Virus record (IMG/VR): IMGVR_UViG_3300045988_103368
Coordinates: 1-30,137 of that record
Source: a virus
DNA: 30,137 bases
Direction: 5' to 3' (one strand)
Shown here: piece by piece, positions 1 to 30,137 of the stretch
Position numbering within the stretch: position 1 is the first letter of the stretch
Layout of the letters: every line of letters starts with the position of its first letter
Notes under the pieces: generated by a model
What the model saw: only the letters and a program-made list of their open reading frames with translations
Databases searched by the model: none
Told to the model about the DNA's origin: nothing
Made by a program: the position numbers and the translations under genes

Positions 1-18
1 ATTAAAATTTAATTTCAT
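1..18 (-). CDS. First 6 codons (MKLNFN) of a gene that runs off the left edge. It is the next gene after the tail module (lysis or accessory?).
   Basis: ATG at 18-16 on the minus strand, with SD-like GAAAGGAA (26-33) 7 nt upstream. Preceded by motif copy 38-55 and terminator 60-83. Only 18 nt are visible. Confidence 0.3.
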
Positions 19-37
19 TTTATCATTCCTTTCTAAT

Positions 38-55
38 CGTAATTGATTGGGATTT
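38..55 (-). repeat. Copy 1 of the 18-nt junction motif (plus-strand text CGTAATTGATTGGGATTT; gene-sense AAATCCCAATCAATTACG).
   Basis: Identical to the copy at 20280-20297. Lies 4 nt after terminator 60-83 and 19 nt before the ATG at 18. Confidence 0.8.
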
Positions 56-59
56 CATT

Positions 60-83
60 AAAAAAACACGCCGTAAGCGTGCT
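60..83 (-). terminator. Intrinsic terminator, leftward orientation.
   Basis: Minus-strand CACGC-TTACG-GCGTG stem-loop followed by T7 (plus-strand A7 at 60-66). Confidence 0.6.
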
Positions 84-133
84 ATGGTGGTATTCGTCTG
101 TACATTTTTGATACTCCTTTCAGATTTTGCCCC

Positions 134-162
134 TTGCAAATTGTTTCCATTTGATATATACT
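134..162 (+). promoter_or_regulatory. SigmaA-type promoter of the rightward moron.
   Basis: TTGCAA (134-139), a 17-nt spacer, then TATACT (157-162). It lies 25 nt upstream of the ATG at 187. Confidence 0.6.
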
Positions 163-186
163 GAAACAAAAAGGAGGCTACAAGCT

Positions 187-729
187 ATGAAAAAATTTAT
201 ATTAGGTTTTATAACAGGCGGTATAATCTGTGCGACCGCGACAGGTTTCGCCGTAGAATATGCCGTAACGGCTAACCCGTTCCCTGTTGCCGTAAACGGT
301 ACAGAAACGGCGATTGAGGGTTACAACATCAACGATAATACATATTTCAAATTACGTGACGTTGCCGACGCTGTAGGCGGTTTCAATGTTGGTTTCAGTG
401 ACAACACTATTACGATTGATACCGATACCACCGCAGAACCAACACCGACACCGACCGTCAAGCCGTACACAACTAACTTGTCACCTTTGCCGGAACTACC
501 TATTGAAAAACGTGACGGTGTACAGTATGTCAGTATGTATGATATTAATGATATGTTAGTAACTATAGGCTTAGGCGATTATGAATTTTTCGGACACGAA
601 CTCTGTAAAAAAGACGATTTATTGAATCCAATATTAACCGATATTCCTCTATACGAAAAAGATATTGAACACATTCCGTATGATTACTATGTTTCTACCA
701 TAATACCAACTATAAACAGCTTACGTTAA
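187..729 (+). CDS. Secreted or membrane-anchored protein with a copper-amine-oxidase-N-terminal-like (stalk) domain and an unknown C-terminal domain. Moron between the tail and the next module.
   Basis: ATG at 187 with AAGGAGG (171-177) 9 nt upstream; the ORF-track start at 127 is a non-ATG extension. N-terminal hydrophobic segment FILGFITGGIICATATGFA. VAVNGTETAIEGYNINDNTYFKLRDVADAVGG...ITI resembles the Cu_amine_oxidN1 repeat of Clostridia/Bacilli surface proteins. PT-rich linker EPTPTPTVKP. Opposite strand to all neighbours, with its own promoter and terminator. Confidence 0.75.
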   Translation: MKKFILGFITGGIICATATGFAVEYAVTANPFPVAVNGTETAIEGYNINDNTYFKLRDVADAVGGFNVGFSDNTITIDTDTTAEPTPTPTVKPYTTNLSPLPELPIEKRDGVQYVSMYDINDMLVTIGLGDYEFFGHELCKKDDLLNPILTDIPLYEKDIEHIPYDYYVSTIIPTINSLR

Positions 730-734
730 TTCAG

Positions 735-763
735 CTACCCTCAAAATGAGGGTAGTATTTTTT
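735..763. terminator. Hairpin terminator between convergent genes, stronger in the plus direction.
   Basis: CTACCCTCA-AAA-TGAGGGTAG (735-755) followed by TATTTTTT. The stop of the minus-strand tail gene (762-764) lies in the T-run. Confidence 0.75.
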
Positions 764-2549
764 ATGACATTGTGTCAATTTGTTTCTTTAGGTTGTTTAC
801 TTTTTCTGTCAGTGCCTCTATTTGTTTTGATAGATTATTTATATCCTTGGTTGTTGCAACAGGACTTTCATCAACGCACAACTCGCCACCCTCAACATTT
901 ATACCCTTGAAGTCCTCATTGTTTGCTACATACGGCACTAAACGGGCATACGGTGTTGAATAATTACCGTCCTTATCCGGTTGGTAACTGTCGCCGTAGA
1001 ATTCAATACCTTTGGTGTTATTACCGGATATTCCGACACGCAACATACCCTGTATCAGACAGTCTTTCATTGTCTGAATACTTCCGGCAATAATAACTTC
1101 TCCGCTTGCGTCCATATATATAGCCGGTTCCTTGTCATTTCCGTATATTGCAAATGCGTATGTATCGCCATAATCACCTAATTTTATTTTTAATTTTTTG
1201 CCATCATCATTGTAGATATTTAGTGTAAACTTACCGCCGACATTTCCTAACTGCAAACGTTTATTACCGTCTTTGTTGTATATCGTCAGCAAATCGCCTA
1301 CAATCTTCAACAACTCGTTGTCGCTCTGCACTTCGTTTCTGTCGGTGTTGACCGTTCCTTGCACCTTGCGAATGTTTACGCTGTTATTCGCCGTCTGCCA
1401 CTTTGCAAATTTCTTTGTTTTCTCTGACGTTTGCCATAGTTCGATAAAAAAATCACGTCTGATATGACCGATTGATATATTGCTCTCTTTCGGCTCCAAC
1501 GGATATGCCTGATACTCAATTACCCTCTGCACATATTCCGTACCGTCTATGTCAAAAACGTGGACCGTGTCGCCTATTTCCAACTTTTCTGCGTCGCCGT
1601 ATTCGGATAACTTCGATAGGTCAATCAGTTTACCGCTGATTGTCAACTGCGGTACGTCAATTCTATCTTCGTTGTCCTCATCAAATTCCCACTTTGCATT
1701 GCGGTACAGTTTGTCCGCTGACGTATAGTCGCTGTAATCTTTGTACCCCTCTTGTACTCCGTATTTTTCAATATTCGGACTGTCGATATATGCCTTGCCG
1801 CCGTTTACACTGCTGACCGTTAAATCATCACTGCCGAACGCCCATAAACGCGTTATCATATCGCTTACGTTGCGTTCTATTGATATGCTTTGCATATTCT
1901 TTTCTAAACGCAGTCTGACGCCGTTATCTGTGCCGATACGTTCAACAATGGCAATGTTACATACAATGTTGTTATTACTGTCAATAGTTGTTTCGTGGAA
2001 TATCTCACCACGTCCCAAATTTTCTATTATCGTTTTTATAACGTCCCACAAATTTGTTTTGTCGGTAGAAAAAAAATCAATCAGCAGTTCATCATCTGCA
2101 ACCCACTTCATTCCCTTTTCGCTTAGCTCCACATTTGTCATAATGTGAAAAATGCAATTCTCACCTACAGACTTTTTGAATTTTGATATAATATCAACCG
2201 CCGCTTGCAATACCACTCTTGAACTTTTTCCGATATGGTCGCCGATTGTCGGTATAAACGCTTTCTGTGCCTCATATACAAAATGCGGTGTACCGTAAAC
2301 GTGCAACACATCTGTACCGCTCATATTTCGTGTTGTTCGGCTGATTTCGTAAATATGGTTATTTACGCTAACCAACATATTTTGACTGATTAGACGCGCC
2401 TTTTCATCATACGGATAATCAAATTCCAAACTACCTGTATCATTTAATATCCTTGTTTCCTTGACGTTATAGGCGTTATTCAGCACCTCGCCCGTTTCAA
2501 AACTGTCTGTATATCTGTCGTGCAATCGCATAAATGTTATCTGTCCCAT
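762..2549 (-). CDS. Tail-associated (Tal-like, prophage-tail N-terminal domain) baseplate or tip protein with a C-terminal coiled coil.
   Basis: Lies immediately downstream of Dit and overlaps it. The start was chosen at the ATG at 2549 (MGQITF...), with GGAGGA 9 nt upstream. The N-terminal region (...SLEFDYPYDEKARLISQNMLVSVNNHIYEI...) is typical of siphovirus Tal/gp37-like proteins. The C-terminal heptads are DINNLSKQIEALTEKVNNLKKQIDT. Confidence 0.8.
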   Translation of the reverse strand: MGQITFMRLHDRYTDSFETGEVLNNAYNVKETRILNDTGSLEFDYPYDEKARLISQNMLVSVNNHIYEISRTTRNMSGTDVLHVYGTPHFVYEAQKAFIPTIGDHIGKSSRVVLQAAVDIISKFKKSVGENCIFHIMTNVELSEKGMKWVADDELLIDFFSTDKTNLWDVIKTIIENLGRGEIFHETTIDSNNNIVCNIAIVERIGTDNGVRLRLEKNMQSISIERNVSDMITRLWAFGSDDLTVSSVNGGKAYIDSPNIEKYGVQEGYKDYSDYTSADKLYRNAKWEFDEDNEDRIDVPQLTISGKLIDLSKLSEYGDAEKLEIGDTVHVFDIDGTEYVQRVIEYQAYPLEPKESNISIGHIRRDFFIELWQTSEKTKKFAKWQTANNSVNIRKVQGTVNTDRNEVQSDNELLKIVGDLLTIYNKDGNKRLQLGNVGGKFTLNIYNDDGKKLKIKLGDYGDTYAFAIYGNDKEPAIYMDASGEVIIAGSIQTMKDCLIQGMLRVGISGNNTKGIEFYGDSYQPDKDGNYSTPYARLVPYVANNEDFKGINVEGGELCVDESPVATTKDINNLSKQIEALTEKVNNLKKQIDTMS

Positions 2550-3367
2550 TTGTATATATCCTCCGTTTCTGTATTCCACACATACTGTGGATAAAATGAA
2601 AATTCGACCGTTGCCGTCGTGGATAAATTTATTGTATTTGCCCCTGTTTCCAGTTCAAAAAAACTACCTTTGATTTTTTTCATAATACTGTTGCCGTTCA
2701 CGTCAGTTACCGACTGTTTGTCGCAGTCAATAACGCAGTTTTCCGACACCGTAATACTGATACCGTTACAGGTTATCGTTGTAGGTTTTGTGACGTTTGT
2801 AACACGCAAAACAGGTTTGACAGGGCGGTCGCCTGTGTTATGTATTGTACTGTCGCCTGCCGTTGTAATCGTGTAATATTCATTCGGTCCGATTGGTATT
2901 TCATCATCTAATTTAATATTTGGGTTATCCAAAATCGGACCGTCAAAAATATCAAATACCAACGCCGCCCACGTCTGCACTTTGAACGACACCGAAATAA
3001 CGGCTTTGTGTCCGTAGTTTTCGGGTTTATAATCTATTGTTTCAATAACCGACGCATTCCATTTGACATTGGGTGTGTCGTCAAATATCAACTCACCGTG
3101 TCCCATTAACCACGTTGTGATTTTTGTGATTTTGCTGTTCAGTTCAGACATATCCGCCGCCGATATTTGCAAATTCATTTTAAATACGCGATTTTTATAA
3201 AATTCACGGTTGTACGCATTTGCCGCCGAAAAATCATATTCACCGTCTATGTACGGACTGTCATACGTCTGTGTTTTCATTTCCGGTTTAATCGGACGTG
3301 ACTGCGTTTGTACAGTCACTCCGAAATCGTTTGAATGTTTGTTTTTAAAATAAAATCCGTTTCGCAT
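2537..3367 (-). CDS. Distal tail protein (Dit, Sipho_tail family).
   Basis: GGAGGT SD before the ATG at 3367. The N-terminus MRNGFYFKNKHSNDFGVTV...RP and the position directly after the tape measure are characteristic. Confidence 0.85.
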   Translation of the reverse strand: MRNGFYFKNKHSNDFGVTVQTQSRPIKPEMKTQTYDSPYIDGEYDFSAANAYNREFYKNRVFKMNLQISAADMSELNSKITKITTWLMGHGELIFDDTPNVKWNASVIETIDYKPENYGHKAVISVSFKVQTWAALVFDIFDGPILDNPNIKLDDEIPIGPNEYYTITTAGDSTIHNTGDRPVKPVLRVTNVTKPTTITCNGISITVSENCVIDCDKQSVTDVNGNSIMKKIKGSFFELETGANTINLSTTATVEFSFYPQYVWNTETEDIYKWDR

Positions 3368-3383
3368 TTTCTACCTCCGCACG

Positions 3384-6300
3384 TTATACATAGCTACCCA
3401 AAACAGCGCTGTCTGTCGTATTGATTGTGATTTTACTGTTGTTGTTATAGTTCTGCTGTTCAATCTTAATGCCCTTAATAGCCTCTATAATCTCACCCAA
3501 AGTCTTGGTTATCTTGTCATTACCGCCGCTGACTTCCTGTGTTATATCCGCCACAATACCCGTCACGTCTATACTGTCAATGTTTGTTGCAATGGACTTG
3601 ATGAAATCAGCCTTGCTGTTTTCCAACGCGTCATACTCCGCCTCCAGTTTTTCAATCGTTGCATTGTTTTTGACTTGCAGTTGATACAGCTCCTCATCAC
3701 GTTGCAGTTGTTTCATCTGCTCTTGCAGTTCTTTGTACTTCTGCTGTCCTCTGTCTGTTACTGCATTTGCGTAAATATCCAACTGCGCCTGTGTTTCGGA
3801 CATGTCAGCCTTGCGGTCCTCTACCGTCCAACTGTCCTGTAGGGCCTGTTCCTGTGCAGAAAATTCATCACGTAATTTGTTGATGTAGTCCTGTTGTTGC
3901 TGTAGCATATCGTCAAACGATTCGCCCGCTTGGTCGAACATATCGTGATTTAGTTCAGTCATATTTTCGTTGTATTCTTTGCGGCTGATTAACCCCAAAT
4001 TATAATATTCCTGTGTATACTGCTGAATACGTTTTAAACCGGCGATATATTCTTCATCAGTCATACCGTAATACTTGCGTTGTTCTTCCAACCAGTTCTT
4101 TGACTGCTCCACACGCTCCGAATACATATCCGAACCTAATTCACTTTGATACTTGTCGAACTCGTCCTGTGTCAACTCGCCGTTCGCCAATTCCTCACGG
4201 TGTCGGTCCATAACACGGTTGTACGCGTCAATCGGACTGTCGCCGTTATCTTGCCAGTCGTTAAAATATGTATGTTCACTGATGTAGTCTTTGGATATGT
4301 CGTACTCTTTTTCAATTTGTTCTTTACGTTTGTCCAAATACTCCTCGTTCAGCTTATTTTTAGCCTCGACGTATTCCTTGTGACTGATTATACCCTGTGC
4401 GTACATTTGTTCGGTGTACGTCTGTATTCTGCCGATACCGGCGATATAATCGGCGGCACTCATACCGTTGTATTTTTCTTGGTGTTCCAACCAATCACGA
4501 CTGTATTCGGTCATATTGTCGTATAACGTTGAACCTATACTTGACATTTCTGTCGTATAGTCCTCCCACGTCATACGTCCTGCCTCGACTTCCGCCATAT
4601 TGCGGTCACGAATACGGGTAAATGCGTCAATAGGATTGTCGCCGTTGTCGTCCCAGTCATTCAGTGCCGCGCGTTCTTCAATGTACGACTTTGACAGGTT
4701 GTTTAACTCTTGCGTGCGTTTCTGTGTCAGACTGAAAATCTGTTCCTCTATGTCGGCAATATCCTTGTCGTTCGACTTGAATTTTTCTTGAAATTCTAAC
4801 CACTTCTCTAATTCTTGTGCGGTCGTTACTGCGTGCGTTTTTGTGTAATGCGTCCAATCGTCCTTGGCTGATGTAAACGCGTCCGAATTGTCTTTTCCTG
4901 TTGCGTAATGCGGTATACCCATACCCGACATTATCGCCTTGGTTTGTGACGCTGTGTACACCTTTGCACCCTTTGACAACGGCAACAACACGTCCTTGCC
5001 CTGAGGTATAAATGCACGTCCTTTGTCAACGATTAATTCTCGCGGGTCAGATATACCCTTTTCATCATTAACCATTGCCAAACCGCCCTCAAAATTTTGT
5101 GTACCTTTTGCGACTTTCTTTTTGACGAACGTTCCCGTACTGCCAAACTTGGCCGCCGGAGCACTTTTATCGCTTAGTCCCTCTATAGACGAACCCTCAA
5201 CAGAAACAGTATAATGGACTGTCGCAAATTTGTCTTCGGGTTGATAGCCGTCAGGTTCTGCACTGTCTTTTGTAAATGTAACATTTCCCTCTTTTGGTGG
5301 TGCTGTATAGTTGTCGGGTTCTGTACTGTCATTAGTCCATATAACTTTACCTGTCGCAGTGATTTCGCCTAATTTATCACCGTTTAGGTCGTTAATATCA
5401 AAACCGCCTGTATCTACGTTGAATTTTATAGTGACTTGGTTGTTGTTGACTAATTCTTGTAGTTCTGAATCAGCCGTATTTAATACAGATATATCCCCCT
5501 CGGCGCTGACTTGTAAATTTACATCACCTACGCCATTTACAACATCAACCGCCCGCTGTACATCTTCAATTATGGATATATCACCGCTTGCGTTAATAGC
5601 AATATTCTTATTTTCGGGAATTAGTCCCATACTGTGTGCCAAATCATTTGCTTGCTTTGTAACTACGTCCAGTGCTCCCGCTTCCGACGCTTCTTGGATT
5701 GACCTAAAACCGTTTTGCAGTAATGCGGCTTTTGTGGCTATCTCATTTGATGACGCACCGAATTTTTGCATATCCGCAGTATAATTTGATATGAAATTAT
5801 TCAGCGTGTCCCCTCCGGCTTGCCATACATCATCAAGACTACTTTGTCCCGTTTGAACGAGAGCCGCCGTTGTCGCCCAATCACTCATTGACAAATCAGC
5901 ATTTTTAACCGCAGTAGTGATATGCTCTAACCCTTGCTCGGTGTCACCAAACTCCATTTCCAACAAACCCGCATTTGCCAACTCACGCATTGTCTTTTCA
6001 TATTCAGCCATAGTAGCTTCATTTTCAGAAATCAACGTGTTGTTGTTTGTTAGATTTTTTTCAAGTTCTTTCGACCAATCCTCTATTGCAGTACTGTTTA
6101 ACAATGCTTCTATCGGAGAATTTTTAAAATTCGGATTGCCTGTTGCTTCGGACAGTTCATTGAATTTGTTATTAAATTCTTCTTGCGAAACACTGCCTTT
6201 GTCATATGCGTCTTTTAGCATTAATAGTTCACTTCTGTAATCCGCTGTTGCTTGTTGCTGTTTTTTTATTCCCTCAACATTTTCATTATACAGTTCTCTG

Positions 6301-8615
6301 CTTGATTTAGCGTCTTCGTAATCATCTTTTTTGTTGTTGCCGTAATCGGTTAAATCCGGAATATTCTGCTTCGCCTCAAGATAATTGACACGTTTCATTT
6401 TTTCGATTGCCTCGTCAAGTTCAGCGTCATTTACACTGATGTCCATATTGTACTTCTCGGCCAACAAATTCTTGATTTCCTCAATTCGTTGTTTGGACTG
6501 TTGTAGTGTTGTTTCATCAGTGTCCGGATTATTAACTACTTGTTGTAGGTTTCGTAACTCCCATTGTAGACTGTTTAAATCACGTGCGGCATCTGCATAA
6601 GTTTTTGTTTTATCTGATAATTCGTTACCACCACGCGACCAATCCTTGCTGTATTCCTCATATTTGCGTGCCGCCTTATACAATACAACCGTAGCTGTTG
6701 CCATTGCACCTAAACTCAGCACCGCCGGTCCTGCCACCGCGCCGATACTCGCCAACGTTGGTGCAAACTTTGCCAATGCTCCGCCTGCTGAAAATGCCTT
6801 TTTGATGTTGCCTACTGCCTCAACGGTGTTACCCGCCCATTTGATTAGTCCTGTCGAACCTTTTGTTATCGCCCCCATTGCAACGACAGTCGCTCCGGCG
6901 GTAATTATGTTTTTCTTTTGCGCGTCGTCCATTGACGCAATTTTTTGTGTGTACTGCGACACGCCGTTTGATACATCAACAATAGTCGGCAACATTAAAT
7001 CACCGAATGAACGTGCAATTTCAACAACGTTATTCTTTGCAACAGACAATTTACTTGCTGTTGTTTCAGCCTTGGCGTCAAATTCTTCTTGCAGTGCGGT
7101 GTTTTCTTGATATGCTGTGTTTGAACGTTCAACACTCGCCGTAACTAAATCATAGCCATTGACTAATGCCATCATAGCCTGTATATCCTGCGTATTGTTT
7201 ATGCCTAAATCATCTAACGCAACCGTTAGATTTTCGGCTGATTGCAAGCCTTTCAACAGTCCGTTAAACGCACCGGAGCTGTCAGTGTTCCACTGTTCTT
7301 TAAATTCTTTGGCACTTTTGCCGCTGTACTTTGCAAATGCCTTTAAACCTTCACCGCCGTTTGCAACCGCTTTTTCGATAGATAGCCACGTTCTGCCTAT
7401 CGCACTACCGCCCATTTGTGCCTCAATGCCTAATGATGATAGTGCCGCCGAATAACCCAACACGTCCGCCGCTGACATTCGTACAGATGATCCGTATTTA
7501 CCCATACGCAATGCCATTGACGCAATTTCAGATTCAGTTGTAGCACTATGGTTACCCAAATCAACGATTGCACTACCGATATTACGGATTTCATTCTGTC
7601 CGACACCCATAACGTTTTGGAATCGTGCAAGTGTAGCGGCACCTTCTTCGCCGGCCAAGTTTGTAGCCGACCCCATTTGTGCCATTACTTCCGTAAAATC
7701 AACAATATTATCGGTTGTGATACCTAATTGACCGCCTGCCGCCGCAAGTTCGTTTAATTCTGCCGTTGTCTGTGGAATGGCCGAATGTCTGTTGACACCT
7801 GTCGTGGACATCTGTATTATCTTTTGACGAATGTCCTCTAATTGTTCAGGCGTGCCGTCAACGGTTTTCTTAACATTCGCGAAATTGTCCTCAAATTGGA
7901 CTGCCGCTATAGCTGACGCAGAACCTAACCCCAACGCCGCCGTTGCGGCATACTGTATCGGTTTTGTGATTGTATCAATACTTTCGCCGACTTCTTTTAA
8001 ACCCTTTCCAGTCTGTTGCCACCTCTCGGCATTTGCGACTTTTTCGGCAGCTTTTACTCCCTTTTCGTATTCTTCATACTGTTTTGTAGCTTGGCTGACT
8101 GCTGTTTGTGCGTCCTCGTACGCCTTTTTACTGTTAGTTAAATTATTCTGTTGCTCTTGGATAGCCGAACTTACTTTTTTATGTTGCTTTTCCAATGCGT
8201 TCAATTCAGTAGTAGTCCACTGTATAGCGCGTTGATTGTCCATATAGGCCGTACTACCCTTGTTGACAATTTTATTTGCGTTTTCTAATGTGTTTATCTC
8301 ATTTTTTTTCGCAGAAATCATATTTTCAATGCTTGACTTCTGCATTTTCAACGCATTTACATTTTTGTCTACAGATTTAACGTTATCCTCATATGCTTTT
8401 TTAGTTTCTTGCAGTGTTTTACGGCTTTTTGCTATAGTGCTTCCAGTCGTCTTTAGCTGATTATTGTATTTCTCTAAACTTTTTGTTCCGGCTGTACCGC
8501 TACTCGCCTGTATATTCGCAAAATCCGCAAGTTGATTTTTGGCACTGCCTAATGTAGCCGCCAAATCCGATGCGTCACCCGTTATTCGCACTGTAATTTC
8601 GCCTATATCTGCCAT
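3384..8615 (-). CDS. Tail tape measure protein (1743 aa).
   Basis: Very long coiled-coil-rich ORF after the chaperone pair. Gly/Ala-rich hydrophobic core. TP901-type core region (...FANVKKTVDGTPEQLEDIRQKI...MGSATNLAGEEGAATLARFQNVMG...). GGAGGTG SD before the ATG at 8615. Confidence 0.95.
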   Translation of the reverse strand: MADIGEITVRITGDASDLAATLGSAKNQLADFANIQASSGTAGTKSLEKYNNQLKTTGSTIAKSRKTLQETKKAYEDNVKSVDKNVNALKMQKSSIENMISAKKNEINTLENANKIVNKGSTAYMDNQRAIQWTTTELNALEKQHKKVSSAIQEQQNNLTNSKKAYEDAQTAVSQATKQYEEYEKGVKAAEKVANAERWQQTGKGLKEVGESIDTITKPIQYAATAALGLGSASAIAAVQFEDNFANVKKTVDGTPEQLEDIRQKIIQMSTTGVNRHSAIPQTTAELNELAAAGGQLGITTDNIVDFTEVMAQMGSATNLAGEEGAATLARFQNVMGVGQNEIRNIGSAIVDLGNHSATTESEIASMALRMGKYGSSVRMSAADVLGYSAALSSLGIEAQMGGSAIGRTWLSIEKAVANGGEGLKAFAKYSGKSAKEFKEQWNTDSSGAFNGLLKGLQSAENLTVALDDLGINNTQDIQAMMALVNGYDLVTASVERSNTAYQENTALQEEFDAKAETTASKLSVAKNNVVEIARSFGDLMLPTIVDVSNGVSQYTQKIASMDDAQKKNIITAGATVVAMGAITKGSTGLIKWAGNTVEAVGNIKKAFSAGGALAKFAPTLASIGAVAGPAVLSLGAMATATVVLYKAARKYEEYSKDWSRGGNELSDKTKTYADAARDLNSLQWELRNLQQVVNNPDTDETTLQQSKQRIEEIKNLLAEKYNMDISVNDAELDEAIEKMKRVNYLEAKQNIPDLTDYGNNKKDDYEDAKSSRELYNENVEGIKKQQQATADYRSELLMLKDAYDKGSVSQEEFNNKFNELSEATGNPNFKNSPIEALLNSTAIEDWSKELEKNLTNNNTLISENEATMAEYEKTMRELANAGLLEMEFGDTEQGLEHITTAVKNADLSMSDWATTAALVQTGQSSLDDVWQAGGDTLNNFISNYTADMQKFGASSNEIATKAALLQNGFRSIQEASEAGALDVVTKQANDLAHSMGLIPENKNIAINASGDISIIEDVQRAVDVVNGVGDVNLQVSAEGDISVLNTADSELQELVNNNQVTIKFNVDTGGFDINDLNGDKLGEITATGKVIWTNDSTEPDNYTAPPKEGNVTFTKDSAEPDGYQPEDKFATVHYTVSVEGSSIEGLSDKSAPAAKFGSTGTFVKKKVAKGTQNFEGGLAMVNDEKGISDPRELIVDKGRAFIPQGKDVLLPLSKGAKVYTASQTKAIMSGMGIPHYATGKDNSDAFTSAKDDWTHYTKTHAVTTAQELEKWLEFQEKFKSNDKDIADIEEQIFSLTQKRTQELNNLSKSYIEERAALNDWDDNGDNPIDAFTRIRDRNMAEVEAGRMTWEDYTTEMSSIGSTLYDNMTEYSRDWLEHQEKYNGMSAADYIAGIGRIQTYTEQMYAQGIISHKEYVEAKNKLNEEYLDKRKEQIEKEYDISKDYISEHTYFNDWQDNGDSPIDAYNRVMDRHREELANGELTQDEFDKYQSELGSDMYSERVEQSKNWLEEQRKYYGMTDEEYIAGLKRIQQYTQEYYNLGLISRKEYNENMTELNHDMFDQAGESFDDMLQQQQDYINKLRDEFSAQEQALQDSWTVEDRKADMSETQAQLDIYANAVTDRGQQKYKELQEQMKQLQRDEELYQLQVKNNATIEKLEAEYDALENSKADFIKSIATNIDSIDVTGIVADITQEVSGGNDKITKTLGEIIEAIKGIKIEQQNYNNNSKITINTTDSAVLGSYV

Positions 8616-8630
8616 TAAAACACCTCCTAA

Positions 8631-8822
8631 TTAACCAAAAACAGCCCGCAAATACGGGCTGTCGGCTACTGTTCTGTTATTTTGCGTTGTATTTCCGCCG
8701 CTGTTATTGTTTTCTTCACTCAATGCGTCCAACATTTCAAATAACACTGTCGGATCTTGCCTGCCTACTACGTCGGGCATTAAATGATGTGCTTTAAACA
8801 TAACAGCGTAAATATCTCTTAG
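8631..8822 (-). CDS. T extension of the tail assembly chaperone, reached by a -1 programmed frameshift (GT fusion 9139->8822, then 8822->8631).
   Basis: The -1 frame is open for 63 codons from the last sense codon of the G ORF to a TAA at 8631-8633, just before the TMP SD. The slippery-like heptamer G_AAA_AAC (8822-8828) sits directly on the G stop codon. Confidence 0.6.
   Translation of the reverse strand, partial: LRDIYAVMFKAHHLMPDVVGRQDPTVLFEMLDALSEENNNSGGNTTQNNRTVADSPYLRAVFG
8637..8661 (-). terminator. Terminator-like or attenuator hairpin just upstream of the tape measure start.
   Basis: Minus-strand CAGCCCG-TATTTG-CGGGCTG followed by TTTTT. It lies inside the last codons of the T extension, 21 nt before the TMP ATG. 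Confidence 0.45.
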
Positions 8823-9139
8823 TTTTTCTCTGTTTCCTTGTCCGCTGTCACTGTTTCCTGTTCTTGCGGACTTTCGACGTTTTTTCTTGTCATATTCTCA
8901 ATATACCATATCCACGCTTGCTTACACATTTGCATTTTTTCGGCAGGATTTCTGTCTAACACATCTTGTGTTGCCTCTGTTCCCTCAAATAGGTGGTCTA
9001 CTGCTCCACCACATAGTCTGCCGATACTGTCCGTTTCCCTTGTAACGTGAATTTCCTGTATTAAACACATAGCCTCGAAATCGAACGGCTTTGATACGTA
9101 CTTTTTCTTTCCCTCTGTAAACGATAAAACTTTTTGCAT
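8819..9139 (-). CDS. Tail assembly chaperone (gpG-like).
   Basis: 106-aa acidic protein between the major tail protein and the TMP. AAAGGGA SD. Followed by a -1 frame extension. Confidence 0.8.
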   Translation of the reverse strand: MQKVLSFTEGKKKYVSKPFDFEAMCLIQEIHVTRETDSIGRLCGGAVDHLFEGTEATQDVLDRNPAEKMQMCKQAWIWYIENMTRKNVESPQEQETVTADKETEKN

Positions 9140-9168
9140 AATATATTCCCTTTCTTAATACAAATTTA

Positions 9169-9194
9169 GGGACACTAAAACTAATTAGTGTCCC
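9169..9194 (-). terminator. Stem-loop after the major tail protein gene (partial terminator or mRNA stabiliser).
   Basis: GGGACACTAA-N6-TTAGTGTCCC 10-bp stem in the 80-nt gap. Only weak U-tracts on either strand. Confidence 0.4.
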
Positions 9195-9219
9195 CTCTTT
9201 TAATGATTTTATGTCGTAA

Positions 9220-9867
9220 TTATACTGTCTGTGATTGTTCCTTTTTTAACTGTTCTGCCGTTGGCTTATACTTCATATCCTCAAACCACTTTGTAGCAAT
9301 TTCAGCCTTGCCCTCTGCTGTCAAATCTGTATCATCAATGTAATAATACATATCGTCATTGTTATCCGGTGTGACCGCTGTAAATGTCGCCTTGGCTGTT
9401 TGGTGGTCTACACTTCCGCTTGACGGTTTTGTTTTACCGCCAACGTTAGACGCAAAACTGTATTTACCCTTGTAGGTTCTGAAATATCTGTACGAACCGT
9501 TGTTGTGTTCTGTTCTCCACGCTACACCAAAATACGGTGCCTCTGTCTTGTTATTGACTGCGATACCGCCGACTTCGTCGACTTTCAAACCACGCCACAT
9601 AGCGTCTACCTGTGGTGGAATATCTGCATTTTCAATGTCGTGTCCCGGTTTTTCAATATATGTGCTGACTTCGTATGCGTTATTATCAGCGTCGAACGTA
9701 TCACTGTTACCACTGTCGGTTGGTGTGATTTGAACCATACCCGGCAATGTATAACCGCCACCGTAGGTTAGCTCTGTCGCTGTGTCTTGGTCAACCTTGA
9801 AAAATGTATATTTGTCAACACCTATTGTTGTCGACGGTTTTTTAACTACTGTATTTTCATTTGCCAT
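9220..9867 (-). CDS. Major tail protein (phi13/TP901-like family).
   Basis: 215 aa with a GGAGGA SD, positioned between the tail terminator and the chaperones. The N-terminus ...IGVDKYTFFKV... is typical. Confidence 0.85.
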   Translation of the reverse strand: MANENTVVKKPSTTIGVDKYTFFKVDQDTATELTYGGGYTLPGMVQITPTDSGNSDTFDADNNAYEVSTYIEKPGHDIENADIPPQVDAMWRGLKVDEVGGIAVNNKTEAPYFGVAWRTEHNNGSYRYFRTYKGKYSFASNVGGKTKPSSGSVDHQTAKATFTAVTPDNNDDMYYYIDDTDLTAEGKAEIATKWFEDMKYKPTAEQLKKEQSQTV

Positions 9868-9880
9868 TTTTTAAATCCTC

Positions 9881-10228
9881 CTAAAAATATACTTGTTTTG
9901 AAAATCTCATTGTTTTGTGTCTTACGCCGTTTTCGGGTGGCATATCTCGTGACAATTCACGATACCACCCTGCCGCCTGCATAGCCGTATCAACCTGTAT
10001 CGCTATTCGACTGCATTCACCGCCGCCGTTCGCCCATATATCTATTGATACAGCTGTGTTCTGTGCCTGTTCCGCATTGTCATAGCAAAAACCTGTTGTT
10101 GTCGTATTTTCATAATAGCTGATAACGGGCAGTTCCTGTTTTTCGTCCGGGTGATAAAAACAAACTGTGACGTCCTCTAAATTCATAGATACTAAAATAT
10201 CGCGGATAATTTTATTTACGTCTACCAT
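9881..10228 (-). CDS. Tail terminator or tail completion protein (DUF3168-like).
   Basis: 115 aa immediately upstream of the major tail protein, overlapping the previous gene. Has the ...AVSIDIWANGG... pattern. Confidence 0.6.
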   Translation of the reverse strand: MVDVNKIIRDILVSMNLEDVTVCFYHPDEKQELPVISYYENTTTTGFCYDNAEQAQNTAVSIDIWANGGGECSRIAIQVDTAMQAAGWYRELSRDMPPENGVRHKTMRFSKQVYF

Positions 10229-10562
10229 TCAGCTTTACCCCCTTTAACATCACTTGCAATCCCATATTCCAATCAGCTACATATGTGACTTCGTAGGTTT
10301 TTGTATCTGTTATCAGATACGCGCCGACCGTTATATCGGAATTACGGGGACAATAAAACACATACTGACAATCAATTTGCAGTCCGTAATCTTTTGACGC
10401 CATATCACCGCTGTACGGTTGTAAATCGCCTGTAACGGTACTTTTTTCTATGATGTCGTATGTGTTTTCGTAATCGTCGTAATTCCCTTTTACGGCGATT
10501 TTTGCCGTTGTGTTATCAAACACGCTAAATATGTTCCGATAGTTTTCGTTTGCTGATGTCAC
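10212..10562 (-). CDS. Head closure / head-tail joining protein (SPP1 gp16 / HK97 gp9-like).
   Basis: 116 aa in the connector position. GTG start with an AAAGGGG SD 10 nt upstream, so the start is somewhat uncertain. Confidence 0.6.
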   Translation of the reverse strand: MTSANENYRNIFSVFDNTTAKIAVKGNYDDYENTYDIIEKSTVTGDLQPYSGDMASKDYGLQIDCQYVFYCPRNSDITVGAYLITDTKTYEVTYVADWNMGLQVMLKGVKLNGRRK

Positions 10563-10908
10563 TTGGCAAAAACCCCTTTCGACAGCGGTACGGTTTTAAA
10601 CGTGATTCGTATTCTTTCAAAAATTCGTCGGTGTCGGTTGACGCTGACGACGTTTCAAATGATACGCTACGTTTATCCTCTGTAACAGACTTTATGACTT
10701 GCGGTGCGGCTGTTTGTCCGTACCCTTTTCGGCGGTACATTTCCGCCGCCATTTGAGGCACAAGACTTTGTAGTTTTGTCGGCACTTCGGCTGTGTGACA
10801 ATATGAATTTATTAGATTTTCCATATCATCAATCAAAAAAGACAACAAGTCGTCTTGCTCGTTGTCTTTTATTCCTAACAGCATTTTTGCTGTACTCAAA
10901 CTATCCAT
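10525..10908 (-). CDS. Head-tail connector (gp6-like, Phage_connect_1).
   Basis: Start moved to the ATG at 10908 (MDSLSTAKMLLGIKDNEQDDLLSFLIDDMENLINSY...), with an AAGAAAGAGGA SD. The basic N-terminal extension in the ORF track overlaps the previous gene. Confidence 0.8.
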   Translation of the reverse strand: MDSLSTAKMLLGIKDNEQDDLLSFLIDDMENLINSYCHTAEVPTKLQSLVPQMAAEMYRRKGYGQTAAPQVIKSVTEDKRSVSFETSSASTDTDEFLKEYESRLKPYRCRKGFLPSDISKRKLSEHI

Positions 10909-10912
10909 TGTA

Positions 10913-11089
10913 TCAGTCCTCTTTCTTTCTGCGTGTCGGTTTCTTGGTTTCTTCCACCGTTTCCGCAGTTTCTTCCGGTTCGTCCGCTGTCGGTTCACCG
11001 TATGCGACATAATACCCCGACGTCAGATACGCACGGATTTGAATTTGATTTGTCAGATTGACTGTATCAGTACCGTTTGTCAAACGCAT
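10913..11089 (-). CDS. Small acidic-tailed protein of unknown function after the capsid gene.
   Basis: ATG at 11089 (MRLTNGTDTV...) with a GAAAGGGG SD. 58 aa. Confidence 0.55.
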   Translation of the reverse strand: MRLTNGTDTVNLTNQIQIRAYLTSGYYVAYGEPTADEPEETAETVEETKKPTRRKKED

Positions 11090-11108
11090 ATGTACCGCCC
11101 CTTTCTTT

Positions 11109-11927
11109 TTATTCTGCTTTTTTGTGAACATAAATAGCGTTCTTTTTGTTGTCTAATACGAACGCGTCGTAGTAAACTCTACCCTCGACAAGCCAACCGT
11201 TAATACCCGGAGGATTGTCGTGGATTTTGTATTCTGACAACTTAATCGGTGATGTTGTTGCGATTTTGTGTGTGATGAAAAACAAAACGCCCTCCGGCAA
11301 TCTTGTTGACGGTGCAACAACAATAGGAATACCGTCAACCATACCGACTTGACCTTTGATTGCAATGTTCTGTGCAATATCACCCTGCTTGATGAATGAA
11401 TCATCTTGCTTGATTAATTTGAAAAATTCAGTTGATACAATCGCTACTTTTCCCTCCGGTACGTTCTTTTCGATTAGAAAACTTGTACCGTCCAAAAATG
11501 CACTGTACGCATTTTCTTTTGTGATTGCTCCTGTTGCTGTTTGTCCTGCACTTGCGCAGATTTTTGCAAATCTGTATGTATCAATTTCCGGTACGATAAC
11601 CTCTCTGATTTGACGTTGTAGGGCTGAACCTGCACTGTTTATCATTTGTGTATCGTTGTAGTTTCCTCTGTCGATTGTGAACGTAAAACTTCTGTCTTGG
11701 TTCATTGTCAGTTCCTGTACGGTGTTCTCTAATTCCTTTGGTGTTCCGTAACGGTTTGAACCCTCTTTTGTGTAGTCGTTCATTGCCGCAGTAGGTACAG
11801 AATACACGTTTACTGTTTTAACACCGACAAAATCAAAATTTTGGTTTACAACGGCATTTGACATTGACTCTTTTGAAAATCTTTCGTCAATCGCCTTTGC
11901 GTATTTGCTTGCGTAATTAATAGCCAT
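11109..11927 (-). CDS. Major capsid protein.
   Basis: 272 aa directly after the DUF4355-type scaffold gene, with an AAAGGAAG SD. The N-terminus MAINYASKYAKAIDERFSKES... is typical of the capsid family paired with such scaffolds. Confidence 0.85.
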   Translation of the reverse strand: MAINYASKYAKAIDERFSKESMSNAVVNQNFDFVGVKTVNVYSVPTAAMNDYTKEGSNRYGTPKELENTVQELTMNQDRSFTFTIDRGNYNDTQMINSAGSALQRQIREVIVPEIDTYRFAKICASAGQTATGAITKENAYSAFLDGTSFLIEKNVPEGKVAIVSTEFFKLIKQDDSFIKQGDIAQNIAIKGQVGMVDGIPIVVAPSTRLPEGVLFFITHKIATTSPIKLSEYKIHDNPPGINGWLVEGRVYYDAFVLDNKKNAIYVHKKAE

Positions 11928-11949
11928 ATTTTTTACTTCCTTTCTTTGT

Positions 11950-12501
11950 TTAGTTGATAAATCCCGCTAAAAACGGGTCATTTCCGCCCTCGTCGCCCGG
12001 CGGGTCTACCTTTGGCGGTTTGCCTTTCATTCGTTCGCTGACTGCCTTTTCTACCGCCGCATTGAAATCCTTTTCAAATGCGTCAATGTTCGCTTTGGTT
12101 TCTTCCGCAGTCTTACCGCACAAACGCTCGGCAAAATTCTTGGACAATCCACGTTCTAACAGTTGATTAGCAGTTTCGGCAACTAACTGCTTTTGTGCAA
12201 ATTCAGATTTTTCCTTTTCAAACTTTTCACGTTCGATACGCATTTCTTCCTTTGCTCTGTCGTCCTTGTTCAGCTTTGCCAGTCTTGCCGCCTCGTCCGC
12301 GTCTTCTTTCCATTTCTTTTGTGCCTCTTCAACAGCTTTCTTTGTGGCCGCGTCAATATCTTCTTGCGAAAATGTCTTTGCAGGCTCCGCAGACGGTTCG
12401 CCTTTAGGCTCGTTCTTTGGTTCACCGTTTGGCTCGCTGTTTGGCTCGCTCTTTGGTTCACCGTTTGGCTCGCTGTTTGGCTCTTTAATTGGTTCTTCCA
12501 T
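11950..12501 (-). CDS. Capsid scaffolding protein (DUF4355-like) with an N-terminal EPNx/EPKx repeat.
   Basis: Charged helical protein (...FSQEDIDAATKKAVEEAQKKWKEDADEAARLAKL...) immediately upstream of the capsid gene. Confidence 0.8.
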   Translation of the reverse strand: MEEPIKEPNSEPNGEPKSEPNSEPNGEPKNEPKGEPSAEPAKTFSQEDIDAATKKAVEEAQKKWKEDADEAARLAKLNKDDRAKEEMRIEREKFEKEKSEFAQKQLVAETANQLLERGLSKNFAERLCGKTAEETKANIDAFEKDFNAAVEKAVSERMKGKPPKVDPPGDEGGNDPFLAGFIN

Positions 12502-12664
12502 TGATTAAATCAATCCTTTCTTTTAAATTTTGGTATAAAAATAGAACCTTTTAATGTCTTGTTCAGGACAATGCTTAACCCTGCACGGGAGATATTCGGA
12601 CCACTACTCCTTTCTGCTATGTGTATGTTGTGCCTATTCTCACACTATCACCACCTTTCAAAAT

Positions 12665-12682
12665 CTCAATTAATTGGGATTT
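12665..12682 (-). repeat. Copy 2 of the 18-nt junction motif (plus-strand text CTCAATTAATTGGGATTT).
   Basis: Lies 6 nt after terminator 12689-12717. It is followed at the canonical 19 nt by an SD-like AAAGGTGG plus GTG, which closes at once (GTG TGA). Confidence 0.75.
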
Positions 12683-12688
12683 TCGCAT

Positions 12689-12717
12689 AAAAAAAGCACG
12701 TCTGCAAACGTGCTTTT
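12689..12717 (-). terminator. Intrinsic terminator after the MuF / small-ORF pair.
   Basis: Minus-strand AGCACG-TTTGCAGA-CGTGCT followed by T7. Confidence 0.8.
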
Positions 12718-12731
12718 AGCTTAATTGTATT

Positions 12732-13019
12732 TTATTCTACCTCTCTGATTTTGGTTAATGCTTCTTTTGTCAATCTCTTCTTCTCGTTTCTATCCGGTTC
12801 AATAAAACCTACATTCAAATCTTTAAAATCATAATTACCACTTATATCAATCGAAAATGGTGGTCCACCAAAGCATTTTGTTGCCATATACTCTTTACCT
12901 TCTATGATTACTCCGTCGAAAAAAAGTGGAATCGTATTATTAAAACGTAAGAATGTATGTCCCATAAAGTTCCAACATTGCTCTGCTGTTACATATTTCA
13001 TAACTGTTACATATTTCAT
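12732..13019 (-). CDS. Unknown 95-aa (or 89-aa) protein directly after the MuF gene; candidate immunity partner.
   Basis: ORF starting 8 nt after the MuF stop. Two in-frame ATGs (13019 and 13001) were created by an 18-bp tandem duplication. No family recognised. Confidence 0.6.
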   Translation of the reverse strand: MKYVTVMKYVTAEQCWNFMGHTFLRFNNTIPLFFDGVIIEGKEYMATKCFGGPPFSIDISGNYDFKDLNVGFIEPDRNEKKRLTKEALTKIREVE

Positions 13020-13026
13020 AACTTTT

Positions 13027-14712
13027 TCACTCGCTTTCTCCTAAAAGTTTTTCATATATTTTTAACTGCTTTTGTGTTATTTCCGTTTCATTTCGCGGTA
13101 TATTATACTTGTCCACTACACCCAATAACCACTTTTTCGCATCAATTTCATTCAGCAGTTCACGTTTGGGTTTTCCAACGTTTAATTCAATTAAGTTCTG
13201 CTTGAAATGATATGTTTCCTCCAACACTTCACTTACACATACATTATCTCTGAATAAAATAGTATCACCAATTATTGCTGCAGCAGCACCTTGTTTATCT
13301 AAATGTTTATTAACTTCTTCACCACCGCGAATAATAATAGCTCCATTCTTTCGTGCCTCTATTGTAAGTTGATTAAATCGCTCGTCACTAATAAAGTGAA
13401 GTTTTTCTCTTGCTTTTTCTTCTGCTGTTAGTTTCCGAAATTGTTCTTCCTCTACTTTTATTATACCACGTTTTTCACTATTTGCAACAGATATTTTACT
13501 TCTGTACAGGCTTTTTAATTCGTTGTATTTCTCACTGTCATTATACTTCAATTCCTGCCATTTGTCAAAACTTCTCGGTACTTCTTTCGTGCCTAATACT
13601 TTGACATATTTAGTGTGTTGCAATTTGTCTGATGTCTTGTTACTGTCTTTACGTTTTGATAGCTTTAAAGCCGTTTTCTGCTCGTCTGACAGGCTGTTGT
13701 ACCATTCTTGATATGTGACTGAACCGTCTACAATATCATTTTTACCCGTCAGCGGGTCCCTTGCTCGACGATTTTTTAAATCTACCGCAATAGTTGTTGT
13801 ACAACGACATAACGGGTGCAATACAGGATAGTTGTATCCCTCTCTCGCCTCCGACAGCGGCAACACCATATTGTCCCACTGTTGACACCGTTCACACGTT
13901 CTATAGTCCAATGTTGCTAAATATCTGTATTGCTCTGCCCCTATGTCCTCATACGCCTTTAAATCAGACATTGCGTGGATATGTGAACTCTCGGTATGTA
14001 TTAACCTTGTGGCATTGTATTTCTCGACTTGGAACGCCGTAGACAGTTTCTCGGCTGTCTTGCTCCACGCCTCACCCGACATCAGTGACTTGACAACTAA
14101 ATTCTGCGCCGTTGTTGCCAACCTGTCAGTATTATCCCACACACGCTCCGAAAACTGTTTGCCGTGCCATTTTGTACTTACCGCCGCATTTATCGCATTT
14201 TCATTCAATATAGCAAAATTAATACCGACATCAAACTGTTTTGCGCTGTCGTCTATAACTCCGTAATAGCTTTCCTTGTACACCGCTTGCAGCCGCTCTG
14301 ACAGTTTCTCTATTTCCTTTACGGCTACTTTTTTTATTCGGGCATATATAACGGCTTTGACCGCCTCATAACGTTCTTTACGTGCGGCATAGGCTCTGAC
14401 AGATAGTCCGTCACGTCTAATATATGCTAAAATATCTTGTCGCGCCTGTTCGTCGGGTGCGTATTCCAACGATTTTATCAGTGTTTTTAAATTATCTTCC
14501 TGTTGTGCCTGCGTCAAGAAATATTCTGCGGTTTCGTTGTCAATGCCGAAACGCTTTTGAAAATTGATTTTGATTTTCTGTATTTCTGTATCTATATCCG
14601 ACAGTGCCTCGTCGTATAGTTTTAGGATTTCTTCACCTGTGTAGTTCGTTCCTGTCTGTACGGCTATTTCTCTGCGCAGTGCGGCGTCGTTCCAGTATTC
14701 CTCACTTTTCAT
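13027..14712 (-). CDS. Head morphogenesis protein, SPP1 gp7 / Mu F family, with an extra C-terminal module of about 155 aa.
   Basis: Mu F core ...QYRYLATLDYRTCERCQQWDNMVLPLSEAREGYNYPVLHPLCRCTT. Linker SFDKWQELKYNDSEKYNELK. Residues from about 405 to 561 are unassigned. Confidence 0.9.
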   Translation of the reverse strand: MKSEEYWNDAALRREIAVQTGTNYTGEEILKLYDEALSDIDTEIQKIKINFQKRFGIDNETAEYFLTQAQQEDNLKTLIKSLEYAPDEQARQDILAYIRRDGLSVRAYAARKERYEAVKAVIYARIKKVAVKEIEKLSERLQAVYKESYYGVIDDSAKQFDVGINFAILNENAINAAVSTKWHGKQFSERVWDNTDRLATTAQNLVVKSLMSGEAWSKTAEKLSTAFQVEKYNATRLIHTESSHIHAMSDLKAYEDIGAEQYRYLATLDYRTCERCQQWDNMVLPLSEAREGYNYPVLHPLCRCTTTIAVDLKNRRARDPLTGKNDIVDGSVTYQEWYNSLSDEQKTALKLSKRKDSNKTSDKLQHTKYVKVLGTKEVPRSFDKWQELKYNDSEKYNELKSLYRSKISVANSEKRGIIKVEEEQFRKLTAEEKAREKLHFISDERFNQLTIEARKNGAIIIRGGEEVNKHLDKQGAAAAIIGDTILFRDNVCVSEVLEETYHFKQNLIELNVGKPKRELLNEIDAKKWLLGVVDKYNIPRNETEITQKQLKIYEKLLGESE

Positions 14713-14715
14713 ACG

Positions 14716-15051
14716 CTACCCCGCTATTTTTCCTTTGATGATTTCTACAATGTTTTGTTCGTTCGATTTCAGTGCCGGAACTAAATACGGTTGTGCCGCC
14801 ATTTTGTATGTGCCAAATTCAACGTACATAGCGTATTCTTTGTTCGTTCCGACTGTGCCGGTTGTTCCCGACACTTCCGACGTTATGGATTTCTGTAATT
14901 CCCCCGTATCAACAGGACACAAACCTCTTGCGTCTGCCTCAACAACTTTACAACTTTCTGCGATACCCTCTGCCAGTTTTTCGGTTAGATTATTGATTTT
15001 ATCATCAATCATTGCCTGCACATTTTCCAATCCCTCAACGCTAAACTGCAT
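14716..15051 (-). CDS. HK97 gp10-family protein.
   Basis: ...CPVDTGELQKSITSEV...YAMYVEFGT...AQPYLVPAL motif set. The ATG at 15051 overlaps the portal stop (TAATG). Confidence 0.85.
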   Translation of the reverse strand: MQFSVEGLENVQAMIDDKINNLTEKLAEGIAESCKVVEADARGLCPVDTGELQKSITSEVSGTTGTVGTNKEYAMYVEFGTYKMAAQPYLVPALKSNEQNIVEIIKGKIAG

Positions 15052-16397
15052 TACCAACCGCCCCCCGACATCATATCGCTATTGTTGTTCAGTTGCTGTT
15101 GAAATTCGTTTGCTGTTTCCTGCCGTGCCGATTCCGCCTCTTCCTGTGGGTCAGTTACAAAATCCAACTGTGCTATCAGTGTTTCGGTGCTAACCATACC
15201 TTTTAGGTTTGTAATCATTTGTGACATTTCGTAATTGTTTACAGGCAAATTGTGTGTGAACACAAAATCAATCCTGTGTACAGGAACTATCGGCGTATTG
15301 TTTTTTAGGTTTAAAAAATGATTATACAGTTTAAAACGTTCTTTCAGTCCCTTTGTGATGTAACCCTCTTTGTCTTTTGTTTTCTGCTCGAACGCCAAAA
15401 TCTTGTACTTAATCGCCACACCGCTTTGGTTGTTGCCGAATTTTTCGTCTGACAAATCCGGTACCATTGATGTAGTGAATATATCTTCCTTTAGGTCGTC
15501 ACGCAGTACCTTTGTGTCCGCCTCTGACAGTGATTTTGACAAATACTTTGCGTCGCCGTACTCGTCGTTATCGGTTTGTAAAATCTTTTCGCGTTTTAAT
15601 GCTCGTGCTTGCTCGCTGTCTATTTCAATTCCTTTCAATAACAGCATAGCGTCAACGAACTGTTCTTTGTCGTTTACACGGTCCGACATCAATTTATTAT
15701 ATCCGTCTATCAGCTGTATTTGTTGCTCAAAATCGCCCTGTTTTTCCTCGTTGTTGACGTATTCTATCATAGGCACACCACCAAAGAAATGTATTGCTTG
15801 ATATGTCAATTCAAGCGTGTTCCAATTATCCTGTTTTGACTGATATGTACATATTTCGCTATCCGTGTATATATTGCAGACAATACCCGTTACAACGTGA
15901 TTGACGTCGTATGTTTTATAATAATAAACACCGAACAACGGAAAATGCGTACAATCGTCGTTATATACGACAAATGCCTGTCGCGGGTCTATTTTGACAC
16001 TGCGTGGCTGTGAATTTCCGTCCGAATATACTAATTCGTACCCTCTGCCGTATATGCTGACATTCTTCACGATTTCTTTGTCAATCGACTGTATATCCTG
16101 TTCCAAATAGACATTTATAATGTCGTCAATATTGTACCCGTCAGACGGTGTATAACTAACAGGATTACCGATTAAATATGCGGTGCTGATGTCTGTAATG
16201 TATTTTGCGTGGTTCACCATTATTTTATTATTCGCCAATCCGTCCGCCTCTCGCTCTCGGTGACAAATTGCGTGATTTCCCCTGTAATAGTTCATCAATT
16301 TTGAATATCTGCCGTTACGACGTTCGTGTTTTTCGATTAATTCGGCTATCAGTTTGACCGTTATACCGTCTTTGATTAATTCTTCGTCTAATCGCAT
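15051..16397 (-). CDS. Portal protein (SPP1 gp6-like).
   Basis: 448 aa directly after TerL with a TAATG overlap. Size and position are typical. Confidence 0.9.
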   Translation of the reverse strand: MRLDEELIKDGITVKLIAELIEKHERRNGRYSKLMNYYRGNHAICHREREADGLANNKIMVNHAKYITDISTAYLIGNPVSYTPSDGYNIDDIINVYLEQDIQSIDKEIVKNVSIYGRGYELVYSDGNSQPRSVKIDPRQAFVVYNDDCTHFPLFGVYYYKTYDVNHVVTGIVCNIYTDSEICTYQSKQDNWNTLELTYQAIHFFGGVPMIEYVNNEEKQGDFEQQIQLIDGYNKLMSDRVNDKEQFVDAMLLLKGIEIDSEQARALKREKILQTDNDEYGDAKYLSKSLSEADTKVLRDDLKEDIFTTSMVPDLSDEKFGNNQSGVAIKYKILAFEQKTKDKEGYITKGLKERFKLYNHFLNLKNNTPIVPVHRIDFVFTHNLPVNNYEMSQMITNLKGMVSTETLIAQLDFVTDPQEEAESARQETANEFQQQLNNNSDMMSGGGW

Positions 16398-17659
16398 TAA
16401 TATAATTCCTTTCTACTGCGTATCTTTGCAGTTTTGTTCTTCATATCGTTTTCCAACGCATAACGCACGGCGTCTATGGTATGGTTGTTTTTGTCCGGAA
16501 ATTCGTCTTTAAATCCGTCGTTTCCGTCCGGTTCCAATTCATAGTTTAAAAATTCCTCTGCCGTTTTCGGACAACGGATATTATCAATAATGATTTTGTC
16601 TAACGACTGCAAAAATTTGATACCGTAGTTTACGCTATCCGGTCCTTTCTTTGCGCCTGTTATGCGCAGTCCGTACCGTTTCATCTCCGCTATGCTCTTT
16701 GGCTCTGCACTGTCTGCAATAATTTGATTTTGTGTGTTCTTCTTCGTTTTTATCCTTTCCGCCGCAGATTGATTTGACATACCTACTTTGTAAATTTCGT
16801 CAAATATGTACAGTGTTTTTCGTTTTTTGTCATAGTGACATTTTACATACACAAACGGATCCGCCGCATATCCGAAGTCGATACCCTCACGGATTTGGTC
16901 GAATGTGCTGATATGTTCATCAGACAGGCTGACTATATCCACATTTGCAAATACTTCACCGCCTGTTCCGGTAACTTCGCCTAAATATTCGTGATTGTAT
17001 GCGTCAAGATTACGTTCCTTTAGGCTTTCCGCCTCCTCGATAAATTGTTCACCTAACCAATCCGGCGGAACGTCCAAATAACTGCTATGATGTTTATAGT
17101 TGTGTTTTTTATCTATTTCCAATATGTATTTATTAACCCAGTTACGTTGGGATTTGGGCGGATTGTATGAATAAAATACGACAAAATCAGAACCGCCACG
17201 CATTAACGATTGATTTATATTTCTGATTTCCTCAATACCGTTAAATTCCGCTGTTTCTTCGTACCATATGTACTTTAAATACCCTCTTGATACTTTGGTC
17301 GATTTCAATTTCTGTGGCTTGTCCGCACCACGAAACAATATTTTTTGTCCCGTTGGTTTATATACCAATTCCAACGGACTTAATTTCTGTTTCCACAAAT
17401 GCGACACACCCAACTGCTCTATCGCCCACACCAACTGTTCATATACACTGTCTTTCAGATATACACCAACTTTTCGGATTGCTACGGCATTTGCGTTTTT
17501 ATCCTGCATTATACCGTTTATAATTTCGATACTTACAAAACTTGATTTTGTCGAACCTCTGCCGCCTTTCAGCCAATAGTGTGTGTACTGTTTGTCGTGT
17601 AGTTTTTTATGCACCGGATAAAATGACGGTGCTATTTTTTCGGACATTCTAACTGCCAT
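16397..17659 (-). CDS. terL: Terminase large subunit (PBSX / Terminase_3-like).
   Basis: Walker A-like LKGGRGSTKSSF. 420 aa. AGGGGG SD 8 nt before the ATG at 17659. Overlaps the terS end. Confidence 0.92.
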   Translation of the reverse strand: MAVRMSEKIAPSFYPVHKKLHDKQYTHYWLKGGRGSTKSSFVSIEIINGIMQDKNANAVAIRKVGVYLKDSVYEQLVWAIEQLGVSHLWKQKLSPLELVYKPTGQKILFRGADKPQKLKSTKVSRGYLKYIWYEETAEFNGIEEIRNINQSLMRGGSDFVVFYSYNPPKSQRNWVNKYILEIDKKHNYKHHSSYLDVPPDWLGEQFIEEAESLKERNLDAYNHEYLGEVTGTGGEVFANVDIVSLSDEHISTFDQIREGIDFGYAADPFVYVKCHYDKKRKTLYIFDEIYKVGMSNQSAAERIKTKKNTQNQIIADSAEPKSIAEMKRYGLRITGAKKGPDSVNYGIKFLQSLDKIIIDNIRCPKTAEEFLNYELEPDGNDGFKDEFPDKNNHTIDAVRYALENDMKNKTAKIRSRKELY

Positions 17660-18086
17660 CTTCTTCGCCCCCTATATCATCAATAATAACGACAGGTCCG
17701 TCACTTTCAATCTGTGTCTTGTCGGTAAACAATGCGTAGTATTTACCCAACATTTCCGCCGCACGTAGCCTATCTTTGGCAGGTGGTTTTCCCTCTGTTA
17801 GTTTTTGAAAACCGTCACCGACAAATATCGGGATATTGTCAACGTTTTCGCCACGCAGTACCGCCGTGAGAAATTCTATAACTTCGTTTGCCTGTGCTGT
17901 GTTTTGCTCGTGCAGTTCTTTCAGACGTTCATCAATAGCCTGTTTGATTTCATCTTTTTTCATCAGCCGACTTGCCGCCTGCGGTGCTGTTTTTTCACTG
18001 TAACCTGCCGCAATAGCCGCCGCGGTCTGATTTCTCTTGACGTCATTTACATATGCGTCAACGAACATTTTTTCTTTTTTCGTCAT
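17649..18086 (-). CDS. terS: Terminase small subunit (Terminase_2 / P27-like).
   Basis: MTKKEKMFVDAYVNDVKRNQTAAAIAAGYSEKTAPQAASRLMKKDEIKQAI is the hallmark N-terminal HTH. GAGGTGAG SD. Confidence 0.92.
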   Translation of the reverse strand: MTKKEKMFVDAYVNDVKRNQTAAAIAAGYSEKTAPQAASRLMKKDEIKQAIDERLKELHEQNTAQANEVIEFLTAVLRGENVDNIPIFVGDGFQKLTEGKPPAKDRLRAAEMLGKYYALFTDKTQIESDGPVVIIDDIGGEEDGS

Positions 18087-18191
18087 AGTTTCTCACCTCG
18101 CTTTGTTAATATATTTTCCGCTGTTTTTTAATTCCTACCATTAACGCGCGCGTGTGCGTACGCAAACACCTTAACAAAACTTAACAAAAAA

Positions 18192-18386
18192 TTAAATAAA
18201 TCCGTTTTTTGTCAACGCACGTTCTAACGCTCTGCGCTTGTGCCGGCACTCACACCATTTACGATTATTAAATCGCCATTTGCATATGAATAGCCATTTT
18301 GAAAATTTGTATGTCAATCCGTATTTTTTTGATTGTTTGCGGCTTTTTTTATTTGTTTTCGTATTTTTTTCGTAATATATTTTCAT
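18192..18386 (-). CDS. Small, very basic protein (64 aa) of unknown function.
   Basis: ATG at 18386 (MKIYYEKNTKTNKKSRKQSKK...) with an AAAGGA SD. The ORF-track N-terminal extension runs through terminator 18406-18430. Confidence 0.5.
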   Translation of the reverse strand: MKIYYEKNTKTNKKSRKQSKKYGLTYKFSKWLFICKWRFNNRKWCECRHKRRALERALTKNGFI

Positions 18387-18405
18387 TGTTGGTCCTTTCT
18401 GCACT

Positions 18406-18430
18406 AAAAAAGCGGTGGAACTTTCCGCCG
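18406..18430 (-). terminator. Intrinsic terminator between the early/middle genes and the packaging genes.
   Basis: Minus-strand GCGGCGG-AAAGTT-CCACCGC followed by T6. Only 19 nt separate it from the ATG at 18386. Confidence 0.75.
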
Positions 18431-18439
18431 CTTTGTTTG

Positions 18440-18637
18440 TTACCATTCCCCACGTTGTATAAGACTGTTTATAGTTTTTATCGCATTTAAGTCGGGTGGA
18501 ATATGTTTCTTTATGACCTTGACTTTGCCTGTGTCTTTTTTATTTTTGTCAATGATTATTTCTTTTTCCTCTACTTCATACCCTGTTGCACGTTTCAACA
18601 AGGCATTTTTTATTTGCTCATTTACATCATTATACAC
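18440..18637 (-). CDS. 65-aa ORF resembling only the C-terminal end of HTH-type small-terminase-like phage proteins; possible remnant.
   Basis: GTG at 18637 with an AAGAGGG SD 7 nt upstream. ...LLKRATGYEVEEKEII...KKHIPPDLNAIKTINSLIQRGEW matches, from memory, the GYxxEE...PPD...W tail of such proteins. The N-terminal 55 aa of the track ORF overlap hairpins and the MTase. Confidence 0.5.
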   Translation of the reverse strand: MYNDVNEQIKNALLKRATGYEVEEKEIIIDKNKKDTGKVKVIKKHIPPDLNAIKTINSLIQRGEW

Positions 18638-18666
18638 TTGAAAACCCTCTTTTTTTGTAATATAAT
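18638..18666 (+). promoter_or_regulatory. Near-consensus sigmaA promoter firing rightward, antisense to the phage operon.
   Basis: TTGAAA (18638-18643), a 17-nt spacer, then TATAAT (18661-18666). Confidence 0.6.
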
Positions 18667-18671
18667 AATGC

Positions 18672-18767
18672 AGATAGTTAATGTTCGCGAATATATAAAC
18701 TATCTGCATCAGAGGTATGGCTCTGATGTATGGCGTGAGGTGTTCCCGCACCTCACGTCTTTTTTTA
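18672..18767 (+). ncRNA. Candidate antisense sRNA of about 95 nt (three hairpins, the last a rho-independent terminator).
   Basis: The start is inferred 6-8 nt after the -10. Hairpins are AGATAGTT...AACTATCT (18672-18705), CATCAGAG-GTATGG-CTCTGATG (18707-18728) and CGTGAGGTG-TTCCCG-CACCTCACG (18734-18757) followed by TCTTTTTTT. No SD-preceded ORF. Confidence 0.55.
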
Positions 18768-19781
18768 TTTATTAAACCATTGCAGATGAATTTGTTCTGC
18801 AATTCGTTTCATCATCAACGGTGGAACAGACATTCCGCATACATACTGTACCGACTGTCCCATAAAATTATAATCTTCGGGAAACGTCTGCATATGTATC
18901 ATATCCATATCGGATATATAACACGGTTTTTCATAGTAGACATACGCACCGCCCGACACCAATGTACTTGCCACGCGTTGTGCGTGACATATCTGTGTAC
19001 CGAAATTACTGTCTTTGCCCGTCAGCCGTTCGTTTATGTTTCCGATACTTCGGTCATTCGGTCGTCGGTGTTGCCAACGTTTATACAGTAATGTTGATGT
19101 ATTTATCGGTCTGCCGTTACCGTCACTGATTTCGCCGAACAGTATCGGTTTGTCATTGAAATTCAATGTCAGTTTTCCAAACTGCAAATCTTTCCGCCGT
19201 GATATGAAAAACACACGCTCACGGCGTTGCGGTACTCCCATAAATGCAGCATTTAATAAAAATATCTGCGTATCATAACCGATTGCCGATAATCGTTTTA
19301 TGATTTCGTTTACATATCCCTTCGCATTTCCCTGTACTATTCCTTTGACATTCTCGGCTACAATCACCTTCGGTTTTAGCATTTCGGCCACGTCGATAAA
19401 TTCAAAGAACAGGTCGTCCAATGTTTGTGCCGACTGTCCCTCTCGGAACACTTTTGTTTTGCCCCACGCCTTTTCTCTGTCGCCTGCAATAGAGAATGTA
19501 CTGCAAGGCGGTGAGCCGTCCAATATATCCAACTGATACAGTTCATCAGAAATATTCGCATATTTTTTGAATTGTCGTATATCCATACGATAGTTGTATT
19601 TTGGGTGATGATTTGCAACATACATTTTATTTATTTTTTCGTCAATTTCGCAGTTGCCTAACACCGTATATCCGGCTAATTTATATCCCATTGTTGACCC
19701 ACCGCCGCAGGAAAAACAACTGAACACATTCAATCCATTTTTCTGTACACGGTTTATATCACGTAGTTTCCATTTCCACAT
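18765..19781 (-). CDS. DNA (cytosine-5) methyltransferase.
   Basis: Motifs FSCFSCGGGSTMGY (I), GSPPCSTFS (IV), AENVKG (VI), QRRERVF (VIII) and GMSVPP (X). The start is ambiguous (GTG 19790, ATG 19787, ATG 19781). 19781 has the best spacing to AGGTGA. Confidence 0.92.
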   Translation of the reverse strand: MWKWKLRDINRVQKNGLNVFSCFSCGGGSTMGYKLAGYTVLGNCEIDEKINKMYVANHHPKYNYRMDIRQFKKYANISDELYQLDILDGSPPCSTFSIAGDREKAWGKTKVFREGQSAQTLDDLFFEFIDVAEMLKPKVIVAENVKGIVQGNAKGYVNEIIKRLSAIGYDTQIFLLNAAFMGVPQRRERVFFISRRKDLQFGKLTLNFNDKPILFGEISDGNGRPINTSTLLYKRWQHRRPNDRSIGNINERLTGKDSNFGTQICHAQRVASTLVSGGAYVYYEKPCYISDMDMIHMQTFPEDYNFMGQSVQYVCGMSVPPLMMKRIAEQIHLQWFNK

Positions 19782-19786
19782 ATTCA

Positions 19787-20263
19787 TCACCTGTTAAATT
19801 TAAACCCGCAACGTGGACAGGTGCACTCAAAATTATCGTCGTTATATTCATCTGCCGACAGTTCTTTTGATGTGTTGTCCAATGCCTCTTTAAATTCTTC
19901 ACTTATTTTTTCAAAACCGTATTCCGATAAATCCATATCTAACGCATACAGTTCTTCTTTCAATTTTTCATAGTCCCAGTCTGAAAATTCAGTTGTTTTA
20001 TTATCAACCAAACGGAACGCGTTGATTTGCTGTTCTGTTAAATCGTCTGCGACTATACACGGTATTTCCGTTATACCCAACTTTTCCGCCGCAAGCAAAC
20101 GTGTGTGTCCTGCGACGATTACATTGTTTTTATCTATGATGATTGGCACTCTGTATCCAAATTCTTTGATACTGTTCGCCACTTTATCCACGCTGTCAAC
20201 GTTAATGCGTGGATTGTTTTCATATGGTTTTATATCCGAAATATTTTTATTTACAATTTTCAA
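19787..20263 (-). CDS. ParB N-terminal-domain (ParB-like nuclease) protein with a C-terminal Cys motif.
   Basis: ISDIKPYENNPRIN...VIVAGHTRLLAAEKLG is the ParB/Srx core. Start moved to the TTG at 20263 (SD GAAAGGCGGA 7 nt upstream), because the track N-terminus reads through the motif copy. Confidence 0.85.
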   Translation of the reverse strand: MKIVNKNISDIKPYENNPRINVDSVDKVANSIKEFGYRVPIIIDKNNVIVAGHTRLLAAEKLGITEIPCIVADDLTEQQINAFRLVDNKTTEFSDWDYEKLKEELYALDMDLSEYGFEKISEEFKEALDNTSKELSADEYNDDNFECTCPRCGFKFNR

Positions 20264-20279
20264 TGTTCCGTCCGCCTTT

Positions 20280-20297
20280 CGTAATTGATTGGGATTT
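20280..20297 (-). repeat. Copy 3 of the 18-nt junction motif (CGTAATTGATTGGGATTT).
   Basis: Lies 10 nt after terminator 20308-20337 and 16 nt before the TTG start at 20263. Confidence 0.8.
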
Positions 20298-20307
20298 TCT
20301 CGCAATC

Positions 20308-20337
20308 AAAAACCGCCGTTTACACGCTACGGCGGTT
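20308..20337 (-). terminator. Intrinsic terminator after the sigma-like regulator gene.
   Basis: Minus-strand AACCGCCGT-AGCGTGTAA-ACGGCGGTT followed by TTTTTG. Confidence 0.8.
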
Positions 20338-20418
20338 CCCGATTGATAGAAGAAAAAAAGGAGAAAACCCTATTGTGAATTTTTCACATTACTATAATAA
20401 CACGAAATATACTCCGTT

Positions 20419-20826
20419 TTACTCCGCGTTTTTATTTTTTTGCAAATTTTTTAACGCTGATTTATGAATTTCGTATATTTTAGTTTTTTCAAAGTTCATT
20501 TTTATACAGATTTTATTTTCCTTCAGTCCTAATATGTATTTATATCGCAGTACCGCCTGTTCCTGTGGGTCCGACAGCTCCGCAATCGCAGTTTCGATTG
20601 TTTTCAACTTTTCCGCCGCCGTTGAATATTCTGTTTTATATTGTTCCTGTAAATCAATCAATTTGCAAATCAATTCAGATTTATCGGTTGACTTTCCGCC
20701 GCGTGGCATATCATTGACTATTGCCGTCACTTTATTGATTTGCGACTGCAATTTCTGTATTTGATATTCAATACTCTCTGCATTTCGCATTATTTTTCTG
20801 TATTCCTGTAATTCTTTTTGCGTCAA
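20419..20826 (-). CDS. ArpU/DUF1492-type phage transcriptional regulator (sigma-70 region-4-like HTH).
   Basis: N-terminal coiled coil, DMPRGGKS, and C-terminal ...QEQAVLRYKYILGLKENKICIKMNFEKTKIYEIHKSALKNL, as in late-gene activators of Firmicute phages. TTG start with an AGGGGG SD. Confidence 0.75.
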   Translation of the reverse strand: MTQKELQEYRKIMRNAESIEYQIQKLQSQINKVTAIVNDMPRGGKSTDKSELICKLIDLQEQYKTEYSTAAEKLKTIETAIAELSDPQEQAVLRYKYILGLKENKICIKMNFEKTKIYEIHKSALKNLQKNKNAE

Positions 20827-20843
20827 TGATATGCCCCCTGTTC

Positions 20844-20861
20844 CGTAATCGATTGCGATTT
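20844..20861 (-). repeat. Copy 4 of the 18-nt junction motif (CGTAATCGATTGCGATTT, the most divergent copy).
   Basis: Begins immediately after the stop TAA 20862-20864. Lies 17 nt before the TTG start at 20826. Confidence 0.65.
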
Positions 20862-21014
20862 TTAGTTTTTGTTTAACAGCCTGTGTTGTCCGTTTTTACT
20901 GACTATATACAAATATTCCGGTGTTTCTTTTTCAATTTTCCAATTTTCCGATTTTAAACCGTGTTCGGCAAGAAATAGTTTCTGCCGGCGGTTTGGATTG
21001 ATTAATCTTTTCAT
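20862..21014 (-). CDS. Small 50-aa protein (DUF6906-like by memory; not in the ORF track).
   Basis: ATG at 21014 overlaps the upstream stop (ATGA), with a GGAGGA SD. MKRLINPNRRQKLFLAEHGLKSENWKIEKETPEYLYIVSKNGQHRLLNKN resembles small conserved proteins of Clostridia mobile elements. Confidence 0.6.
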   Translation of the reverse strand: MKRLINPNRRQKLFLAEHGLKSENWKIEKETPEYLYIVSKNGQHRLLNKN

Positions 21015-21343
21015 TGATTTCCTCCGTTTTTTCTTCTGTCATTTTGTTTCATTCTTTGTATTGACCGTTTCCACGAATTCCGTATTATGTTATATTCTCT
21101 GTTTGATGTATCAATCGCAACAATAGAATTTCTTAACTTTGTTTTGTTCATACTGACATCTAAAATATCACGACTTCCGGCAAACGTCAGTACATAAACC
21201 TGTTTTTTGTACCGACGTGCATAATCGATAATACATTCATTGAACAGTGCTTGAAATGTCATTTGTGACGTTATGCGTTTCAAATCACCCGCCTTTAATT
21301 TTCGTATGTATGGTTTCATAAATTTTGATTTATATTTTCTCAT
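21011..21343 (-). CDS. Hypothetical basic protein (110 aa).
   Basis: GAGGGAG SD before the ATG at 21343. No family recognised. Confidence 0.6.
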   Translation of the reverse strand: MRKYKSKFMKPYIRKLKAGDLKRITSQMTFQALFNECIIDYARRYKKQVYVLTFAGSRDILDVSMNKTKLRNSIVAIDTSNREYNIIRNSWKRSIQRMKQNDRRKNGGNQ

Positions 21344-21365
21344 TTGCTTATTTCTCCCTCGTTTT

Positions 21366-21716
21366 TTATATCATTTCATTTCCGTACTGTTTTAGCGAAC
21401 CGTATACCGTTGCTACTGCTATATTTAATTCTTTGCTTATTTCTTTAATCGTGAACCCTTGGTTTTGTAAAAACACAATTCGATTATGGTATATATACCG
21501 TTTATTGTTACTTCGTGACTGTGGTTGCGGTTGTTCACCGTTGCAGATGTACACCCATTCGGGACGTACACCTTTTTTCAGTGCCTCGGTGACATTATGC
21601 CACGCCTCGTTGATACAGGAAACAGAACACATTTGTATTTTAAATGGTTTACCACTGTTTTCGTCGATTTTTTCGTTCATCATTTTTCCACATACTGAAC
21701 AATATGTCTTTCGCAT
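21366..21716 (-). CDS. Zinc-ribbon plus C-terminal HTH DNA-binding protein.
   Basis: CSVCG...CSVSC Cys pairs. The C-terminal IVFLQNQGFTIKEISKELNIAVATVYGSLK resembles resolvase- or sigma-r4-type HTH. GAGGAGG SD. Confidence 0.65.
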   Translation of the reverse strand: MRKTYCSVCGKMMNEKIDENSGKPFKIQMCSVSCINEAWHNVTEALKKGVRPEWVYICNGEQPQPQSRSNNKRYIYHNRIVFLQNQGFTIKEISKELNIAVATVYGSLKQYGNEMI

Positions 21717-21767
21717 TTTTGGGCCTCCTCTTTTATCAATCTTTTTTTATTTCTTTTTTCCTCTCTT

Positions 21768-21938
21768 TCAATATATTGTGATTTCTTTACCGTATATTGT
21801 GATTTCTTTTTCCTTGTCGTCGACTTCTATACTGTCTTTGGTTACATATGAATAACCTTCATCCGCCAACACTGTATAACTGCCCTTGCCAACTTCAATT
21901 AATTCGTTCGCAAATTCTTGTAATTCCTGCACCGTCAT
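21768..21938 (-). CDS. Small 56-aa protein (not in the ORF track).
   Basis: ATG at 21938 overlaps the upstream stop (ATGA). Ends with the duplicated KEITIYGKEITIY, encoded by a 16-bp direct repeat. Confidence 0.5.
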   Translation of the reverse strand: MTVQELQEFANELIEVGKGSYTVLADEGYSYVTKDSIEVDDKEKEITIYGKEITIY

Positions 21939-22390
21939 ATTTCTTCCACCTTTCCTTTTAATGTTTCTTTTACCGCCGCAAACAATTTGTCGTATTTCTC
22001 CGACCCCTCAACCGCCGCAAGTGCGGTTTTAACCGCTATAATACTGTTTTGTGCCTGTTCAAAACACATTTGCAGTTTAACCATTTTTTCATTACTGCCT
22101 AACAGTGATTCTTTCTGCAGTTTTTCAATGGTCTTTTTTAACTCCTCGTTTTCTTTTTCTGCCGCGTCAACCTTTTCCTTTTCGCTCGAAACATCATCTT
22201 GTAGCTTTTTGTACTGTTGTTCCGCATTTTTCGCCTTTTGTTTCGATTTTTTGGCTGCTTGCTCCGCTTTTTCCGCCGCCTGTGGATTGTTTCTGATGAT
22301 GTCTTTCAACTGTTCACCAACATAATACGGTGCAGTATTTTCCTTTCCTGCCTGTTGCCCCTCTATCTGTTTTATGACCGTGTTTATCAT
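21935..22390 (-). CDS. Coiled-coil protein of unknown function (151 aa).
   Basis: ATG at 22390 (MINTVIKQIEG...) with a GAGAGGAAAAACA SD. Lys/Glu-rich heptads. Confidence 0.65.
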   Translation of the reverse strand: MINTVIKQIEGQQAGKENTAPYYVGEQLKDIIRNNPQAAEKAEQAAKKSKQKAKNAEQQYKKLQDDVSSEKEKVDAAEKENEELKKTIEKLQKESLLGSNEKMVKLQMCFEQAQNSIIAVKTALAAVEGSEKYDKLFAAVKETLKGKVEEI

Positions 22391-22409
22391 TGTTTTTCCT
22401 CTCTTTCTT

Positions 22410-22427
22410 CTCAATCGATTGGGATTT
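22410..22427 (-). repeat. Copy 5 of the 18-nt junction motif (CTCAATCGATTGGGATTT).
   Basis: Overlaps the stop TAA 22426-22428 of the upstream gene. Lies 19 nt before the ATG at 22390. Confidence 0.8.
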
Positions 22428-22983
22428 AGTCGGTTATTTCAATTTGACCGCCATTATCCATAAAATTTGTTTCATAGTTGCGTTTGAATCCGTCACGAAT
22501 TATTCCCGCAAATTCGGTTAGTTGTTGCATATTCAGTGATGTGGCTGTGATTATTCCTACGCATATGCCACGCGATACAACAAATATATAATCTAATGCA
22601 CCGCGTGAATAATATTCAACTGCAAATTCATCACGGAATACAGTTATATATTTTGTGTTCAATACCATAATTCTGCCGTCGGTTCGTGTGAATAATTTGT
22701 ATGTATCCCCACCTGTGCCGATAGTAAACGGCAACGCTGACAATTGGTCTAATTCATCAACGTTTATATCCTCACAGTCTACATCTTCATACGCCGTATA
22801 GTTTTCACGTCTACCCTCATCAACACCCATTGCCGTATAATAATCGTCAATGCTCCACTTCGGACTAATTCCTTGTACTAATGCAGTGACTTCGCCGGCA
22901 GACAAATATTTTTTGTCGCCGTACTGCACCAATGATAAATATTTATTCTTTTTGCAAAATTGTAAAATGTACTTTAGTTTCAT
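22426..22983 (-). CDS. Hypothetical protein (185 aa).
   Basis: ATG at 22983 (MKLKYILQF...) with a GGAGGCGG SD. The track N-terminal extension has no SD. Confidence 0.65.
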   Translation of the reverse strand: MKLKYILQFCKKNKYLSLVQYGDKKYLSAGEVTALVQGISPKWSIDDYYTAMGVDEGRRENYTAYEDVDCEDINVDELDQLSALPFTIGTGGDTYKLFTRTDGRIMVLNTKYITVFRDEFAVEYYSRGALDYIFVVSRGICVGIITATSLNMQQLTEFAGIIRDGFKRNYETNFMDNGGQIEITD

Positions 22984-23000
22984 TTTTCCGCCTCCTATCG

Positions 23001-23141
23001 CTAAAATGTTACGGCTATATTTAAAACCGCCGCCGCAATCCAATACACTACTTTTCGCCCATCCCCCGTAATCGTGTACGGGATTGCTGACATCAGTTGT
23101 ATAACTATTAATGTCAGCGGTAATATTTTTTCTTTTGTCAT
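23001..23141 (-). CDS. Small hydrophobic peptide (46 aa, two predicted TM segments; not in the ORF track).
   Basis: ATG at 23141, 9 nt after GAGGGGG. MTKEKILPLTLIVIQLMSAIPYTITGDGRKVVYWIAAAVLNIAVTF. Fills an otherwise 160-nt gap. Confidence 0.45.
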   Translation of the reverse strand: MTKEKILPLTLIVIQLMSAIPYTITGDGRKVVYWIAAAVLNIAVTF

Positions 23142-23145
23142 AATT

Positions 23146-23718
23146 TTATACCCCCTCTATATCAACCTTTGTGCCGTCCTCGTATTCCAAAAATCGGACG
23201 GACCCGTCATATATAACCTCAAATTCGTCTATATCTTCGTGCAACAAGAACTTTTTGCCATAATATTTTTTCATATTGTCCCACGCCTCAAATGGAACGG
23301 TATAGAATTTTTCTTGGATATTGACCGCCACAAACACAACGGCACCCATTTTCTTTTGCTCACGCAGCCACTCCATTTGTGTATCTGTAACCGCATTTCT
23401 TTGAATGCGGCTTTTTTGAGTACTTTTTGCCTCAAATGCGATAGCTCTACCGCCTTTTAGCACTCCCTTGAAATCCGGCTCGGCTCTTCCTGTGAACCGC
23501 CCCATAAATTTGTTGCCGTTTGTTTTCTTGGTAACTATATATGGCTCATTCACCTTGTTGATGATTGCAATACCTTTTTGACGGTAGTAATTACAACCAC
23601 GCATCAACAGACTTTCAAATGCTCTGCCTCTTGCAGAACTCTTTTTATTTCTCAATACTTGTTCGCCGTCTGCATTTCTGTTTTCATCAATCAATGCTCT
23701 GTATTCTTCCGCTGTCAT
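23146..23718 (-). CDS. recU: RecU-type Holliday junction resolvase.
   Basis: GRAFESLLMRGCNYYRQKGIAIINKV and PDFKGVLKGGRAIAFEAKST (D...EAK nuclease core) match RecU. The start is uncertain (ATG 23718 or TTG 23754). Confidence 0.85.
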   Translation of the reverse strand: MTAEEYRALIDENRNADGEQVLRNKKSSARGRAFESLLMRGCNYYRQKGIAIINKVNEPYIVTKKTNGNKFMGRFTGRAEPDFKGVLKGGRAIAFEAKSTQKSRIQRNAVTDTQMEWLREQKKMGAVVFVAVNIQEKFYTVPFEAWDNMKKYYGKKFLLHEDIDEFEVIYDGSVRFLEYEDGTKVDIEGV

Positions 23719-23881
23719 TTTTTCCACTGCTTTGTCCTCGCTTTCTCTGTTCAATCTTGTTTAACATTGTACATTTTTCTAATGTTTTTATATCTTCCGC
23801 CGTTGCTCCGGGTGCGTTACCGCAGATCCGAATTATGCACGGTGTATCTTCATACTTGCACCCCTTACAGCCGTCATTCAT
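23687..23881 (-). CDS. Possible small Cys-rich protein (64 aa).
   Basis: ATG at 23881 follows the Rep stop by 2 nt, with an AGGCGGTG SD. MNDGCKGCKYEDTPCIIRICG.... The 3' end overlaps the recU start region by at least 32 nt, so it is doubtful. Confidence 0.3.
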   Translation of the reverse strand: MNDGCKGCKYEDTPCIIRICGNAPGATAEDIKTLEKCTMLNKIEQRKRGQSSGKNDSGRIQSID

Positions 23882-23883
23882 CT

Positions 23884-24579
23884 TTAACACCGCCTAACCA
23901 TAACGTACTCTTGGTACGGGTATCCGCTGAAATCGTGGAACCCGTCAAACCTATGTATTATTTCATAGTGTTTTTTTGCTCTCGGTGTGCTTGTCCACCT
24001 TTCGGCCTGTATTATTCTGTATCTGATTTTTGGTTTTTTCATATTTCGGCTACTTGTGAAATCTTTTTCAGATTTTTCACTGTCACCCTTGACGAAATAC
24101 ATTGCCAAATCATACATTGAATCAGTGTATATATTTTCTATATGCACCTTGCCGTGTTCCCACAGGCTGATAATGATACCTATGTCAAACACATTTTTGA
24201 TTATAAAATGATGATGTAACCCACCCTTGACACCGCGTTCGGTCATTGCCGTATAGGTCAGCGGTATATCCTTTTTCTTCAACTTATCCCGTAACCGCCT
24301 AATAAATCGGCTACGGTGTTTTTTTGCCACTGACATACTATCGGGACGTTCACACCGCCTGTACGTCAATGTTATCCACCAATCTGTCTTTTTGAAATTT
24401 GCACATATAGCCCATACAATTCTTTTTTTCTTTAATAATTCATTTCTGCGTCTTTGGACTTCTGTACATTCATTCCAATTCGGACCTCTTGGAATATTCT
24501 TTTTTCCGTATCTCGCTGAAAAACCTTTTTCTTTAAAAATGTGTTCTCCTGCGACGATTGTTTTCTCTATGTATGCCAT
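23884..24579 (-). CDS. HUH-superfamily rolling-circle replication initiator (Rep).
   Basis: Motif 1 WWITLTY, motif 2 GLHHHFII (HUH) and motif 3 YDLAMYFVKG (catalytic Tyr). Confidence 0.8.
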   Translation of the reverse strand: MAYIEKTIVAGEHIFKEKGFSARYGKKNIPRGPNWNECTEVQRRRNELLKKKRIVWAICANFKKTDWWITLTYRRCERPDSMSVAKKHRSRFIRRLRDKLKKKDIPLTYTAMTERGVKGGLHHHFIIKNVFDIGIIISLWEHGKVHIENIYTDSMYDLAMYFVKGDSEKSEKDFTSSRNMKKPKIRYRIIQAERWTSTPRAKKHYEIIHRFDGFHDFSGYPYQEYVMVRRC

Positions 24580-24632
24580 ATATCTTTTCTCTTTTTTTTC
24601 GTTCTAAATTTAATTACTTAAACAAGTTATAA

Positions 24633-24656
24633 AACCTTGAAAAATCAAGGTTTTTT
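24633..24656. terminator. Hairpin in the Rep leader (attenuator-like, bidirectional shape).
   Basis: AACCTTGA-AAAA-TCAAGGTT flanked by an A-run on one side and a T-run on the other. In the leftward sense it is followed by TTTTATAAC. Confidence 0.5.
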
Positions 24657-24682
24657 AAACTTTTTTGCTTGATTATTTTTTG

Positions 24683-24727
24683 ACTATATGGTATAATAGA
24701 TATGTGGGTATCTTTATACCATATAGT
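24683..24727. repeat. 45-nt near-perfect palindrome upstream of rep; candidate replication origin hairpin. Both arms also carry TGGTATAA(T/A).
   Basis: ACTATATGGTATAA(T)AGATA-TGTGGG-TATCTTTATACCATATAGT gives about 19 bp of stem with one bulge and a 6-nt loop. Confidence 0.8.
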
Positions 24728-24735
24728 ATTTATTG

Positions 24736-24771
24736 AAAAAATGGCGGTTCAGCATAACCGCTATTTTTTTT
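24736..24771. terminator. Bidirectional intrinsic terminator.
   Basis: GCGGTT-CAGCAT-AACCGC with A6 upstream and T8 downstream. Overlaps the stop of 24761-24967. Confidence 0.7.
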
Positions 24772-24967
24772 GTGCCAATTCATCAAATGTCATCTGCACT
24801 GTCTTGGGCGGTGGTGTTCGTGTTACAGGTTGTTTTGCCTGTCTGCACTTGCGGCAGATAAAGCCGCCTGTCGGGGTTACCGCCCCCACTATTTTGACAG
24901 GGTCAACGTCTGTCAAATACCACTGCCCGCAGACAGTACATTGACTGTTATATGTTTTTCTTCTCAT
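24761..24967 (-). CDS. Small zinc-ribbon protein (68 aa).
   Basis: CTVCG...CRKC pairs. The ATG overlaps the upstream stop (ATGA). Confidence 0.6.
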   Translation of the reverse strand: MRRKTYNSQCTVCGQWYLTDVDPVKIVGAVTPTGGFICRKCRQAKQPVTRTPPPKTVQMTFDELAQKK

Positions 24968-25200
24968 ATCGCCGACACTTTCTTCTTAAATAACGGCAAC
25001 ACTTTCTTGCTCTCTGCTCCGCTGTTGGGTTGATTTATCAGTGCAAGCACTTGGTCTGTTTCTCTAATAAATCTTTGTCGTGGACTTTCAATGTCCTTTC
25101 TATTTTTTTTATTACTGAGCAAATCGTCAAGCATTTGCAACGCCATATGCTGACCCTGTTCATTCAGTTGTTCTATTCGTTCTATGTATTTATCGTACAT
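24964..25200 (-). CDS. Hypothetical protein (78 aa).
   Basis: GGAGGA SD before the ATG at 25200. Confidence 0.6.
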   Translation of the reverse strand: MYDKYIERIEQLNEQGQHMALQMLDDLLSNKKNRKDIESPRQRFIRETDQVLALINQPNSGAESKKVLPLFKKKVSAI

Positions 25201-25211
25201 TATTTATCCTC

Positions 25212-25415
25212 CTATATTTTCTGCGTAGTTATAATGTAGTCAGCCGGATTTATATTATTTTTTATTAAAAAACTCAATACTGCATCTGTTTCCGACCGCC
25301 CTCTTACTTCTTCTTCGCATATGTATGTTTTTACTGGTAGTGGCTTTCTATATATTGCCTCTATCTTATACTTTTCTTTTTTTAATTGCTCTAATAATCG
25401 CTCTGTTACTGTCAT
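25212..25415 (-). CDS. Hypothetical protein (67 aa).
   Basis: AAGTAGGTG SD before the ATG at 25415. Confidence 0.55.
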   Translation of the reverse strand: MTVTERLLEQLKKEKYKIEAIYRKPLPVKTYICEEEVRGRSETDAVLSFLIKNNINPADYIITTQKI

Positions 25416-25422
25416 TTCGCAC

Positions 25423-25512
25423 CTACTTTCTTAATGCCATTGCTATAATGAACACTCCAAACATCATACCCATTAAATAAAATATACCTATATATGGGTC
25501 ACTGTTTTTCAT
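25423..25512 (-). CDS. Possible 29-aa hydrophobic peptide (not in the ORF track).
   Basis: ATG at 25512 after a GAAAGGAACG SD. MKNSDPYIGIFYLMGMMFGVFIIAMALRK. The stop lies within the SD of the next gene. Confidence 0.35.
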   Translation of the reverse strand: MKNSDPYIGIFYLMGMMFGVFIIAMALRK

Positions 25513-25535
25513 TTTTTATCGTTCCTTTCTTCAAC

Positions 25536-25629
25536 TCGCAGGCACATAGGAACCGCCCTATCAGATTTCATTAAAATTTCAAAATGTATTAAGGGGGGTA
25601 CTATTCGGGCGGTTCGTATCTGCCTGCGA
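25536..25629. repeat. Large inverted repeat (23-nt arms, 21/23 complementary, 48-nt spacer).
   Basis: TCGCAGGCACATAGGAACCGCCC (25536-25558) pairs with GGGCGGTTCGTATCTGCCTGCGA (25607-25629). GC-rich arms in an AT-rich context. Confidence 0.8.
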
Positions 25630-25640
25630 ACCTATTTTAA

Positions 25641-25790
25641 CTATGCTGTTTTGTCAAACAGATAATCATATTTCGGATTTATCTGTAATTCGTGTGCAAA
25701 ATCCGAAATATTTTTACCTGTTATAATCTTGCACATTTCGTCATTTGTCGGACTATGTGCATTAATATCTATTTCTATTCGGGTTTCCAT
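25641..25790 (-). CDS. 49-aa protein whose C-terminus resembles the C-terminal tail of the Cro-like HTH protein.
   Basis: ATG at 25790 with a GGAGAGGAGAG SD. ...ISDFAHELQINPKYDYLFDKTA compares with Cro ...ICSALNINPDYFKKTA. Confidence 0.5.
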   Translation of the reverse strand: METRIEIDINAHSPTNDEMCKIITGKNISDFAHELQINPKYDYLFDKTA

Positions 25791-25825
25791 TGTTTTCTCT
25801 CCTCTCCGCCTCACTATGTTCTCAT

Positions 25826-25854
25826 TTGTATTTTTTGTCATTTTGTGCTATAAT
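25826..25854 (+). promoter_or_regulatory. SigmaA promoter of rightward cassette A.
   Basis: TTGTAT, a 17-nt spacer, then TATAAT with TGC (extended -10). Confidence 0.6.
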
Positions 25855-25881
25855 CACCACAGAAAGCGAGGTGATCATATT

Positions 25882-26355
25882 ATGAGCGTTCCTGTCGAAG
25901 AACTAACTAAAAACGATTACAAAGTATTAGAATATATTAATCGTTTTACATCAGTCCACAAAAACGATATTGAAAAGCATTTAAATAACAGCATTACGTC
26001 CTTAGATTATGTCTTATCCAAATTGTCTAAAGTCGATTATAAATTAAATGGAGATGTCCCCTTTCCTATCGCAAATTCTAATTATATAGAAGAAGAATTT
26101 GACCGACCAACTAATGATTATGAAACCCCTCGCAAAAGTCTTAATATGTTTCATATTACTGATATTGGGAGAGATGTCTTACAGAATTATCACATAAAAC
26201 AACGAGTTGCAAAAAAGGAACTTTGGTTAAAAAATGCTTTAATACCTGTTATCGTGTCATTTGTAACAACAAACATAACAATGTACTTAATACCGAAGTT
26301 GCCGCTGATACTAAAATGGTTGTGCGATATTCTTTCCAAAATTTTTTCATCTTAG
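25882..26355 (+). CDS. Unknown 157-aa protein: N-terminal winged-helix-like region plus a C-terminal transmembrane anchor (cassette A).
   Basis: ATG at 25882 with a GAGGTGAT SD; the track N-terminus is an unsupported extension. KNDYKVLEYINRFTSVHKNDIEKHL... is wHTH-like. C-terminal ALIPVIVSFVTTNITMYLIPKLPLIL. Confidence 0.7.
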   Translation: MSVPVEELTKNDYKVLEYINRFTSVHKNDIEKHLNNSITSLDYVLSKLSKVDYKLNGDVPFPIANSNYIEEEFDRPTNDYETPRKSLNMFHITDIGRDVLQNYHIKQRVAKKELWLKNALIPVIVSFVTTNITMYLIPKLPLILKWLCDILSKIFSS

Positions 26356-26504
26356 CTATCCTTTCTACTGCGCTGAACTTTAGCTTGCTCTTGCAACCAT
26401 TCGCAAAAATTCTTTGCCGGATATGGTGCAAGATTAATCTTTCCGACAGTCATTTGCTGATTTGTTTCAATATCGGCAAATGGCTGTTTATTTTCTTCGC
26501 CCAT
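26352..26504 (-). CDS. Small 50-aa protein (not in the ORF track), convergent with cassette A.
   Basis: The ATG at 26504 is preceded by CGGAAAGGAAGTAGGAGA, identical to the leader of 26534-26701. The stop overlaps the cassette A stop (TTAG 26352-26355). Confidence 0.5.
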   Translation of the reverse strand: MGEENKQPFADIETNQQMTVGKINLAPYPAKNFCEWLQEQAKVQRSRKDS

Positions 26505-26533
26505 TCTCCTACTTCCTTTCCGACACTAACTGA

Positions 26534-26701
26534 CTAAAATTGATTTTGAAAGTCAGCGCACATTTTAAATACCTGTGGTGCATACTGTAGGTATTTTTCT
26601 TTGTCATCTTTTTCAATAGAATCATCATATCTCTTTAGTAGTTTGTATGACGTACGCAAAATATCTCGTGCGATGTCTTCTGTTGTTAAAACTTCTTCCA
26701 T
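26534..26701 (-). CDS. Small 55-aa acidic protein.
   Basis: ATG at 26701 (MEEVLTTEDIARDIL...) with an AGGAG SD. The upstream part of the track ORF is a remnant or leader. Confidence 0.55.
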   Translation of the reverse strand: MEEVLTTEDIARDILRTSYKLLKRYDDSIEKDDKEKYLQYAPQVFKMCADFQNQF

Positions 26702-26747
26702 TCTCCTACTTCCTTTCCGCCTCGTTAGGCTGTTTTCTGATTGTCTG

Positions 26748-26776
26748 TTGCGAATTTTGTCAATTAATGTTATAAT
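26748..26776 (+). promoter_or_regulatory. SigmaA promoter of rightward cassette B.
   Basis: TTGCGA, a 17-nt spacer, then TATAAT with TGT (extended -10). Confidence 0.65.
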
Positions 26777-26802
26777 CAACTCGTAGAAAGGGGGTGATTA
26801 TA

Positions 26803-27363
26803 ATGATTTTAGATTCACAATCAGAGGCAATCTTAAAATACATAATAGACCTTGACAAATTACAACCTAGCACTTGGTTTGAATCAGAAACTATATGTGC
26901 TGCTTTCTCTACTATAAATCCAGACATTTTTATTGACATTATTAAAAATCTTTATACTAACAGCTATATTGATGCTTTACTCTCTGATACTGGTATAAGC
27001 GACATTCAGTTATTACACAAAGGTCGAGTTTATTTTGAAACAAAGGCTATGGAACTTGCAAAACAACAGCCACAAAATGTAACAATTAATAACTCTTCTA
27101 ATTTTAATGTTGGTAATGGCAATAACATTAATGTCACAACAGGCATTACTGCCGATTATGCGATTAAACTTATAGAGCAAAGCACTATGAACGACAAAGA
27201 GGCTATGAAAGAAATTATTACTCTGCTAAATGATGCTATTGTTAATAATAAACCACTCAAAGCAAGTAAATTCAGCAAAGTTCTTTCTCACATATCTTCT
27301 TTAGCTCCTCTTATTCAAATGATTGGTGGTATAGTTGTTTCTGCAATGCAAGGACACGATTAA
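26803..27363 (+). CDS. Unknown 186-aa protein: N-terminal winged-helix-like region, Asn-rich middle and a C-terminal hydrophobic segment (cassette B).
   Basis: ATG at 26803 with an AAAGGGGGTGA SD. SEAILKYIIDLDKL... (YjcQ-like wHTH impression). NSSNFNVGNGNNINV. C-terminal SSLAPLIQMIGGIVVSAM. Confidence 0.7.
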   Translation: MILDSQSEAILKYIIDLDKLQPSTWFESETICAAFSTINPDIFIDIIKNLYTNSYIDALLSDTGISDIQLLHKGRVYFETKAMELAKQQPQNVTINNSSNFNVGNGNNINVTTGITADYAIKLIEQSTMNDKEAMKEIITLLNDAIVNNKPLKASKFSKVLSHISSLAPLIQMIGGIVVSAMQGHD

Positions 27364-27569
27364 TTTTCCATACCGATTATCGACTTTATAATGCTTTCTG
27401 AATCGTCTTGAAAAAGATTTTTCAATGCATTGTCGTACATATCTCTTATGTTTTTACAAACTGTCTCTAACTCGTCAAACTCATTGATTTGTCTGTTACT
27501 GTCGAGTATAAGAGACAGTTTTATTTTGTCACCATTTTTTAGTTGACGTTCGATTGTTGCTGTTCGCAT
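27360..27569 (-). CDS. Hypothetical 69-aa protein, second gene of the early leftward operon, convergent with cassette B.
   Basis: ATG at 27569 after GGAAAGGAATGAGGA. The stop overlaps the cassette B stop (TTAA 27360-27363). Confidence 0.6.
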   Translation of the reverse strand: MRTATIERQLKNGDKIKLSLILDSNRQINEFDELETVCKNIRDMYDNALKNLFQDDSESIIKSIIGMEN

Positions 27570-27592
27570 TTTTCCTCATTCCTTTCCGCCGC

Positions 27593-27805
27593 TTAAGCTG
27601 TTTTCTTGAAATAGTCCGGATTAATATTTAACGCAGAACATATTTCAAGAAATTCATCAGCCATTATTTTTCTTTTTCCTTGCAAGATTTTTGAAATTAT
27701 ATCTGCCGAAATTCCTGTTGCCTGTGATATGTATATCTGCTTTATTCCTTTTGCCGTCACATACTGATTTAATTTTTCATTAATATACATTTTTGTAGAT
27801 TTCAT
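27593..27805 (-). CDS. Cro-like XRE-family HTH regulator.
   Basis: ATG at 27805 with an AGAGGTGG SD. ...YVTAKGIKQIYISQATGISADIISKILQGKRK is an XRE HTH. First gene downstream of the leftward consensus promoter. Confidence 0.8.
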   Translation of the reverse strand: MKSTKMYINEKLNQYVTAKGIKQIYISQATGISADIISKILQGKRKIMADEFLEICSALNINPDYFKKTA

Positions 27806-27826
27806 TTTTACCACCTCTTTTCTTTG

Positions 27827-27915
27827 TCTACATTTTGTAGATTGTAATTGTATTATAATCTACTTTTTGTAGGTTGTCAAGTGTTTTTTTTATATTTCTA
27901 TCTACTTTTTGTAGA
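27827..27915. promoter_or_regulatory. Three palindromic operators of the lysis-lysogeny switch.
   Basis: TCTACATTTTGTAGA (27827-27841), TCTACTTTTTGTAGG (27859-27873) and TCTACTTTTTGTAGA (27901-27915). A degenerate fourth copy lies at 27786-27799, inside the cro start. Confidence 0.75.
27852..27880 (-). promoter_or_regulatory. Early lytic promoter (leftward).
   Basis: Minus-strand TTGACA (27880-27875), a 17-nt spacer, then TATAAT (27857-27852). The middle operator fills the spacer. Confidence 0.75.
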
Positions 27916-27923
27916 TTTTTGTA

Positions 27924-27952
27924 TTGACTTTAAATATTTATAGTGGTATAAT
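27924..27952 (+). promoter_or_regulatory. Repressor (maintenance) promoter.
   Basis: TTGACT, a 17-nt spacer, then TATAAT with TGG (extended -10). Operator 27901-27915 lies 8 nt upstream of the -35. Confidence 0.7.
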
Positions 27953-27973
27953 TGCAACAAGAACTGAAAGAGG

Positions 27974-28354
27974 GTGATTAAAATTTCAAGGGAATATATA
28001 GCATTGACTTTAAAAAGATTGCGTGAGAAATCCGGTTTAACAACTTCGCAAGTTGGGGAATTATTGGGTAAAAGTGGTAAGACGGTTAATGCTTGGGAAC
28101 ACAATCACGGTCAGCCTGATGCTGAAATGCTTATGAAATTATGTGATATATATAATGTTAAAGATATTCTTGCAGAATTTCGTGAAAATAAACGTGAAGA
28201 TATTACGAATCTATCAGATGAAGAAATATATTTGATAAAGTCATACAGGAATTTATCTGAACAAGGTCAAGAATATATATTACAAACCATAGATATTGTC
28301 AAAGACAAATATAAAAAAGATTTATATTCTTCCGATTCACAAAAAATAGGTTGA
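27974..28354 (+). CDS. CI-like XRE-family repressor without a peptidase domain.
   Basis: LKRLREKSGLTTSQVGELLGKSGKTVNAWEHNHGQP is an XRE HTH. No S24 Ser/Lys domain is seen. The start is ambiguous: GTG 27974 abuts the SD, while ATT 27983 aligns with the ATGs of the two paralogous leaders, and TTG 28004 is also possible. Confidence 0.8.
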   Translation: MIKISREYIALTLKRLREKSGLTTSQVGELLGKSGKTVNAWEHNHGQPDAEMLMKLCDIYNVKDILAEFRENKREDITNLSDEEIYLIKSYRNLSEQGQEYILQTIDIVKDKYKKDLYSSDSQKIG

Positions 28355-28358
28355 AAAT

Positions 28359-28392
28359 AAAAAAAATCCCCGACCGCTACTAACAGTCGGGG
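28359..28392 (-). terminator. Intrinsic terminator oriented leftward, between the repressor and integrase genes.
   Basis: CCCCGAC-N11-GTCGGGG with A8 on the plus-strand 5' side (T8 on the minus strand). No T-run follows it on the plus strand. Confidence 0.65.
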
Positions 28393-28402
28393 AAATAGTG
28401 TA

Positions 28403-28448
28403 GTGTTATGGTACACCAATTAAAAACATATATATTGTACCATAACAC
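28403..28448. repeat. 13-bp inverted repeat upstream of the integrase gene.
   Basis: GTGTTATGGTACA-N20-TGTACCATAACAC. Each arm is followed by CC(A/G)ATTAAAAA. Confidence 0.75.
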
Positions 28449-28481
28449 CGATTAAAAATCAAGTTAAGAGGTGTTATTTTT

Positions 28482-29935
28482 ATGAACAAAAAAATTAATG
28501 CAGTCGGATATGCACGATATAGTACAGAATTTCAAACAGATAACAGTATAGCCTATCAAACAACGGCCATACAAGAATACTGTGAAAAACACGATATAAA
28601 TTTGCTGAAAGTGTATTCCGATGAGGCTATGACCGGAACAAACACAAACCGACCTGCATTCCAACAAATGCTTGCCGCCGCTGAACAACATCTTTTTGAC
28701 GCGGTAATCATCTACGATATTTCACGCGGCAGTAGAAACGTCGTTGATTGGTTTTCATTTAGACAAGAAATGGCACGCATAGATATACAGGTTATATCGT
28801 GCAATCAACATTTAGGTGACATTTTAGACCCGAATACATATCTAACAGAATTAATAACCGCCGGAATAGGTCAACATATGGTTTTGGACACACGAAAAAA
28901 ATCTATAGACGGCAAAAATGAACGGGCAAAAAAAGGTATTTTTTGCGGTGGAAACCCGCCATTAGGATATGACATTAATGACGGTAACTATATCATAAAC
29001 CCAAAAGAGGCTAAAATCGTCCAAACTATTTTTACTATGTATGCTGACGGACATTCATATAATGAAATTTTAAAAGAATTAGACGGAGCAGTTGGCAAGG
29101 CAGGTCGCCCATTAGGAAAAAATTCGTTATATTCTATTTTGAAAAATGAACGATACATAGGTGTTTATACGTGGAATAAACGAAAAATCAAAATTATGGG
29201 TAAATGGGCAGGCGGTAGACCTAATCCCGATATTGTCCGCATTGAAAATGCAATCCCACCAATTATAGATGAAACCATTTGGAGAAAGGTTGAAGAAAGA
29301 ATGAAAGATAATTCAAGACGTGCAACGTCAAAGTCCTGCAGACACAATTATTTGTTGTCCGGTTTAATACAATGTGATAAATGTGGTGCTACATTTGTAG
29401 GTCATACGTCAACTAATCAAAAAAAAATCAGTACACCGTACTATATTTGCGGTAACAAATACCGCACGCACACCTGTTGTACAAAAAATATAAATGCTGA
29501 TAGATTGGAAACATTTGTAGTAATGCAAATAAAACACTATTTAAAAACCGCAGATTTTGAAACATTGGCTGATGAAATTTGCAAGCAGGTTAATTCCGCC
29601 GCACCGGACGTGTCAGCAGAGAAAAAGGAATTATCTGAAATCGAAACAAAAATAACCAACGGTATAAATGCCATTTTAGGCGGTGTTAATATTCCCGAAC
29701 TAAAAGATGAAGTTGATAAGCTACGCATTCGTAAAAGTGAGTTAGAGGACGTCATTACGTACAAAGAAAAAAATAAAACACGCACATTAAACCGTGATAA
29801 ATTAGTTGAAATGCTAAAAGAATCAGCAGAAAACATTGATTCCACTGATTCTAACACATTGATACGCAATTTTGTAACAAAAATATACGCCCACGCAGAC
29901 GGAACAGTGACCGTAAACTTGGGCGTACATATTAA

Positions 29936-29957
<22 letters not shown>
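28482..29957 (+). CDS. Large serine recombinase (integrase).
   Basis: The N-terminal resolvase domain AVGYARYSTEFQ carries the catalytic Ser. It is followed by a recombinase domain, a Zn ribbon (CDKCGATF...YYICGNKYRTHTC) and a C-terminal coiled coil. AAGAGGTG SD. Confidence 0.93.
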
Positions 29958-30011
<54 letters not shown>

Positions 30012-30047
30012 ATATTTAACTTAGCGCCTCTCTCAGAGTGCTATAAT

Positions 30048-30076
30048 AGTATAGCACACCCTAACTTATTTGTCAA
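30048..30076 (-). promoter_or_regulatory. Promoter of the tRNA gene.
   Basis: Minus-strand TTGACA (30076-30071), a 17-nt spacer containing TGC, then TATACT (30053-30048). An A-rich UP-like tract lies upstream. Confidence 0.65.
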
Positions 30077-30137
30077 GTGTTTTTTTATAATTTTTACATT
30101 TTTATTTTTTAAACCTCAATACTATTGTTTTTATCCG

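Follow-up and report, generated by a model that had tools for sequence, protein, structure and literature searches.

A dispersed palindromic motif at the module junctions of a gut prophage, and its possible role as a set of sites for a dimeric DNA-binding protein

Motif copies and their settings in the window

The window, that is, the whole 30,137-nt stretch of DNA that was analyzed, is a very common human-gut prophage. A sequence-only reading had listed five copies of an 18-nt motif at its gene junctions, and all positions and sequences were confirmed, as was the uniform orientation: every copy lies on the minus strand, in gene sense. The gaps that hold them are intergenic and span 35-230 nt. 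The copies and the features that accompany them are as follows.

34-55, minus strand: site 1, AAATCCCAATCAATTACGATTA, 22 bp with halves TCCCAAT and TCGTAAT
65-83, minus strand: intrinsic terminator ahead of site 1, behind a conserved mini-ORF, MYRRIPP (then stop)
12640-12645, minus strand: start-stop mini-ORF GTG TGA behind the Shine-Dalgarno sequence (SD) of site 2
12661-12682, minus strand: site 2, AAATCCCAATTAATTGAGATTT, palindromic at 21 of 22 positions
12692-12717, minus strand: intrinsic terminator upstream of site 2, end of the MuF-toxin/95-aa cassette
20279-20297, minus strand: site 3, AAATCCCAATCAATTACGA
20303-20345, minus strand: intrinsic terminator between ltrB and site 3, conserved in relatives L115-L119
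20374-20388, minus strand: TGTGAAAAATTCACA, within a conserved block directly after the ltrB stop, outside the motif family
20843-20861, minus strand: site 4, AAATCGCAATCGATTACGG
21766-21784, minus strand: probable degenerate sixth copy, AAATCACAATATATTGAAA, one mismatch to the 16-bp consensus, AT centre
21935-22390, minus strand: deletion-fusion gene after site 5, 151 aa, joint at 22270-22282
22409-22427, minus strand: site 5, AAATCCCAATCGATTGAGA

Scanning the 30,137-nt window with the 18-mer at up to two mismatches returned six matches, where 0.08 are expected by chance and 0 of 100 shuffles reach six; the sixth match is the reverse-strand echo of site 2. A position weight matrix (PWM) made from the five window copies scores them at 25.3-28.7 bits; next come reverse-strand echoes, of site 2 at 17.9 bits and of site 1 at 11.7 bits, and a background of at most 11.6 bits. 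The 16-bp degenerate palindrome TCNYAAT-NN-ATTRNGA, at up to one mismatch, finds just the five sites and the weak copy at 21766-21784 (0.46 expected), which is the one further, degenerate copy that this search of the window adds.

Inspection of the individual junctions reveals a recurrent layout. Site 1 follows the terminator at 65-83 and leads into the SD GAAAGGA and an ATG at 18-16; the gene runs past the window end and in relatives (from L001) encodes a fibre-like protein of 382 aa, with holin and endolysin next. The site-1 block was found in 32 of 33 fibre-anchored relatives. Site 2 follows the terminator at 12692-12717 and has a very strong SD (GAAAGGTGGTGA) behind it and then the start-stop GTG TGA, which, as claimed, lies 19 nt from the motif (12645-12640) and is followed by a leader of ~138 nt before the scaffold ATG at 12501; L039 and L205 have TTG TAG at this place. 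Site 3 lies 5 nt past the ltrB terminator and 16 nt ahead of the ParB_N gene (TTG at 20263-20261), and the ParB-Dcm cassette begins with it. Site 4 abuts the TAA that ends the DUF6906 gene and lies 17 nt ahead of ltrB (DUF1492; TTG at 20826-20824). At site 5 the first two A of the motif overlap the TAA of a 185-aa gene, with 19 nt to the ATG (22390-22388) of the 151-aa fusion gene. The reported motif-to-start spacing of 16-19 nt is therefore right (19, 16, 17 and 19 nt at sites 1, 3, 4 and 5), and the two copies said to abut stop codons do so (TAA at 20862-20864 for site 4 and 22426-22428 for site 5). The probable sixth copy overlaps the stop of a 56-aa gene, with a Zn-ribbon/HTH gene 50 nt downstream, and AGAGAGGAAAAAA comes after both this copy and site 5. 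The modules that start at copies are the accessory PcfJ/DUF3102 cassette, the late activator, the ParB-Dcm/packaging genes, the head genes and the fibre-lysis genes.

The three terminators noted earlier, at sites 1, 2 and 3, bore out on folding, with hairpins of -9.4, -13.0 and -24.8 kcal/mol, respectively, each followed by a U-run; no terminator was found next to sites 4 and 5. Upstream of sites 1 and 2 lie moron-like units with promoters of their own (a plus-strand gene at 127-729 and the MuF/95-aa unit), where a promoter matching the consensus at 12 of 12 positions (13568-13540) is located within the MuF gene, upstream of the 95-aa gene. A search for sigma-A promoters at and around the copies, by scan and direct reading, found no consistent -35/-10.

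Palindromic architecture and mosaic joints

The palindromic core described in the sequence-only reading extends further, in that the 18-mer is part of a 19-22-bp palindrome. It forms the left 18 nt of the imperfect palindrome AAWTCNCAAT-YR-ATTRNGA(TTT), laid out as 7-2-7 with half-site TCNYAAT and a free YR centre. Positions T4, C5, A8, A9 and T10 are kept together with their mirrors A13, T14, T15, G18 and A19, and variation among the sites and their orthologues falls at positions 3, 6, 16 and 17 and in the centre (CA, TA, CG, TG). The position pairs 6/17 and 7/16 vary with no compensation. Judged from the sequences, the pattern of conserved positions suggests that expected of a DNA site for a dimer. 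The 7-2-7 palindrome, its mirror-conserved positions and its free centre thus support the earlier idea of a DNA binder other than the phage's sigma-like regulator.

Related phages, when searched for the motif, proved to carry palindromic versions at orthologous junctions. Diverged relatives, fetched via LtrB homologues, have perfect or near-perfect 22-bp palindromes AAATCCCAAT-NN-ATTGGGATTT (L120:1974 and 4103, L125:2061 and 4127, and L123/L144 at the site-2 place, where L123, L144, L145 and L152 have a perfect palindrome). L120:4103 and L125:4127 are orthologues of site 5, and the motif stands at that junction in 14 of 14 DUF3102-anchored relatives; L115-L119 retain a degenerate site-4 orthologue, AAATCACAAATCAGTTACG. 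The relatives are mostly close, such that much of the invariance is shared descent, and the first scan of viral sequences selected its hits by the motif itself. Small indels occur between terminator and motif (linker aatg, aatacca or aatgaa) and between motif and SD (linker att(t)agaaagg), and this tolerance on either side fits an autonomous site. The arm that is upstream relative to transcription is always better conserved, and a strong SD always adjoins the motif. Neither feature is needed by a symmetric DNA site, and both would also suit a role at the RNA level.

The earlier proposal of a conserved linker that promotes module exchange stands as a matter of fact, with joints at three of the sites and copies that flank cassettes. 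At three of the five sites (2, 3 and 5), mosaic joints between relatives coincide with the edge or the core of the motif. The site-3 joint at 20294 is the 5' edge of the motif, where the homology of L115-L117 stops, and that of L119 stops at 20302. Joints at site 2 lie in the motif core (12675) and at 12660/12661, 4-5 nt beyond the 18-mer, and those at site 5 are the 5' edge of the motif (22426) and the end of the SD (22393). In L119 and L002 the motif and SD stand as a unit before other genes than in the window, and at the site-2 place variants of the left arm occur in mixed combinations with those of the right. Cassettes bracketed by two full or partial copies occur in L115 (copies at 7545 and 8327), in L116/L193-L204 and in L144, with flanking repeated segments of about 40-75 nt that comprise the motif, the SD and beyond. 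Module exchange is probably a by-product of the motif and not its selected function.

Candidate binding proteins and known systems

We first consider the sigma-like regulator, which is a late activator of the DUF1492/LtrB family. It had been put forward, alongside other DNA binders, as a protein that re-initiates transcription at the motif. The palindrome upholds the DNA-binding part of this idea; the regulator itself is an unlikely binder, because a different conserved block directly follows the ltrB stop in every clade, and re-initiation is unsupported, since no consistent -35/-10 accompanies the motif, which stands before late genes and, in L120 and L125, also before early genes of the replication module. 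In clades whose LtrB is 41-66% identical, the motif is absent around ltrB. On sequence grounds, the TGTGAAAAATTCACA block is the likelier LtrB-responsive element. The cI/cro intergenic region was also considered. It contains 3-4 copies of TCTAC(A/T)TTTTGTAGA, and the cI/cro operators (TCTACAAAAAGTAGA) differ in sequence from the motif; 18-mer, PWM and degenerate palindrome scans found no motif copies there.

The best candidate binder may be the DUF3102 protein of the relatives, whose ParB/Noc-like fold match is weak: Foldseek returned Noc/ParB DNA-binding domains at E 0.2-2 and probability of at most 0.96 for a model with pLDDT 75.7. The relatives' DUF3102 gene carries a motif copy inside its coding sequence, and the protein has an invariant HTH-like stretch. 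In the window, PcfJ and the N-terminal domain of DUF3102 (the candidate DNA-binding part) are deleted, and the fusion gene combines 36 aa from the start of a 106-aa gene with the final 115 aa of DUF3102. The exact fusion protein is listed in 2237 index blocks; the deletion lineage is extremely common and retains the sites. In L242, which has DUF3102, the 6 kb to each side contain no intergenic copies. An HTH is not recognisable in the window ParB_N protein, and the motif-bearing L120 and L125 loci show no ParB_N gene.

ParB-family sites (KorB-OB on IncP plasmids, Noc-NBS, Spo0J-parS) are 13-16 bp palindromes in dispersed copies, bound by dimeric HTH proteins. One parS lies inside the spo0J gene, which compares with the motif copy inside DUF3102, and KorB sites lie at operon starts and silence transcription. 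The window motif is likewise a palindrome in several dispersed copies; unlike ParB-family proteins, DUF3102 lacks a CTPase domain, and its fold match is weak. The Zur box has a 7-1-7 layout, TCGTAAT-N-ATTACGA, and the NrdR box is 16 bp with an AT centre and comes in tandem pairs. The right arms of sites 1, 3 and 4 (ATTACGA) with their AAATC/GATTT flanks match what we take to be the Zur half-site, with a spacer of 2 bp rather than 1; the presumed NrdR geometry (7-2-7, CAAT..ATTG) also fits, with a YR centre and single copies in the motif.

The motif resembles the mycobacteriophage ESAS, the stoperators and the T4 PeSLs and is a member of none. Like the SAS/ESAS of Cluster K (PMC3203893), it recurs with a constant orientation just ahead of the translation starts of some genes, which belong to different families; like ESAS, it is an imperfect inverted repeat just before the ribosome-binding site, in which the left repeat is the closer one to the consensus and compensatory changes are absent (PMC3203893). 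The function of ESAS was still unknown in 2025 (PMC12699233). SAS is a 13-bp asymmetric sequence with the SD core inside, 3-7 bp before the start, whereas the window motif lacks an SD and stops 16-19 nt short of the start codon. ESAS have 17-bp arms and spacers of 4-13 bp, in contrast to arms of 7-10 bp and a fixed 2-bp centre here. SAS/ESAS occur in 11-19 copies in the non-structural genome half alone, as opposed to 5-6 copies that also serve the head and lysis modules, and sequence, host phylum and phage lineage are unrelated.

The stoperators of Cluster A (L5 gp71; PMC9283540) are likewise dispersed short sites in short intergenic gaps, oriented with transcription, with a proposed role in halting elongating RNA polymerase at the junctions of genes (PMC9283540). 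They are asymmetric 13-mers, bound by a monomer, in more than 20 copies, versus a 7-2-7 palindrome in 5-6 copies per 30 kb. An L5-type stoperator was rejected, as it would equal the immunity operator at the early promoter and the window cI/cro operators differ in sequence. With T4-type PeSLs (Arbiol et al. 2010, PMC2839356) the motif shares small conserved non-coding junction cassettes, a stem-loop terminator beside a conserved element, and recombination between copies that drives accessory-gene insertion, deletion and replacement, as the joints at the motif illustrate. Unlike the PeSL, with its strong sigma-70 early promoter, the window copies fit no promoter, have an adjacent terminator at just three of five copies, and have a palindrome as the conserved element. 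With the Ltr (RinA/ArpU/LtrB/LtrC) systems (Quiles-Puchalt et al. 2013, PMC3753634) the window has in common an LtrB-family activator, and one motif copy is placed between the ltrB terminator and the gene that follows. The binding repeats of the Ltr proteins, upstream of terS, come directly behind the ltr coding sequence as 2-4 direct repeats of 7 nt (PMC3753634). An Ltr-activator site was rejected, the motif being a dispersed palindrome that is absent beside ltrB in several LtrB clades.

Proposed module-boundary operators and rival readings

The palindrome, how it is conserved and placed, and the mosaic joints are observed; from them we infer protein binding and a roadblock effect: the copies may be dispersed sites for a dimeric DNA-binding protein that act as module-boundary operators or roadblocks, a tentative reading to which we assign a probability of roughly 0.4. 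A palindrome of this kind would be recognised by a dimeric, sequence-specific protein. The copies, five and probably a sixth, occupy the sole non-coding slot of a densely packed phage genome, from a gene end (stop or terminator) to the next ribosome-binding site, and this placement by itself accounts for the fixed distance of 16-19 nt to the start. Placed in series with the terminators, a bound protein would serve as roadblock or insulator and limit read-through of RNA polymerase from one module, or from a lysogen-expressed moron, into the next. Such insulation would be useful since sites 1 and 2 come after moron-like units with their own promoters. A roadblock at these two sites would hinder late transcription too unless relieved.

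An RNA-level element of the 5' UTR, also proposed earlier, is an unlikely alternative. The transcribed motif would tune how the first gene of each module is translated or how stable its mRNA is, by binding a host or phage factor or as an unstructured standby or stabiliser segment, with site 2 resembling a STAB-SD-type stabiliser of head mRNA. Consistent with this, all copies are sense-oriented and 0-8 nt from extended SDs, are G-poor and unstructured in the window, have the better-conserved upstream arm and move with the SD as a unit before different genes; the start-stop behind the near-perfect site-2 SD recurs as TTG TAG, and the closest analogue, SAS/ESAS, is likewise discussed as translational (PMC3203893). 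However, mirror-symmetric conservation with a free centre is unexpected for recognition of single-stranded RNA. RNA folding of the window copies gave MFEs of -1 to -3.2 kcal/mol with z of at least 0, so the proposal draws no support from folding; the hairpin is unconserved and its inner pairs, at positions 6/17 and 7/16, vary uncompensated. The perfect palindromes of relatives would moreover put a hairpin of -7 to -12 kcal/mol beside the SD, and the fibre gene of L164 is expressed from a plain junction that lacks the motif.

A linker with no regulatory role, serving only as a homology patch or as the site of a dedicated recombinase for cassette exchange, appears less probable still. The joints at 20294, 12675, 12660/61, 22426 and 22393, the cassettes flanked by full or partial copies and the mixed arm variants speak for it, as does an encoded resolvase-type HTH protein (21366-21716), and the 10-2-10 geometry with its central dinucleotide recalls serine-recombinase crossover sites. 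Yet the flanking duplications extend beyond a 2-bp crossover, the site centres differ in a manner that would block serine-recombinase exchange for most pairs, and selection for evolvability alone is a weak force for the retention of ten mirror positions. The joints fall at differing motif positions, as homologous rather than site-specific exchange would predict.

We regard a compact promoter, at which host RNA polymerase with LtrB or another sigma-like phage factor restarts after terminators with a leader of ~15 nt, as improbable. Three copies do follow terminators, the essential head and lysis genes downstream need transcription, cassettes begin with the motif, at the place where the promoter of a moron usually stands, and the phage encodes an activator resembling sigma region 4. 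Against this, a consistent -10/-35 is absent, with a palindromic activator site whose centre lies 24-27 nt ahead of the start codon, transcription would begin inside the gene, and the early and late genes behind the motif in L120/L125, the LtrB clades that keep another block after ltrB and the direct-repeat form of known Ltr sites (PMC3753634) all disagree. Least probable are small decayed intrinsic terminators, with the perfect palindromes of relatives as weak terminators (hairpin plus UUUU) and the window copies as remnants left after stronger ones arose upstream: full palindromes in relatives fold at -6.8 to -12.3 kcal/mol with TTTTG next, and the same palindrome occurs in unrelated metagenomes as generic A-run/hairpin/T-run terminators, but decay would not retain the left arm, the AAT/ATT core and G18A19 at five sites and in many orthologues while losing just the inner pairs, sites 4 and 5 are intra-operon, directly between stop codon and SD, and the window copies, rejected as terminators, lack a stable hairpin.

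The presence of the same 20-40 bp of motif and SD at many junctions also provides a homology patch through which cassettes are gained, lost and exchanged.

Motif copies and their setting in the window

The five 18-nt copies reported by the sequence-only reading are present at their coordinates and with their sequences, and a search of the window at up to 2 mismatches returned 6 matches against 0.08 expected, the sixth being site 2 echoed on the reverse strand. A position weight matrix built from the five copies scores the copies themselves at 25.3-28.7 bits, with reverse-strand echoes of sites 2 and 1 as runners-up (17.9 and 11.7 bits) and a background of at most 11.6 bits. The single orientation described for the motif holds: on the minus strand, every copy reads in the same sense as the genes. 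The window itself represents a prophage of temperate siphovirus type, with genes that run leftward.

Gene order of the window from right to left; sites 1-5 are the five motif copies, all on the minus strand.
tRNA-Met, serine integrase, cI-like repressor and cro-like switch
Small early genes, HUH Rep, RecU, 185-aa protein, then site 5 (22410-22427)
151-aa "coiled-coil" gene, 56-aa gene, weak motif copy (21766-21784), Zn-ribbon/resolvase-type HTH gene, DUF6906, then site 4 (20844-20861)
DUF1492 gene (ltrB), terminator, then site 3 (20280-20297)
ParB_N, C5-methylase, TerS, TerL, portal, MuF protein, 95-aa gene, terminator, then site 2 (12665-12682)
Scaffold, capsid, tail genes, plus-strand moron, terminator, site 1 (38-55), gene cut by the window edge

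The fixed spacing proposed for the motif was also found, as 19, 16, 17 and 19 nt separate it from the next start codon at sites 1, 3, 4 and 5, respectively. At site 2, 19 nt lead to the GTG-TGA start-stop that had been described, followed by a ~138-nt leader and the scaffold gene. The three terminators said to accompany copies form hairpins of -9.4, -13.0 and -24.8 kcal/mol, each followed by a U-run, and the upstream stop codons do adjoin sites 4 and 5, where 35-nt gaps hold only the stop codon, motif, SD and start codon. The 16-19 nt amount to the SD, its spacing and a linker of 0-6 nt, because in a packed phage genome a non-coding site has room only where one gene has ended and the SD of the following one has not begun. 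Small indels flank the motif on either side among relatives, and no exact register is required.

Several other elements of the window were observed in their own right. In relatives, the gene cut by the edge after site 1 encodes a fibre-like protein of 382 aa, and genes for holin and endolysin come next. A mini-ORF at 84-107 (MYRRIPP*, with its own SD), the terminator at 65-83 and site 1 form a block conserved in 32 of 33 relatives, and the genes upstream of this block vary between lipoprotein morons and a plus-strand gene. In the window this gene (127-729, plus strand) is a moron whose 200-aa product has a membrane or signal segment at its N terminus; the gene runs against the late-gene direction and has its own promoter-like site (134-162) and terminator (734-756). 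The 140-nt scaffold leader (12502-12660) is kept in relatives. Besides the start-stop it holds a 9-codon ORF behind a second SD, and a hairpin whose changes look compensatory (cccgtgcaggg versus cccgacacgggg); the leader matched no Rfam family. Within the 3' part of MuF, upstream of the 95-aa ORF and its terminator, lie a perfect 12/12 sigma-A consensus promoter (TTGACA-17-TATAAT; 13540-13568, minus strand) and a second good one (13460-13487, minus strand). The MuF C-terminus and the next small genes are swapped among relatives (for example Ntox50 in contig L246) and look like a polymorphic toxin/immunity moron. Strong inverted repeats upstream of HUH Rep (24620-24727), among them a perfect pair of 14 nt separated by 17 nt, mark a possible replication origin. 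Between the cI-like and cro-like genes, 27790-27920 is a genetic switch with three to four palindrome copies TCTAC(A/T)TTTTGTAGA (operators TCTACAAAAAGTAGA) overlapping divergent promoters of 12/12 and 11/12 consensus. Lastly, the 3' end of the serine integrase gene (28482-29957) overlaps the tRNA-Met gene (29936-30011) by ~22 nt, which suggests that the prophage integrates into the tRNA gene.

Palindrome conservation and the motif as DNA, RNA or promoter

Direct searches returned little. GenBank phages gave no megablast match to 12 kb of the window, a literal search of papers for the motif recovered primers only, and an LtrB search of genome contigs found one distant Ruminococcus MAG at 29% identity. 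The comparison therein draws on relatives that are mostly close, with a first scan ascertained on the motif itself and protein-anchored sets used to lessen that bias.

Inspection of the five window copies reveals 7-2-7 palindromes, TCNYAAT-YR-ATTRNGA (degenerate half-site TCNYAAT), with one departure in site 4. At up to 1 mismatch, this 16-bp degenerate pattern occurs in the window only at the five copies and at 21766-21784, against 0.46 expected. Contigs L120, L121 and L125, fetched through LtrB homologues of 41-47% identity, carry AAATCCCAAT-NN-ATTGGGATTT, in which perfect or near-perfect 10-bp arms surround a 2-bp centre. Such copies precede a small Zn-ribbon gene located before Rep, follow RecU as the exact orthologue of site 5, and occur within the DUF3102 gene. 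The site 2 orthologue in four further relatives (L123, L144, L145 and L152) is a perfect 22-bp palindrome, to which site 2 of the window conforms at 21 of 22 positions. Among orthologues and paralogues, mirror positions T4, C5, A8, A9, T10 and A13, T14, T15, G18, A19 are kept, and positions 3, 6, 16, 17 and the centre (CA, TA, CG, TG) vary. Even at the site 2 place, where otherwise 99%-identical prophages carry three different variants, the informative positions are intact in all. Judged from these comparisons, the pattern is the signature expected of a site for a dimeric DNA-binding protein.

A rival reading places the motif at the RNA level, as an element of the 5' UTR. When folded, the five window copies with their leaders reach -1 to -3.2 kcal/mol, no better than shuffles, and of the palindromes folded only the perfect ones of relatives form hairpins (-6.8 to -12.3 kcal/mol). 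Inner pairs 6/17 and 7/16 are mostly mismatched in the window copies, without compensation; with such imperfect pairs, the DNA contacts may persist and yet no RNA hairpin would form beside the SD. A gathering-threshold Rfam scan recovered tRNA only, and a permissive Rfam scan of the site 2 leader gave just sub-threshold matches to enterobacterial sRNAs.

The motif had also been proposed to re-initiate transcription after terminators, for which no support emerged. No consistent -35/-10 was found in or adjoining the copies, and in L120 and L125 the motif precedes early replication genes as well as late genes. The related reading as a compact promoter is improbable, because with the centre of a palindromic activator site only 24-27 nt ahead of the start codon, transcription would start inside the gene. 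Decayed terminators are a further, improbable alternative; a search of metagenomes with the full palindrome returned mostly generic AT-rich terminator hairpins from unrelated environments, and no host regulon.

Mobile cassettes and candidate binders

Homology between the window and its relatives breaks repeatedly at the motif. The ParB-Dcm cassette (18438-20293) is an insertion relative to contigs L115-L117; homology stops at position 20294, where site 3 has its 5' edge. Compared with L116, L117 and L119, the polymorphic MuF-toxin/immunity cassette ends in the core of site 2, at 12675; compared with L115 and L246, it ends at 12660/12661. Around site 5, homology with L117 stops at 22426, the 5' edge of the motif, and homology with L119 stops at 22393, the last base ahead of the start region; in L119 a motif and SD of the site 5 type stand in front of a different gene. 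In L115, a two-gene cassette lies between ~40-nt direct repeats that start with the weak copy, and L144 has a two-gene cassette with a promoter, bounded by one degenerate and one perfect copy. Between toxin cassette and scaffold gene, most relatives have a gene of 113-116 aa, with a motif variant on its 5' side and the motif remnant ATAATTAATTCATTGAAAGG as its 3' flank. From these breakpoints, the motif is the outermost element on the 5' side of mobile units, and joints form there preferentially. One rival reading takes it as a linker that serves recombination only. Since the duplicated segments span 40-75 nt and the joints vary in position, exchange at the motif would seem to be homologous rather than site-specific.

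To learn which protein might bind, we compared gene content between the window and the L120/L125 clade, which share Rep, a 67-aa Cys-rich protein (23687-23890 in the window), RecU, a 46-aa membrane protein, the 185-aa protein, DUF6906, LtrB and the C-terminal part of DUF3102. The intact DUF3102 of relatives is a candidate binder there because it has an invariant HTH-like stretch, contains a motif copy, gives weak Foldseek matches to the Noc and ParB DNA-binding domains (AlphaFold model, pLDDT 75.7) and has its operon headed by site 5. The internal copy (L120:6414, L125:6828, L126:294) is near-perfect and in frame, coding KSQSIGN. Only the L120/L125 clade has it in perfect form, with codon choices that reproduce the motif; window-like relatives show drift through synonymous and non-synonymous changes, so that its value as evidence is uncertain.

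For the window itself, DUF3102 was rejected, as the domain is deleted. The 151-aa "coiled-coil" gene (21935-22390) is a deletion fusion with its joint at 22270-22282, combining the first 36 aa of a 106-aa gene with the last 115 aa of DUF3102 and losing PcfJ and the DUF3102 domain. Across public assemblies, 2237 index blocks list the exact fusion protein, with contigs of up to 416 kb. This deletion lineage is very widespread and keeps all motif sites, which counts against DUF3102 as the window's binder. Further counting against DUF3102, contig L242 has the gene without intergenic motif copies within 6 kb on either side, and L119 has site 5 without the gene.

In the window lineage, another candidate is a 116-aa protein (21366-21716) with an N-terminal Zn ribbon and a C-terminal HTH, whose gene adjoins motif copies. 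Its HTH weakly matches resolvase/invertase DNA-binding domains (HTH_7; Tn552 Bin3, gamma-delta resolvase), and it is predicted to be a stand-alone resolvase-type DNA binder. The gene is absent from L120 and L125, which counts against this role. PDB sequence searches with DUF3102 and the Zn-ribbon/HTH protein gave nothing decisive beyond the weak resolvase-HTH match of the latter, Pfam and PHROG scans of the small early proteins returned no binder, and the conserved 185-aa protein was modeled by AlphaFold at a pLDDT of 50.5. The binder may also be a host factor. The motif arms resemble a Zur half-site and the geometry resembles an NrdR box, with a different spacing or centre.

Three other candidates were rejected. 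The ParB_N protein of the window has no counterpart among the genes listed for the motif-bearing L120/L125 loci. A CI immunity operator does not fit, as the cI/cro operators are of a different, unrelated sequence. LtrB is unlikely, with a separate block containing TGTGAAAAATTCACA immediately behind the stop codon of ltrB. The DUF1492 family corresponds to the LtrB late activators, and known Ltr sites lie directly after ltr genes, where the TGTGAAAAATTCACA block is (PMC3753634). This block (20371-20400; TAT(T/A)AT-GTA-GTGAAAAATTCACA, with TGTGAAAAATTCACA at 20374-20388) is a Crp/Fnr-like palindrome with a 5-nt spacer, present in every LtrB clade from 41 to 100% identity, and is the likely LtrB-responsive element or late-promoter region. 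A motif-like string inside ltrB, AAATCCGAATTGATT (coding KSELI), was dismissed as a coding coincidence. In the L115-L119 clade, site 4 is degenerate and the ParB-Dcm cassette with site 3 is absent.

Proposed module punctuation and its wider meaning

The best-supported reading is that the motif copies are predicted operator-type sites, dispersed so as to punctuate modules. Sites 1 and 2 each come after a moron-like unit that has its own promoter and a terminator, one of them with the 12/12 promoter (13568-13540) before the 95-aa gene and the other being the plus-strand gene 127-729. Sites 3, 4 and 5 stand at the start of the packaging, late-activator and accessory modules, respectively. HTH-repressor roadblocks are established in Firmicutes, and a dimer bound in series with the terminators would lessen read-through into late and lysis genes.

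We also considered that the palindromes are sites of a dedicated cassette system, through which accessory genes are captured, expressed and exchanged somewhat in the manner of integron cassettes, with protein-bound sites also insulating modules transcriptionally. The 10-2-10 layout with its central dinucleotide is like a serine-recombinase crossover site, every mobile unit (motif, SD and genes) starts on its 5' side with a palindrome, and the neighbouring genes include those for a ParB/Noc-like protein and a stand-alone HTH protein of resolvase type. We regard this as quite improbable; if true, it would mean integron-like gene capture in a very common gut prophage family.

Repeated junction motifs of phages, such as stoperators, SAS/ESAS and PeSLs, are already known, only some of them understood, and the present motif belongs to no defined family. 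Nearest among those described are the Cluster K mycobacteriophage ESAS, imperfect inverted repeats that some genes have immediately before their RBS. In these the left repeat is likewise better conserved, compensation is lacking and function is unknown; the ESAS differ in dimensions, distribution and lineage. Stoperators of Cluster A phages are alike in placement, but the motif lacks the features that define them. PeSLs of T4-type phages are alike in evolutionary behaviour, but their promoter was not found at the motif.

The copies offer a tractable system, since the prophage is of a temperate siphovirus type extremely common in human-gut metagenomes, the consensus is small and clean with ten informative mirror positions, and nature supplies variants that have or lack candidate binders and whose palindromes are perfect or imperfect. 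This system could be used to ask whether junction motifs of this kind, ESAS-like inverted repeats beside ribosome-binding sites among them, act on DNA or RNA, whether roadblock-type insulation separates modules in temperate Firmicutes phages, and how short regulatory sequences channel mosaic recombination.

Follow-up and report, generated by a model that had tools for sequence, protein, structure and literature searches.

Why the early lytic operon of a phage should be interrupted twice by genes that read against it is the question raised by the window analysed here, a stretch of 30,137 nucleotides (IMG/VR virus record IMGVR_UViG_3300045988_103368). The initial annotation had noticed that the leftward early operon is broken by two rightward genes between cro and Rep, and the positions and strands of the genes bear this out: genes A and B lie on the plus strand between the cro-like gene and the Rep gene of a minus-strand operon (Table 1). 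On balance, we think that each of the two genes forms an accessory module independent of the other, a noncontiguous operon by design that is expressed in the lysogen, probably serves in defence or exclusion and is accompanied by an antagonist encoded on the lytic strand.

Layout of the early region and promoters of A and B

The leftward genes from cro through b', the 55-aa ORF, a' and asA to the METRIE gene are separated by short gaps, carry repeated leaders and have no terminator between them. These are the features of a single operon, and the genes are likely to be co-transcribed. The 55-aa gene was found also in two related loci (L001 and L030). A and B are convergent with this operon, as had been proposed, and the stop codon overlaps that were reported (TTAG at 26352-26355 and TTAA at 27360-27363) are exact. 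No intrinsic terminator was found after A or B, where there is only a weak hairpin (26567-26596), nor any terminator that would separate A or B from the cro/repressor region. An Rfam search of 23000-30137 returned a tRNA as its sole match, and megablast of 23800-28500 against the INPHARED phages gave zero matches.

Table 1. Features of the early and switch regions of the window.
Feature	Position	Strand	Description
Rep gene	23884-24579	-	
METRIE... gene	25641..25793	-	50-aa early gene, divergent from P_A; next leftward gene past the A block
P_A	25826..25854	+	-35 TTGTAT, 17-nt spacer, extended -10 TGcTATAAT; read from sequence
Gene A	25882..26355	+	157 aa; ATG 25882 is the true start; phrog_12206, function unknown
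asA	26249..26350	-	Unannotated 33-aa single-TM peptide gene, MKKFWKEYRTTILVSAATSVLSTLLCLLLQMTR; wholly antisense to the A tail codons
a'	26352..26504	-	50 aa; early-operon backbone gene; stop overlaps the A stop
MEEVLTTED... gene	26534..26701	-	55-aa early-operon gene; repeated leftward leader CCATTCTCCTACTTCCTTTCCG, repeat families D1/D3
P_B	26748..26776	+	TTGCGA-17-TATAAT with TG extension; promoter scan 10/12
Gene B	26803..27363	+	186 aa; ATG 26803 is the true start; phrog_21028, function unknown
RHIM-like motif of B	27079..27144	+	Residues 93-114, VTINNSSNFNVGNGNNINVTTG; profile search of PDB
b'	27360..27569	-	69 aa; first early-operon gene past cro; convergent partner of B
cro-like gene	27593..27814	-	HTH_3 (Pfam, 5.5e-8); gene 1 of the leftward early operon
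Switch region	27827..27952	.	Operators, leftward promoter and rightward promoter
Three operators	27827, 27859, 27901		TCTACwTTTTGTAGA, in the switch region
Leftward promoter	27880-27852		Consensus promoter of the switch region
Rightward promoter	27924-27952		Repressor promoter of the switch region
Repressor gene	27974..28354	+	HTH_3 (Pfam, 1.5e-10); start codon uncertain

Both rightward genes had been assigned near-consensus promoters of their own. The description holds for P_B; P_A fails the -35 rule of the scanner (3/6) yet has an extended -10 element. When we compared the upstream regions of A and B homologues, a non-redundant set of 30, the sequence TGnTAnnnT was present 25-35 nt before the start in 29 of them, those from GC-rich hosts included. 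The claim that the genes have their own promoters thus rests on conservation and not on a single consensus match.

The blocks containing the promoters and leaders of A, B and the repressor gene do align, with 29 invariant columns in common, which comprise the -35 TTG, TGnTATAAT and AGAAAGG.GGTGAT. The last of these, the complement of the 3' end of 16S rRNA, is an extended Shine-Dalgarno (SD) sequence, and for this reason the likeness of the leaders reflects a shared signal and not shared descent; a promoter and ribosome-binding consensus is sufficient to explain it. The A block (~25823-25881) is nevertheless a portable cassette: it recurs almost unchanged in related phages, where the genes that follow it are of five or more kinds (A, B, DUF6173, a 68-aa ORF and an A-like protein whose tail is different). 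In other loci, B homologues stand behind different promoter blocks, every one of which has an extended -10. Apart from the three operators of the switch region, no operator-like site lies near P_A or P_B, and control of these promoters by the repressor through extra operators was rejected on this ground. The absence of such sites agrees with the earlier description of A and B as lysogeny-strand genes behind constitutive-looking promoters.

Gene products and their lytic-strand partners

The predicted structure of A (AF2 pLDDT 83.5) starts with a PadR/MarR-like winged helix, followed by a long helix that runs into a transmembrane (TM) segment (~118-137); a PKLP turn then leads to the terminal helix, which is amphipathic. 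The TM tail is real and highly conserved. Its hydrophobicity (KD19) is 1.86 in A and at least 1.6 in 26/30 members of the family, and no other part of the protein is as well conserved as the tail (0.64 versus 0.39), the N-terminal domain being variable. B is predicted with less confidence (pLDDT 66.8 overall, ~80 in the N-terminal domain and ~50 at the RHIM-like motif) and is composed of an acidic winged helix (residues 1-85), an N/G-rich motif, a helical domain (NNKPL..SKFSK) and a hydrophobic/amphipathic C-terminal helix. KD19 reaches 1.6 in just 9/30 members of the B family, and in most relatives the C-terminus is an amphipathic helix; membrane association of B is doubtful outside its close subgroup. 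The C-terminal TM segment that had been attributed to both proteins is therefore retained for A and not for the B family.

The proposed winged helices were found by Foldseek in both proteins, with PadR/MarR as the best matches for A and MarR/YodB/PadR for B (3hhh, LmrR, MarR and YodB; probability 1.0, E 4e-3 to 1e-1). A resembles PadR subfamily-2 and MarR proteins in combining a predicted winged helix with one long C-terminal helix, and the N-terminal domain of B has the same fold. Unlike those proteins, A and B pass no Pfam or NCBIfam model, the C-terminal helix of A runs into a TM segment, the domain of B is acidic, and no DNA target is evident. Searches of Pfam, NCBIfam and PADLOC assigned no family to the six small proteins or to the 30-member alignments of A and B, and no homology to a known defence protein was found, PADLOC giving a single weak match (E 3e-4) to a winged-helix stretch. 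A and B thus belong to no characterised family in Pfam, NCBIfam, PADLOC or PHROG, consistent with the initial annotation, which had recognised neither. The B family has 79 representatives among 1.84 billion proteins. A tblastn search of phages with B gave no match, and the only match of A was a weak one, Orf40 of Lactococcus phage PLgT-1. That protein likewise has a winged helix and a hydrophobic TM-like C-terminal tail, and its gene lies antisense in an early operon.

The initial annotation had regarded the two cassettes as paralogous, a unit that occurs twice, and this view had to be given up. BLASTP yielded no alignment between A and B or between a' and b', which led us to reject paralogy for both pairs; A and B are placed in different PHROGs; and hhalign joined them (79% probability) over the winged helix alone. 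As far as sequence comparison goes, their kinship is a remote winged-helix homology and there is no duplicated unit. The two genes also occur independently in related phages. One chimera was seen in which a B-type winged helix is joined to an A-type tail.

Each rightward gene had also been given a small convergent partner, b' for B and a' for A. The first assignment stood. Homologues of b' were found at 91, 41-43, 31-33 and 30% identity in L001, L050, L047 and L052, where they are convergent with B and overlap its 3' end by 4-51 nt, and the homology holds while the identity of B drops to 56-61%. To find the context of more distant B relatives we used profile scans of viral contigs, which found nothing, and a metagenome scan, which found one locus, L053; there an ORF in the b' position is convergent with B (~30% identity) and overlaps it by 51 nt, its homology to b' being apparent by eye only. 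In all, b' co-varies with B in five contexts, and B occupies the same slot as A, in the order rightward B, leftward b', leftward cro and rightward repressor. B and b' are conserved as a convergent pair.

The assignment of a' to A did not stand. In L001, a' is convergent with the DUF6173 gene that takes the place of A, and a' was accordingly rejected as the functional partner. The conserved partner of A is a gene that the initial annotation had missed, asA. It starts immediately after a' (TAAgATG), an arrangement that suggests expression from the operon, and is preceded by an SD sequence, AGAAAGGA. Of 23 non-redundant A tails, 21 contain a homologous antisense ORF that starts with ATG, compared with 1.5/21 expected from synonymous recoding, and an SD sequence precedes it in 15/17. 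Within the overlap the third-position variation of A is lowered, so that synonymous sites are constrained, and the ORF and its SD sequence persist in GC-rich hosts. The homologues are 27-47 aa long with a basic N-terminus and a single TM segment. The asA sequence is absent from a collection of 15 billion proteins, and no known inhibitor fold was found in asA or b'. It may be that asA is no more than an early membrane protein that has its own role.

The small size, basic N-terminus and single TM segment of asA, together with its complete overlap by the convergent A transcript region, invite a comparison with type I toxin-antitoxin systems. Those of Firmicutes prophages, such as txpA/ratA and bsrG/SR4, are typically convergent with a 3' overlap. 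According to this hypothesis, the asA peptide would be a small toxin acting on the membrane, the 3' portion of the A mRNA would serve as its convergent antisense RNA, and the pair would either make the prophage more stable or kill any cell in which repression is lost. We consider this very unlikely. No promoter could be recognised for asA itself; in the early operon it comes after a' or cro, a position in which the repressor would already silence it. Furthermore, the overlapping RNA codes for a conserved protein, selection also acting on the amino-acid sequence of that protein, and the model cannot explain the B module because b' is not hydrophobic.

Alternatively, A and B might have no special function, being ordinary hitch-hiking genes, and the overlaps and antisense ORFs might simply arise because phage DNA is compact and AT-rich. 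Phage early regions are indeed mosaic and rich in small ORFs, and a scan for consensus promoters of the window found only a slight excess of promoter-like sites (24 versus 18.6 in shuffles). Such an explanation is highly improbable given that the antisense ORF with its SD sequence exceeds the synonymous-recoding null by far and is kept in GC-rich hosts, that b' co-varies with B, that the position of the promoter is conserved, and that synteny with cro, repressor and integrase extends across unrelated backbones.

Distribution of A and B and the lysis-lysogeny switch

In ~25 distinct loci with differing integrases and replication modules, a number that overstates independence because the loci compared are related, A is co-directional with the repressor and integrase and lies 0-4 genes from cro; this synteny spans unrelated phage backbones. 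The presence of A is variable in otherwise similar phages. L001 has the same cro and repressor as the window (read from the DNA), together with B and the DUF6173 gene, and lacks A. L032 carries an A that is 100% identical next to a repressor that is 45% identical, and lacks B. Only a remnant of A is left in L030. A and B thus have the distribution of accessory genes that come and go independently of each other. GC content was uninformative as a mark of foreign origin, the values for A (0.31) and B (0.32) being near those for cro (0.29) and repressor (0.30).

The constant position beside cro and the repressor, and the PadR/MarR-like fold, raise the possibility that A and/or B regulate the lysis-lysogeny switch. 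In one form of this hypothesis, which takes up the membrane-tethered regulators suggested in the initial annotation, the two winged-helix proteins would be tethered to the membrane and would bind either a switch protein or phage DNA. In another, P_A and P_B would resemble lambda P_RE and drive transcription antisense to cro in the direction of the repressor gene; no terminator separates that region from A or B. In L013-15, L021 and L026, the gene and the repressor share a strand, the gene lying immediately upstream. We regard a role in the switch as unlikely. The L001 and L032 loci show that an identical cro/repressor pair can do without A and that an identical A can accompany another repressor, and A was not linked to immunity type among the loci compared. 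Operator-like sites are absent near the cassettes. The winged helix of B is negatively charged in 29/30 family members and the A of the window has a charge of -5, and the best-conserved part of A is its membrane tail and not the winged helix. The acidity of B and the missing link between A and immunity type weaken the proposal of membrane-tethered regulators in particular.

Known systems and a model for the modules

The closest parallel to accessory modules of this kind is provided by the noncontiguous operon of Staphylococcus aureus phage 80alpha, in which antisense genes in the lysogeny and lytic operons switch reciprocally, and in which ith, a small overlapping antisense gene, turns off the prophage defence protein Tha and so avoids autoimmunity; the early lytic region of 80alpha also holds the antisense genes orf11 and orf17/19 (PMC11087260). 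As in Tha/Ith, a larger gene is conserved together with a small overlapping gene on the opposite strand (B/b' and A/asA), the larger genes are nested antisense with conserved extended -10 promoters of their own, and the arrangement of the genes would make transcription in lysogeny and in lysis mutually exclusive. The proteins are unrelated in sequence and domains: Tha is a HEPN RNase, whereas A and B have a winged helix and membrane-type C-termini, and no HEPN effector homologous to Tha was found among them with Pfam, PADLOC or PHROG. In 80alpha the defence gene belongs to the cI operon and the small nested gene has its own promoter, whereas here it is the large genes that are nested in the lytic operon, to which the small partners belong. 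Unlike ith, asA does not merely overlap its partner, being wholly embedded and dual coding. The match of the layout to the 80alpha logic makes the earlier suggestions of defence or exclusion and of transcription interference reasonable.

Two further classes of prophage genes bear comparison. Lactococcal Sie2009 and Streptococcus thermophilus Ltp are small membrane-anchored superinfection-exclusion proteins from temperate phages of Gram-positive hosts, encoded on the lysogeny strand beside the repressor, and Ltp uses helix-turn-helix-like repeats. Their genes lie between repressor and integrase and have no overlapping antisense partner, and the proteins have an N-terminal or lipid anchor with the soluble part outside. 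A and B would be similar as small membrane-anchored proteins expressed from the lysogeny strand near the repressor; they differ in having overlapping antisense partners, and homology was not detected. Morons are independent units of promoter, gene and terminator that are expressed from the prophage (PMC3594210). A and B resemble them in having their own promoter, in their patchy occurrence among close relatives, in their location between backbone genes and in their expected expression in the lysogen. Unlike morons, they have neither a terminator nor a GC contrast to the neighbouring switch genes, they are antisense to the host operon, each has a conserved lytic-strand partner, and a single promoter-leader block is shared among different cargo genes.

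The N/G-rich motif of B offers a further comparison. A profile built from 14 relatives matched only the RHIM chains of RIPK3 and RIPK1 in the PDB (E 0.0046-0.0065); the best match of a reversed-profile control had an E of 0.46, to unrelated proteins. Pfam RHIM weakly matched 2/14 of the relatives (E 0.17). The motif, I-x-N-S-S-(G/N)-phi-N-phi-G-N-N-N, aligns with the RIPK1/RIPK3 core and is putatively amyloid, although N replaces Q in the core ((G/N)-phi-N-phi-G as against G-phi-Q-phi-G), and the distant half of the B family gave no match to RHIM. Amyloid motifs of the RHIM, fungal PP and bacterial BASS3 types are known, as is the Bab/Agp abortive-infection system, and BASS motifs are reported from multicellular bacteria and not from Clostridia (bioRxiv 10.1101/2020.01.06.895854; 10.1101/2024.11.07.622273). 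As in RHIM/BASS3 systems, the B motif, in a prophage gene, adjoins a helical domain with a hydrophobic terminal helix. BASS3 motifs occur in two adjacent genes, at the N-terminus of the sensor and the C-terminus of the effector, whereas the motif of B is central and in B only. When the window and all loci were scanned in six frames with an HMM, it turned up in B homologues alone, and a second RHIM-like protein as signalling partner of B was therefore rejected.

We propose the following model for the two modules. Each is made up of a short promoter of the extended -10 type with a strong SD leader, a repressor-strand gene whose product joins a winged helix to a putatively membrane-active C-terminus, and, on the lytic strand, a small gene overlapping the 3' end of the larger one (b' in the case of B, asA in that of A). 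In the lysogen, the repressor would close the leftward promoter, so that A and B are produced and asA and b' are not. Upon induction or infection, strong leftward transcription would run head-on through A and B, causing interference and pairing of sense and antisense RNA, and would also yield b', the first gene past cro, and asA, which would neutralise B and A, respectively. As proteins encoded by the prophage, A and B would most likely act in defence or exclusion, with the variable winged helix at the N-terminus as the sensor and the C-terminus as a membrane effector or anchor.

A more elaborate version of this model, which we put forward as a quite unlikely speculation, is that B is an amyloid-switched abortive-infection effector held in check by b', and that A/asA is a dual-coded pair of effector and neutraliser. 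B would then unite in one protein an acidic winged-helix sensor, a self-templating motif of the RHIM-like kind and a helical domain that targets the membrane, and would be, in prophages of gut Clostridia, a bacterial miniature of the ZBP1-RIPK3-MLKL logic. One 100-nt stretch would code on opposite strands for a membrane effector tail and a small neutralising membrane peptide.

For each of A, B, a' and b', the exact sequence was found on 1000 or more public contigs, with no annotation beyond hypothetical; this indicates a common prophage module of the human-gut type. If the proposed model is true, then the Tha/Ith-style antisense design, on in lysogeny and off in lysis, reaches Clostridia with two new protein families, and one promoter-leader cassette plugs differing cargo genes into the same slot. 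asA would be a clean case of a conserved gene hidden antisense in another and never reported by gene callers. The RHIM-like motif, if confirmed, would bring amyloid-type immune signalling to unicellular Firmicutes and their phages.

Position, promoters and distribution of genes A and B

The window represents a siphovirus-like temperate prophage whose host is a low-GC member of the Clostridia. A lambda-like switch occupies its right end, and the leftward early operon, which extends to an HUH-type Rep gene, is broken by two plus-strand genes, A and B (see the table). The stop codons of A and B overlap those of the small leftward ORFs a' (TTAG) and b' (TTAA), respectively, exactly as the initial annotation had described.

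Coordinates of the switch, early-operon and A/B features
Feature	Coordinates	Strand or direction	Remarks
Leftward consensus promoter	27880-27852	leftward	switch region
Three operators			TCTACwTTTTGTAGA; switch region
Repressor promoter	27924-27952	rightward	switch region
cro-like HTH gene	27593-27814	-	
HTH repressor	27974-28354	+	
Large serine recombinase	28482-29957	+	ends in tRNA-Met
tRNA-Met	29936-30011	-	
HUH Rep gene	23884-24579	-	PF23343 (REP_ORF2-G2P), phrog_3584
Gene A	start ATG 25882	+	157 aa
Gene B	start ATG 26803	+	186 aa
a'	26352-26504	leftward	
b'	27360-27569	leftward	
asA	26249-26350	-	antisense to A tail codons
29-aa hydrophobic ORF	25424-25512	-	SD GAAAGGA
Inverted repeat	25536-25558 / 25607-25629		23-nt arms

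Several features of the surroundings are recorded here. The replication gene of this tailed temperate phage is of the rolling-circle type, and in relatives (locus L001) RecU and PcfJ/DUF3102 genes lie near Rep. A 22-nt overlap between the serine recombinase gene, at its 3' end, and the opposite-strand tRNA-Met is probably the attachment-site junction. The listed GTG start of the repressor (27974) falls within its own Shine-Dalgarno sequence, GAGGGTGAT (27970-27985); the one normally spaced in-frame codon is ATT at 27983, so the gene may use this rare start or be arranged in a leaderless-type manner. The 29-aa ORF, MKNSDPYIGIFYLMGMMFGVFIIAMALRK, which is shorter than the ORF-list threshold, occupies the gap between two early genes and has a weak PHROG match (phrog_38462, E 0.036). 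The inverted repeat (91% complementary, 48-nt loop) lies in an intergenic gap of the early operon and had no match in Rfam; its right arm also scores as a plus-strand terminator-like hairpin (25611-25632), and possible roles of the repeat are those of terminator, processing site and replication-origin element serving the HUH Rep.

The B promoter, P_B (TTGCGA-17-TATAAT with a TG), was detected by a promoter scanner, and P_A combines a weak −35 (TTGTAT) with an extended −10 (TGcTATAAT). A single consensus match means little, because a consensus scan of the region returned 24 promoter-like sites against 18.6 in shuffles, and we therefore examined the upstream regions of homologues. Among non-redundant A and B relatives, GC-rich hosts included, 29 of 30 upstream regions carry TGnTAnnnT and then a Shine-Dalgarno sequence, the former 25-35 nt upstream of the start codon. 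This conservation supports the earlier proposal that A and B have promoters of their own. Neither repressor-operator-like sites near P_A or P_B nor a convincing intrinsic terminator between the convergent genes was found.

The A-family gene is co-directional with repressor and integrase and lies 0-4 genes from cro in about 25 distinct loci (Oscillibacter, Flintibacter, Agathobaculum and uncultured Clostridia), most commonly in the order A> cro< rep> int>; relatives of B are found in this slot too (B> b'< cro< rep>). The orientation and position of A are independent of integrase type (serine or tyrosine) and of replication module (Rep, DnaB or DnaB_2). In L001, the cro and repressor DNA reads the same as in the window, B and a DUF6173 gene are present, and A is absent. 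L032 has a 100% identical A and lacks B, and its repressor is only 45% identical; in L030 (10650-10809), A is reduced to a remnant that codes for the tail, and asA and a' are intact there. Because they occur independently in this way, A and B are accessory genes outside the core switch. One could envision that they act as switch regulators, but the absence of linkage to immunity type and the acidic domains described below weaken this explanation. In a related prophage, L016 (5171-7689), Abi_alpha and SIR2_2 genes, which encode recognised defence-type domains, lie on the lysogeny strand beyond the repressor, showing that this strand serves for defence cargo in that case.

Relationship and properties of proteins A and B

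The two cassettes had been regarded initially as paralogous copies of one unit. BLASTP gave no alignment of A with B or of a' with b'; A and B belong to different PHROGs, both of unknown function, and their profile-profile link (79% probability, 14% identity) is confined to the N-terminal winged helices. The 29 invariant columns of the three promoter-leader blocks correspond to the −35 TTG, TGnTATAAT and AGAAAGg.GGTGAT, the last of which is complementary to the 16S rRNA 3' end; such common signals do not necessarily reflect common ancestry. On this evidence the cassettes do not represent a duplicated unit. The A and B families do exchange modules, as seen in a natural chimera (L028, 5830-6189) in which an A-type transmembrane tail is fused directly to a B-type winged helix. 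The chimera retains an asA-like antisense ORF.

Neither family matched Pfam, NCBIfam or PADLOC models. The prediction for A has good confidence (pLDDT 83.5): a PadR/MarR-type winged helix is joined to a long C-terminal helix that extends as a transmembrane segment, after which come a PKLP turn and an amphipathic helix. Among the 30 relatives compared, the conserved part is the tail, ELWLKNAWIPIIVSFVTTxxTxYIxPKLPxILKW (majority fraction 0.64 in the tail versus 0.39), and the winged helix varies; 26 of the 30 pass the Kyte-Doolittle transmembrane threshold. Orf40 of the cultured Lactococcus garvieae phage PLgT-1 (L009, 3995-4345), 116 aa long, is also a winged-helix protein whose C-terminal tail is hydrophobic (TM-like), and it is likewise encoded antisense within an early operon; its sole annotation is "winged helix-turn-helix domain-containing protein", and it could be an experimental entry point.

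The predicted fold of B is weaker than that of A (pLDDT 66.8), with residues 1-85 forming the winged helix. The family, 79 representatives in 1.84 billion proteins, has a winged helix, an N/G-rich motif, a helical domain with NNKPL..SKFSK, and a C-terminal helix that reaches membrane-span hydrophobicity in only 9 of 30 members, the window's B included. Classical DNA binding by A and B, and by B above all, is doubtful because the winged helix is acidic in 29 of 30 B members and its charge ranges from −8 to +9 across the A family.

The most conserved glycine of the B family, G104, lies within VTINNSSNFNVGNGNNINVTTG. A profile of this motif from 14 relatives matched, among all PDB sequences, only RIPK3 and RIPK1 RHIM chains (E 0.0046-0.0065), aligning NIYNCSGVQVGDNNY and TIFNSSGIQIGNHNY; a reversed-profile control gave unrelated matches only, at E 0.46 or worse. 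The Pfam RHIM model matched 2 of the 14 members weakly, a profile of the distant half of the family did not find RHIM, and no second protein with the motif was present in the window or any related locus. For the RHIM-like bacterial motifs termed BASS3, all reports come from multicellular bacteria and describe terminal motifs common to adjacent gene pairs, and Bab/Agp is an amyloid-signalled abortive-infection pair of an E. coli prophage (bioRxiv 10.1101/2020.01.06.895854; 10.1101/2024.11.07.622273). B departs from BASS3 in both gene pairing and motif position. We treat its RHIM-like motif as a lead and not as a classification.

Lytic-strand partners

A search of all loci for ORFs convergent with A identified asA, a small ORF wholly antisense to the A tail codons, with the product MKKFWKEYRTTILVSAATSVLSTLLCLLLQMTR. 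It starts (TAAgATG) directly after a', with AGAAAGGA 8 nt upstream. ATG-started homologues, M(K/R)xFWKEYxxTI(L/V)VSAxxSV..., are present in 21 of 23 non-redundant A tails, whereas synonymous recoding of the tail with local codon usage would leave only 1.5 of 21 open in this frame; the common ancestry of the loci inflates the combined probability without obscuring its direction. The asA Shine-Dalgarno sequence, which lies outside the A coding region, is found in 15 of 17 loci. Third-codon-position entropy of A falls from 1.6-1.7 to 1.02 within the overlap, and the third base is invariant at two conserved A residues even in GC-rich hosts. The exact asA sequence is absent from a 15-billion-protein collection, and hence asA has never been called. 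The conservation tests contradict the view that the arrangement has no special function. An alternative, that asA is part of a type I toxin-antitoxin system, is weakened by its position in the operon.

As a candidate for the tied partner of A, a' was rejected; it faces the DUF6173 gene in L001. Longer small ORFs convergent with A-like genes occur in L046 (5323-5493, minus) and L030 (12097-12237, minus), with TM tails like that of A itself (GVWIPILVSSATT...) or another TM, suggesting coevolution of the partner and the A tail.

The partner conserved with B is b'. Its homologues are convergent with B in four contexts, L001, L050, L047 and L052 (identities 91, 41-43, 31-33 and 30%), with overlaps of 4-51 nt at the B 3' end. 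In L053, B has an identity of only ~30%, and the convergent ORF in this position overlaps it by 51 nt; the similarity of this ORF to b' was judged by eye only. As the gene directly following cro in the window and L047, and apparently also in L053, b' would be produced as soon as the lytic promoter becomes active.

Possible cargo exchange and a proposed role

An exact search with the 30-nt core of the A promoter-leader, TGCTATAATCACCAyAGAAAGCGAGGTGAT, found it ahead of A in the window and L032, B homologues in L001-6 and L031, DUF6173 in L001/2, a 68-aa cysteine-rich ORF in L029, and, in L030/33, a winged-helix protein that is A-like but has another TM tail. One apparently orphan copy (L030, 11221-11250) is directed into a 90-aa leftward gene, antisense to it, and the promoter block of the window's own B differs from this cassette. 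The leftward genes have a common repeated leader, CCATTCTCCTACTTCCTTTCCG. Promoter and leader repeats look like joints for cargo exchange. The leftward leader/junction TTCTCCTACTTCCTTTCCGcc... precedes three early genes (26504-26531, 26701-26728 and 27570-27597), and part of it, TTAGGCTGTTTTCT, repeats the cro 3' end; recombination at this junction may serve to exchange modules.

The anatomy of A and B is conserved. Among described systems, the nearest in logic is the noncontiguous operon of S. aureus phage 80alpha. An operon there encloses an antisense gene that has a promoter of its own, making two transcription states mutually exclusive, and early-region antisense genes flip upon induction (PMC11087260). 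Both window modules place a large gene on the lysogeny strand and a small partner on the lytic strand, an arrangement that led us to propose a lysogen-on/lytic-off scheme. The lysogen would make A and B; lytic transcription would silence them through collision and RNA pairing and would provide asA and b' as antagonists. In this proposal, A and B would serve in defence or exclusion, each joining a diversifying winged-helix sensor to a conserved membrane-active end.

The feature noted in the initial annotation is thus real and more structured than was seen, though it is not a duplicated unit. Its parts include one hidden dual-coded gene, asA, and possibly an amyloid-type motif in B, and A and B represent two uncharacterised, very abundant gut-prophage protein families in a variant of a known architecture.
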